Shown: one piece after another, positions 1 to 35,987 of the stretch
Numbering within the stretch: the first letter of the stretch is position 1
Layout of the letters: each line of letters begins with the position of its first letter
From: Candidatus Thorarchaeota archaeon
GTDB lineage: Archaea; Asgardarchaeota; Thorarchaeia; Thorarchaeales; Thorarchaeaceae
Direction of reading: 5' to 3'
DNA: 35,987 bases
Assembly (NCBI GenBank): GCA_003345545.1
Contig: PRDH01000058.1
Span: 1-35,987 of the forward strand
Notes under the pieces: model-generated
What the model was told of the DNA's origin: nothing
The model's input: the letters and a program-made list of their open reading frames with translations, nothing else
The model's database searches: none
Position numbers and translations under genes: made by a program

Positions 1-1
1 T

Positions 2-727
2 GAGCTGGCTGCAGCAATAAAGGCAGTTGGTGGTCATCCTGTTGCTGTCACGAACATTGAAACCCTCTTACCACAGCAACTTGACGAAACAGGAAGTCAA
101 ATACTGCTTGGCCACTTGGAGAAATTGGGCCTGAAGGTGCTGAGAGGATTCACTTGCGTAAAGATATCCGGTGAGCATGAAGCTGATGGGATAGTATCCG
201 ACAAGGGCGACAAGATTGATGGGGACCTTGTCATCATTGCCACAGGGGTTCGGTCGAATACTCAGATTGCCAAGAACTCCGGCATCAAGGTGAACCGTGG
301 AATAGTCGCTGATGACTACATGCAGACGTCAGCATCAGGCGTGTATGCCGCGGGCGATTGTATGGAATGGAATGGCCAATGGAATGGAATCATTCCTTGG
401 GCGACTGCGAGCGCCAGGGTAGCAGCGAAGAATATGCTCAGACACCGAAGCACGAGATTCGAGGGCATCATCGCCTCAAATACGTTACAGGTCGTAGGAA
501 TCGACCTTTCAAGCATCGGAGTAATCAATCCAAGATCGCCTGATTTTGAAGTATTAGTCTCTGCCGACGAAAAGAAGGGCACATACTACAAGGCTGTCAT
601 TAAGGACGATATAGTTGTCGGTGCGATTTCGCTAGGGAATCGGAAACTAGCAATGAAGCTTCGTGGTCTGGTCACTCGAATGACTGATGTGTCAGATATG
701 AGGCAGTCCATCTTTGACAGTGACTAG
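2..727 (+). CDS. NAD(P)/FAD-dependent pyridine nucleotide-disulfide oxidoreductase (NirB/rubredoxin reductase-like), 5'-truncated
   Basis: Frame is open from position 2 (ELAAAIKAVGG...LLPQQLDE). Motifs DLVIIATGVRSN, GIVADDYMQTS..GVYAAGDC (second FAD motif), NTLQVVGIDLSSIG and a C-terminal YYKAVI..IVGAI rubredoxin-reductase-type domain. Confidence 0.9.
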   Translation, partial: ELAAAIKAVGGHPVAVTNIETLLPQQLDETGSQILLGHLEKLGLKVLRGFTCVKISGEHEADGIVSDKGDKIDGDLVIIATGVRSNTQIAKNSGIKVNRGIVADDYMQTSASGVYAAGDCMEWNGQWNGIIPWATASARVAAKNMLRHRSTRFEGIIASNTLQVVGIDLSSIGVINPRSPDFEVLVSADEKKGTYYKAVIKDDIVVGAISLGNRKLAMKLRGLVTRMTDVSDMRQSIFDSD

Positions 728-835
728 TGATCCCAGTATTGTTCCGAGGAAACAGGAGAGCAGTCAATCACCTGTTGGTGGCGGCAACTGTAGGACATCT
801 CTACTGTGCCACTCAGGAGCTGGCTTCACTCACAA

Positions 836-2383
836 CTAGGTTTCGATTGAAGCTAGTAGGGACTCATCTGTCGTGAGCGGTTTCGATTTTGCTTGAATAT
901 GTGTGGCCGCCATGATTCTCTCCGTATAGGATGAAACCATTCTGACTGCAATTGTGGGATCCAGCGCCCCGAACTCCAGCGAATGCTTGAACTCGCCATT
1001 GTTCTCCATAACAGCTTCATCAAATGCCGCTGCGAAGTCAGCGAGGTCCACTTGGTTCTGGAACATTGCAGAAATCGTATAGTGTGCCCTACTACCGCTA
1101 ATCATTCCCACGACGGTATAGTCCACTAGCTCTGCCCCTGTCTTTCTGCAAGCCATAGTGACCCCTTGATTGACATGTGCGTCTGTCAGTTTCTCGCCGG
1201 CCAGGTTGACGACCCTTCCCTTCCTTCCAATCCTATGAACTGAATAGGGCTCTGTATCAATGAATGTGAGCATATCACCAATCCTGTATCGTGTGTAACC
1301 CATCAGATTCGTTAGCACAATCTCGTATCTTCTCCCCTTCTTCACCTCAGAGAGAGGGATTGCTTTGGGTTCATCCTTTTCAGTTTCCGACTCTGGAATG
1401 AACTCAAAGTAGTTGATGTGAGGCAGCAGTTGAATACCGTTATTGGTGTGCGGAAGCAACGTCGTACCGTAGATTCCCTCTGACCCCGCATAATTGTCCC
1501 ATAGAACCGCCTGCGGCAACGTCTTTGAGAGCCACGACTTGTAGGGATCTGCATCGATGCCTGTAGCGCCAATCAGAATGAGATTCGGCCACAGTGTTTG
1601 TAGGTCCAGAGAGCCATCATCCCTCAAAGACTCCCGAATTCTACTCTCATGTTTGGTACCCCTGAAGTGGGTGAGAAGAGAAGGGCCAAATTCATTCTGC
1701 ATCTTTCTGACGAACGAGATAGCCAGAGTTGTTATACCTGCCAAACCCGTAACATTCTCACGCACTGCATACTTCGCGTACGCCCAGAGTTTTTCGGTAA
1801 TATCGGTCATGTTGAATATCTCTTCTCCAGGCTTGATCAATTTCCTCAGTAGTGCATTTGCTATCAACTCCCGCGAGATTCCTGTCATGTAACCTAGAGG
1901 AACACCGTTGATATCTCCAAGACGTGCAGGGGCAGCAAACGTCAGCATCGTGCCATCGAAGACTCTCCTGTGCTCCTTTCCCGCATTGATGAATGACATC
2001 ATGAAGAGCATGCTGGCCCTTGAGTAGTCCGCCAATCCAGACTTGCTGATTGGCAGAGCTTTGGGCTTTCCACTCGTACCACTTGATTGAACGTACCATA
2101 TCACTGGATCTGCAGTCACAATGGGAAGATTTGGCGTTTCGTGGATTCGTTCGAAATAAGGTTGCATGGAATAGTAGTCATACAAAGGCACCCGTTCGCT
2201 GAACTGCTCAGGTGTCCTTATTGATTCATATCCATGGTCCTTGCCAAATGCAGTATTCTTATGCGCCTCAAGAATCGATTTGAGTTTGCTTTCGGTCAAA
2301 TCTATAGGATTATTCAGGATGTTCTCAATCTCCTTTGCCTTTCTCTTCGCGAGAATTGGAACAAGCCTACTCATAATTGACAT
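836..2383 (-). CDS. GH3-family (auxin-responsive promoter/acyl-acid amido synthetase-like) adenylating enzyme
   Basis: GH3 motifs: NTAFGKDHGY, FSERVPLYDY, SSGTSGKPK (motif I), YAGSEG (motif II), YEIVLTN..GYTRYRIGD (motif III), GR...NLAGEK. Confidence 0.9.
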   Translation of the reverse strand: MSIMSRLVPILAKRKAKEIENILNNPIDLTESKLKSILEAHKNTAFGKDHGYESIRTPEQFSERVPLYDYYSMQPYFERIHETPNLPIVTADPVIWYVQSSGTSGKPKALPISKSGLADYSRASMLFMMSFINAGKEHRRVFDGTMLTFAAPARLGDINGVPLGYMTGISRELIANALLRKLIKPGEEIFNMTDITEKLWAYAKYAVRENVTGLAGITTLAISFVRKMQNEFGPSLLTHFRGTKHESRIRESLRDDGSLDLQTLWPNLILIGATGIDADPYKSWLSKTLPQAVLWDNYAGSEGIYGTTLLPHTNNGIQLLPHINYFEFIPESETEKDEPKAIPLSEVKKGRRYEIVLTNLMGYTRYRIGDMLTFIDTEPYSVHRIGRKGRVVNLAGEKLTDAHVNQGVTMACRKTGAELVDYTVVGMISGSRAHYTISAMFQNQVDLADFAAAFDEAVMENNGEFKHSLEFGALDPTIAVRMVSSYTERIMAATHIQAKSKPLTTDESLLASIET

Positions 2384-2977
2384 CTCTCATCTTGCCTCTA
2401 GCAGTTTGGACTAAGTAGCCCTACCTGTTGGAATGTGCATCTCAGTACTGATTATTGTCTGCTCTGTCGTTCATAGAACTCCTCTATGCTATCTGTCCGG
2501 GATTCTATAGCTGGTTCAACGGACTCTCGTTGGCAAATTCGTGCTATCGTGACTCTTTTCTTTCCGCATTCGGCTATTGTCAGACTTCTACTATCCGTGT
2601 TAGTACCAAACTGCAAAAGTCAGAGCATTCTCCCTTGTCTTTCTTGGTCCTAAGTTAGTAGGCGGTTCTCATCTTCTTCTCCCATCCAGCACATCGATCG
2701 GGACTCGGTTTCAATCAATAGGAATTTCTTCTTCTCTCGACAGGAGATTGTATGTATTATCGATGATTCGTCTGACTTGCAGAACTGTACTCCCACGCTA
2801 CCCAGAAGTGTAACATGAGCTTTCTCCAGACTCAATGGGGCCCTATGGAATGCGATTAGGCCGTCAATGGCCGTCATAATCGTGATAGGCGGATTCAGAC
2901 TTCTCATATCAAGCTTCTATTCCTCTGGGTAGATTGAACTATCTTTGAGTGGCAGTTGTTCTTGTACGGTGCATGAG

Positions 2978-3730
2978 ATGATTACGCAACTGGACGAACA
3001 ACTAGCCGCAGCAGTAAGAGGTGTGAAAGCACACACCACCGTAGATGTCACTCTCGTCCTTCAGGTCATGTTCAATAGCAGCGATCGCAGTATTCTCACT
3101 GCTAAGCTTCGGTACAACGGGCATGACAGGGCCACTAACCTTGTGATGGTTGTTGGACTGAGGAGCGACATTCTCTCACCATTTCAGAAGATCAACTCTA
3201 GTCAGAGAGGACGCTATCAACCCTGTGATATTCCTGGATTGGTGCCAGGGCTCGCGCAGCTCGCACTGTCAACAAACAATGGTGTGGTGCTTAGCGCAAT
3301 TTCACGCGAAGAGGTAACCAGATTCATCCTGGTCTTTGAAGGTTTGGCTGAGCGAAAGGGTGGAGGCTTGAAAGCACTTGCATCGGTTCTCACTGCATTC
3401 ATGAAGCGGTGGACGGACTGGACCGATGTATTGCTGGGGACTCTAAGGCGAGACCCGATTGTAGGAGATTGGGACGTCGATTGGAGGGAGATGTTGGCTG
3501 GTGAGAGCGGATATGCAACAATGGCTTGGTTCACACCCCTGACATATTCCGACCGTGAAACCGGGCTACAAAGAATCGTTGCTGCATCTCAAGCTCTACT
3601 CGTATCGGTTCTCAGCACAAATCAACTGAAGAATCCGATGATTGTTGGCCTGAAGGATTGGCTCACGTCACTGAAACCCCTTCCGCAGGTCGCAAGTAGC
3701 ATACAAGTCAGTGAGGAGGTAGAAATCTAA
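2978..3730 (+). CDS. Hypothetical protein (~250 aa), first gene of the 15-gene operon
   Basis: Long ORF; ATG at 2978 preferred over TTG at 2945. Its 3' end contains the SD (GAGGAGGT, 3713-3720) for the next gene. No family recognised. Confidence 0.75.
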   Translation: MITQLDEQLAAAVRGVKAHTTVDVTLVLQVMFNSSDRSILTAKLRYNGHDRATNLVMVVGLRSDILSPFQKINSSQRGRYQPCDIPGLVPGLAQLALSTNNGVVLSAISREEVTRFILVFEGLAERKGGGLKALASVLTAFMKRWTDWTDVLLGTLRRDPIVGDWDVDWREMLAGESGYATMAWFTPLTYSDRETGLQRIVAASQALLVSVLSTNQLKNPMIVGLKDWLTSLKPLPQVASSIQVSEEVEI

Positions 3731-3734
3731 TTTG

Positions 3735-4199
3735 ATGGTTGATGATGTAATTTACAGTATTCCCCGTGAAACATATAGCCTGCCCCAAGCGTCATGGTTG
3801 TCAGGTGCAGCAGCTGGTCTTCAGATTATGGGCCCGAGGACCCCTGAGTGGCTTTGGGGTGATTTCATCCATGATATCTATGATATGATACGGACGATTG
3901 GTGAAGTTGTACCTGCGGAGCCTGGTACTGCCCCTACTTATGGCGACGGCCTTGTGGGAAGTGCATTCGACGCTCTTGGGGGCTATGTCAGCATTGTAGG
4001 TGAAGTATGTCCTGAAGGGCTCTATTTTCGTGTGCCTCTGGCTCGCCAGGAGAACGTAGCTCGTTTGCTGAATGGCTTGAGACTCTTTAGATCGCATGGT
4101 GAAATCGTTATTCCTGTGTACGATCTTCCAGCCTTCTCGCGTCTTGTTCCTCTGGAAGGACCGGTTGCTGAGCAGCTTGAAGATGAGGTGACTCCATGA
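3735..4199 (+). CDS. Hypothetical protein (~154 aa)
   Basis: SD upstream (start TTG 3732 or ATG 3735). Stop overlaps the radA start (ATGA, 4196-4199) with GAGGTGA SD. Confidence 0.75.
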   Translation: MVDDVIYSIPRETYSLPQASWLSGAAAGLQIMGPRTPEWLWGDFIHDIYDMIRTIGEVVPAEPGTAPTYGDGLVGSAFDALGGYVSIVGEVCPEGLYFRVPLARQENVARLLNGLRLFRSHGEIVIPVYDLPAFSRLVPLEGPVAEQLEDEVTP

Positions 4200-5287
4200 C
4201 CGAACTCGAAGCTGTGCCTGGCGTAGGCCCTGCAGTGGCCAAGAGACTTCGGGAGGCTTATGTTACCACAGCTGAGCTTCTTGCAGTGCAGAATCCTGTA
4301 GAGCTCCTGAAGCGTACAAAGTTAGGAGAGGGTACTACTGACAAGATAATCAGGAATGCTCGTCAGCTCATCGGCAAGTTCGGCTTTCGGTCTGGGCTTG
4401 AAATCGAGCAGGAAATGGCAACCAAACCTCGGCTGAAGACTGGGGTCGGCAAGATTGACGAATGCCTTCTTGGCGGCATTGAAGTCGGGTCCATCGTCGA
4501 GATATTTGGGCCTGCCCGGGGCGGAAAGACACAGTGGGTCTCGCAGCTTGCAGTGATGGCCCAACTCCCACATAAACAGGGCGGGCTTGAAGGTAGGGTT
4601 CTCTGGCTTGATACTGAGTCAAGTTTCAAACCTTGGGTGATTAGAGCGAATGCGGTCAGGCAGGGCCTGGATCCCGATATCGCGCTCGGCAACATTGGGC
4701 GTGCTGAGATTGTGCTTTCTGGCCAGATTGCTGAGATTTTTGAGAGCATTCCTCAGCTCTGCGCAGAACAGAACTACAAGCTTGTTGTGATTGACAGTTT
4801 CACTGGTCTCTTTCGTGCCGAGTACACAGGGCTCGAGTCTATGCGTGTCCGACAACAGGACATGAATACTCTTCTCAATCACATGCGACGTACAGCTGCT
4901 GCAACAGAAGCAATCTTTGCATATACGAACCAAGTCATGGCCAAGATTTCAAGCTACGGAGGCAATCCCAACGCGCCTGTCGGTGGGCATATCATTTCGC
5001 ATGCAAGTGACTACAGATTCTATACACGCAGGACCAAGGCTGATATTCGCAAGATCGAACTGCAGGACAACGCCGGCCTGCCAGAGTTCGATGTTGACGT
5101 GTATGTAGGCTGGGGTGGTTTCTACTCTGACTCCAAGGCAAAGAAGGAGCATGAGCCTGATGTATTAGAGTACTTCGAGAAGCGAGGGATCAACGTTCAG
5201 GAGGAGGCAGGTGCACTGGACTCCGATTCGGAAGACGAGGGGCTCGCTGCAGCGGCCGAGTCAGTCCCGGCAGGTGACGATGCGTGA
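4196..5287 (+). CDS. radA: RadA/Rad51-family recombinase (probably an additional, divergent RadA) with acidic C-terminal tail
   Basis: N-terminal HhH (LEAVPGVGPAVAKRL), polymerisation motif GFRSG, Walker A GPARGGKT, LDTESSF catalytic Glu, Walker B LVVIDSF, FRAEY..RQQ (L1), TNQV..PVGGHIISHAS (L2). Confidence 0.92.
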   Translation: MTELEAVPGVGPAVAKRLREAYVTTAELLAVQNPVELLKRTKLGEGTTDKIIRNARQLIGKFGFRSGLEIEQEMATKPRLKTGVGKIDECLLGGIEVGSIVEIFGPARGGKTQWVSQLAVMAQLPHKQGGLEGRVLWLDTESSFKPWVIRANAVRQGLDPDIALGNIGRAEIVLSGQIAEIFESIPQLCAEQNYKLVVIDSFTGLFRAEYTGLESMRVRQQDMNTLLNHMRRTAAATEAIFAYTNQVMAKISSYGGNPNAPVGGHIISHASDYRFYTRRTKADIRKIELQDNAGLPEFDVDVYVGWGGFYSDSKAKKEHEPDVLEYFEKRGINVQEEAGALDSDSEDEGLAAAAESVPAGDDA

Positions 5288-5742
5288 GCAGAAACCGGGG
5301 TATGTTCCGAATCTACCATTGTGCGAGATGCAACAACATTGGCTACAGCCAAGTAGAGCGTGAAGAGGATCTCTCCAGATGTGGTCTATGTGGCAGTCTC
5401 GTTCTACACGAAACTGGATCTGTCTACGCAGCGACGACGCAAGAGGCCAAGACGTTGGCACGGGAACTTGCTCTTGAATCACATTCTTCAACGGCGGTTT
5501 CAGAGGGAAGCCCTCCACGTGGACTAGGTGTCAAGAGGAGAGTATACAATATCATTGAGGCACAAGTAGACCTCAAACGGGGCAAACCCACCTCACTTGA
5601 GGAAGTGATGAGGGAGTGCAGTGAGGCGGGGATAGAGCTTGGCCGCGCAATGAAGTTCCTAGAAACTCTGGAGTCGGAGGGCTTGATTGTCAATGATGGC
5701 GCGAATATTACTGTAACACGCGAGGTATTGTCCGATGGCTAG
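5284..5742 (+). CDS. Zn-ribbon + C-terminal winged-helix protein (archaeal DUF1922/DUF5817-like architecture)
   Basis: CARC...CGLC Zn ribbon and C-terminal wHTH (SLEEVMRECSEAGIELGRAMKFLETLESEGLI). GTGA overlap with radA. The DUF name is a recollection, not a search result. Confidence 0.75.
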   Translation: MSRNRGMFRIYHCARCNNIGYSQVEREEDLSRCGLCGSLVLHETGSVYAATTQEAKTLARELALESHSSTAVSEGSPPRGLGVKRRVYNIIEAQVDLKRGKPTSLEEVMRECSEAGIELGRAMKFLETLESEGLIVNDGANITVTREVLSDG

Positions 5743-6355
5743 CTCCGATAGCCTTTCAGATCCCTTGTCGGCCAATAGGTCAGCGGCGTGCATTCCGCAG
5801 TGGTCGATGATCAATCTAGTCAACCTCTTGCTCAGAGAAACGCCACATAGGGTATCTGTTCTAGAGCGATGCGATGGCCCTGATCCTCAGATATTCGTCG
5901 TGACGCGCGTTGAATGGAGAGACCCTGACATCAGCAAACCATTTCTCTCGCAGTTACCTAGACTACTCTCTCTTCTCGAAACTCTTCGTGGTTCCAAGGG
6001 TGTTCCTCAGGAAGTGCACCTAGACAGTGCAGAAGGCGTCGCTGTCCACCTGCCAAGCGGTGTGAGGGCTTCTGAGTTACCTGGTGAACCCAAGAAGGCA
6101 GTCCATCTTCTGATGTCTATTGTAGAAACCTCTCTAGAAAATCTGCATTCAACAATGAGCGACGTTGAATCTTGGTTCTGGAAGGCTGCTCGCCAGAAGG
6201 GATTCAGTCCTGAAATTGTTGAGAAGATGGGGAAGAAGGAGGCACACTACGACTCTGTTGATCTGATGTGGCGGTTTCAACGACTCCTCCAGAAGTACTT
6301 CTCATTGAGGTTCACTATTCATCGGAGCGAGTCTTGCCTAAGATTGGAGGAATAA
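5735..6355 (+). CDS. Hypothetical protein (206 aa)
   Basis: 8-nt overlap with previous gene and GAGGT SD. Its end carries the GGAGG SD of xpd. Confidence 0.75.
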   Translation: MASSDSLSDPLSANRSAACIPQWSMINLVNLLLRETPHRVSVLERCDGPDPQIFVVTRVEWRDPDISKPFLSQLPRLLSLLETLRGSKGVPQEVHLDSAEGVAVHLPSGVRASELPGEPKKAVHLLMSIVETSLENLHSTMSDVESWFWKAARQKGFSPEIVEKMGKKEAHYDSVDLMWRFQRLLQKYFSLRFTIHRSESCLRLEE

Positions 6356-6357
6356 AG

Positions 6358-8310
6358 GTGAGCGTGGCGACAACTGACCCTATGGTCTATTTCCCCTACT
6401 CTCCCCGGCAACATCAGGAGAGAGCTGTTAGCCTAGCTGCAAAGGCTTTCTCCTCGAATACGGTCGGACTTCTTCATGCAGATTGTGGGATTGGCAAGAC
6501 AATCGCGGTGCTCTCCGGATATCTTGCCTGTCGAGCTACTGATCAATTCGCTCATCTTTTTGCTCTGACGCGCACTCATTCCCAATCTAAGGTCTTTGAA
6601 ACAGAGCTTGAAGTGCTCAGAAGTGCAGTGCCTCATTTGGCTGCCACCACGATGGTATCTCGAGTCCATGTCTGCCCCATTCGTCATCAGATGGAATCGC
6701 TCAGTCATACAGGTTTCATGCGAGCGTGTGCAAGTATGATAAAGACTGAGCAATGCATCCACTATTGGAATCTCTACAAGCGAAGCAGTACTGATGGCAA
6801 GATTACCATCAATGAGGATGGACGCAGGGCAATAGGGGACCTACTTGATACTGGGGTTGTCACGAGAGAGAGAGCTGAAGAACGAGCGGAGCAGGATGGC
6901 TACTGTCCCTACGAGATTATGCGGTGGTGCGCTCGTGGAAGTATGGTAGTCATCGGACCTTATTCCTATATATTCAAGTCACGAGTCCGAGAGGCTCTCC
7001 TCTCATCCTTAGGGCTTTCTCTCAATGAAGTGGACCTGCTCATCGATGAGGCTCACAATCTATCAGGGCACGTCCTTGATGCTGAAACATCGGTTTTAAG
7101 CAACGACGATATCCGATGGCTGAAAGAGAATAGCCAGTTCGTGGTCCGAGAAACAGGCGTATCGTGGATTCGCGAGGCCATAGACTTTCTTTGGGAGAGC
7201 ATGATGCTTCACCTGGACACTATGCAGAAACAGACGGAGCGTCCTCTTGACAAATGGGATGTTGCACCTAGGTTCATCAAGGATGAGGACCTAGACATAT
7301 TGCATCACGTGGGCAGACCAGAGCTTGGTGACCCTGAGAATGCCAGTCTTGTTGAAACACCTCTTGATAGACTCATTGAGTTCCTCTACACTGCTCAGAG
7401 AGCTGCACGAAGCGATGGTTGGCACGTTACCCTGCATGTGGATCGTTCATTCTCTGATGACTTACCAAAATCAACCTCTTCTCTCATGATACAACCACTT
7501 AACTCTGCAGGATTGACTGCTCCAATTCTCAGAGGAGCTAGATCTGCTGTACTGATGTCTGGGACTCTCCGCCCGCTGGACTATTACGAGCATCTTTTGG
7601 GCGTGCCAAACGCAATATCAGAAGACCTCACAAGCCCGTACCCCCGAGGAACACGATTAGTACTCATCGATAAGATGCTGAACACGCGGTACAAGGAACG
7701 CAACCCAGAATTATGGCGAGATGTTGCAGCAAGGATCTCTGCTGCTCTCTGTACCATGCCTGCGAATAAGAGTGCGCTCATTGCATTTCCATCCTACAAA
7801 ATGATGAGCGAGGTCATGAGCTACAGCATAGATACTGGATTTCGGGAAGCATTAGTAGAAACGCGAGATGCCATGCTCGAAACCGTTGCCCAAGCGATTT
7901 CACAAGGCCCATGCGCCATGTTCTGCGTATATGGCGGCAAATTCTCGGAAGGAATCGATCTTGTCAGTGCAGGTTCCAGTATGATTGACCTGATCGTCGG
8001 TGTAGGCATACCATTCAGCCCTCCGACAAGCTATCAGACTGCCCTACAGAGCTGGTATGATAGCAAGTTCGGGCATGGCATGGGCTACTACTATGCATCT
8101 GTCGTACCATCAATCAGACAGGTCGCACAGTTGGTTGGAAGACTGAGACGCTCTCCAAATGATTCTGGTGTGATTGTTCTTCTTGATAGTAGGTTTCTAC
8201 AGCATCTGTCGGTCTTTGGGGATGAAATCGTATCGGACATCTGGCCATACAATGACCCCGCTGAAATGAAGGAAGCAATCACACAATTCAATCGGGTGAG
8301 GCTGCGATAG
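6358..8310 (+). CDS. xpd: XPD/Rad3/DinG-family 5'-3' Fe-S DNA helicase
   Basis: Q motif PYSPRQHQ, Walker A ADCGIGKT, Ia TRTHSQ, four Fe-S Cys (HVCP, RACA, EQCI, YCPY), DEAHN, MSGTL, FPSY, GKFSEGID, QLVGRLRR..D. GTG start 7 nt after GGAGG. Confidence 0.9.
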   Translation: MSVATTDPMVYFPYSPRQHQERAVSLAAKAFSSNTVGLLHADCGIGKTIAVLSGYLACRATDQFAHLFALTRTHSQSKVFETELEVLRSAVPHLAATTMVSRVHVCPIRHQMESLSHTGFMRACASMIKTEQCIHYWNLYKRSSTDGKITINEDGRRAIGDLLDTGVVTRERAEERAEQDGYCPYEIMRWCARGSMVVIGPYSYIFKSRVREALLSSLGLSLNEVDLLIDEAHNLSGHVLDAETSVLSNDDIRWLKENSQFVVRETGVSWIREAIDFLWESMMLHLDTMQKQTERPLDKWDVAPRFIKDEDLDILHHVGRPELGDPENASLVETPLDRLIEFLYTAQRAARSDGWHVTLHVDRSFSDDLPKSTSSLMIQPLNSAGLTAPILRGARSAVLMSGTLRPLDYYEHLLGVPNAISEDLTSPYPRGTRLVLIDKMLNTRYKERNPELWRDVAARISAALCTMPANKSALIAFPSYKMMSEVMSYSIDTGFREALVETRDAMLETVAQAISQGPCAMFCVYGGKFSEGIDLVSAGSSMIDLIVGVGIPFSPPTSYQTALQSWYDSKFGHGMGYYYASVVPSIRQVAQLVGRLRRSPNDSGVIVLLDSRFLQHLSVFGDEIVSDIWPYNDPAEMKEAITQFNRVRLR

Positions 8311-8312
8311 AT

Positions 8313-8918
8313 ATGATGCAACTACACGCTTTTCACGAATTGAAACTGGTCGGCCTGACCATTCTGACAGTCATCTTTGTGCTCAAGATCTACCTTGCTC
8401 CTGGAGACCTTGTAGGTATTATTACGGCTGGCGCTGGGCTAGCCGCATATATCGCAGCATTAGTAATTCATCTTTCATCTTCATCCAGCCCACGGGTTCT
8501 CTGGGATGCCAAGCACGGCGCGGTGGCCATCATTCGTTCTTGGACAGTCGAGGTTGCCTCAGCAAAGATCCTCTCAAGTGTTCCTATTGGCATTGACCTA
8601 AGTCATTCCGGTCGAAAGGTACTCCAGTCTATGTACACTCGATTCTTGGACAAGCCCGGGGGAACATTAGTCTTTTTCATCACCAGACCGATAGGCGACC
8701 AATCAACAAGAGTGGGCTATCTAGTTCGGAGAAGGGGATTGAGGCTCTGGAACAGCTTAGGTCAGGTTGACAACCTTGCAAAGATAATCAGTGCTGACTC
8801 CATGATTCTGGAGCGGTCGATGAGAGCTGCCTATCCTCATCTTCCTGTGGTCAACGCTAGCTTCGCCGATATCATAACATCCACAGCAGGAGGTCTTGAG
8901 ACCCATGTCGCTGTCTGA
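8313..8918 (+). CDS. Membrane protein (2 N-terminal TM helices + soluble domain)
   Basis: Hydrophobic segments LVGLTILTVIFVLKIYL and LVGIITAGAGLAAYIAALVIHL; starts 2 nt after the xpd stop. Confidence 0.75.
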   Translation: MMQLHAFHELKLVGLTILTVIFVLKIYLAPGDLVGIITAGAGLAAYIAALVIHLSSSSSPRVLWDAKHGAVAIIRSWTVEVASAKILSSVPIGIDLSHSGRKVLQSMYTRFLDKPGGTLVFFITRPIGDQSTRVGYLVRRRGLRLWNSLGQVDNLAKIISADSMILERSMRAAYPHLPVVNASFADIITSTAGGLETHVAV

Positions 8919-9204
8919 ACAACGCTCTGGAATCGAAATTCCCGAAGGTGTGAATCCAGAGGCAATCATGAACTTCTTGGAAGTAGGTCACAACTATCAT
9001 TGGACCGTGCTTACGCGTCTGCCTCTCTTTGTCGCTCACGGTGCACCTGCGCTGGGCTCCGGCAATATGCCTGAGATTCTATTAGCTGGCAATAGATCTA
9101 TGATCATCGCAGGTGGTGACACTGCATACGTCGAGAGAATACGCCACGTGCTCGAGATGTTGCAGCGTCTATCACAGCGAATGATTCTCACAAAGGAGGG
9201 TTGA
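8905..9204 (+). CDS. Small hypothetical protein (99 aa)
   Basis: ATG 8905 preceded by GGAGGT; 14-nt overlap with upstream gene; its end carries the GGAGG SD of the next gene. Confidence 0.7.
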   Translation: MSLSEQRSGIEIPEGVNPEAIMNFLEVGHNYHWTVLTRLPLFVAHGAPALGSGNMPEILLAGNRSMIIAGGDTAYVERIRHVLEMLQRLSQRMILTKEG

Positions 9205-9208
9205 GAGA

Positions 9209-11569
9209 ATGCCGAAACGCTTGATACTTGGGACAAGACCTGAATCCGATCCTCTGAAGGAGTTTTCTGACTCTGACTACTCCTCTTCCTCTTCTACCGA
9301 GATACGATGGGACGAGAGGACTCAGAGTCGCTCTCTTGCTCTACCTGCTTTCATCTCTCTCATCTGTATAGCCGTGGGGTTGTATGACCCGCTCATCCCG
9401 CTCATTGCCGGAATTGCAGTTGTTGCGCTGGTCCTATTGATGCCCTCCGTCCGAACGAACTTGGACAAGATTGTCTTGCCAGAAGGCTTTTGGATTGAGG
9501 TGAAGCAAGCGGACATGCTTTGCTCTGTCGCTGATGACCTCATGGGCCTGAGCTGCCGGACACCCAAAGGTGTCCATCATCTAGTCGGAATACAGCTCGG
9601 AGCTGCTGACTCCATTCTGCTTGGTGATGTGAGTTCGTTTGTGCGAGCGGTTGATGGCCCGTTTGGTTTTTGCCTGACCGTGATGATGCGACCCGAGAGA
9701 GTCCAACGTGCGCTGGATGAGGAACGCATTGCTGATGCAGTTGAAGACTATCTCAATGCGATACCCAAAGGGGAGGTTGAAGCCTATGTTCTTCGGCGAG
9801 GGGGCCTGTGGATTTCTCAGGTGACGGCTGTGGGCCAATTCAAAAACCCCACTGATGGCGATACCTTCGAGTGCGCCGTAAAGGCATCGATTCCCATGAC
9901 CAAATGGAAGCGCATCCCGTCTAAAGCTCTGCAAAAAGGTACCGAACAGCTTGCCGCTAACGACCAATCCAAATCGTTCTATGCAGTTGGTTCAGAACTC
10001 TCTGAATGGCTAGTGCAGCTTCGGTCAGAGCTGGCTTCCGAGGTCGGAAGAAGTATTCCCGGTCAGTTTCTTGCCCCGATCAGAGGGAGATCCGATGACT
10101 ATCGCTTAGGCGTGACCATCAATCCGGATACCTTACAGTCAGGACCGCCAGTAGGCCTCTCTCACCCTGAACTGGAGGATGGCTTGCTGATATGCGGAGG
10201 AGCTGCCGAATCAAGAATGAGAATCATTGCGCTACTGACATCCGAGCTCCTGCGTGGTGGCAAGCGCATTATCATCTTTACAAACAACAGAGCATCTATT
10301 GGTTATGCTCGGCTCTCGGAAGGAGCTGTGCATCTTGAACTCGGAAGGGACTTCGTGCTCAATCCAGTCGACTCTGAGGGTGTCCCAAGAAGCGACTATG
10401 TACCACTTCTCATCTCTTCCCTTGAAGTCGTGGCAGCCACGGACCTGAGGGGTGCCGCTGAGCTTGAGCTGGCAATATCGCGTGCCGTCACTCTTGGAAA
10501 TGCAACACTGGCTGATGTTCAACTCAACAATGGCTTTGAAGAGGCTATTTCAGCTTCTCCTGATACCTCGAAACCACTCGAATCAACGCCTTCGAACAAG
10601 TCGAAGACTGGAATGGAGGCAGTTCGTTCATTGCATCAAGGCTCTGCCGCCAAGGCATTCTATGGCACTCAGACAGTTCCCACTTCTAGACTCACAGAAT
10701 CTACGCTGACTGTTGTGAGAGTTCTTCTGGGCTCTGCATCTCTCGAGCACTTTGCTTGGAATGTGATTTCAATCAAGCTGGCTGGCCTGCGCCCGGACCC
10801 CAATCTAGTGGTGATTCTTGATGGACCGGAGAACATGCGAGTGAGGAATCGAACCTTCATGAAGCACGACTCGCTTAGTGAGCGTCTTCTTGAAAACATG
10901 AAGAAGAGAGGTCCAGTCGTAGTAGCATTGGAGCATCCTGCAGACATGGCTGCAGGAGCTATCGGTGTTTTGGCTTCGTGCGTGTCACTAAGGCTGCGCG
11001 AGGCAGCAGACATCAGTATGGCTTCCGACATATTGGGCCTGAATGTGATTACGACTCCCTTGCATACTAAAGCCCGTATCTCTCCGAGAGAATCGTCATA
11101 TCTTCGAGTAATGGAAGATGACACTGCGCTCCTTGTGCATGATGGGACTGAGAGTTGTCAACCTATTAGACTCGACCCAGCTCCAGAACTGACACCGGAG
11201 AGTGATACAGAGCAGGACTCCGAACGGATTGGCACCCTGCTATCATCTGAGGACACGAGCACAGCACCGAATCAAGGGCCTTTGCTTGATAGAGTTTCTG
11301 CGGGCAGTACTATTCTTGCTATCAGGGTCCTGAAGTTACTTGAGAGATACGAACCGTTGACTCAGGAGGCTGTACGTCGATTCATAGTGGCTAGTGGTTC
11401 AGAGAATGATCCTGACGTAGAGGCTGTCCTTGCGAGGCTTGAGCACGCCAGCATGATTCTCCGCGGTCATGAGGTCCACAGTGGGGTATCGTATACAAAC
11501 TACAGAATCACGATGAAAGGAAGCATGGCACTTCGTCAGACTGAGGGTATGGAGGGCGCAATTGTATGA
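9209..11569 (+). CDS. Membrane-anchored HerA/VirB4/FtsK-fold protein with degenerate Walker motifs (putative pseudo-ATPase) and C-terminal wHTH
   Basis: 2 N-terminal TMs. HerA-like order: YRLG..PVGL, GLLICGGAAESR (eroded Walker A), RIIIF, LGRDFVLNPVD, VVILDGPEN (eroded DEAH), MKKRGPVVVALEHPADM (cf. GRKYG..ASQRP), LRL...D....LG, DTALL. C-terminal LARLEHASMI...YRITMKG wHTH. Confidence 0.7.
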   Translation: MPKRLILGTRPESDPLKEFSDSDYSSSSSTEIRWDERTQSRSLALPAFISLICIAVGLYDPLIPLIAGIAVVALVLLMPSVRTNLDKIVLPEGFWIEVKQADMLCSVADDLMGLSCRTPKGVHHLVGIQLGAADSILLGDVSSFVRAVDGPFGFCLTVMMRPERVQRALDEERIADAVEDYLNAIPKGEVEAYVLRRGGLWISQVTAVGQFKNPTDGDTFECAVKASIPMTKWKRIPSKALQKGTEQLAANDQSKSFYAVGSELSEWLVQLRSELASEVGRSIPGQFLAPIRGRSDDYRLGVTINPDTLQSGPPVGLSHPELEDGLLICGGAAESRMRIIALLTSELLRGGKRIIIFTNNRASIGYARLSEGAVHLELGRDFVLNPVDSEGVPRSDYVPLLISSLEVVAATDLRGAAELELAISRAVTLGNATLADVQLNNGFEEAISASPDTSKPLESTPSNKSKTGMEAVRSLHQGSAAKAFYGTQTVPTSRLTESTLTVVRVLLGSASLEHFAWNVISIKLAGLRPDPNLVVILDGPENMRVRNRTFMKHDSLSERLLENMKKRGPVVVALEHPADMAAGAIGVLASCVSLRLREAADISMASDILGLNVITTPLHTKARISPRESSYLRVMEDDTALLVHDGTESCQPIRLDPAPELTPESDTEQDSERIGTLLSSEDTSTAPNQGPLLDRVSAGSTILAIRVLKLLERYEPLTQEAVRRFIVASGSENDPDVEAVLARLEHASMILRGHEVHSGVSYTNYRITMKGSMALRQTEGMEGAIV

Positions 11570-13758
11570 ATGTGATTTCGGATGTGACCTCACAAGTCAC
11601 AAAACTACTCAGTCAGGCTGGGATGAAACCCCGGGGTATTCAGACCGAGGCAATCAACAGAGGTCTCTTGGAGGGAGAGAGCATCATGGTCTCCTCTCCA
11701 ACAGGCTCTGGCAAGACATTATGCGGTGAGATTGCACTTCTGAGAGCAGCTGCCTCCGGAAAGAAAGGACTGTTTCTCGTGCCATTACGAGCTCTTGCAG
11801 TTCAGGTATTCAGAACGATGAGAGAAAGATACGAGCACTTGGGCATCTCCATCGGACTGAGCACAGGTGATTTTCAAGACAATGGAGATGGGCTCGCTGC
11901 GAATGATATCATCGTCACGACGTACGAACGTGCAGATTCACTCTTGCGAAGCAGAAGTAGTTGTCTCTCGGAGGTTGGCACGATTGTCATCGATGAAATT
12001 CAAACGCTCTCTGAAACTGGCCGAGGAGCTCGTCTTGAGAGCTTCATTATTCGGGCAAAGCGAAGCATTCAAGACCTTCAGATTGTGGCACTATCCGCCA
12101 CAACAGGTGCTCCCGAGGAACTTGCTGAGTGGCTGGGATGTCGTCTTGTAATCTCAGACGAACGCCCTGTTCCTCTTGTGTATCGAGTAATCACAGCTAG
12201 TGACAAGGTTCTCACGATCAGGCACTTGGTGATGACCACCGTTCAAGCGAATGGACAGGCAATCATCTTTCACAGGACTCGTCGGGAAGCTGAAGCGGAG
12301 GCTAGACGACTCGCCGATGATGTGGGGCGCCAGTTCACTTCTGATGAGAAGACGCGCCTTGATCACGAGTTGAACTCAGTTGAGAATTGGTATGTGCCCC
12401 TCTCGTCAGATCTTAAGACCCTTCTACACAATGGCGTCGCATTTCATCATGCAGGTCTCGGCTTCAATGGTCGGCGAATTGTTGAGCGATTGTTCGATGA
12501 AGGATTGGTCCGCGTCATTTGTGCCACGACAACATTGTCAGCCGGAATGGACCTGCCAGCAAGAACCGTGATACTCTCCAACTTCAAGTCTCCTGCTGAC
12601 CATAGAAGATTCCTGTCAGCAAATACGGTCCATCAGATGCTGGGGAGGGCAGGTCGTCCTACTCATGACAAGATAGGATTCGGAATCATCATTGGAAGCA
12701 GCACCGGTGAGAGTGAGGAGGCAAAACGCCGGTACTTCGAAGTCACTGAAGATGCGACTTCAGGAAAGGAAGTTCTATCTCCCAGATATGATCGTATCAA
12801 CAGCGCACTTGCCCACCCAGACACTCTTGCTGAACAGCTTCTTGTTGCTCTCGATATGATTTCCCCAGCATCGATTGAAGATGTCGAGAATGGCTTGCTT
12901 GGTGAATCCTTTTTGGTCTTCTGTGCAATTCGAGACTCAAAGGCTCCCATGAGGGTTCTGCAGTTGGGTGAAATCTCGGCGGCTTCGGTCTTGGAGCAGC
13001 ATGCCCTCCTTGAAACCATTCAGACTGCCCGCAAGGACTTACTTGGCAAGACGTCACTTCGTGAGAAGAACGAGACAGTAATTGGCGGGATTGTTACGAT
13101 GCTTGATGGGGGGCAATTCACCTGTCGCTTCTCGGTACGTCTTTCATCATCGGGCGTTGTTGAAGGTCCAATGTGCTCGTGTGGCTCACCCTTGTCAGAG
13201 AGCGGCATTCTGTGCTATCATCTAGTGACCCTAGGAATGGCTGCTGCCAGAGACCTGGGCAATCTGGCTGATTACGTCATTCCTCTCTCACTCTCTGAAT
13301 CGAGCCCTCTGGGTCTGCTGATACGCCTTGGGCTCGTCGAGGGTGATATCAATGGCAAGATTAGACCTACACGTCTTGGTCGGGCCGTGAGCAGGCTCTA
13401 TCTACGGATCCCCACAGTTCGAGAAACCCTTGCAATGCTCCCTTCGACTGATGACGTTGAGTCGCTCTTATGGCTCTTGAGGCACGTTGTTTCAATTGAA
13501 ACAGGGATGTCACTCGGTGACGGATTTGATAATTTGATCAGCTATCTTGTGACGACCGAAACCTCGATAGAAGACTTGGCGCACCAGTTTGAGCTAGGCA
13601 TCGGCGATGTTTATGGCTTGCTGGACACTTCTAGGTGGCTTCTCCACGCCATTTCTGCCTTAGCAGATTTGGGAGGTCTTGAGAAAGCAACTGAGATAGC
13701 CAAGGGCCTTTGTGAGGCGTTAGATCGACGACTGACAAACAATGTAGAGGAGGACTAA
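11566..13758 (+). CDS. hel308: Hel308/Hjm (Ski2-like) DNA helicase with inserted SWIM Zn finger, lacking C-terminal HhH domain
   Basis: PRGIQ, SPTGSGKT, VPLRALA, TTYE, DEIQ, LSAT, RPVPL, GVAFHHAGL, ATTTLSAGMDLPA, QMLGRAGRP, PTRLGRAVSRLYL, GDVYGLLDTSRWLL ratchet helix. CSC-x10-CYH at 13174-13221. ATGA overlap. Confidence 0.85.
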   Translation: MNVISDVTSQVTKLLSQAGMKPRGIQTEAINRGLLEGESIMVSSPTGSGKTLCGEIALLRAAASGKKGLFLVPLRALAVQVFRTMRERYEHLGISIGLSTGDFQDNGDGLAANDIIVTTYERADSLLRSRSSCLSEVGTIVIDEIQTLSETGRGARLESFIIRAKRSIQDLQIVALSATTGAPEELAEWLGCRLVISDERPVPLVYRVITASDKVLTIRHLVMTTVQANGQAIIFHRTRREAEAEARRLADDVGRQFTSDEKTRLDHELNSVENWYVPLSSDLKTLLHNGVAFHHAGLGFNGRRIVERLFDEGLVRVICATTTLSAGMDLPARTVILSNFKSPADHRRFLSANTVHQMLGRAGRPTHDKIGFGIIIGSSTGESEEAKRRYFEVTEDATSGKEVLSPRYDRINSALAHPDTLAEQLLVALDMISPASIEDVENGLLGESFLVFCAIRDSKAPMRVLQLGEISAASVLEQHALLETIQTARKDLLGKTSLREKNETVIGGIVTMLDGGQFTCRFSVRLSSSGVVEGPMCSCGSPLSESGILCYHLVTLGMAAARDLGNLADYVIPLSLSESSPLGLLIRLGLVEGDINGKIRPTRLGRAVSRLYLRIPTVRETLAMLPSTDDVESLLWLLRHVVSIETGMSLGDGFDNLISYLVTTETSIEDLAHQFELGIGDVYGLLDTSRWLLHAISALADLGGLEKATEIAKGLCEALDRRLTNNVEED

Positions 13759-13763
13759 CAGTA

Positions 13764-15452
13764 TTGGAAACTCGTTTGATTAGAACGAATGAGGTTGATG
13801 AAGAAACAACGGAAAAAGGAACGACCCAGAGTTCCAATAATACTGGCGTTTTGGAAACTCTGAAACTCACCGGTCATATCACCACGGACTATCCAAATGG
13901 ATTGACAGTAGGGGTCAAACTGGGGTCTGTTCCGGGAACTCGAGGCGTGCACGTCGACGTCGTATATGCCTTGGACTTGCGAAGAGCTACATTTGGAAAG
14001 GGTGGGCTTGCCATCCGAGCTGCAGTCCTGGAAACCATAAGTCGAGACCTCGACAAGGTTCTGAATGATGTTGGACTGGGTGAACTCTTTCATGAACATG
14101 CAGTTTTGACTCCGTGGGGTCACCTACGACTGCCGTTGTTGCAGGGCGCGTCACATGGGTCTCTGTCTCTGATGCATGAAACTCGGACCGTGTATGTCAT
14201 CGTTGAGAATGCAAAGCCTACGTTCGACCTCTCCTGGCTTACAGATACCGGCAGAATAGTCACTGCTGACCAGTTCGCTCTCATTAGTCAGAGTGATTCC
14301 CGTTTGAAGCTCTCAGATTTGAAGAAGAGCGTTGGGAGTGAAAAGTGGCAGCTTCTTGAAATGGGTTTGGCAAAGGGCTGGTTTGGTATCCTTGCTCTGA
14401 TCTCTCTCATGATAGGTCTATCGACATCATTCGCTGTGCTCCTTGCAGGTTCAGGTTCGTTCATCATGCCTGCACTAGTAAGCCTGGCGTCTGGTATAGT
14501 GAGCGGCTGGCTGCTACACTCCTCGAGAGCCTGCATTTCGGCATTTCAGGAAAGACTGATCAGAGAACAGGAGCAACTTCGCGAATTAGGCGACTCCGCT
14601 CGAATAAGGTGCTCTATTATGGAAAACAAGGATAGGCTTCAACTCATTGCCGACCTCAACTTCATTGTTTCGCCTCTTGTGGCCGCTGTGGGTACGGCCA
14701 TTGCCAAAGGGGACGTTGATGCAGCAGTCAGTGTTGCTTGTTCTATTCTTGATGAATGTGTCAGATTGGCTCCCCACCCCTCTGACGCATCTCCTGTGAT
14801 TCGCGGAGACGATGGCCTGCGCCATTTCATAGGGCTATTCGAGCATCTAGGCGGAAACATAGAGGAGGTGAGTCTTGCGCTCGCATATGTCGGCCTCACA
14901 GGACACCTGACTAAACGAATAACATTCGGCGAAGCAGCTGCACATTTGACAGAGTTGAACAACGCCCTCTATGACATTGGGGCACTCAGACCCAGTATCA
15001 AAGAAGCCTTGGATGACCGTCTCAACATGGTAGCACTCAAAGAAACTGTGGATGAGATAGACAAAGAGACTGGGAGTGCCGAGAAGCCTACCCTTGCGTC
15101 AAGGGCAAAGATTGATGAAAAGGGCGTGCGCGACGAGCCGCGACCGGAAGAAGCAGCACCTCTCGAGCACTCCGATAGCCTCACTGAGGATGACGAACTT
15201 CATGATCAGATTCGACAAGCCTCTGTTGAGGTATCTCCAGAAAGTGAACCAGATGCTCCGGTCGATTCTGGTACAAAGATATCTGACCCGACCGAGGAAG
15301 TGACCATTGTCGCTACTGACATTATTACTGGGAGAATGAAGAAACGGAAGAGTAAACCTGCTGAACCAGGGCAGCTTCTTCTAATTGAGGACTTTGAGTA
15401 TACAGAATCAGGCAGTGAAGCTAGCGAGGAGCGTGAATCTGCTGGTGTCTAA
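13764..15452 (+). CDS. Membrane protein (2 central TM helices, helical region, acidic disordered C-terminus)
   Basis: TTG start after GAGGAGG. TMs WFGILALISLMIGLSTSFAVLLAG and FIMPALVSLASGIVSGWLL. E/D/P-rich last ~130 aa. Confidence 0.75.
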   Translation: METRLIRTNEVDEETTEKGTTQSSNNTGVLETLKLTGHITTDYPNGLTVGVKLGSVPGTRGVHVDVVYALDLRRATFGKGGLAIRAAVLETISRDLDKVLNDVGLGELFHEHAVLTPWGHLRLPLLQGASHGSLSLMHETRTVYVIVENAKPTFDLSWLTDTGRIVTADQFALISQSDSRLKLSDLKKSVGSEKWQLLEMGLAKGWFGILALISLMIGLSTSFAVLLAGSGSFIMPALVSLASGIVSGWLLHSSRACISAFQERLIREQEQLRELGDSARIRCSIMENKDRLQLIADLNFIVSPLVAAVGTAIAKGDVDAAVSVACSILDECVRLAPHPSDASPVIRGDDGLRHFIGLFEHLGGNIEEVSLALAYVGLTGHLTKRITFGEAAAHLTELNNALYDIGALRPSIKEALDDRLNMVALKETVDEIDKETGSAEKPTLASRAKIDEKGVRDEPRPEEAAPLEHSDSLTEDDELHDQIRQASVEVSPESEPDAPVDSGTKISDPTEEVTIVATDIITGRMKKRKSKPAEPGQLLLIEDFEYTESGSEASEERESAGV

Positions 15453-16128
15453 TGGACCGCTGATGTACGCGCTCGGTCTTGGAGGCTTGATTCACCTGTG
15501 GGGAGATGCAGGATCGGGCAAGACACTTTTCGCTGTTGCGCTTGCCTGCGATGTTTCCAAGAATCATCGGGTTGAATGGATCAATACTGATGCGAAGAAG
15601 AGTTTCGTGTCTCATCTCAAGAAGAATGCAGTCGCTTCAGGCGGCAAAATGGAGAACATCACAGTCACATTCACTGAGGATCAGGCAGAGCTATGTACGC
15701 TTATTGAAGGACTACCTAGCGCGATTGCTGGTGTTTCTCTAGTTATCATTGACCCAATCACACGAGTCCTTGACCTGGCTCGCGATAATCCAATCCTATG
15801 GGGTCGTGAGATTATCGAGGACGTATTACCGACGCTGACAGGTATTGTGAGTCAAAACAACATCGATTTCATCATCACTAGCGAGAGCCGCATGATGCCG
15901 GACTCAACTAATCGCGCAGTCCATCACAACTCGATATCAAGGTGGGCCGACCATGATCTCTGCATTACTCGCAACACGGGCAGTCCTCATTCGCAGGTAT
16001 CAAGATTCTCCGAGAACGGAATGAAAGAACTTGCTTCGATGCGGATGGATAGTCGAGGGGTGATTGAAGTCATACCACAAATGGTTCTGCCGACTGCATC
16101 AGGAGGGGTGAATGAACTTGTTTGGTAA
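15433..16128 (+). CDS. Short RecA/Rad51-fold paralog (RadB-like) with intact Walker A
   Basis: IHLWGDAGSGKT, VEWINTD, Walker B LVIIDPIT, FIITSE. No N-terminal HhH and no RadB KHR motif. Start is uncertain (GTG 15433 or 15445). Confidence 0.8.
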   Translation: MNLLVSNGPLMYALGLGGLIHLWGDAGSGKTLFAVALACDVSKNHRVEWINTDAKKSFVSHLKKNAVASGGKMENITVTFTEDQAELCTLIEGLPSAIAGVSLVIIDPITRVLDLARDNPILWGREIIEDVLPTLTGIVSQNNIDFIITSESRMMPDSTNRAVHHNSISRWADHDLCITRNTGSPHSQVSRFSENGMKELASMRMDSRGVIEVIPQMVLPTASGGVNELVW

Positions 16129-17086
16129 TGTTCTGACGAAGATGATCGTGCTTGTCGTGGGCGGAGCGATCGTTATCGCTGCCGGCGCAGAATTGCTGGC
16201 GTCGGTGGCTTCTGTAGTACTAGCATTTCGACTTGGCGACTTCGTACCACTTCTTGCTATAGCTGTGTTGACAATAGTCATTCAGACACTCACCAATCAT
16301 GTTGCCTATGAGTCTCGCGGGTTCATTCTCATGACAGCGCTAGCTTATGCTATCACTGGTTATCTTGCTTTCACTGTCTTCCTGATAGCTCTTCCCTACG
16401 GTCTGATTGTATCGTTTCTGGCAAGTGGAGCGGTGTGCGTGATATCATCGATATCTCGTAAGCAGAAGCTAGGCATATACTGGAAGCAAGTCATGCAGTC
16501 ACTCAGTCACTCGCAGAACGGCCACCATGGGCTGCCCAATAGGCAAGTCCCTTTGGGCGATGGGACTTCCTTCAAGATGAATTCGTTCAATACTGTGGTG
16601 ATTCTGGAGGAAGGCAGCAGAGAAAGGATTGTTCAGTTGCTACGAGAACGCCCGCTCTTGCCAGTTTCATTCACACATTACGAAGACTGTGATGTCATAT
16701 TCATCGCTGATGAAAATGATCCTATGCGATGTGAACAAGTCATGAAACTCCTGAAGGACTCCAGCATCGGAGTAAAGGGTCCTGCGTCACCATTGCTTGC
16801 TGAGGCTGTGCAGATGGTCCCCATACTTGATTCTCGGAATGGTCTGAAGTTCGAGGACTACCGGCTTACACGTGACGAGAAGACAATCAGCAGTCTCCTT
16901 GTTCAGGCGCCATCGCGTATGACGGTCTTTCCTTCACCCCTCGGGCTTGGCATACTGATTCCCGCCCCGGAGGTGTCAGGAATGAACGTCGAACGCCTCA
17001 AGCGAGGATGTGAAGCTGATATCCTACTAAATCGAGAGTACTCACATCTTGAGGAGGTCGAAAAGTCAATTGAGAGCACCACTTGA
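16112..17086 (+). CDS. Polytopic membrane protein (~4 N-terminal TM helices + cytoplasmic domain)
   Basis: First ~115 aa form about four hydrophobic stretches followed by the basic RKQK. SD GGAGGGGTGA; 17-nt overlap with previous gene. Confidence 0.75.
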   Translation: MNLFGNVLTKMIVLVVGGAIVIAAGAELLASVASVVLAFRLGDFVPLLAIAVLTIVIQTLTNHVAYESRGFILMTALAYAITGYLAFTVFLIALPYGLIVSFLASGAVCVISSISRKQKLGIYWKQVMQSLSHSQNGHHGLPNRQVPLGDGTSFKMNSFNTVVILEEGSRERIVQLLRERPLLPVSFTHYEDCDVIFIADENDPMRCEQVMKLLKDSSIGVKGPASPLLAEAVQMVPILDSRNGLKFEDYRLTRDEKTISSLLVQAPSRMTVFPSPLGLGILIPAPEVSGMNVERLKRGCEADILLNREYSHLEEVEKSIESTT

Positions 17087-17786
17087 GTCACTTGCGACAG
17101 CAACCGAATCGCTGTTCCGACTACATCCCAGAATATTGAATGATACCATAGGGAAGTTGTTTCTTCCTCAGCAGGTTAGTCTCTTTCACGGACGAGAACG
17201 TGCGCCGCTCAGCATACTCGCTCACACAATAGCGGTTTCTGCTGCCAGAATTGAAAACGCAAGTTGTGCATTCTTGGACTCAGGAACGAACTATTGCCCA
17301 GCGCTCATTCGAGCACTCTGCGATTCAAAGAAAGAGTCAGCAGAACTACTGAAGAGAATCGTTGTGGGGCAGGTCTTCGGATTGGATGACGTTGTTGAGA
17401 AGGTTCAACTACTCTATGATATGGGCAACATTTCCTTAATCGTTCTTGATAGTATCACTGGCGCCCTGAACCTATCAGGAGCTCCCGGCAGCATCGGCCG
17501 TCAGAGAACACTCTTTGGCACCCTGGATGCCATTCGACACGCAAACAATTACCTGAATTCTCATGTCATGATTACTGACCATTCATCGCAAGACTGGACA
17601 TCTGGGGAGCCAACTCCCATTGGCGGGAATATTCTCTCGCATGCAGTCGACAGCGTGGTGCTTGTCGATAGATTGCGTCAAGGCGAAGAGCTCGTTCGTA
17701 TACTGATTGAACGAAGCTCATCTCCGACAGCAGCTCTTGGCGTTATAGTCAAAGCTGGACCGAAGGGAATCAGAAGCATCAGGTGA
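17070..17786 (+). CDS. Rad51-paralog-like protein with inactivated Walker A
   Basis: VSLFHGRERAPLS (no GKT), FLDSGTNY, LKRIVVGQVF, Walker B LIVLDSIT, RQRTL, VMITDH, PIGGNILSHA (close to RAD51 PIGGNIIAHA). TTG start after GAGGAGGT. Confidence 0.8.
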   Translation: MRAPLESLATATESLFRLHPRILNDTIGKLFLPQQVSLFHGRERAPLSILAHTIAVSAARIENASCAFLDSGTNYCPALIRALCDSKKESAELLKRIVVGQVFGLDDVVEKVQLLYDMGNISLIVLDSITGALNLSGAPGSIGRQRTLFGTLDAIRHANNYLNSHVMITDHSSQDWTSGEPTPIGGNILSHAVDSVVLVDRLRQGEELVRILIERSSSPTAALGVIVKAGPKGIRSIR

Positions 17787-17791
17787 GTTCC

Positions 17792-18787
17792 ATGGGTGTG
17801 AAGAACTGGGGCGATGATGTCATTCCGTGGAAGTGGATCTCAGCATCCTTCATCACTCCTGGAGCGATTGCCATAGATGTTCCAAACTATGTCACTCGAA
17901 GACTTGTCGTGATGCGTGAGAATGGTAAGCAAGAGGGCAGAATACCCCTGAATCACGTTGGTTTGTTTCTTAGCCTCCTCAAAGTTGCATTGGGTGTTCA
18001 CGTTCTTCCCGTCTTCATCTTTGATGGTCCTCCGGAATTACAGAAACGCAATCCGAATCCCGAACTAGTTGAGAAGGCTTCAGGTTTCTACAGAACATTC
18101 CAACAGGAAGGAGATCCCTTTAACGAAGAGATGTCTGCTGAGCTATGGGGAAGTCCTGCGCTCAGAGCGTATTTTGCTGCTGCGCATTTGAAAGACCTTG
18201 GGAGTATTGTGGGCGTTCCGATGCTTACAGCGCCTTCTGAAGCAGAGATGTTTGCAGCGGTTCTCTGTAGGGATGGAGCTGTAAGGACAGTTGTGTCAAA
18301 TGATGCTGATGCTCTGCTCTTTGGGAGCCCTCATGTCACGAAACAAATGCAGCTCTCATCAGGTCGCATTCTCTCTGTTGCATTGACCGAATTTGAGAAA
18401 CATCTTGGCCTCGACATCGAGCTCCTACGAGATCTTGCGGTCGTGTCAGGATGTGATTTTCATAAGAAGGGTGTTAGGGGTATTGGAGTGAAACGTGGAA
18501 CGGTCCTTCTTCGGCGATATGGAGGTCTCGAAAGATTGCTCAAGGCTCATGGCTACTCCCATACAGAGCGGACTGAGTTCATCGAGGCGAGGGAGGTATT
18601 TGATGAGGCTTCCTATATGTCCGCCAAAGATTTGTGTCTGAAACTGAACCCTCCGCTTGTGTCCAAGGTCATTAGATCCCTTGAGACTATCATGTCCTCG
18701 GAACGAGCAGAGACTATCGCCAGCAAGATAGTTACCCTATGGCGAGGTTTTAGCAACAGGCAGTCAACATTGGAGCAATGGCTCTAG
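17792..18787 (+). CDS. fen: FEN1/XPG-family structure-specific nuclease (FEN1 paralog) with PIP box
   Basis: MGV start, IAID, FIFDG, APSEAE, SNDADALLFG, SGCDF..GVRGIG (H3TH), C-terminal QSTLEQWL PIP box; SD AGGTGA. Confidence 0.88.
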   Translation: MGVKNWGDDVIPWKWISASFITPGAIAIDVPNYVTRRLVVMRENGKQEGRIPLNHVGLFLSLLKVALGVHVLPVFIFDGPPELQKRNPNPELVEKASGFYRTFQQEGDPFNEEMSAELWGSPALRAYFAAAHLKDLGSIVGVPMLTAPSEAEMFAAVLCRDGAVRTVVSNDADALLFGSPHVTKQMQLSSGRILSVALTEFEKHLGLDIELLRDLAVVSGCDFHKKGVRGIGVKRGTVLLRRYGGLERLLKAHGYSHTERTEFIEAREVFDEASYMSAKDLCLKLNPPLVSKVIRSLETIMSSERAETIASKIVTLWRGFSNRQSTLEQWL

Positions 18788-20829
18788 AATCTCCTCTGTG
18801 TTGACCAGATGTCTTTCCAGCTCTGGCTGTCCCTATCTCTTATCTGATGAAGGACTGACATCCTATAGGTCTGCGAAGACTTGAGTCGCGCAGTGAAGGA
18901 GCTGTCTGATGCCTCCCCCATGATATCACGGAGTATCCCCGCAACATGATCATTCTTCTTCGCGGGCACCTGTATATGAGCTACTACGTCATTTGAGTTT
19001 CCGACCAGCAGCCTAACGAAGGGAAGTCGTCCAGTCACATCATCGATGAGAGAATCTCTTGACCTTCTGTCGTAGCAGTTCGCAACTGCCATCAATCCAT
19101 CAGGAAGCCCACAGAATTCCAGTGCTGGAAAGTAGACTCGATTCAGCACATAGTCATGCATCATCTGATGAAGCAGTCTATTAGCCGTCCGAATCGGGAA
19201 GTCTACTTGGTCAAGCAGCCATCTCCGCTGCGTTTTGGAACCCTCGAATCTCCACAGAATACTGAGAAGCTCTGTCTGCCTTTCTGTCAACGAAAACGGT
19301 TTGCTATCTATATGCAATGTAGAGTACTCAATAATTCTCTTCTTTCTCTTCTTCTTGGCTGAATCAGTGTCTCCAATATTCTCGAGATTCCACTTACCAG
19401 TCTGCATATCGAAGTAGTCCAGATTCATCGATATGATTTCATCCTCAACGACTGATTCATACGATCCCCCAGATAGAGAACTGACATCAGGCCCTTTGGT
19501 CTGGGACGGTTCAACATATACGGCGCAGCCACGGACTTTCTGTTCTGTCAAGACCATCCGCTCAACAAGCCCGTCGTTGAGTATCTCTGACCTCTGAAGA
19601 GGCGTGAATATGTACCTAAACCGAAGTCCGAGCTTTCGAAGAGACGGAATGTATCGCTCATGCAGAAAGTGCTCAAGCTTTTGTAGTGCATAATAAGCTG
19701 TGCGTCCTCTGAACTGAGACACTTGCTCAAGCTCGTTGGCGTTTAGGTTTCCGGAAGTATTTCGTTTGCTGAGATTCATGCAAAGCTTCGTGAGAGGCGC
19801 GTATTGCAGTAAGTTGATCTCTCGACGGAATAGTTGCAGGAGCTTCTCGTATTTGTTAGCTACTGGTCCATCAGGTCTGAGCGCCAGGACATCCAAACGA
19901 GTAGCTGACACAGAACGAACATCGATCTCTTCTTGGAGATGTACACTGAAACCCTTCAGCATCGCCAGCTCATCAGAGATCTCTCTCCTGAGAGCCGTCC
20001 TCAGCTTCTTGCTGTCAGAGTTTCTGGATTCGATTCTCCGATGCCACTCGTTCATCTTTCTGGAGAGAGGATCTGGTTGCGCTATGGAACCATCTAGTTT
20101 CGGATCTTGACCGAGGGCTTCATTGATCAGTTCCTTAGCTTGTCTTAGTCTTGTAGCGAGATCATCCCACGAGAACTTGCCGGAATAGACACCTAGTGCA
20201 CGATCGAGGGCATCAATCTTGACCTCTTCCATCATATAGACCCACAGACTGTATAGCCACGGAACGCTCTGATCGACTATCCGAGAGATGAAGTAAATGC
20301 TGAGGATTGCAGCTGACAAGGAATCCAGGCCCGGCATCACTACTGACCATTCTGCTGCCCTTGGCACATGCTCTGTGACAATCCTGCTGAGGGCATACGT
20401 GAGCGATTCGGCCTCTTCTGACTCCTCGTTCTCCTCTGCCACTTCCGAAACTGCTTCCTCATCTGTATTCTCTTCTTCCTTCACCTCCTTGGCCTTTCTT
20501 CCAAAGGTCTTGGGCAATAGTGACTTGACTTGTTCTCTGAGGGTTTCTCCTATGGGCTTGAGTGGTCTCATTCGAGTTGTTATCTCATCTATGACCCTTT
20601 CATAGTTGAGAGCTTTATTGAGCAACATTGGCGTGACTGCACGGTTAGGGAGAGGCGACAGACAGAAGGTCTTCTCGAACAGCGTTTCATCTAGTCTGCC
20701 TGAGTCCGTTTTCCAGGACGATGAGTCCAGGACTATGTGCCGGAGTGTATTGAGATCAGAAGTCCGTCTGCTTCTCTTCATCCATTCCAAGTAGTTTTGC
20801 CTTTTCTCAGTCAAGCTTCCATCTGTCAT
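18784..20829 (-). CDS. Hypothetical protein with C-terminal tandem wHTH/Lrp-AsnC-like domains (putative regulator)
   Basis: Long ORF (alternative start 20862); stop overlaps the fen stop (CTAG). Two HTH + ferredoxin-like repeats (YIPSLRKLGL..., VYFPALEFCGL...) each ending in a W motif; similar to 30338-32311. Confidence 0.7.
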   Translation of the reverse strand: MTDGSLTEKRQNYLEWMKRSRRTSDLNTLRHIVLDSSSWKTDSGRLDETLFEKTFCLSPLPNRAVTPMLLNKALNYERVIDEITTRMRPLKPIGETLREQVKSLLPKTFGRKAKEVKEEENTDEEAVSEVAEENEESEEAESLTYALSRIVTEHVPRAAEWSVVMPGLDSLSAAILSIYFISRIVDQSVPWLYSLWVYMMEEVKIDALDRALGVYSGKFSWDDLATRLRQAKELINEALGQDPKLDGSIAQPDPLSRKMNEWHRRIESRNSDSKKLRTALRREISDELAMLKGFSVHLQEEIDVRSVSATRLDVLALRPDGPVANKYEKLLQLFRREINLLQYAPLTKLCMNLSKRNTSGNLNANELEQVSQFRGRTAYYALQKLEHFLHERYIPSLRKLGLRFRYIFTPLQRSEILNDGLVERMVLTEQKVRGCAVYVEPSQTKGPDVSSLSGGSYESVVEDEIISMNLDYFDMQTGKWNLENIGDTDSAKKKRKKRIIEYSTLHIDSKPFSLTERQTELLSILWRFEGSKTQRRWLLDQVDFPIRTANRLLHQMMHDYVLNRVYFPALEFCGLPDGLMAVANCYDRRSRDSLIDDVTGRLPFVRLLVGNSNDVVAHIQVPAKKNDHVAGILRDIMGEASDSSFTARLKSSQTYRMSVLHQIRDRDSQSWKDIWSTQRRF

Positions 20830-20942
20830 CCGTTTTCGTTCTCTGTGTCGCCCTTGAGACACATGTACGCTTTTGTAAATAGCGGCTAGTGGCTCTCTCT
20901 GGGAATTTACGTGCTTATTAATGTCAATTCAGACCAATTGAT

Positions 20943-21521
20943 ATGAAGCAGAATCAACTTACACTTGTCGCTCGGGAATCAGTGGCTGACTTCTCAGAAT
21001 CGACTCTTACCGATACCTTGACCGAGAGCCTATGGGATATCACCAAGAATCACACACTGAATATTATCTTGCGGGAGCCCGCTCTCCTTGAACTCGCTAG
21101 TCGAAGGGATCCCGGCGTCATTGTCTTTTGTGACTACCTGCTTCATTCTGAGGACCAGGAGTGTTGGTTCTCAGCTCTCAAGGCACTAGAGGCTCTGAAC
21201 ACATATGAGGCTGCACAACGACTTCTCATTCTGTGCGGGGATTCTGGGACAGGTGACAGAAAGATAGTCCTGAATGTGTTGGCTCGTGTTCTGACATCAT
21301 CACAACGTGAAGGCTTTAGGAGGCTCTTACGCTCCATTCTGGCTCCCGGAGAACTTGATATATCCAGATGGACGTCCACAGCCTTGCGTGTTCTCGAGTC
21401 AGTATGTCACGAGCTTGGAATTCTTCTCGAAGATACCACAGGAAAGCTCTATGAAACAAACAGATTCGAAGCCGCAGAAATGCAGTTTGGTACCTTGAGA
21501 AAGAACAAGAGGGCACTATAG
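20943..21521 (+). CDS. Small alpha-helical (HEAT-repeat-like) protein
   Basis: LREPALLELASRRDP, LLHSEDQECWFSALKALEALNT, DRKIVLNVLARV have HEAT/PBS-like periodicity. TTATTAAT at 20915-20922 suggests a leaderless transcript. Confidence 0.7.
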   Translation: MKQNQLTLVARESVADFSESTLTDTLTESLWDITKNHTLNIILREPALLELASRRDPGVIVFCDYLLHSEDQECWFSALKALEALNTYEAAQRLLILCGDSGTGDRKIVLNVLARVLTSSQREGFRRLLRSILAPGELDISRWTSTALRVLESVCHELGILLEDTTGKLYETNRFEAAEMQFGTLRKNKRAL

Positions 21522-21550
21522 CCCTTATTGACGCATTTAAAGGAATCATT

Positions 21551-21560
21551 CTTCTTTTTT
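21551..21560 (+). terminator. Putative archaeal oligo-T terminator
   Basis: CTTCTTTTTT about 30 nt after the stop of 20943-21521. Confidence 0.35.
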
Positions 21561-21733
21561 GGCTGCAGAAATGAGTCAAAATTGCCTATTTGATTCTATA
21601 CGAGCTGATGTTCGATTTCTAAAGACTTGGACAATGCTTTGAGTCCAAGACTCCTTGTTACAATGTGAGAGAATAATGTACAGCACATTCGATATGCATG
21701 ACCATCTGCCCATCGAGCAAAGGAGGAGTTGCT

Positions 21734-22327
21734 TTGCAGGCTGATCTTCTTACACTAATGACTGCGAACCTACTCTTCTCTGTGAAGATCACGCCATTGG
21801 TAGTAGTGATTGCCACCCTGATTCGTTCCTTCCTTCTCTTCTCAGGAAACAAGAGAGCGTTCAAGTCCTGGACTAGGAATGCTCTCCTATCAGCTGTTAC
21901 CATCGTGTTTCTTCCGGGCAGCATTGTGAACACTGCAGTTCGATATGTAGTGTGTTCACTCTTCAAGATTGACCTGAATGGCGTCGGTGCCGGAAGCACA
22001 TACGCTGAGCTCAACCTCTTTTTGAAGGTCGATTCTCCTCCGCGCGTGGCTATTCTCATTTCTGCCCTCTATGTCAGCACAGTTGCATCTATCTTCATTG
22101 GATTCTCACTGCTTGTTCTTCCGGTGGTATTCGTTGCTGGTGCTCCTCTTCAGCTACTTTGTTGGTACTTGGCACTCGCAGTGCTTTTCAACAGCTCACT
22201 TCGCGGAGGCGATGTATCCCTGCTCGGAGCTGCGCTGCATGGTCATCCCCGAAGAGGCATTGCTGAACTCATTATTGCTGTCGTTATTCTTGCAGTCTTC
22301 TATTCATTCGTGGGGGTTGGAGTATGA
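21734..22327 (+). CDS. Polytopic membrane protein resembling M50/zincin-like membrane metalloproteases but lacking HExxH
   Basis: TTG after AGGAGGAG; ~5 TMs. FLPGSIVNTAVRYVVCSLF (cf. FLPGVxxHELxH..C.LFG) and WYLALAVLFNSSLRGGD (cf. WLG.SI..HAFPS.GD). Confidence 0.65.
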   Translation: MQADLLTLMTANLLFSVKITPLVVVIATLIRSFLLFSGNKRAFKSWTRNALLSAVTIVFLPGSIVNTAVRYVVCSLFKIDLNGVGAGSTYAELNLFLKVDSPPRVAILISALYVSTVASIFIGFSLLVLPVVFVAGAPLQLLCWYLALAVLFNSSLRGGDVSLLGAALHGHPRRGIAELIIAVVILAVFYSFVGVGV

Positions 22328-22509
22328 GTCCTATACGAAACAATCGATTAATCATGTCCCGGGTCGATCCTTTCCCCGACGAACCACACCGCTTTCTACC
22401 ACGCTGGACCTGCATCTTGATGCAATTCCTGACCCGTCTTTTCCTAGAAGGTCGACCCGTCGGACACCCTCTCATCAAGCTCGAAGAATCTGGAGTGGAT
22501 ATCCTATGA
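22324..22509 (+). CDS. Small hypothetical protein (61 aa) coupled to both neighbours
   Basis: ATGA overlap at both ends (22324-22327 and 22506-22509); fills the gap exactly. Confidence 0.6.
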   Translation: MSPIRNNRLIMSRVDPFPDEPHRFLPRWTCILMQFLTRLFLEGRPVGHPLIKLEESGVDIL

Positions 22510-25500
22510 TAAAACGAGCAATCATCTTCTCCTTATTCGCATGCATTATTTTGTTTGCTATTCCGACGGACCCAGTCATAGTTCCAACTGGCATTACAGC
22601 AGAAAATCAGTTTGATGTGCGGGATACTGATTTGGGCGCTGCTGACATTGGTATCACACTTCAAAGCAATCCTTACATTGTCTTAGAACTCACTTCGGGC
22701 GATGTGCCTGGCCGAGGAGATGCATGGTCTCAGCTATTGAGTTCCAAGGGAGTGGCAAACGTGCCACTGAGGATTGATGATGTTCTATTGAATCCCTCTA
22801 TGATATCGGGCACGCCTGCAATTCTTCTTGATGGAAGCCTTGGATCCTACAGCGGAGATCTAGTTCCACAGGCTCTGATTGACTTGCTCATCCGCGAAGA
22901 TACATCTCTGATACTTACCGGACGTTCGGCCTGGCTATTGCACAGATACTCGGGCCGGGGTTCACCCTCTCTGACCGCTCCAGCTGAAACGATACTACTC
23001 GACTCGCCCGCGTACTCTGGAGCGGTCTTCCTATCACAGCCTGAGTCTCTTACGGTTGGCTTGCCTCTCACATTTGAGAACGGACTAGTCCTTCCAATAG
23101 ATGAATCTCAAACTGAGATGTCACGACTCGTGAATCTTACTCTGAGCGCAGACTCCTCGACTATCGCTGCTCTCAGACATGACTCATGGCCGCTCGATGT
23201 CTTCCTGTTCGCACCAGAAACTCCTGATCTCTTGACATCGACCGGAGCAGGACTTCTCGTGAACGTCATTGCATTCTGTACTGCGATACGTGAGTCTTCA
23301 ACGGCATCCGTTCTATCAGGGCTTCAGACCAAGCAGGGTGCTCTTCTTGCAGGAGGGATGAGATACACGCATGAGCCCACGATTTCGTCTACGTATTTTG
23401 CAGTGCATACAATGGAGGCTCTCCTTGGGGGTTCTTTGTGGGAGAACTGGGTGTTGACAAACGCACCGATGGTTCAAGGCATCCTTACGAGTCTTCTTGT
23501 GGACTATGGCTCAGAAACAGGCTTCATGACATCAGTTACAGATGCCGTTGTTGACTGCAGGAGCACAGCTCAAGGCCTATGGCTTGTAAGCGAAATGAGT
23601 CTCACTGCTTCTTTCGCTGTCAGTGAGATTGTTGCATACCTGAGGACACGACAGAGTCCGGATGGAGGATTCGAGAACTATGTTACCACAACCTATCACG
23701 TCACCGAATCACTATGGGCTTCAGAACGTCTCTCCAGCATCGATACGGACCAGCTGGAGCTCTGGCTACGGTCCTTGGTCATTGACGGGTCAAAGACCTC
23801 AGTTCCTGATTTCTGGGGTGCAATAGGTTCGAATCCCGCGAGCACCTCCCCGTTGAACAACTACGCGACAGAGTATCTGAGGTCTCTATTCTTCCTCGGG
23901 AAGGCGCACACAGATCCTTCAAAGTTGACAAGCTGGATTCTGACCAGAACCTCAAATGGCGACGGCTCATTCAGGAATTCAGTAGGCCTTGATGAGGAGG
24001 TCGTGACTGGCACAGCTTCGGCTTTGACAAGCATGCAGATGCTCGGCACTCTGAGCGGGCTGAACAGGACCTCTGGACTAGGCTGGTTCACAAGTAACCA
24101 GCTTGTATCAGGTGGTTTCGGTTTAAAGACTGCTGCGTCTGATCTTGTCGGCAAGACACGCGAGACCTCTCGAGTGGGCACCTGCCTCAGGGCGCTTGGA
24201 GAGACCTCAGGTCCTCTTGCGGCCGGAGCTGTTGTTTTTGTCGATTCAATCATGACCGATGTGGCGTTTGAACCCATGGCCCCTCTGTCCTCGCTCATGT
24301 GGACAAGCTGGCTTCTCGAAGCAAGTAGGTTGGTACATGCATCTCAGAGCGTGGACCTTGACCTAGCCCGAAACTACATCTCCTATTTTGCCGAGCCATC
24401 CACGTTCACTGTCTATCCGTTTTGGGAGAACCTCACCACCATGAGTTCACCTGAGTATGGTGCAAACCAGTATAGGACTAAGAGTATCTGGATACAATAC
24501 TTCGGAGTTTCTGCAGCTCGTTCTCTTGGCATAGAACCTGGTTCAACTGTTGTTTCAGACATCCTCCTATATCTCTCGCAGAGTCAATATACCACTGGAC
24601 ACTACAGACCAACGTCGCTCGCAGGCACAGCTCACATGCAGCACTCAGCTGCAGCTGTGGAAACTCTCTATGTTTTGGATGAGCTTGACACGATCCCCTA
24701 TAGAGCGGCCTTGGAGACGGCCATTCTCTCGACGTATGGCACTGGTTCGTGGAGTACTACTGGGTGGACTATCAAACCATTCGCTGATTCTCAACATGCA
24801 ATCGACTATCTGTCGACACGTGCTGCCATTCGTTTGGGAATTGTCACTCCTGTCATGGCTGCTGAGATTGCAGCCAGTGTAGCCGCGCGTCTACAGTACT
24901 CTGATCTCCTGGCTTTGAGCTGGGATGTTGCTACACTGTCCCTTTTGCAGACTTCGGGCTTCTCCGCAGGGCTTGAGTCCGTGGACACATCCCTTGTCCT
25001 CGATGCGCTGAAGTCGTTTCACTTTAACGATGGATGGTTCAATGCAACCATACTCTGGCAGCCTGTCTACACAATGAGTGTGCTCAAGATGGTGTCCATC
25101 CTGGGACTTCGATGTCTTCTCGATGACATTCCTGGTTCTTCATTCACTGCGAGCGCTGATCCGACAGCAGAACTTGGCACTGTGCTTGGTATCTCCATAA
25201 GTATAACCTCCTCGTCAGAGACTCACTCCGTCATAGTCAGAGCATTCGATGAATCGCTCTTGTTCAATGACGTCGGAAACAGCGATACTCTGCAGCTCCC
25301 GGTACCTGCAAACAGAGAGTATCTTGGTCCTTGGGGCATTTCGTTGATGATCTCCGATTGGGGCTCTTCTCGCGCCTTTGCTGCATTGGAGATTGTTCTC
25401 GAGGGAACCTTACAGAGTTCTGTGACGTTGACGGCTCCAGTTGTTAAAATGGGAGCATTCCTAAATGGAACTATTCAATGGACACTCTTAGATGGCCTAG

Positions 25501-28500
25501 ACGCTGGTCCTGCTCGTACAACAATTCGTTTGGGAAATCCACCAACATATCGTCAATGGAACTATGATACAACATCGCCTTTCGCATTCTCAGTACCTAC
25601 CACTGACTTTGATGCTGGCATCTATTCACTCACAGTCACAGTTGAGGTGCCATACTGTGTGTCCCTCATACTCAGCGAAGAAGTTGTGATTGCAGAGCCA
25701 AATCCAACCTATTTGAGCGCTCCGACAAGCTCTGATGGTGCGGTTGGCGACGAACTCAGCATAGAATGGTCATTACATTACCTTGAGAACAACACCCTGA
25801 TAGGAAGTCAGGCGGTGAGCGTGGTCATCAGAAACGATACTGATTCAATCGTATTTACTGATGTGCTGATTTCCAGCACCAGCGGCAATGCATTTCACTG
25901 GATTCCAGAAGGTAGGGGTGACTTCGCGTTCAAGCTGCTCTTTGATGGGAACGGCACTCTGGATGGTAGCCAAGTGGAAGGGAGTATTCGTGTCTGTGAG
26001 GAGACCGTTCTTTCTTGGATTGATGGAGGTACGCTCAATCAGTATTCGACTGTGAATCTATCAATCCTCCTAGAGACCTCCCAAGGTGAGGCTCTCAGTG
26101 GGCAGCCAGTACATATACTCGTCCAAGCTCCCTCGTCAGCCATTGTCATCGACAGCTGGTATGTGACGAACTCCACAGGATACGCTACGATTCTGTTTTC
26201 ATTATCACAGAATGGTGTCTATCTGCTCCAGGCTCAATATCCTGATAGCGGTTTTCTCCAAGGCTCTAGTGCATCAGACTCTCTGACGTCGTGGTCATCA
26301 AGCTCGCTAGCACTGGGTGGAATCGAGTACGAGGTGACCATTGGTGGTACTTTCCAGCTGTGGGCACAACTTGATGATCTTGTGTTGAATCCTGTGCCTG
26401 GACAGCCCGTTCTTCTGCGAATAACAGTGTTGCCATCCACAGTGCTTGTAGAGCAGGTACTCACATCGGACTCAGGTGGCTATGTGTTTGTTGAGTGGAC
26501 AGCAGGCTCAGCAGGGCCTTACAGATTTGAGGCAGTCTACAGTGGAACAATATCGAGGGCAGCCGCAACTGAGATCATTGATTTTCAAGTTCTCATTCCT
26601 GTCGCACTCACTCCCAGTATCGTCAAATCATCAGAGATTGGCTTTCAAGAATCAATACTCGTAACGACAGTTGATCATCTTGGTAATCCTATCTCTGGCA
26701 TCACTATCTCATTGATTGTGCGTGGACCCGGAGGCACAATTCTATACACGAATCAGTCTTCCACAACAAGCGGCTCTGTCACATTTCTGTGGACACCATC
26801 TCAGAGAGGAGTGAATGAAATCACAGTGCTTTCTGCGCGACAGGCCTGGTATCAGGAAGCATCATCTTCAGTCGCAGTGGATGTGTACGAGACTCCTGCT
26901 ATTGATGTCGAGATTCCGTTGAATGCCGTTGCACCAACGAGTGATACAATCGGGATTTCCATCCTGGATCATGACAGTCAACCAGTGCAAGGAGTCACTA
27001 TTCGAGTTCAGATTACGCTGAATGCAACGATGATAGTTGATGGCGATTTCGTGACAGATGGCAACGGGCTTGTCAGTATCACGGTGAATTTTGACATTCC
27101 TGGTCTCCTTCAAGCAGAAACTACGCTCTTGCCTCAGGGATGGTTCCTCGAGGCTACAGCAAGTTCGAACAGTGTAGTATCGTCTGCTACAACTCTCCTG
27201 ATCATAATCCCTGGCCAACCCGTGGAACAAGGCTCGACAGTTGGAATATCATGTTCTCTTAGCGACTTCTCAGGTGCTCCCTTGGCCGCATCAATACTTC
27301 AGATTGAAATTGCCTGGAGTAACGGAACACTCATTCGGTCTGTTACTCGCGTGACTGATAGCACAGGTCATTGTGCTCTTGCCCAGACCTTCAATTCTGT
27401 CGGGGACTTCGTCATTCGCGGTTCATACAGTGGTTATGGTCTAAACTCCTCAGCTACTCATGCTGTGGCACAGCGTGTGTTCGTCACGCCATTGATTGAC
27501 GTAGTTCATGAACCAAGTTGCATTTCTGGGGAGGCCATGGAGTTCCTTGTCAATCTCACCGATGCCCTTGGCAACGACATCGTGGGAAGGACAGTGCAAT
27601 TGAGCATTGAACAGGGAGGATCAATTGTCTTCGAGGCCCAGTTTCTGTCGGGCGCGGGTCCATCAACAATCACTTGGTATCCGACTCAGGGAGGCATTGC
27701 TACAATCACATTAGTCCATCAAGGGAATATGTACTACCTCACAACATCGATGGACACTGCAGTATCCATAATGGAACTCGTCAGTGGCTCTATCATTCTA
27801 TCGCCTAGTGAGATTGACCTATTCGATTCAGCAGTTCTTGTTTACATTCTAGATACCGCTATTCCGAGAAGCGGTGTTATGATCCGTTTTGAAGTGCTTG
27901 GAATGGACTTGGTCCCTGTGTGGACAGCTGATTGCTTGACAAACGCTTCAGGTATGGCATCAGTTATGTATACAGCGACAGAAACGCATGGAGTCCTTCA
28001 CGTGAATGCAGGCCCTATTGCGGATGAGTTGTTGATTGGCGGTGATGTCCAAGAGCAGCTCATTGTCAAGACGTTCTGCAATATCACGGTATCTCTGCGG
28101 CCGACGCCGCCGCGCGTCAACACTCTCACCAATATCACAGTTCATGTAGTAGACGACCTTGGCAGAACTTTCGACGGTCCGACAGTCACTGTGAGTCTGT
28201 ACAATCCCTATGGAGAGATTGTGAAGCTAGGTCTCTGGACTAATTCTGAAACAGCCCCAATTGAGGACGGCTTGGCTGTTGTGGACTTCTCACCCACAAT
28301 GGCGGGTCTATATACTGTAGTCTTGAGCTCGTCAGGATCAACCACAGTTCATGGATTCAGCAGTACGACCCAACATACGGTCTATTCTGCGACCCAGCTG
28401 GTGCTGATTGTATCTACATACGAGCTCGAGGTGGGACAGATATTAGAGGTTGTGGCAGGACTTCTTGATCACAATAATATGCCGCTTGTGGGGAGAAATA

Positions 28501-30335
28501 TCACCCTATACCTTGATGGTCCAGGTACTAGTTCCCTAGGTCCCATTGTACCGGCTACGAACTCGACTGGCTATGTGTCGTGGAGTGTCACAATTGATGA
28601 TGAAGGAGTCTGGGTTTTGGCTGCGTCTTTCAGTGGGTTGGGTGTGTATCTTCCTGCAAGCACTGATGCTGCAATCAATGTCAGGTACAGGACGGCGATT
28701 AGCCTCTCGCTCGAGACCTCTGGTGATGTTGTTGCAGGCGAAACAACAGTATCGTTTTCCATCCTGTTGGCAGATTCAGGAGGAACTCCACTCGAGGGCT
28801 TCACGGTTCATTATGAGATCCATGAAGAGAATCTTGGGCTTGTTGTACAAGGGAGTATAATTCAAACTGACACAAATGTGATCATTCTGAATCTTACCAT
28901 CGAACGAATGGGTATCTATGCAATCATTGTTTCCTTCAGTGGAACGAATCACTATCACGCATCAAACGCAGGGCTTCAGTTCTTGGTTCTCGGTACTACC
29001 AATGCCACATCACCCATTTCGGGGCGCTTCGACAGATCAACGGAGAATGCAACTCGGATTGTGATAGAGGATGAGGTCTCTGTGCCAATTCCTCCAGCTG
29101 AACTTGATGTCACTATTGAGCTCCATGGTCCGGATGGACTGGTTGACCTCTCAAGTCGCCTTGTGTGGAATGAGTCTTGGGTGGACTTCTACATCTATGG
29201 ACTCCCTACCGGCGACTATGTCCTCGGCGTCACCGTGCTAGCAACAGACATGCGCCAAGGATGCAGCGCTCAATTCGGTTTTGCCATCACTAGTACCACG
29301 TGTCTGGCTGTCTCTGAAGAAACCCTCCCTGGACTGACTTCCAAGCCTCATTCTCTCAATTTCCTCTTGACGGACTCCTTGAATGAGGTTGTGGACGCAG
29401 CCGATGTCTGGGTGAGTCTGTATGACCCACTCGGCCGTGAGATCTATGGGCATCCACTTTCGACACGAACACTGCTTCAATCCTCTCTGATGGGAACTGA
29501 GGTTTCTTGGACTCCGGCTCTTGTCGGTCAGTATCGCCTCGTTCTTGTCTTCGAGGGTGATGAATTCCTCAATGCGACCTCACTAGAGGTCAATGTTCGG
29601 GTACTTTATGAGAGTTCGATAATTCTGGCTGCGCCATCCCAGTCCGAATTCGGCGAGATGATACCTGTATCCCTAACGCTGCACGGTGCTCTCGGAGGTA
29701 TCTCAGGAGTCACAGTCACACTGACAGTGTTAATGGAGGGTGAAATTGAACAGGAGCTATCTCTTGTCACAGGTAGTCGTGGCATCGTGAGCACTAATCT
29801 TGTAGGTCTCTTGGCAGGGTCTCATGCTATCGTTGTGACATTCTCGGGCTCTGCCACGCAGGCATCGTGCATAGGCAATCTGACTGTGGTGGTCGTTCCT
29901 GTTCTTGTGGTTGCGCTTGATTCGAAGGGTAACCTCTTTGTGGGACACAACTGCAGTGTTGATGTCTCGGTGAGCATCCTTGGGCTGCTTTCTGTCTGGA
30001 ATGGATCTCTCGAAGCTGTTCTCTTCGACCCCACTAGCTCTAGGGTCGACACATGGAATATCGAGATAGGTCCATACTCGCTCTTTGTCATCAATTTCGT
30101 GCCTCTCGCTGAAGGCACCTATTCGCTAAATGTCACCATCACAGGCTTGCCTATCATTGCAGAGAGGGTTCTTCCGATGGCGATTGCGATAGTGCGCGAG
30201 ACTCTCACACTGCAGTTGGATGCACAGACCACACCAATGTTTGGCGGGCTAGGCATCCTGGCTATTGTGGGGTTCGTCATGAGGAAGAAAATGAAGAACG
30301 TGCTCGAGTCGATGCCGGGAGAATGGAGAGAATAA
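22506..30335 (+). CDS. Giant (~2609 aa) membrane-anchored surface protein: prenyltransferase/squalene-oxidase-repeat barrel + Ig-like repeats
   Basis: Signal peptide MIKRAIIFSLFACIILFA. Barrel repeats YLRTRQSPDGGF, WILTRTSNGDGSF, WFTSNQLVSGGFG. More than 10 beta-rich ~100-aa repeats (G.Y.L.A.F.G...Y..S), many N-x-S/T sequons, C-terminal TM + RKKMK. Confidence 0.85.
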   Translation: MIKRAIIFSLFACIILFAIPTDPVIVPTGITAENQFDVRDTDLGAADIGITLQSNPYIVLELTSGDVPGRGDAWSQLLSSKGVANVPLRIDDVLLNPSMISGTPAILLDGSLGSYSGDLVPQALIDLLIREDTSLILTGRSAWLLHRYSGRGSPSLTAPAETILLDSPAYSGAVFLSQPESLTVGLPLTFENGLVLPIDESQTEMSRLVNLTLSADSSTIAALRHDSWPLDVFLFAPETPDLLTSTGAGLLVNVIAFCTAIRESSTASVLSGLQTKQGALLAGGMRYTHEPTISSTYFAVHTMEALLGGSLWENWVLTNAPMVQGILTSLLVDYGSETGFMTSVTDAVVDCRSTAQGLWLVSEMSLTASFAVSEIVAYLRTRQSPDGGFENYVTTTYHVTESLWASERLSSIDTDQLELWLRSLVIDGSKTSVPDFWGAIGSNPASTSPLNNYATEYLRSLFFLGKAHTDPSKLTSWILTRTSNGDGSFRNSVGLDEEVVTGTASALTSMQMLGTLSGLNRTSGLGWFTSNQLVSGGFGLKTAASDLVGKTRETSRVGTCLRALGETSGPLAAGAVVFVDSIMTDVAFEPMAPLSSLMWTSWLLEASRLVHASQSVDLDLARNYISYFAEPSTFTVYPFWENLTTMSSPEYGANQYRTKSIWIQYFGVSAARSLGIEPGSTVVSDILLYLSQSQYTTGHYRPTSLAGTAHMQHSAAAVETLYVLDELDTIPYRAALETAILSTYGTGSWSTTGWTIKPFADSQHAIDYLSTRAAIRLGIVTPVMAAEIAASVAARLQYSDLLALSWDVATLSLLQTSGFSAGLESVDTSLVLDALKSFHFNDGWFNATILWQPVYTMSVLKMVSILGLRCLLDDIPGSSFTASADPTAELGTVLGISISITSSSETHSVIVRAFDESLLFNDVGNSDTLQLPVPANREYLGPWGISLMISDWGSSRAFAALEIVLEGTLQSSVTLTAPVVKMGAFLNGTIQWTLLDGLDAGPARTTIRLGNPPTYRQWNYDTTSPFAFSVPTTDFDAGIYSLTVTVEVPYCVSLILSEEVVIAEPNPTYLSAPTSSDGAVGDELSIEWSLHYLENNTLIGSQAVSVVIRNDTDSIVFTDVLISSTSGNAFHWIPEGRGDFAFKLLFDGNGTLDGSQVEGSIRVCEETVLSWIDGGTLNQYSTVNLSILLETSQGEALSGQPVHILVQAPSSAIVIDSWYVTNSTGYATILFSLSQNGVYLLQAQYPDSGFLQGSSASDSLTSWSSSSLALGGIEYEVTIGGTFQLWAQLDDLVLNPVPGQPVLLRITVLPSTVLVEQVLTSDSGGYVFVEWTAGSAGPYRFEAVYSGTISRAAATEIIDFQVLIPVALTPSIVKSSEIGFQESILVTTVDHLGNPISGITISLIVRGPGGTILYTNQSSTTSGSVTFLWTPSQRGVNEITVLSARQAWYQEASSSVAVDVYETPAIDVEIPLNAVAPTSDTIGISILDHDSQPVQGVTIRVQITLNATMIVDGDFVTDGNGLVSITVNFDIPGLLQAETTLLPQGWFLEATASSNSVVSSATTLLIIIPGQPVEQGSTVGISCSLSDFSGAPLAASILQIEIAWSNGTLIRSVTRVTDSTGHCALAQTFNSVGDFVIRGSYSGYGLNSSATHAVAQRVFVTPLIDVVHEPSCISGEAMEFLVNLTDALGNDIVGRTVQLSIEQGGSIVFEAQFLSGAGPSTITWYPTQGGIATITLVHQGNMYYLTTSMDTAVSIMELVSGSIILSPSEIDLFDSAVLVYILDTAIPRSGVMIRFEVLGMDLVPVWTADCLTNASGMASVMYTATETHGVLHVNAGPIADELLIGGDVQEQLIVKTFCNITVSLRPTPPRVNTLTNITVHVVDDLGRTFDGPTVTVSLYNPYGEIVKLGLWTNSETAPIEDGLAVVDFSPTMAGLYTVVLSSSGSTTVHGFSSTTQHTVYSATQLVLIVSTYELEVGQILEVVAGLLDHNNMPLVGRNITLYLDGPGTSSLGPIVPATNSTGYVSWSVTIDDEGVWVLAASFSGLGVYLPASTDAAINVRYRTAISLSLETSGDVVAGETTVSFSILLADSGGTPLEGFTVHYEIHEENLGLVVQGSIIQTDTNVIILNLTIERMGIYAIIVSFSGTNHYHASNAGLQFLVLGTTNATSPISGRFDRSTENATRIVIEDEVSVPIPPAELDVTIELHGPDGLVDLSSRLVWNESWVDFYIYGLPTGDYVLGVTVLATDMRQGCSAQFGFAITSTTCLAVSEETLPGLTSKPHSLNFLLTDSLNEVVDAADVWVSLYDPLGREIYGHPLSTRTLLQSSLMGTEVSWTPALVGQYRLVLVFEGDEFLNATSLEVNVRVLYESSIILAAPSQSEFGEMIPVSLTLHGALGGISGVTVTLTVLMEGEIEQELSLVTGSRGIVSTNLVGLLAGSHAIVVTFSGSATQASCIGNLTVVVVPVLVVALDSKGNLFVGHNCSVDVSVSILGLLSVWNGSLEAVLFDPTSSRVDTWNIEIGPYSLFVINFVPLAEGTYSLNVTITGLPIIAERVLPMAIAIVRETLTLQLDAQTTPMFGGLGILAIVGFVMRKKMKNVLESMPGEWRE

Positions 30336-30337
30336 TC

Positions 30338-32311
30338 TCAGGACCTGATTTGACTAAGAAAACCAGTTATATCATCATCCCAAGTCCCATCAGGCAGCAA
30401 TAGCCTTTGATAGAGGTTGCTAACGTATCCGGCGTATGCAGAGACTCTGTAACCCTTAATAATGACATCATACTCGCTAGCCTTTCTAGGTAGATTAACA
30501 AGAATATCATACGCTCTCTTCTCTGGCACCCTTGCCATGATTATGCACGAATTACTACTCTCAGAAACCATTGCTGTTGTGGTTGGAAGGTGAACCAAAG
30601 TAGATCGTGCAATGGAATAGAGTTGAGGGACCTCGGCTTTTATCTCAAGACAAATCGAAGCAAGTCCCTGAATTGTGGGGAAGTATTGCAGATGCAATAT
30701 GCCTCTCTGTATGAATGAGGCCAGTTTTTCTTTCAATGACTCCCTGCTCATACGTATCATGCTATCATACTCACCAAGTTCGAGCGATTGGTTGTATATT
30801 CCCCATGAAATGAGATCTAGCACTCTAGCATCTTCATTCGATGGCAGACTTACTTCTCCAAAGCTCTTCAGACCGAATTCCCTGTCCATTTGCTTGATTG
30901 TTCTCCTACCATACAATGAGTTCTCGATGTGAATCGACGTATTCTTCCAAGACTCATGCTTTGGTAAATACAGTCCATAGTTGAGCCTTGACGCACTCCA
31001 GCGAATTGGAATGACGTTCTGTCTTGTTCGTACAATTCTATCATAGGCTGTCTTAGGCATTACGAGGACTTGGATGTAGGGCGGTTTCTGACCGGGATTT
31101 CCAAGCCTGGCTGCGTATTGAAGGTGCTTGTGCGGCCATCTGTGTGCTCCTCCGATATAGACTAGCTTCACAAGTCCGAGCCTAGCATCCTGGATGTATC
31201 CTCTCATGATGAGACTACATCTAATCAGTGAGAAACGGTCAAGCCATGCTTCCCTAGATGTTTTAGCTTCTTGCCTTGTTATTGGGATAGCAGTATGTAT
31301 CTCCTGCTTCAGATTCATAGAATGGGCCAGGCTGATCATCCTGGCTATGCGAACAGGAAATGTGTCAACTATCCTAAACCATGTTATCCCCCAAGGATCA
31401 TTGTCGATCTCCTCGGCTTTCGGCGCGAGGCCCGACCTGGGATCGCCTCGATCAACAAGGGCCATTATCCTCACATACTGGGGTGGAGGGGTCCCTTGAA
31501 TTAGACATTGAATGTGTCCAAAGACAAGATTTGGTAAAATCGCTCCTGACAGGAGGTTACTGCTAACTCCTGCCAGGAAGTCCAAAGGGTCTTCTGACGG
31601 GAGCTTTGCCCCTATGGTCCACGCAAGAAATGCCATCAGTTCTTGTCTGGTCTTCTCTGGAAAGACCTTTGGCACGAGCTGGTCCAGAGTGTCACCCATG
31701 GTTCCTCGACGTTCAAGGTTGGGAATGTCCACACCTTCTGTGAGCTTTCCTAAGTCTGACCAGGACGGTGCGGGCGCATCCAGCAAATCGGTAATTGCCA
31801 CATCCATCGAAGCTGCTTTTTGACTAACGAACAGTCTATTATAGAACTCCCAATCGGTTTCTAGTTGGAGGATTGAAACTTCGAAGTCACGGATAGCGTG
31901 AAGTCGGATTAGATTGCCAGTGGAATTCTCTAAAACACTCAGGAGATACCTTGAATCGCTCTTGATTCTCTGAATTGCCACAGTAGCATCAACTCCCTCC
32001 TGTGATAGATGTGTTATCCATTTGTCAGTACTTGGAGGATAAAGATCATCTTGGCCACTCGAATTCCTTCGGAACTTTCTCATGAATAAGGACGCGTCGA
32101 ATTCAACTCGGTCATCCTGTGTCATCGATATCGATTTACAGAGTGCTTCATCTGTAATTGAGAATTCGCCTTCAGCGACAGGCAGTTTCAATTCCGGAGC
32201 ATCTGTATTGATCAATTTTGGTCCATCTTCTGTATATGATAAATTACATCGGATGACCTCACCACTAGATTGGAATACCTTAACTGGAATTGTCATAACG
32301 CCTGCATCCAT
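30338..32311 (-). CDS. Hypothetical protein with C-terminal tandem Lrp/AsnC-like domains; paralog of 18784-20829
   Basis: 657-aa ORF. GYIQDARLGL, RLNYGLY...ESWK, LQYFPTIQGL, LP..SNSCIIMARVP, LYQRLLLPDGTWDD align by eye with the 18784-20829 product. Confidence 0.7.
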   Translation of the reverse strand: MDAGVMTIPVKVFQSSGEVIRCNLSYTEDGPKLINTDAPELKLPVAEGEFSITDEALCKSISMTQDDRVEFDASLFMRKFRRNSSGQDDLYPPSTDKWITHLSQEGVDATVAIQRIKSDSRYLLSVLENSTGNLIRLHAIRDFEVSILQLETDWEFYNRLFVSQKAASMDVAITDLLDAPAPSWSDLGKLTEGVDIPNLERRGTMGDTLDQLVPKVFPEKTRQELMAFLAWTIGAKLPSEDPLDFLAGVSSNLLSGAILPNLVFGHIQCLIQGTPPPQYVRIMALVDRGDPRSGLAPKAEEIDNDPWGITWFRIVDTFPVRIARMISLAHSMNLKQEIHTAIPITRQEAKTSREAWLDRFSLIRCSLIMRGYIQDARLGLVKLVYIGGAHRWPHKHLQYAARLGNPGQKPPYIQVLVMPKTAYDRIVRTRQNVIPIRWSASRLNYGLYLPKHESWKNTSIHIENSLYGRRTIKQMDREFGLKSFGEVSLPSNEDARVLDLISWGIYNQSLELGEYDSMIRMSRESLKEKLASFIQRGILHLQYFPTIQGLASICLEIKAEVPQLYSIARSTLVHLPTTTAMVSESSNSCIIMARVPEKRAYDILVNLPRKASEYDVIIKGYRVSAYAGYVSNLYQRLLLPDGTWDDDITGFLSQIRS

Positions 32312-32417
32312 CGAATCCCACGGGTCGTGGGTGACCTAGTCGTAGTGTGCATTTTCTTTTAATAACCCATGCAATAGTCAGGCGGATGAAAAAGGCTTTG
32401 TTGAGTATGATTCGAGG

Positions 32418-32471
32418 AAAAAAGATTGAAGGCCGTGCGAATCCCAAGATTGATTCAGGATCGCAGGCCTT
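32418..32471 (-). terminator. Hairpin + U-tract (intrinsic terminator or attenuator) after the 40-aa peptide gene
   Basis: Minus-strand RNA AAGGCC-UGCGA-UCCUGA-[AUCAAUC]-UUGGGA-U-UCGCA-C-GGCCUU-CAAUC-UUUUUU: ~17-bp stem with two bulges, starting 10 nt after the stop codon. Confidence 0.65.
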
Positions 32472-32481
32472 GCTGTGTTCT

Positions 32482-32604
32482 CTACCAGGGCTCTGGAGGC
32501 CTGCCAGTCGGTACGTTGCAGGTAACTGCGACATAGCTCCAGGGCTCCGGAGGCCGGCCGGTAGGAACGCTCGCATGTTTTTGATAGTTGTTCTTGTTTA
32601 TCAT
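32482..32604 (-). CDS. 40-aa repeat peptide MINKNNYQKHASVPTGRPPEPWSYVAVTCNVPTGRPPEPW (not in the ORF track)
   Basis: Translated by hand. The two DNA copies differ at 5 sites, all synonymous in this frame. ATG start; TAG directly after the second W; hairpin downstream. Confidence 0.8.
   Translation of the reverse strand: MINKNNYQKHASVPTGRPPEPWSYVAVTCNVPTGRPPEPW
32485..32569. repeat. 31-bp imperfect direct repeat x2 (32485-32515, 32539-32569; period 54 nt)
   Basis: ccagggctctggaggcctgccagtcggtacg vs ccagggctccggaggccggccggtaggaacg; 26/31 identical. Confidence 0.9.
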
Positions 32605-32962
32605 TGCGTTCACAGAGTTCTATGGTGCACCCTGCGACTCAGATTCGTAGCGAAACCATATGCATGTCAGGTCTCGTGTTTCGCATTGAAACAGGCAAAA
32701 ACGCCCATCAACTGGCCTAACGGAATGGTGGGTATATTAAGGAAAAGGAGAACAAATACTGCTAGCTACTTCTATCTAGAATATGATAGTAGATATTCGT
32801 TTCCTGAAACCGCTACCAGCGACAGCACATGAGTCCAGGGAGAATCCGCATTCATATCTCTGGCATACAGCACACTCTTTCTGCAAAGATAGGCTGATTG
32901 ATCAGTTGAATGAACCGGTGAGAAAGATGTAACGGCTGCAGTTATCCGAGGCCTTTTTCGGC

Positions 32963-33943
32963 CTATGCAGCTATTGCCAATGCTTCAGGAAGTATGGTCA
33001 ACCTCAGCCTAGCCACGAGTTCCTTGTATCTGTTTCGAATCGTGACCTCAGTGACCCCGCTCACTCGCGAGATGTCACGTTGTGTGACCCTGCAATCATG
33101 CATGATTGCCGCCACATAGATGGCAGCTGCTGCAAGGCCTCTTGGATCTCGACCTGTCACAAGACCGCGGACTTCTCTTGCCCTCTCAAGGATTTCCATG
33201 GTGGTATGCTGTACCTCTGTGGGCAGATTAAGTTCCGAGATGAACCTAGAAACGTACATGGCCGGGCTCGAGATTGGCATCCGCAGCTTCAGCTTTGTCA
33301 CGAGCATTCGATAGTGCGCAGAAATCTTCTTCTTCGATTCCCTTGAATGCTGAGCTATCTCTTCAATCGAACGGGGTGAGCCCCGATGCCTGCAGGCAGC
33401 ATAAACAGCTGCTGCAGCAGTTGCATCAATGCTTCGGCTTCGCCAGAGTCTTCCCGCAATCAGTTTCCGATACATGCGTGCTGCGTCATCTTTCAAGCTC
33501 TGCGACATACCTAGTTGCGATGATAACCGGTCAATCTCAGTCATGGCCTGAGCCAAATTCCTATCAAGCGAGCTGTGTACTCGGGTTCGAATCTGCCACT
33601 TGCGGAGCCGGTAAATCTGCGCTCTCTGTTTTGCACTGAAAGCTACTCCCCTTCCATCCCTGTCACGCCAGTCAATGATCGTGCTCAGCCCTTTATCGTG
33701 AATCGAAGCACTCTCGGGCGCACCAGTACGTGAGCGAGAGTCTTGTTCATCTGACGTGAATGCACGCCACTCAGGACCTGAGTCTATGCGGTGGTCGCTG
33801 AGCACTAACCCGCACTTTGCACAGATCAATTCTCCTTTCTCATTATCTCTGACGACCTCTACTCCCCCACACTCGGGGCATGAGACGTTCAGAGTTTCTA
33901 CTTCTCCTAGTCCCTCTCTCTTATCTAATGAATTACTTGCCAT
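32963..33943 (-). CDS. tfb: Transcription initiation factor IIB (TFB), paralog 2
   Basis: CPECGG..CAKCG Zn ribbon, GPEWRAF B-reader, HDKGLST, RLRKWQ, two cyclin repeats, VTQRDIS..GVTEVTIRNRYKEL. ATG 33943 has a GGAGG SD (alternative GTG 34000). Confidence 0.95.
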   Translation of the reverse strand: MASNSLDKREGLGEVETLNVSCPECGGVEVVRDNEKGELICAKCGLVLSDHRIDSGPEWRAFTSDEQDSRSRTGAPESASIHDKGLSTIIDWRDRDGRGVAFSAKQRAQIYRLRKWQIRTRVHSSLDRNLAQAMTEIDRLSSQLGMSQSLKDDAARMYRKLIAGRLWRSRSIDATAAAAVYAACRHRGSPRSIEEIAQHSRESKKKISAHYRMLVTKLKLRMPISSPAMYVSRFISELNLPTEVQHTTMEILERAREVRGLVTGRDPRGLAAAAIYVAAIMHDCRVTQRDISRVSGVTEVTIRNRYKELVARLRLTILPEALAIAA

Positions 33944-34031
33944 TCTTGCACTTTTTCCCTCCTTCAACCCGGATTGACCTGAGGGTCCGGGAACCCTCAC
34001 TCCTAGTTACGATCCTTCCTCTCAGTCTGTG

Positions 34032-34997
34032 TTAAGGTGCCATTGTGATGCTAAGTTTCTGAACGAGTTCCTTGTATCGATTCCTCACGGTGACCTCGGT
34101 CACGCCTGCCGCCATGGCAATATCGCGCTGAGTCACACGGTGATCTGTGAGAATGCTCGCTATGTAAATGGCAGCAGCCGCCAGGCCTCGTGGATCTCTC
34201 CCGGTCACAAGAGTTCTGTTCTCCTTTGCCTTTTCTAGGATCTCGATGACTTTCTGTTGAACAATACCTGGTAAGTCGAGCTCTGTGACGAAGCGTGGCA
34301 CATAGTTCGCCGGATCTGAGATGGGCATCTTCAGGCTCAGTTTTTCCACTAGTAGTCTGTAGTGCTGTCCAATCTTCTTTCGGCTCACTCGTGAGTGCCT
34401 CGCTATCTCCTCAAGAGAACGTGGCGCATTTCTCAGCCTGCATGCGGCGTATATTGATGCTCCAACCATCGCATCGATCGACCTGCTGCGCGCAAGTCGT
34501 CGAACAATCAGCTTTCTGTAGAGTAGTGCAGCAAGTTCCTTGATGCTCTTGTTGAGTCCCAGTTGTGAGGACAGTCGATCAAGCTCAGACATTGCCTGGG
34601 CAAGATTTCTGTCAACCGAGCTATGAACTCTAGTTCGTATCTGCCATTTACGAAGACGATAGATCTCTGAGCGCTTCTTCGCCGAGAATCGCTTTCCTTG
34701 CGAGTCATGGTCGCGCCAGTCAATCATGGTGCTGAGACCCTTGTCGTGTATCGCGTAGTTTGTGGGGGCGCCAGCTCGTGAGCGAGCGTCCTTCTCATCA
34801 CTCGTGAAGGCTCTCCATTCAGGACCTGAGTCTATCCGATGCTCTGAGACAACCAGACCGCACGATGCACAGATTCGTTCTCCCTTCTCGAGATCTTGTA
34901 CTGCCTCCTTACCTCCACACTCGGGGCAAGTGAAACCAGTATCTCCTCTAGAAGATCGCTCTGGTTGTTTTCTTTCACTGCGCGATGACATGGTCAT
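34032..34997 (-). CDS. tfb: Transcription initiation factor IIB (TFB), paralog 1
   Basis: CPECGG..CASCG, GPEWRAF, HDKGLST, RLRKWQ, GRDP.GLAAAAIY, GVTEVTVRNRYKEL; GAGGAG SD. Confidence 0.95.
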   Translation of the reverse strand: MTMSSRSERKQPERSSRGDTGFTCPECGGKEAVQDLEKGERICASCGLVVSEHRIDSGPEWRAFTSDEKDARSRAGAPTNYAIHDKGLSTMIDWRDHDSQGKRFSAKKRSEIYRLRKWQIRTRVHSSVDRNLAQAMSELDRLSSQLGLNKSIKELAALLYRKLIVRRLARSRSIDAMVGASIYAACRLRNAPRSLEEIARHSRVSRKKIGQHYRLLVEKLSLKMPISDPANYVPRFVTELDLPGIVQQKVIEILEKAKENRTLVTGRDPRGLAAAAIYIASILTDHRVTQRDIAMAAGVTEVTVRNRYKELVQKLSITMAP

Positions 34998-35122
34998 TCA
35001 GCTCCTCTGGTAGGGGAATCGATAATTAGATACGCATGACCTTGCCTTGTGAAACCGTCGTTGCGTTGAGGTGGCGTAGATGTTGTATAGAATGCAGTTC
35101 AATCCCCGTTCAGTGCCGTTAG

Positions 35123-35160
35123 GTTTATATACTCTTTTATGTGCTTATAAAGCTTTCGTT
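35123..35160 (-). promoter_or_regulatory. Putative BRE-TATA promoter of the tfb pair
   Basis: Minus strand reads AACGAAAGC-TTTATAAG (purine-rich BRE + TATA), followed by a second TATATAAA. Confidence 0.5.
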
Positions 35161-35593
35161 CCTTTTGCGGACTAAGGATTGCTTCGGGGCGCGAACAAAA
35201 CGATAGATGTTTTTTGATATAAGCCTTGCGAAAGGGGTGGGCGGCGCAGCAGTCCGAGATTTTAGTAGCTTTCTAGAGATCATTGTGCCGAGAAAGTAGG
35301 ATAATGATACTTGATAGCCCCTTCAGTCACCAGTCGCGGCTGATATAGTCGGAGGAGTTCGTTTGCTCACGCGTATCCAGAAGATCTACTTCGGCATGGC
35401 TCATAATGGCGACCATGGTCATCATGTCTGCCGCATCAGTTTCAGAAGGCATGATATTTGGTGGGGCTGGTAGTACAGGTATGAGGTGCCTGGGTATTAC
35501 GCTTCTATTGCGTATGCTTGCCTATATACCATCAACTGTAGTTGTTGTTGAATGGAGTGACCTTCATTCAAGTGGAACATGAACTCAGAGTGC

Positions 35594-35622
35594 AAAAGAG
35601 GAGGACTCGATGCTCCTCTTTT
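35594..35622. repeat. Perfect 10-bp inverted repeat (terminator-like hairpin or operator)
   Basis: AAAAGAGGAG-gactcgatg-CTCCTCTTTT. Confidence 0.6.
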
Positions 35623-35641
35623 CATCTCCTATCGCACGTAC

Positions 35642-35649
35642 TTTATATG
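35642..35649 (+). promoter_or_regulatory. Putative TATA box for the final gene
   Basis: TTTATATG ends about 26 nt upstream of ATG 35675, consistent with a leaderless transcript. Confidence 0.45.
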
Positions 35650-35674
35650 AAGTATGTACGACGTTACGTATGAG

Positions 35675-35986
35675 ATGACGCAGAAAAAGGAAAACAACAT
35701 GAATCACACACAAATCAATCAAGACCATCTATACATCATTACAACGGATCAAGCAAGAGAGCTTCTGAGATTGCCCATGATATCAAGCATCACAACAACA
35801 CCGACAGTCCTCAACAACATGGACAGGTCTCTTATTACACAGTGCCGAAATCTGAGAGAAATCCGCATTGAGGAATATAGAGGAGGACCTCTTGACCTCG
35901 GTTTTCTTGAAGACATGGCATCGATCGATTCCCTTCGAATAGAAAACTTAAGCGGTTTCAAGGTACTGAAAAAAAGGGTCCGCACA
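35675..35986 (+). CDS. Leucine-rich-repeat-like protein, 3'-truncated
   Basis: Hand translation MTQKKENNMNHTQ...ITQCRNLREIRIEE...LDLGFLEDMASIDSLRIENLSG shows an LxxLxL pattern; frame stays open to the window end. Confidence 0.6.
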   Translation, partial: MTQKKENNMNHTQINQDHLYIITTDQARELLRLPMISSITTTPTVLNNMDRSLITQCRNLREIRIEEYRGGPLDLGFLEDMASIDSLRIENLSGFKVLKKRVRT

Positions 35987-35987
35987 C

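Follow-up and report, generated by a model that had tools for sequence, protein, structure and literature searches.

A Thorarchaeota MAG (Asgard archaea) carries a conserved operon of 15 genes, which spans positions 2978-18787 of the window (the whole stretch of 35,987 nt that was analysed) and points to a candidate, so far undescribed apparatus acting on DNA at the cell membrane. Besides divergent RadA, XPD, Hel308 and FEN1 paralogs, the operon encodes four membrane proteins, two short proteins with a RecA fold, one Cys4/wHTH protein and four soluble proteins of no recognised family. A published account of this operon was not found in the literature.

Gene content and organisation of the operon

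All 15 genes lie on the + strand, every ORF was verified, and the genes are as tightly packed as the initial annotation had described: with starts chosen by ortholog fit, the junction gaps from g01 to g15 are 1, -4, -4, -8, 2, 2, -14, 4, -4, 5, -20, -17, -17 and -4 nt (full range -20 to +5), and 14 of the 15 starts are preceded, at no more than 20 nt, by an SD-like motif (GGAGG, GAGG, AGGT or GGTG). Two starts were corrected, g01 most likely to ATG 2978 and g06 to GTG 6358. Pfam and NCBIfam searches recognise g03 as RadA-like, g06 as XPD/Rad3-like, g10 as Hel308-like and g15 as FEN1-like, with weak RecA/RadB-like matches for g12 and g14, while the remaining nine proteins match no Pfam or NCBIfam family. 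Hydropathy places TM segments in g07, g09, g11 and g13. Together with four invariant cysteines in g04, these searches bear out the enzymes, the Zn-ribbon protein and the four TM proteins first listed for this locus.

A second set of recombination enzymes

Six of the genes encode recombination enzymes; the helicase polarities given for g06 and g10 follow from family membership alone.

g03, 4196..5287, + strand: divergent RadA paralog with HhH, RecA core and acidic tail
g06, 6358..8310, + strand: XPD/Rad3-type Fe-S helicase paralog (5'-3' family), Pfam DEAD_2 and Helicase_C_2
g10, 11566..13758, + strand: Hel308 paralog (3'-5' family) carrying an insertion with the SWIM-type motif CxC...CxH
g12, 15433..16128, + strand: short RecA-fold ATPase, RadB/KaiC-like, Pfam AAA_25 and a weak NCBIfam RadB match
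g14, 17070..17786, + strand: RadA/Rad51 paralog lacking Walker A, Pfam Rad51 at 26.9 bits
g15, 17783..18787, + strand: FEN1 paralog with a C-terminal PIP-like motif, Pfam XPG_I

Sequence comparison strongly supports the view that the operon enzymes have diverged as paralogs and have kept their catalytic motifs. g03 matches Pfam Rad51 at 176.6 bits and NCBIfam RadA at 256 bits, under the cut-off of 259, and is 38% identical to the canonical RadA of the same genome; across 24 orthologs, neither its Walker A G/K/T nor its Walker B D varies. The top PDB matches of g06 are archaeal XPD (130 bits), its identity to the other XPD of the genome is 25%, and motif I, DEAH and the four cysteines are all invariant among its orthologs. 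NCBIfam Hel308-type models score g10 at 270-354 bits, well under their cut-offs; 32 orthologs share the SWIM and helicase motifs without change, SWIM was not found in canonical Hel308 copies, and the canonical Hel308 clade excludes g10. For g15, NCBIfam fen_arch gives 107 bits against a cut-off of 352, FEN1 (~82 bits) ranks above XPG, GEN1 and EXO1 among PDB matches, identity to the genome's FEN1 is 26%, and the acidic residues and the C-terminal QxxLxxW[LIV] are conserved. The two short proteins both align to g03, g12 at an hhalign probability of 97.4% and g14 at 100%. Walker A and B are intact in g12, with invariant GxxGxGKT and Walker B D, and g14 has no Walker A and an invariant Walker B D (26 orthologs).

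A canonical RadA (305 bits) is encoded elsewhere in the genome, as are RadB-like, XPD, Hel308, FEN1 and HerA-NurA genes, which score better than the operon versions; identity between operon paralogs and canonical counterparts is 25-38%. The operon is therefore a second toolkit, and its enzymes are extra paralogs, as the initial annotation had supposed.

A membrane-anchored VirB4/HerA-fold protein and its predicted partner

The centre of the operon is a three-gene module.

g07, 8313..8918, + strand: a pair of N-terminal TM helices plus a soluble domain, the latter a predicted binder of the g09 N-domain
g08, 8905..9204, + strand: small soluble protein, syntenic in Thorarchaeota
g09, 9209..11569, + strand: 786-aa protein with TM hairpin, N-domain, VirB4/HerA-fold domain and C-terminal wHTH

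In the AF2 model of g09 (pLDDT 64, with membrane topology and ring formation as predictions), residues 289-661 match VirB4 (Z 23.9), DndH-C (20.7) and HerA (19.8), and residues 692-786 resemble the RosR wHTH (Z 12.8), in agreement with the HerA/VirB4 fold proposed earlier. g09 has no Pfam match, and the DUF87 (HerA) model misses it. The P-loop is degenerate (CGG..x..R), and GK[ST] occurs in no homolog examined, about 140 database clusters included. Model and alignments strongly support a membrane-anchored VirB4/HerA-fold protein with a winged-helix end, whose P-loop is not a normal Walker A, and which is probably a scaffold, not a motor. Some nucleotide binding might still occur, given the conserved P-loop Arg and, in homologs outside Thorarchaeota, acidic residues that resemble Walker B.

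Complex prediction gave g07-g09 an ipSAE of 0.80 (best control 0.00). Of 80 solved complexes, 58 score at least this high, as do 2 of 110 mismatched pairs, although these counts apply only approximately to a prediction built on its own alignments; at least 67% of contacts agree between runs, with a partner pLDDT of at least 79. g07 is predicted on this basis to dock on the g09 N-domain. In other Asgard families, g07-like genes likewise lie immediately upstream of g09-like genes (hhalign 91.7%, E 7.7e-7). Family searches with g08 returned no match; in one genome, g08 and g09 are fused in frame into a single 873-aa ORF.

Other soluble and membrane proteins

Six further genes complete the operon.

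g01, 2978..3730, + strand: soluble, 250 aa from ATG 2978; opens the operon in Thorarchaeota loci
g02, 3732..4199, + strand: soluble, 155 aa; Thorarchaeota synteny at 38-91% identity
g04, 5284..5742, + strand: Cys4 zinc-ribbon protein with four invariant Cys and a winged-helix-like C-terminal part
g05, 5735..6355, + strand: soluble alpha/beta protein; AF2 model pLDDT 77.6
g11, 13764..15452, + strand: membrane protein with soluble N-part, central TM ~201-251, helical part and acidic tail
g13, 16112..17086, + strand: membrane protein, its soluble C-domain preceded by about four TM helices at the N-terminus

g01 has no match in Pfam, NCBIfam, PADLOC or PHROG and nothing usable in the Atlas search, and family searches with g02 were likewise empty. 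The PDB matches of g04 are weak zinc-finger and WH-like ones only; the sister family retains the gene in its reduced operon. Conservation of g05 also extends to the sister family; for its fold, Foldseek gave nothing at E<=0.001, VIA a top Z of 5.5, and Atlas a TM below 0.5. g11 has no family or Atlas match, and in the sister family its homolog directly follows Hel308 (hhalign 90.4%). g13 belongs to no family, and a profile search of PDB sequences was empty.

Conservation and distribution

Across ~45 Thorarchaeota loci, at 40-95% identity, all 15 genes keep the same order, and the sister family has a reduced, co-linear version. The neighbourhood survey suggested by the initial annotation thus returned a fixed gene order, in which membrane genes co-occur with repair genes and are jointly absent where missing. 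The g09 profile matches 52 of the 76 genomes of the family and the single genome of the sister family. Four genomes of at least 90% completeness without g09 also lack g05 and g13; in a fifth genome the operon is spread across contigs. Its absence from some genomes that are at least 90% complete makes the operon dispensable. The flanks are conserved and ordinarily chromosomal (a GH3 gene and a 692-aa gene), with no integrase at either. We regard it as strongly supported that the operon is chromosomal and vertically inherited in Thorarchaeota, and that its 15 genes form one conserved unit.

18784..20862, - strand: 692-aa convergent gene, conserved 3' neighbour, possibly associated

This neighbour is found at the 3' end of the operon in nearly all long-enough Thorarchaeota loci (21-89% identity) and has no match in family searches. 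A giant Ig/MG2-domain surface protein is also encoded near the operon; in the sister family, its gene shows translational coupling to the reduced version. In other Asgard families a core recurs that comprises g07-like, short g09-like, SWIM-Hel308, divergent RadA, small RecA-fold ATPase and small membrane protein genes; TM partners are encoded there and in the sister family.

Proposed mechanism and alternative explanations

On balance, we lean towards a second, specialised homologous-recombination apparatus built on a membrane anchor. g07, g08 and g09, with g11 and g13, would form a catalytically silent platform at the cytoplasmic membrane face that grips DNA via the wHTH. On it, the XPD-type (5'-3') and SWIM-Hel308 (3'-5') helicases would unwind a DNA end, gap or flap, and the FEN1 paralog would cut 5' flaps, with a PIP-like tail that may link it to PCNA. 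The RecA-fold pair g12/g14 may serve as mediator, loading the RadA paralog for strand exchange. What would such an apparatus act on? Incoming or exchanged DNA and the cell's own chromosome appear about equally likely. Co-operonic genes are not necessarily members of one complex, and the contact between enzymes and platform is a proposed one.

The initial annotation went further and saw a candidate DNA import or exchange system, akin to Ced/Ted or a type IV secretion system, in which DNA would cross the membrane by way of the TM and VirB4-like proteins, with immediate recombination by the dedicated toolkit. VirB4 is indeed the top structural match of g09 (Z 23.9), which has an N-terminal TM hairpin and, predicted on its N-domain, an upstream-encoded small TM protein reminiscent of VirB3-VirB4; polytopic and small TM proteins adjoin the g09-like gene in other Asgard versions, the Ig/MG2-domain surface protein is nearby and coupled to the sister family's operon, and Ted loci likewise carry HerA and Rad50 genes (PMC9905601). 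However, Walker A Lys-Ser/Thr is missing from every homolog examined; g09 is therefore not a CedB-type motor and could not power transport like CedB/VirB4. Moreover, the searches carried out returned no similarity to VirB6/CedA, VirB2/CedA1 or VirB3, the Thorarchaeota TM proteins look less like channels than like anchors bearing large cytoplasmic domains, and the operon has no pilus or secretion ATPase gene. We consider this reading unlikely, though worth keeping in view; DNA import or exchange by the operon is an analogy and is unsupported. What stands of the earlier interpretation is a membrane-tethered, paralogous recombination machine in an Asgard host, supported by paralogy, conserved order, co-occurrence and TM anchors, while the CedB-like ATPase falls away, and with its motif membership of Ced/Ted; a likeness to CedA/CedA1 was not detected in the searches carried out.

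An opposite-polarity helicase pair next to a nuclease could also suggest a barrier to foreign DNA that degrades linear viral or plasmid DNA on entry in a RecBCD-like manner at the membrane; the g10 helicase core is common to Hachiman HamB (136 bits), and one distant g09-family member lies near SIR2-TPR and restriction-modification genes. Yet the operon is vertically inherited with fixed flanks over the whole order, whereas defence islands are patchy; the other operon proteins match no PADLOC model, HamA is missing, one pattern scan found no member on viral contigs, and degradation alone poorly explains three RecA-fold recombination proteins. We give this explanation little credence. Slightly less still is due to chance or regulatory clustering, that is, ordinary back-up repair paralogs sharing a transcript with unrelated membrane genes. 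Nine proteins without known function, and enzyme-membrane protein contacts that are proposed, leave it some room, but the interleaved order with overlapping junctions persists at 40% identity, membrane and VirB4-like genes accompany SWIM-Hel308 and the RadA paralog in several Asgard families despite rearrangement, and the parts are absent jointly from genomes without the operon.

Comparison with known systems

Finally, we would like to place the operon, read as a membrane-anchored recombination apparatus, among known systems. Like the archaeal Mre11-Rad50-HerA-NurA end-resection operon, it clusters recombination genes with a HerA-superfamily protein and a nuclease. However, canonical HerA-NurA is encoded elsewhere, g09 is membrane-anchored, DUF87-negative and degenerate in its P-loop, and XPD, Hel308 and a FEN1-type enzyme serve as helicases and nuclease. 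RecBCD/AddAB offers a resemblance in working only: motors of opposite polarity, a nuclease, and a recombinase of the RecA family that is loaded; the architecture is not homologous, the operon encoding separate polypeptides and a membrane platform. With the eukaryotic HELQ-BCDX2 and Shu mediators it shares a Hel308/HELQ-family helicase, SWIM and two degenerate Rad51 paralogs, one with and one without Walker A, although SWIM sits inside the operon's helicase; the likeness is one of composition. By score, FEN1 leads EXO1/GEN1/XPG for g15, and archaeal XPD leads FANCJ/CHL1 for g06.

In the VirB3-VirB4 module of bacterial type IV secretion (R388 TrwM-TrwK, PDB 7o43, 8rtd), the fold matches the g09 C-domain, and g07 is similarly a small TM protein encoded just 5' of g09 and predicted to bind its N-domain. 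In contrast, g07 has no detectable VirB3 sequence similarity, the g09 N-domain is not matched separately, its ATPase motifs are lost, and other T4SS parts are absent from the operon. Ced (Sulfolobales) and Ted (Thermoproteales) are DNA-import systems derived from domesticated type IV secretion (PMC9905601). Unlike these, the operon has a VirB4-like protein with a wHTH and without Walker A Lys-Ser/Thr, no recognised VirB6/CedA-like channel or VirB2/CedA1-like pilin, six interleaved recombination enzymes and an Asgard rather than a Thermoproteota host. What it has in common with them is a chromosomal, vertically kept locus, a VirB4/HerA-fold protein with a TM anchor, accompanied by membrane proteins both small and polytopic, and a genomic linkage to recombination genes, in Ted loci HerA and Rad50.

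A second recombination toolkit beside the housekeeping one

The operon consists of 15 consecutive forward-strand ORFs within 2945-18787. With start codons picked by ortholog agreement (g01, ATG at 2978; g06, GTG at 6358; g08, 8905; g12, 15433; g14, 17070), adjacent genes overlap by 4-20 nt or are spaced by 1-5 nt, and 14 of the 15 starts have a Shine-Dalgarno-like motif at most 20 nt upstream. Pfam and NCBIfam together name six enzymes: g03, g06, g10, g12, g14 and g15. Hydropathy places transmembrane (TM) segments in g07, g09, g11 and g13, and g04 carries four invariant cysteines. The initial annotation had described the operon in these terms, as 15 genes with six enzymes, TM proteins and a Zn-ribbon/wHTH protein, and its description was correct.

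The RadA-like g03 has an HhH domain and a RecA core with Walker A and B present, and scores 176.6 bits against Pfam Rad51, 256 bits against NF003301 (cut-off 259) and 231 against TIGR02236 (cut-off 361). For the Hel308-like g10, the best NCBIfam score is 354 bits against a cut-off of 887, mainly over residues 11-394, and Helicase_dom4_arc reaches 24.7, under its cut-off of 27. The FEN1-like g15 scores 107.5 bits against fen_arch (cut-off 352), with XPG_I above and XPG_N under cut-off. Judged by these curated profiles, g03 is a RadA-family paralog and not a RadA equivalog, and g10 and g15 are Hel308- and FEN1-family paralogs that score under the equivalog cut-offs, g10 also without a full-length match. 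The XPD/Rad3 family assignment of g06 rests on DEAD_2 and Helicase_C_2 matches above the Pfam cut-off, a DEAH motif and four cysteines. PDB score ranking gives archaeal XPD as the best match of g06 and makes g15 FEN1-type rather than XPG, GEN1 or EXO1; a kinship of g15 with eukaryotic EXO1/GEN1/XPG, or of g06 with FANCJ/CHL1, was not seen in this ranking. g12 and g14 have weak RecA/RadB-like matches in Pfam and NCBIfam. An all-against-all hhalign comparison confines homology inside the operon to g03, g12 and g14 (g14-g03, 100%; g12-g03, 97%) and does not support a domain common to g07, the g09 N-terminus, g11 and g13.

The other nine proteins (g01, g02, g04, g05, g07, g08, g09, g11 and g13) have no match in Pfam, NCBIfam, PADLOC or PHROGs, and profile searches of PDB sequences with the g04, g05, g07, g09 and g13 alignments gave no meaningful match. 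The ESM Atlas yielded nothing usable for g01 and g11. The g05 model has no Foldseek match at E<=0.001 and stays below a TM-score of 0.5 in the Atlas; its best VIA match (Z 5.5) indicates a weak likeness to secretion-chaperone-like folds.

The host assembly (2.69 Mb, 92.9% complete) contains a canonical RadA on contig C39 (305 bits vs 178 for g03), a RadB-like protein, a better FEN1 on C46, a second XPD, further Hel308-like genes and, on C78, an adjacent canonical HerA-NurA pair. Operon copies share 38% (RadA), 25% (XPD), 33-35% (Hel308) and 26% (FEN1) identity with the other copies of the genome. The proposal that the operon enzymes are paralogs, and not the only housekeeping copies, therefore stands for RadA, XPD, Hel308 and FEN1. 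Across 14-32 orthologs, depending on the protein, Walker A and B of g03 and g12, motif I, DEAH and the four Fe-S cysteines of g06, motif I and DE[IV]Q of g10 and the acidic residues of g15 are invariant; g14 lacks Walker A in all orthologs compared. What emerges is a second recombination toolkit that has long been kept intact next to the housekeeping one. g15 also ends (18760-18787) in QxxLxxW[LIV], a conserved motif similar to the PIP box through which proteins bind PCNA.

The operon is inherited in fixed order and surroundings

Thirty-six related loci are labelled as Thorarchaeota MAGs, and two carry other labels. One is a 2.1-kb contig labelled Desulfuromonadales (MAXT01000013.1) whose g09 homolog is 48% identical, probably a mis-binned Thorarchaeota fragment; the other, JBHLLF010000010.1 from a MAG labelled Hermodarchaeota, shows the full operon order. 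The order g01-g15 is unchanged in all loci of sufficient length, at 40-95% identity. The flanks are conserved as well: upstream lies a divergent gene of the GH3 family, and downstream the convergent 692-aa gene, which keeps its position 3' of g15 in nearly all Thorarchaeota loci (21-89% identity).

Features around the operon and homologs of the giant protein
2650-2907, reverse strand: 85-aa ORF, divergent, 70 nt upstream of g01
18784-20862, reverse strand: 692-aa gene of unknown family, converging on g15 with overlapping stop codons
22071-30335, forward strand: giant 2754-aa protein, 3.3 kb downstream of the operon
32963-34997, reverse strand: two tandem TFB paralogs
Locus L025, 3-4391, reverse strand: homolog of the giant protein
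Locus L062, 20642-22309: homolog of the giant protein

A counterpart of the 85-aa ORF (56% identity) was detected in the closest relative alone. The giant protein combines Big_1, Big_3_5, MG2, Filamin and prenyltransferase-like domains, and its homolog also lies near the operon in the genome G006. In two further Thorarchaeota genomes, homologs of the TFB paralogs (compared in loci L038, L042 and L062) directly precede the operon region, which hints at a possible regulatory link between them and the operon.

Neither an integrase nor any other mobile-element mark was found at the operon flanks. We rejected a mobile element or provirus given the missing integrase, the conserved flanks and the lack of any relative on viral contigs in a single pattern scan.

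Within the family, the g09 profile matches 52 of 76 genomes sampled; it also matches the one sister-family genome sampled and, across the phylum, 26 of 90 high-quality genomes. Of five genomes without g09 that are at least 90% complete and were checked, four also lack g05 and g13, from which we conclude that the operon is present or absent as a unit and is dispensable. In the fifth, g05 and g13 are found on two other contigs.

The sister-family genome G025 contains a reduced, co-linear operon: two unknowns, the RadA paralog, g04, g05, the XPD paralog and a 141-aa protein, then a 118-aa TM protein, g09, the SWIM-Hel308 and a protein homologous to g11 (hhalign 90.4%). Last comes a polytopic TM protein of 196 aa, whose gene overlaps by 4 nt the start of a homolog of the giant surface protein. 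This gene content indicates that the membrane genes travel with the repair genes. The initial annotation had staked its reading on this co-occurrence and had called for a survey of gene neighbourhoods; the two sets of genes are kept together in the reduced operon, and the survey returned the same order across Thorarchaeota loci and the co-linear short form in the sister family.

g09 belongs to a large family with a VirB4/HerA fold and a deviant P-loop

An AlphaFold model of g09, built from 16 orthologs (pLDDT 64, higher in the core), begins with a helical hairpin coincident with the TM segment, followed by an alpha/beta N-domain. Residues 289-661 form a P-loop-type domain closest to VirB4 (Z 23.9, rmsd 3.4 over 308 residues), DndH-C (Z 20.7) and HerA (Z 19.8), and a C-terminal winged helix matches RosR (Z 12.8). 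In all Thorarchaeota sequences, the Walker A site reads CGG, four variable residues and Arg, without Gly-Lys-Ser/Thr, and Walker B is hhhhD-G; the short homologs in other Asgard families share this loop but keep D-[DE]. The HerA/VirB4 fold named in the initial annotation is thus confirmed; GK[ST] is missing from all Thorarchaeota and other Asgard homologs.

Searched against 1.84 billion representative proteins, a profile of the g09 region returned 3642 matches at E<=0.001 and 124 at E<=1e-30. When the P-loop was read in every third of the best 150 matches, the deviant form was the rule, with the first canonical GSGKT at rank 145; about 140 database clusters also have a P-loop without GK[ST]. 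The g09-like proteins are a large, undescribed VirB4/HerA-fold family, and from their P-loop sequences its members are very unlikely to be ordinary ATPases. By length they fall into three forms: the shortest has about 520 aa, a middle one of about 780-850 aa has an N-terminal extension, and the longest has about 1260 aa. One 847-aa member with a deviant P-loop (L104, 10001-12544) has a 275-aa gene directly upstream and SIR2-TPR, DNA methyltransferase, restriction-enzyme-like and faint tyrosine-recombinase-like genes as neighbours, unlike the Asgard recombination loci.

In several other Asgard families, the gene directly upstream of the g09-like one is g07-like; the profiles align with g07 at 91.7% (hhalign, E 7.7e-7) and have YPH and C-terminal GG motifs in common. 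When g09 residues 95-690 were predicted in complex with g07 residues 58-201, the score was 0.80, against 0.00 for the best control. Of 80 solved complexes, 58 attain this mark, as do 2 of 110 mismatched pairs; these counts apply only roughly to g07-g09, for which our own alignments were used. At least 67% of contacts recur between runs, with a partner pLDDT of at least 79, and the prediction pairs a strand of g07 (118-125) with one of the g09 N-domain (154-161). The prediction supports binding of g07 to the g09 N-domain. In G006, g08 is in frame with g09 as a single 873-aa ORF.

A Hel308 with a SWIM-type motif accompanies g09-like genes in other Asgards

In g10, a CxC...CxH motif stays unchanged across 32 orthologs and recurs, without exception, in the system-linked copies of other Asgards. 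From the pattern CxCx(n)CxH we call it a SWIM-type motif; Pfam lists no match to PF04434 at E<=0.01. In four other Asgard families, a short g09-like gene occurs in or near operons with a Hel308 paralog, in neighbourhoods with small TM proteins, a polytopic TM protein, a small RecA-fold ATPase and often a divergent RadA. All five genomes tested have two kinds of Hel308. The canonical one scores 627-677 bits in four genomes and is matched with interruptions in the fifth, and it has no SWIM motif where this was checked; the system-linked copy (246-314 bits) carries CxC...CxH in each. A SWIM helicase also lies near the g09-like gene of a metagenomic locus with the 1262-aa form.

In a maximum-likelihood tree of Hel308, the canonical clade (100/99) excludes the SWIM copies, and the Thorarchaeota copies group together (100/100). 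A grouping of all system-linked SWIM copies is weakly supported (74/89) with interference from a long branch, and we do not claim their monophyly. One genome, G031, has another SWIM-bearing Hel308 paralog at a separate locus (L088, contig C12), possibly the sign of a further copy of the system.

A proposed membrane-tied recombination apparatus

Taken together, the data support a dedicated recombination apparatus that is tied to the membrane via an ATP-dead VirB4-like platform. Going by what is known of the respective families, g06 and g10 would unwind DNA with the polarities of their relatives, flaps would be trimmed, g12 and g14 may act as mediator, and the winged helix of g09 may hold DNA.

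What DNA would such an apparatus handle? By analogy, DNA could be imported in the manner of Ced/Ted (PMC9905601), in keeping with the fold and TM anchor of g09, the VirB3-like position of g07 and the giant surface protein nearby. However, the P-loop of g09 is dead, no channel or pilin was recognised, and the Thorarchaeota TM proteins look anchor-like. A role in defence and an origin as a mobile element both fit poorly with vertical inheritance and fixed flanks. A broader reading, which we consider rather unlikely, is that an Asgard-wide membrane module derived from VirB3/VirB4 fetches DNA from other cells and passes it straight to a dedicated toolkit of SWIM-Hel308, a Rad51-paralog mediator pair and a RadA paralog, joined in Thorarchaeota by XPD and FEN1. 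If true, it would mean recombination-coupled DNA exchange of a prokaryotic kind in the closest relatives of eukaryotes, with a mediator module that prefigures HELQ-BCDX2 and the Shu complex.

Among known organisms, Asgard archaea stand closest to eukaryotes. Full-text literature searches found no description of the operon. It offers a concrete, conserved 15-gene set for testing Asgard recombination, in which a toolkit would be wired to the membrane through the dead-P-loop family. Should the DNA in question come from exchange, the operon would bear on how sex-like recombination arose; should it be the cell's own, the operon would represent a novel type of repair sited at the membrane. In both cases, nine protein families would gain their first functional context.

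Comparison with known systems

Finally, we would like to place the operon into the context of known systems. CedB/TedB of Ced/Ted are AAA+ proteins whose functional Walker A/B motifs power translocation, whereas g09 shares the fold only and departs at the P-loop. CedA/TedA and VirB6 have six or seven TM helices, compared to about four in g13 and two or three in g11, and the g13 profile has no match in PDB sequences, VirB6/TrwI included; the g07 profile likewise matches no PDB sequence. A small protein like the two-helix pilins CedA1/TedC and VirB2 is missing from the Thorarchaeota operon; other Asgard versions contain small TM proteins of 99-132 aa. HerA-NurA pairs a DUF87 ATPase with NurA, but the operon contains no NurA, and the DUF87 model has no match on its contig, C58. 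Hachiman combines HamB with HamA; g10 matches HamB over the helicase core only (136 bits vs 354 for Hel308), and with no HamA and no other PADLOC match, Hachiman and other known defence systems were rejected. Outside this operon, the pairing of a Hel308 paralog that bears a SWIM-type finger with two degenerate Rad51 paralogs is known from mediators of recombination in eukaryotes.

What the first reader, a model, noticed from the sequence alone, without database searches (positions are those of the whole stretch)
12860..13330. SWIM zinc finger inserted in a Hel308 helicase next to two Rad51 paralogs: possible archaeal proto-Shu / HELQ-paralog module
Seen: an insertion of over 100 aa in the winged-helix region contains beta-strands (VIGGIV, FTCRFSV) followed by C-S-C-x10-C-Y-H (13174-13221) and a hydrophobic helix, the SWIM signature. 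Known: eukaryotic Shu complexes pair a SWIM protein (Shu2/SWS1) with Rad51 paralogs (Csm2-Psy3, SWSAP1), and HELQ binds the RAD51 paralog complex BCDX2. Inference: this fusion, co-operonic with two short Rad51 paralogs and RadA, is a Rosetta-stone link between those modules. Caveats: the SWS1-type CxHxxA Ala is Thr here (CYHLVT), and SWIM is also fused to unrelated SNF2 helicases.
Basis: partly seen in the sequence, partly recalled or inferred. Interest (0 to 1): 0.88.

Follow-up and report, generated by a model that had tools for sequence, protein, structure and literature searches.

The report
SWIM zinc finger inside Asgard Hel308 paralog
A second, non-canonical Hel308-type DNA helicase of Asgard archaea carries a SWIM zinc-finger module spliced into its winged-helix domain and is conserved next to extra copies of recombinase-family genes, which points to a dedicated recombination machine that is not described in the literature searched here; a link to the eukaryotic Shu complex is still only a guess.

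Summary
ORF 11566-13758 (730 aa) is a Ski2/Hel308-type helicase with a ~108-aa insert (aa 470-577) in its winged-helix domain. The insert carries C-S-C-x10-C-Y-H exactly at 13174-13221.

The four ligands are present in all 106 full-length Thorarchaeota orthologs. The insert folds confidently (pLDDT 88). Its only solved-structure match with Z>=5 is the SWIM region of ZSWIM8, and its ESM Atlas neighbours are clusters carrying Pfam SWIM. Pfam SWIM misses this protein but scores above threshold at the aligned position in a 34%-identical Baldrarchaeia homolog.

New here:
- This is not the organism's canonical Hel308, which lies on another contig without the insert.
- It belongs to a SWIM-bearing paralog family found in 11 of 20 sampled Asgard families.
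- A short P-loop RecA-like gene of the same family as the window's 15433 product lies within a few kb in five other Asgard families (directly adjacent in two). None was found beside 30 canonical Hel308 genes.
- The operon's "RadA" is also a paralog.

The Shu/HELQ-BCDX2 reading remains inference. The insert resembles generic SWIM, not SWS1, and CxHxxA does not discriminate.

No earlier finding on other DNA was shown.

The parts
11566..13758 (+). SWIM-Hel308 paralog gene (730 aa, P0001). Its ATG overlaps the stop of the upstream 786-aa gene.
   Evidence: PDB Hel308 structures 2zj2/2p6r match at E about 1e-70 over aa 1-390. NCBIfam Hel308 equivalogs score far below their cut-offs.
11566..12750 (+). 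RecA1-RecA2 SF2 motor (aa 1-395). Motifs I, III and VI are intact; motif II reads DEIQ.
   Evidence: Pfam DEAD 7.9e-32 and Helicase_C 3e-9. Motifs are conserved in 104-106 of 106 orthologs.
12751..12972 (+). Winged-helix domain, first three helices (aa 396-469).
   Evidence: Alignment A3. In the aa 395-600 model, the winged-helix part (the two halves flanking the insert) matches the Hel308 winged-helix domain of 2va8_B: Z 7.0, rmsd 2.7, 66 residues aligned.
12973..13296 (+). SWIM module inserted in the winged-helix domain (aa 470-577): two helices, a four-stranded sheet, a zinc knuckle, then two helices.
   Evidence: AF2 pLDDT 87.8. ZSWIM8 9rwz_M: Z 5.9, 89 residues aligned, next hit Z 3.6. 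ESM Atlas neighbours carry PF04434, TM 0.54-0.57. The insert is absent from the canonical Hel308.
13174..13221 (+). Predicted zinc ligands C537, C539, C550, H552 (CSC-x10-CYH).
   Evidence: Invariant in A1; present in 106 of 106 orthologs. The same columns hold C/C/C/H in all 12 SWIM-type helicases of A3, which come from several Asgard families.
13297..13380 (+). Winged-helix domain, last helix and wing (aa 578-605).
   Evidence: phmmer aligns aa 585-614 to Pfu Hel308 463-492. Alignment A3.
13381..13755 (+). Shortened ratchet domain 4 (aa 606-730). HhH domain 5 is absent.
   Evidence: PF21280 matches aa 665-712 only, at 24.7 bits (27.3 bits in the six-frame search). A3 shows no HhH tail, unlike the canonical copy and homologs L015, L057 and L059.
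15433..16128 (+). Short RecA/RadB-like paralog with an intact Walker A (GDAGSGKT). The ORF is open from 15385.
   Evidence: AAA_25 7.4e-7 and RadB 1.7e-5. Walker A is kept in 28 of 28 orthologs. The family HMM finds a gene near the SWIM-Hel308 in 5 other Asgard families.
17070..17786 (+). Short Rad51-like paralog without a P-loop (HGRERAPLS in its place). The ORF is open from 17049.
   Evidence: Pfam Rad51 3.5e-6 and RadB 4.1e-10. The degenerate loop is conserved in 24 orthologs.
4196..5287 (+). RadA paralog of the same operon; it is not the housekeeping RadA.
   Evidence: Rad51 Pfam 177.7 bits here versus 304.9 bits for the RadA on contig C39.
17783..18787 (+). FEN1/XPG-like nuclease, last gene of the operon. 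It is also found near the SWIM-Hel308 in one other family.
   Evidence: XPG_I 3.7e-17. FEN-like genes lie 3-4 kb from the helicase in L066, L068 and L073.

Best explanation
SHOWN: the gene encodes a catalytically intact SF2 translocase of the Hel308 lineage. It is a separate, old paralog of the canonical Hel308. It has lost the HhH domain 5 and carries a SWIM-type, presumably zinc-binding, globular module inserted in a loop of its winged-helix domain. SWIM-bearing paralogs of this kind occur across Asgard archaea. They travel with extra RecA-family genes: a divergent RadA paralog and a short P-loop RadB-like protein. In one other family (three genomes) a FEN1-like nuclease is also nearby. In Thorarchaeota the set is expanded to a 15-gene operon. 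INFERRED: the helicase is the motor of a second, dedicated recombination or fork-processing pathway. The SWIM module is the adaptor that couples the motor to its co-encoded RecA-family partners, either the short paralogs or the RadA-paralog filament. In that reading it plays, on one polypeptide, the role that SWIM proteins play for Rad51 paralogs in eukaryotic Shu complexes. Loss of domain 5 (annealing or brake) would make the enzyme a dedicated translocase or unwinder whose specificity comes from the SWIM-bound partners.
For: SWIM identity:
- The motif is invariant.
- The fold model is confident.
- The only PDB chain with Z>=5 out of 48,161 is ZSWIM8 (Z 5.9, rmsd 3.6, 89 aligned, residues 114-214). 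Its SWIM domain is residues 172-208 (PMC13083262).
- ESM Atlas neighbours are PF04434 and SNF2_assoc+SWIM clusters.
- The Baldrarchaeia homolog L015 is 34% identical over its full length and scores PF04434 at 27.7 bits (cut-off 19.6) at the aligned position.

Paralog status:
- The canonical Hel308 is on contig C78 (domain 4 at 121 bits, HhH present, no insert).
- A canonical copy is found in 57 of 61 Asgard genomes.
- Canonical sequences form one clade (SH-aLRT 96) that excludes every SWIM-type sequence.

Active motor: motifs I, II, III and VI are kept in at least 104 of 106 orthologs.

Linkage:
- Every C-terminal homolog found, in 22 of 61 genomes and 10 families, has CxC..CxH at the same place.
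- The HMM of the 15433-product family scores 4e-7 to 1e-22 on a short Walker-A protein within a few kb of the SWIM-Hel308 in 7 loci from 5 other families.
- That HMM does not hit this genome's own RadA, RadA paralog or RadB.
- With equal 1.5-kb flanks, 4 of 23 SWIM-type loci and 0 of 30 canonical loci have such a neighbour.
- The RadA next to the helicase in G038, G043 and G025 is the lowest- or a lower-scoring RadA copy of its genome.

Precedent: the SWIM domain of Shu2 binds the Rad51 paralog Shu1 (PMC5727457), and HELQ binds BCDX2 (PMC13623763).
Against: No direct evidence of binding exists. The Pfam SWIM model does not detect this protein's own insert. Profile-profile comparison with unrelated Asgard SWIM domains is weak (probability 10.5%, E 0.003), although it is in register. 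In many non-Thor members the loop between the Cys pairs is basic and aromatic. That would also fit nucleic-acid contact, so the ancestral role could be DNA recognition. The second short paralog (17070 product) was found with confidence only in the Thor family. Gene neighbourhood shows a functional link between the proteins, not that the SWIM module is the contact point.
Confidence: 0.5

Rival explanations
1. The SWIM module is a nucleic-acid recognition element. It extends the winged-helix domain, which in Hel308 already contributes to substrate binding, so that the paralog recognises a particular branched substrate (fork, D-loop or flap). The co-encoded RecA paralogs act on the same DNA without touching the SWIM module.
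For: The winged-helix domain of Hel308 serves substrate recognition (PMC13623763, citing Northall 2017). The inter-Cys loop carries net charge +1 to +3 and 1-3 aromatic residues in many non-Thor members. SWIM was originally predicted to bind DNA or proteins (cited in PMC5727457). The nearest Atlas folds sit in bacterial SNF2 DNA translocases.
Against: In Thorarchaeota the loop is neutral or acidic (charge -2 to +1 in 27 orthologs) and the whole insert has net charge -2. In the two SWIM proteins with solved complexes cited here (Shu2, ZSWIM8), the domain makes protein contacts (PMC5727457, PMC13083262).
Confidence: 0.25
2. The module is mainly structural: a zinc-stabilised plug that replaces contacts lost with domain 5 and the shortened ratchet, with no partner or DNA specificity of its own.
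For: The Thor lineage lost HhH domain 5 and about 40 residues of the ratchet. The insert is compact and confidently folded.
Against: Members that keep domain 5 (L015, L057, L059) also carry the SWIM insert, so the insert predates the loss. Surface-forming positions outside the ligands are also invariant (R499, E500, R521, S523).
Confidence: 0.1
3. Strict Rosetta-stone reading: the insert is the direct evolutionary forerunner (ortholog) of eukaryotic Shu2/SWS1, and the short paralogs are forerunners of SWSAP1 or Csm2-Psy3.
For: [quoted passage not shown] 14 of 27 Thor orthologs read CxHxxA.
Against: CxHxxA is the norm in unrelated Asgard SWIM domains (14 of 16) and is not kept in the SWIM-Hel308 family (T, V, I, N, L, E in Thor; mostly K elsewhere). 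A profile search of PDB sequences found nothing. The only structural matches are ZSWIM8 and bacterial SNF2-type SWIM.
Confidence: 0.07
4. The cluster is an anti-phage defence or mobile-element module (Hachiman-like, since HamB is a Hel308-like helicase) rather than a cellular recombination pathway.
For: PADLOC HamB models hit the helicase core (2.2e-40), and a type IV CRISPR DinG model hits the XPD-like gene.
Against: Those hits cover only the generic helicase cores. No other operon protein matches any PADLOC model. The cluster is syntenic and vertically conserved in all 16 sampled genera of the family, with the same flanking genes. No relative was found on viral contigs.
Confidence: 0.03

Closest known systems
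Archaeal Hel308/Hjm (Ski2-like SF2 helicase; PDB 2zj2, 2p6r, 2va8)
   Same: RecA1-RecA2 motor (E about 1e-70), a winged-helix domain 3 with the same helix order and wing, and a ratchet-domain remnant.
   Different: About 108 aa of SWIM insert in the winged-helix domain. No HhH domain 5, and a shortened ratchet. Motif II reads DEIQ/DEVQ. It scores far below the NCBIfam equivalog cut-offs and falls outside the canonical Asgard Hel308 clade. The genome keeps a canonical copy elsewhere.
Eukaryotic Shu complex (Shu2/SWS1 SWIM protein with the Rad51 paralogs Shu1-Psy3-Csm2 or SWSAP1)
   Same: A SWIM module is functionally linked, here by conserved gene neighbourhood, to short divergent RecA/Rad51-fold proteins, one with and one without a P-loop.
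   Different: Here the SWIM is an insert in a helicase, not a small free-standing protein. No specific sequence or fold similarity to Shu2/SWS1 was found. Binding is untested. The Ala of CxHxxA is not conserved.
HELQ with the BCDX2 RAD51-paralog complex (metazoa)
   Same: A Hel308-family helicase associated with RAD51 paralogs (PMC13623763).
   Different: HELQ has no SWIM, keeps domain 5 and has an N-terminal extension. Its association is physical and was shown experimentally, whereas here it is inferred from genome context.
Bacterial SWIM-SNF2 proteins (PF08455 SNF2_assoc + PF04434 SWIM + SNF2 motor) and ZSWIM8
   Same: The best fold matches to the whole insert: sheet, zinc knuckle and helix (TM 0.54-0.57; ZSWIM8 Z 5.9). 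A SWIM module is joined to an SF2 motor.
   Different: In the SNF2 proteins the SWIM lies in a region separate from the motor, not inside a winged-helix domain. The motor family is different (SNF2 versus Ski2/Hel308). ZSWIM8 is an E3 ligase receptor.

Membership tests
SWIM zinc finger (PF04434) | CxCxnCxH signature with n about 6-25 | tested here: met
   CSC-x10-CYH at aa 537-552. Invariant in orthologs and in 23 SWIM-type helicases from other lineages, with n = 10-23.
SWIM zinc finger (PF04434) | Pfam HMM score above the gathering threshold on this protein | tested here: not met
   No hit on aa 470-590 even at E<=10. No six-frame hit in the whole genome at E<=0.01. The aligned insert of homolog L015 scores 27.7 bits against a cut-off of 19.6. 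L028, L031 and L034 score 17.7-18.3 bits by hmmscan and 22-23 bits in the six-frame search.
SWIM zinc finger (PF04434) | SWIM fold: beta-sheet ending in the CxC knuckle, with CxH at the N-terminus of a helix | tested here: met
   AF2 model. ZSWIM8 SWIM region: Z 5.9, rmsd 3.6, 89 residues, the only Z>=5 among 48,161 chains. ESM Atlas neighbours carry PF04434 in 60-80% of members, TM 0.54-0.57.
SWIM zinc finger (PF04434) | Binds one zinc ion through the Cys3His ligands | not testable with these tools
   Needs metal analysis of purified protein.
Hel308/Hjm helicase | SF2 RecA1-RecA2 core with motifs I, II, III and VI | tested here: met
   Motif II is DEIQ/DEVQ rather than DEIH.
Hel308/Hjm helicase | Winged-helix domain 3 and ratchet domain 4 | tested here: met
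   Winged-helix match to 2va8_B at Z 7.0. PF21280 partial: aa 665-712, 24.7 bits by hmmscan and 27.3 bits in the six-frame search.
Hel308/Hjm helicase | C-terminal HhH domain 5 | tested here: not met
   The protein ends 25 residues after the ratchet match. There is no HHH_5 hit, unlike L015 and the canonical copy.
Hel308/Hjm helicase | Orthology with canonical Hel308 (NCBIfam equivalog cut-off; placement in a tree) | tested here: not met
   353.8 bits against a cut-off of 887 for the best-scoring model, and 269.7 against 1200 for NF040935 (helicase_Hel308). Canonical sequences form a clade (SH-aLRT 96) without it. A canonical copy sits on contig C78.
Shu2/SWS1 family | Extended motif CXC..Xn..CXHXXA with invariant Ala (PMC6316741) | tested here: not met
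   The window protein reads CYHLVT. Ala is present in only 14 of 27 orthologs. Ala at this position is also usual in unrelated SWIM domains (14 of 16), so the feature does not discriminate.
Shu2/SWS1 family | Sequence or fold similarity to Shu2/SWS1 | tested here: inconclusive
   No PDB sequence hit with the insert profile at E<=10. Shu2 was not among the listed fold matches, which does not exclude it.
Shu2/SWS1 family | Physical complex with Rad51 paralogs | not testable with these tools
   Needs pull-down or a structure. Only gene neighbourhood is shown.

The most novel reading that the evidence does not exclude
The SWIM module physically docks the co-encoded short RecA-family paralogs (and, through them, the RadA-paralog filament) onto the helicase. 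That would give Asgard archaea a helicase-mediator machine that is the prokaryotic counterpart, and possibly the ancestor, of the eukaryotic SWIM/Rad51-paralog (Shu) and HELQ/BCDX2 couplings.
Probability: 0.15. Interest if true: 0.9.

Novelty: new variant of a known kind. Interest (0 to 1): 0.62.

Why it matters
Hel308/HELQ and the Rad51 paralogs are central but poorly understood regulators of recombination, and their prokaryotic roots are unclear. This analysis shows that Asgard archaea keep, beside the canonical Hel308 and RadA, a second module. It consists of a SWIM-bearing Hel308 paralog, a RadA paralog and a short RadB-like protein, with a FEN1-like nuclease nearby in some families. Public records name the helicase only "DEAD/DEAH box helicase". 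That gives a concrete, testable system, with small soluble proteins and clear mutants, for asking how a helicase is coupled to recombinase mediators. It also allows a test of whether the eukaryotic SWIM/Rad51-paralog partnership has an archaeal precedent. It further gives context to the second RadA clade reported in some Asgard lineages (PMC12722695).

Tried and rejected
- Pfam on the insert alone gave no family, even at E<=10.
- The PF04434 six-frame search of the genome gave no hit.
- A profile of the insert against PDB sequences gave nothing at E<=10.
- Foldseek against PDB gave nothing significant with either model; ZSWIM8 appeared only at rank 45 and rank 13.
- hhalign of the insert profile against 16 non-helicase Asgard SWIM domains gave probability 10.5% and E 0.003. 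It is in register but too weak to use alone.
- The exhaustive profile search of 1.84 billion representatives with the Thor insert returned 9 hits at E<=0.001. Six are clearly the same helicase family or fragments of it, one (P0127) was not inspected, and two are repeat proteins. It gave no view of other lineages.
- Complex prediction with the insert and both short paralogs scored 0.00, no verdict. It counts neither for nor against binding.
- The ESM Atlas search by sequence features gave no usable hit.
- The search for related loci with the pan-Asgard alignment A7 failed because no stretch was conserved enough.
- The search for related loci with A1 in genome contigs returned only Thorarchaeota-type records (28 loci). 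In viral contigs it found no relative.
- PADLOC matched only the generic helicase cores.
- Literature searches found no paper in the held library linking Hel308 or Ski2 helicases with SWIM. Godin et al. 2015 on the SWS1 SWIM domain is not held.
- I considered that the insert might be the normal state of Asgard Hel308. This was rejected because canonical insert-free copies exist in 57 of 61 genomes.
Full report
**What is there.** The finding lies in ORF 11566-13758 (+), 730 aa. This ORF is translationally coupled to the genes on either side. Residues 1-390 match solved Hel308 structures (2zj2, 2p6r, 2va8) at E about 1e-61 to 1e-71, and match Pfam DEAD and Helicase_C. Beyond residue 390, only two short pieces align with Hel308: aa 585-614 with the end of the winged-helix domain, and aa 669-705 with the ratchet. 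The offsets imply about 120 extra residues in the winged-helix region and losses further on. About 0.0008 such motifs would be expected by chance in a protein of this composition.

**Conservation.** A word-indexed search restricted to aa 395-600 found 119 relatives. All are about 730-aa helicases, and those that carry names are mostly labelled Thorarchaeota. In 27 diverse orthologs, down to 47% identity, C537, S538, C539, C550 and H552 are invariant, together with L553, L556 and G557 of the following helix. All 106 full-length orthologs carry the motif. At least 104 of the 106 keep helicase motifs I, III and VI, and motif II is always DEIQ or DEVQ. The enzyme is therefore very probably an active motor.

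**Is it SWIM?** The evidence is mixed by sequence and clear by structure and homology.
- Pfam's 38-position SWIM model does not see this insert. A profile-profile comparison with 16 unrelated Asgard SWIM domains is weak but in register.
- The insert alone folds with pLDDT 87.8 as two helices, a four-stranded sheet, a loop and two helices. The CxC lies at the end of strand 4 and the CxH at the start of the next helix.
- Against 48,161 PDB representatives, the only chain with Z>=5 is ZSWIM8 (9rwz_M): Z 5.9, rmsd 3.6 A, 89 residues, chain 114-214. The next hit scores Z 3.6. The SWIM domain of ZSWIM8 is residues 172-208 (PMC13083262).
- In the ESM Atlas, after the protein's own cluster, the neighbours have TM 0.54-0.57, 83-94 aligned residues and rmsd about 3 A. 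They include clusters carrying PF04434 (60-80% of members), SNF2_assoc+SWIM proteins and bacterial SNF2 helicases, plus two small clusters with no common Pfam family.
- A six-frame PF04434 scan of 61 Asgard genomes hit helicase-sized ORFs. One of these, L015 (NCBI: DEAD/DEAH box helicase, Candidatus Baldrarchaeia), is 34% identical to the window protein over its full length. It has the architecture DEAD, Helicase_C, SWIM (27.7 bits, cut-off 19.6), domain 4 and HhH. Its SWIM aligns column for column with the window's Cys/His.

I therefore accept the insert as a divergent SWIM module.

**It is a paralog, and the family is wide.** The same genome has a canonical Hel308 on contig C78: a 770-aa ORF with domain 4 at 121 bits, an HhH tail and no CxC..CxH. 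Searching the C-terminal half of the window protein in 61 Asgard genomes gave homologs in 22 genomes from 10 families. Every one has CxC-x(10-23)-CxH at the same place. With the Pfam-positive helicases of family f2, this makes 11 of 20 sampled families. Canonical Hel308 is present in 57 of 61 genomes as well. In a quick ML tree, with columns filled in under 60% of the rows dropped, the 19 canonical sequences form one clade (SH-aLRT 96) that excludes all 23 SWIM-type sequences. The backbone among the SWIM-type sequences is unresolved, so a single origin is neither shown nor excluded. Some members keep HhH domain 5 (L015, L057, L059). The Thor lineage and several others have lost it.

**Neighbours.** In Thorarchaeota the whole cluster from 2945 to 18787 is syntenic in distant genomes. 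Its gene order is:
- two unknown genes
- RadA-like
- two unknown genes
- XPD-like
- two unknown genes
- a 786-aa membrane protein
- the SWIM-Hel308
- a 562-aa membrane protein
- a RadB-like gene
- a 324-aa membrane protein
- a Rad51-like gene
- a FEN1-like gene

The operon RadA is a paralog: it scores 177.7 bits, against 304.9 bits for the RadA on contig C39. Of 41 family genomes searched, about 31 have an ortholog of each short paralog at the same locus. The 15433 product keeps its Walker A in 28 of 28 orthologs. The 17070 product has a conserved degenerate loop (HG-x-ER-x-PL) where the P-loop would be.

Outside Thorarchaeota, an HMM of the 15433-product family scores 4e-7 to 1e-22 on a short Walker-A protein within a few kb of the SWIM-Hel308. 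It is directly adjacent in families f11 and f18. This holds in 7 loci from 5 other families. The same HMM does not hit this genome's own RadA, RadA paralog or RadB. With equal 1.5-kb flanks, 4 of 23 SWIM-type loci and 0 of 30 canonical Hel308 loci have such a neighbour.

In the complete genome G038 the genes run in this order: an unknown gene, SWIM-Hel308, a zinc-ribbon gene, a Rad51-like gene (Pfam Rad51 1e-15), an unknown gene, TPR, FEN1-like and Roadblock. A RadA of 244 bits lies 3 kb away, while the genome's best RadAs score 338 and 332 bits elsewhere. A second RadA clade in some Asgard lineages has been reported (PMC12722695). Its link to a SWIM helicase was not found in the literature searched.

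**Interpretation.** Three things are shown: a SWIM module in a Hel308 paralog, its conservation, and its genomic coupling to RecA-family paralogs. One thing is inferred: that the SWIM module is the contact point.
- For the docking model: SWIM domains make protein contacts in Shu2-Shu1 and in ZSWIM8 (PMC5727457, PMC13083262), HELQ binds BCDX2 (PMC13623763), and the Thor insert is slightly acidic.
- For a DNA-recognition alternative: the inter-Cys loop is basic and aromatic in many other lineages, and the host domain is the substrate-recognition winged helix (PMC13623763).
- Nothing ties the insert specifically to SWS1/Shu2. The Ala of CxHxxA is the rule in unrelated Asgard SWIM domains (14 of 16) and is variable in this family. 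The fold neighbours are ZSWIM8 and bacterial SNF2-type SWIM.

**Verdict.** This is a new variant of known kinds, the Hel308 family and the SWIM domain. It defines an Asgard-wide paralogous recombination module that deserves biochemical testing. The proto-Shu reading is attractive but currently has a low probability.

Noticed in passing
L031, L034, L035, L037, L038 (sister Thorarchaeota genera); not found in this genome: A second SWIM-bearing helicase-like paralog of about 740-790 aa. It is 24% identical to the window protein and has degenerate Walker A and DExH motifs; Pfam reports only SWIM. In this genome, a search with it finds only the window gene and the canonical Hel308.
   Followed up: partly
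G012, G022, G031, G041, G043 (table): Canonical Hel308 ORFs of 1264-1289 aa in which the match is split at about residue 373 into two blocks roughly 500 aa apart. This looks like an intein or another large insertion in the motor.
   Followed up: no
window 6268-8310: The XPD-like helicase of the operon matches the PADLOC 'type IV-A CRISPR-associated DinG' model at 3.4e-73 over nearly its full length. This is probably generic XPD/DinG similarity.
   Followed up: no
L011 14278-22068, compared with window 22071-30335: In a more distant relative, the about 2,600-aa giant protein (faint Prenyltrans, MG2 and Big hits) lies inside the cluster, right after the RadB-like gene. It is followed by a RecA-like gene. 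In the window it lies 3 kb downstream.
   Followed up: no
L068 4603-7354: In genome G038 the SWIM-Hel308 / Rad51-like / FEN1-like operon also contains a TPR protein, and a Roadblock/LC7-like protein follows it.
   Followed up: no
window 11986-11997 (motif II): Motif II is DEIQ or DEVQ in all 106 Thor orthologs, where other SWIM-type and canonical Hel308 proteins have DEIH.
   Followed up: partly
window 836-2383 (-): A GH3-family gene flanks the cluster in the window and in distant relatives L010 and L011, so even the border of the neighbourhood is conserved.
   Followed up: no

Follow-up and report, generated by a model that had tools for sequence, protein, structure and literature searches.

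The repeat and the small ORF in the window

The window analysed here, a 35,987-nt stretch of a Candidatus Thorarchaeota contig (PRDH01000058.1), contains a 650-nt gap between a TFB gene (32963..34000), which matches Pfam TFIIB, and the gene of a 657-aa protein (30338..32311). A repeat search of the window yielded a 31-nt direct repeat within this gap (32485–32515 and 32539–32569; 84% identity, spacing 54 nt), and the ORF listing contained a minus-strand ORF running through both copies (32482..32613), comprising 43 aa from a GTG or 40 aa from an ATG at 32604. In the frame of this small ORF (sORF) all five mismatches of the repeat are synonymous, four of them at third positions and the fifth a CGG/AGG exchange. 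The first-pass annotation of this DNA, made from the letters of the window, had reported the 31-bp repeat and a minus-strand 40-aa sORF with five synonymous mismatches, and both searches returned them as stated. The locus comprises the following features:

32733..32740, minus strand: TATA-like box TTAATATA, 136 nt upstream of the sORF ATG, conserved in the ortholog of genome G001
32605..32710, minus strand: putative 5' leader of ~105 nt, uniform in length throughout the family, with its sequence conserved at the level of clades
32609..32613, minus strand: Shine-Dalgarno-like GTGAA, 4 nt before the ATG
32482..32604, minus strand: sORF, 40 codons plus TAG, in the order N-terminal 12 aa, unit 1, 8-aa linker, unit 2
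32539..32568, minus strand: unit 1, 10 codons with Glu-Pro-Trp at the end
32485..32514, minus strand: unit 2, the same 10 residues as unit 1, with 5 synonymous nucleotide differences
32429..32471, minus strand: strong stem-loop, beginning 11 nt past the stop codon
32418..32423, minus strand: T6 run (archaeal termination signal) after the stem-loop
32358..32365, minus strand: A/T box TTATTAAA, 47–54 nt before the ATG of the large gene
30338..32311, minus strand: gene of the 657-aa partner protein, whose C-terminal half resembles tandem Lrp/AsnC (NirDL) modules

For the single unit pair of the window, the random expectation of five changes all being synonymous is ~2e-3. Taken alone, this pair would be only suggestive as evidence for coding, and it is the comparison with other genomes that we consider decisive for the sORF. 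Scans of the region and of the entire window gave no relevant Rfam or tRNA match, and the peptide had no match in Pfam or NCBIfam. Two long ORFs overlap the sORF stretch (32347..32832 on the plus strand and 32280..32576 on the minus strand); their counterparts in G001, a genome of the same genus, comprise just 50 and 42 aa, and judged by these ortholog lengths both ORFs are spurious. Just upstream of the sORF, two full-length TFB paralogs (345 and 321 aa) adjoin each other at 32963–34997 on the minus strand, a neighbourhood common to this genome (G000) and G001 only and not to the rest of the sORF family, in which the upstream neighbour is variable.

Conservation of the sORF and of its pairing with the large gene

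In G001, a 377-nt block was 74% identical to the window, with the rest of the 651-nt intergenic query unaligned. The reading frame of the G001 ortholog (L007:1501-1620:-) is intact: both of its units are altered in parallel at three residues, and the four differences between its units are all synonymous. A DNA-level search of 40 relatives returned just one alignable ortholog, and the family was detected only via protein-level and neighbour-anchored searches. A six-frame search in the genus recovered additional, more divergent members, for which the downstream gene is always a homologue of the 657-aa protein and the upstream gene differs. Anchoring on the large protein, we obtained 66 loci in species-representative genomes and another 49 in metagenomes. 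In 76 of the 109 loci that include the start of the large gene, an ORF upstream on the same strand ends in Pro-Trp-stop, and most of the apparent negatives carry the same ORF with exactly two residues beyond the Trp. Among 92 distinct full-length homologues of the large gene, collected from Thorarchaeota genomes and from metagenomes, 80 are preceded by a co-oriented sORF with the ending [E/G/A/T]-P-W plus 0 or 2 residues. The 12 exceptions include the seven homologues that diverge most, forming one group on a midpoint-rooted tree, one truncated upstream region and two cases with Phe or Tyr replacing Trp.

All sequences derive from metagenome-assembled genomes (MAGs), and the comparative evidence obtained from them shows the sORF to be a genuine coding gene of an unannotated family and its pairing with the large gene to be conserved. 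Small ORFs are almost invisible in archaeal annotation, and only three members of this family have ever been called as proteins in a collection of 5.8 billion sequences. On these comparisons the finding is real and larger than the reading of the window by itself, namely an unannotated, family-wide micro-gene that is paired with an orphan, regulator-like protein and whose reality is established by comparative evidence alone.

The members of the family range from 12 to 54 codons, the upper end being the three-unit form, and among 63 distinct Trp-ending peptides the lengths from the first Met cluster at 12–17 and 31–45 aa. Each of the short, proline-rich units is built of 7–11 variable residues followed by Glu-Pro-Trp. 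All 63 peptides share Pro(−2) and Trp(−1); position −3 is filled by Glu in 52 of them, by Ala in 5, by Gly in 5 and by Thr in 1, and never by Pro, and 35 have Pro(−4). About 18 loci have two more residues after the Trp. In all loci seen with a non-final Trp (L031, L043, L049, L050, L053-L055, L057, L064, L099, L102, L106, L112, L114, L120, L122), this tail comprises exactly two residues, never one or three, and Trp-stop and Trp-X-X-stop flip among close relatives.

A second module is present in the same MAG on contig C68 (~9840–12100), comprising a 13-aa sORF ending in Pro-Glu-Pro-Trp, a hairpin with T-run and, 195 nt downstream of the sORF, a 673-aa paralog of the large gene. Scanning the MAG for ORFs ending in Glu-Pro-Trp-stop gave 13 matches, for which a rough, uncomputed chance estimate would be ~7–10, and the full architecture was found in just two of them, the ORF of the window and that of C68. 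Another of these ORFs, on contig C74, comes without hairpin and without partner gene and is probably a chance match.

Multi-unit peptides were found in 13 distinct loci, either with two units, with two units and a divergent third ending in Ala/Gly-Pro-Trp or, once, with three units. The range of one to three units per peptide across lineages fits the multi-core idea of the first-pass annotation, whose further claim, that a real peptide is encoded with its unit sequence under strong purifying selection, was borne out by the orthologs. Pooling 13 unit pairs, which are phylogenetically related and so do not represent 13 independent trials, we counted 0 nonsynonymous differences over ~310 sites versus 69 synonymous differences over ~95 sites, corresponding to a saturated pS of 0.73. 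The sole amino-acid difference among units lies in the middle copy of the three-unit peptide, and orthologous units from different species differ at 3–4 of 10 residues. Independent drift of the unit copies is ruled out by the lack of nonsynonymous differences next to saturated synonymous ones. Frequent gene conversion of the whole repeat is likewise excluded, because it would erase the synonymous differences between the copies, which persist. In the one close pair sampled (L020 and L088), copy-specific codons were inherited unchanged, and in L085 the first four codons are the same in both units, covering its two lineage-specific residues; rare short-tract conversion may thus have helped to spread replacements in both units. 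As parallel changes could spread in this way, selection for identity as such is what we infer rather than observe; conversion or not, the substitution pattern indicates that each copy is under very strong purifying selection for one lineage-specific sequence. Such unit identity would be expected if every unit tracks one co-evolving binding site. Third positions of orthologous and paralogous copies, compared by eye, were all saturated and gave no dating of conversion. The peptide types track the clades of the large-protein tree (FastTree), with multi-unit forms at no fewer than three separate places, one of them on a long branch.

The same data bear on whether the repeat could be a structured RNA or DNA element, its two copies pairing as a long hairpin, rather than encode a peptide. 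The copies of the window do fold as a 90-nt hairpin (z −3.2 to −3.7). For five other multi-unit loci, among them the closest ortholog, no such hairpin is predicted (z −1.4 to +0.6), the region has no Rfam or tRNA match, and across the family it is the frame and the amino acids that are conserved, with the nucleotides saturated by synonymous change. The RNA-only reading is refuted by these comparative data, and we give such an element next to no weight. The 90-nt hairpin (32470–32580, minus strand), seen in this genome only, arises partly from Pro-Pro-Glu codons that form a CTCCGGAG palindrome.

Putative expression signals around the sORF

Of 54 related loci, 53 have a TATA-like box, which lies a median of 138 nt from the ATG and mostly within 133–146 nt. 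This constant spacing implies a leader of ~105–115 nt and also identifies the true start codons of the short forms; transcription of the sORF would start at the 5' end of this leader. The leader block is ~74% identical to that of G001, and its flanks are not conserved. RNAalifold yielded no consensus fold for the leader, either for 23 sequences or for one clade of 10 sequences. The leader of one clade carries several spaced TGAG-like repeats, which may be operator sites, as no RNA fold was obtained for the leader. 5' of the TATA-like box, a block at 32760–32801 (minus strand) is near-identical between G000 and G001 and contains an imperfect palindrome centred on TCTAGA, a candidate regulator binding site. 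Just 5' of the ATG, Shine-Dalgarno-like GGTGA, GGTAA, AGTGA or GTGAA is present in 46 of 58 members.

On the 3' side, the pairing of the window's stem-loop is preserved in G001 by a compensatory pair, with a divergent loop. Defining a hairpin with T-run as a stable stem-loop followed by a run of ≥4 T within 14 nt, we detected it in 43 of 61 distinct related intergenic regions compared to 6 of 61 shuffled ones; the stem-loops of these regions have a median of −16 kcal/mol and start 1–54 nt past the stop codon (median 14). The sORF and the large gene are separated by 69–375 nt, mostly 110–230, and most related loci share a conserved A/T box ~30–50 nt 5' of the large gene, a candidate for its promoter. 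The simplest reading of these signals is that the sORF and the large gene are two tandem transcription units, maybe with read-through.

This arrangement would also suit a cis-acting leader peptide, in which a ribosomal pause at Glu-Pro-Trp, responding to aIF5A or polyamines, to Trp or to the large protein, would determine the share of transcription or translation that passes the hairpin and T-run to the large gene. The sORF always lies 5' of the large gene and co-oriented with it, with the terminator-like hairpin and T-run in between, its C-terminal stretch is the conserved part and is proline-rich, and in the majority of members the stop follows directly. In these respects it resembles the arrest and leader peptides (TnaC, RAPP/RGPP, the AZIN1 upstream coding region), which likewise are short proline-rich ORFs preceding a gene, are conserved in a C-terminal stretch that often adjoins the stop, and have a terminator-like element downstream. 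The upstream coding region (uCC) of AZIN1, with its eIF5A-dependent PPW stall site, provides a loose precedent (PMC8705083).

The known arrest motifs are, however, absent or not conserved in the sORF family. The argument for arrest previously drawn from Arg-Pro-Pro is not supported by the family: the window's Arg-Pro-Pro lacks the Ala or Gly of the Arg-(Ala/Gly)-Pro-Pro motif of RAPP/RGPP, it is replaced by Lys-Pro-Pro, Lys-His-Pro, Ile-Pro-Thr and others in relatives, and Pro-Pro-Trp, as in PPW-type eIF5A/EF-P-dependent stalls, occurs in 0 of 63 peptides, in addition to which the sORF has a terminator-like hairpin and T-run of its own. A Trp-stop ending is not obligatory, with Trp plus two residues in ~18 loci and flips between close relatives, and a distance of 1–54 nt from stop to hairpin argues against occlusion of the stem by the ribosome. 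The downstream gene, with its promoter-like box, probably has its own promoter. Furthermore, the units are here repeated and co-vary between species, and a constant ribosome tunnel cannot explain species-specific units that are identical within one peptide. We therefore regard a leader peptide as unlikely; a form of it in which the large protein recognises the nascent chain is conceivable.

The partner protein and candidate roles of the pair

For the 657-aa protein neither Pfam nor NCBIfam gave a match, and its 75 database homologues are nearly all labelled Thorarchaeota and all 'hypothetical'. An AlphaFold2 model of the large protein, based on a 34-sequence alignment, reached a pLDDT of 85.6 and a pTM of 0.82. 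Residues 320–657 of this model match the siroheme decarboxylase NirDL (Foldseek E 9e-6; VIA Z 10.3 over 267 aligned residues with an rmsd of 5.7, well above the next rows), and Lrp/AsnC regulators match residues 487–639 with Z 5.0–5.7. NirDL is a fused pair of Lrp/AsnC-like wHTH+RAM modules, i.e. an enzyme on an Lrp-like scaffold. A profile search of PDB sequences returned only the NirD-like wHTH at a weak E of 0.069, and the closest language-model clusters (ESM Atlas) are archaeal hypothetical proteins with HTH_24 or HTH_AsnC-type domains. The model thus places the large protein in the Lrp/AsnC superfamily at the fold level only, with a wHTH followed by a RAM (βαββαβ).

As in NirDL, two tandem wHTH+RAM-like modules form the C-terminal half of the partner; the partner differs from the Lrp/AsnC (feast/famine) regulators and from NirDL/AhbAB in lacking a Pfam-level match and in its extra N-terminal region of 365 residues. 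The N-terminal half (1–368) was modelled at a pLDDT of 82 as a β-rich domain and a helical domain, and for its ~365 residues Foldseek and VIA gave no convincing PDB match (best Z 4.9), nor did the ESM Atlas (TM ≤0.28). Because this region has no recognisable fold, the large protein could also be an enzyme. The known ligands of the Lrp/AsnC–NirDL family are amino acids or tetrapyrroles, not peptides. A complex prediction for the large protein with the 40-aa peptide, both entered as alignments, gave a median score of 0.31, with the mark at 0.32, a value that we count neither for nor against binding.

All 24 genomes sampled from the genus contain the large gene, as do 70 of the 76 sampled from the family (1–3 matches per genome), and in the rest of the phylum it turned up in 1 of 224 sampled genomes; in this MAG it is present twice, the other copy lying on contig C68. 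Its near-universal, vertical distribution fits better with a core regulatory module than with secondary metabolism. The sORF is linked to an orphan partner whose gene is missing from few of the genomes sampled in the family. Among the neighbours of the sORF, the large gene is the single constant, with no other conserved throughout the family. A DUF1512 protein, an Ig-like protein and an M24 peptidase near the large gene reflect clade-level synteny only, and haem genes were not among its conserved neighbours. In 21 loci of the short-peptide clade (L041:5232-6350 and 20 others), the gene 3' of the large gene, in the same orientation, encodes the DUF1512 membrane protein, which is also found on C68 of G000 (~12320); it may represent synteny or an extra component of the module.

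Conserved adjacency would by itself be weak evidence for an interaction. The sORF could encode a real small protein with a function unrelated to its neighbour, the adjacency being inherited synteny, which inside one family can persist by descent, and the link between the two products is an indirect one. Yet the pair has been duplicated and kept as a unit (two pairs here, 1–3 matches per genome elsewhere), its spacing and orientation persist while all other neighbours change, and the seven most divergent homologues, grouped on the midpoint-rooted tree, are all without the sORF. An unrelated function consequently appears to us decidedly improbable.

Among readings that do connect the two genes, the peptide may be a multi-core precursor from which units are excised, e.g. 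after Trp, and maybe modified; the large protein would then serve for maturation or recognition, and the product would be a RiPP-like compound, a cofactor or a pheromone-type peptide. One to three identical units, variable linkers and a follower of 0 or 2 residues past the last Trp would suit such a precursor, and so would the strong terminator 3' of the gene, typical for precursor loci. Invariant positions of the partner include His, Trp, Arg and Tyr, e.g. in the His-rich loop 387–396, and its closest structural match, NirDL, is an enzyme. A similar layout is seen in RiPP precursors with several cores, in the precursors of the fungal alpha-factor and in Phr propeptides with duplications (PMC5199041, PMC11343458). 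As in the cyanobactin-type RiPPs and the fungal alpha-factor, several unit copies per ORF are separated by variable linkers, the copies are the same within a species and divergent between species, and a short conserved motif marks the unit boundary. In those precursors, however, the recognition sequences flank the units, whereas the invariant motif here lies inside the C-terminus of the unit.

The locus differs from such systems further in having no known maturase, protease or exporter. The first-pass annotation, in noting that no obvious maturase is adjacent, had overlooked the 657-aa gene, the sole constant neighbour. Searched in Pfam and NCBIfam, this partner gave no match to any family of RiPP enzymes, recognition elements, proteases or transporters; a neighbouring enzyme or recognition element of known class was not found, a new class being conceivable, and there is no second conserved gene nearby. 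Multi-unit forms with linkers and two-residue followers exist, but many members comprise 12 aa, the shortest length, and have no leader, and a hydrophobic signal segment occurs in none. Finally, the near-universal, vertical module resembles a housekeeping gene in its distribution, in contrast to the usually patchy loci of secondary metabolites and quorum sensing. We consider it unlikely that the peptide is a multi-core precursor.

We tentatively favour, with a confidence somewhat short of even, a micro-protein acting in trans, each unit of which would be a cognate ligand of the Lrp-like protein encoded next to it. The sORF would be transcribed from its own promoter with the ~105-nt leader and hence be separately expressed, be translated from the Shine-Dalgarno-led ATG and be closed by the hairpin and T-run. 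Each unit would serve as a linear-motif ligand for the protein encoded directly downstream, with the invariant Glu-Pro-Trp anchor docking in a putative invariant pocket of the partner and the variable stretch setting the specificity of each paralogous pair, which would be needed because each genome holds two or three such pairs. Candidate sites for the pocket are the invariant His/Trp loop at 387–396 and the likewise invariant residues 92, 98, 144, 222, 266 and 279. Multi-unit peptides might engage two or three protomers of a partner oligomer as multivalent ligands. Peptide binding would modulate the regulatory activity of the large protein, possibly at the sORF's own promoter and leader. Physical binding, pocket and regulatory output, and with them the mechanism of the module, are put forward here by inference from the comparative data. 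Identical units, saturated synonymous sites and differences between species together represent a natural experiment that points to specific, co-evolving recognition.

We know of no precedent for an Lrp/AsnC-type protein with a peptide ligand. More specifically, the pair could constitute an archaeal peptide–receptor module, in which one to three motifs control an Lrp-like regulator and paralogous pairs are insulated by co-evolving specificity; this extended proposal we regard as doubtful. If true, an Asgard lineage would use short-linear-motif recognition of a kind best known from eukaryotes. Neither the sORF nor the large protein belongs to a described family; their conserved pairing and the identity of the units point to a type of peptide–protein pair that is not known from archaea. 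The result offers a testable hypothesis on an orphan family of proteins from the archaea most closely related to eukaryotes, and the combination of motif, hairpin and neighbouring gene provides a search recipe for similar micro-genes elsewhere.

In layout and evolution, the closest analogues of this putative trans-acting pair are the RRNPP pairs of Bacillota and their phages (Rap-Phr, AimR-AimP, Rgg-SHP, PlcR-PapR). There, a tiny ORF adjoins the gene of a cytoplasmic receptor, the active part is the C-terminus of the peptide, the small gene contains duplications of the peptide unit, in some cases with identical copies, and peptide and receptor co-diversify (PMC10075063, PMC5199041, PMC11343458). 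The sORF is similarly adjacent to the large gene and diversifies with it, a likeness of layout and not of homology, which is lacking in either component. RRNPP receptors are TPR proteins, whereas the partner combines an Lrp/AsnC/NirDL-like C-terminal half with an extra N-terminal half, and no TPR proteins were among the best structural matches of the large protein. RRNPP propeptides carry N-terminal secretion signals, and RRNPP loci are patchy and mobile. In contrast, inspection of the 63 peptides showed polar N-termini rich in Lys, Asn, Gln or His and no secretion signal, the peptides being hydrophilic and many of them only 12–16 aa long, and the sORF module is near-universal and vertical in one archaeal family.

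The DPW/DPF motifs of eukaryotic endocytic adaptors are acidic-Pro-aromatic linear motifs. The units resemble them, as a lead only, in having a three-residue acidic-Pro-aromatic motif that is repeated in disordered proline-rich sequence, and the sORF family also has Phe or Tyr variants for Trp; an appendage-like domain, however, was not detected in the partner. In the single-unit forms of 37–38 aa (L009-L011, L024-L028, L032-L033), an internal Glu-Ser-Pro-Phe-Asp/Glu is conserved; it lines up with the end of unit 1 in peptides with two units and may be a second, different acidic-Pro-aromatic site.
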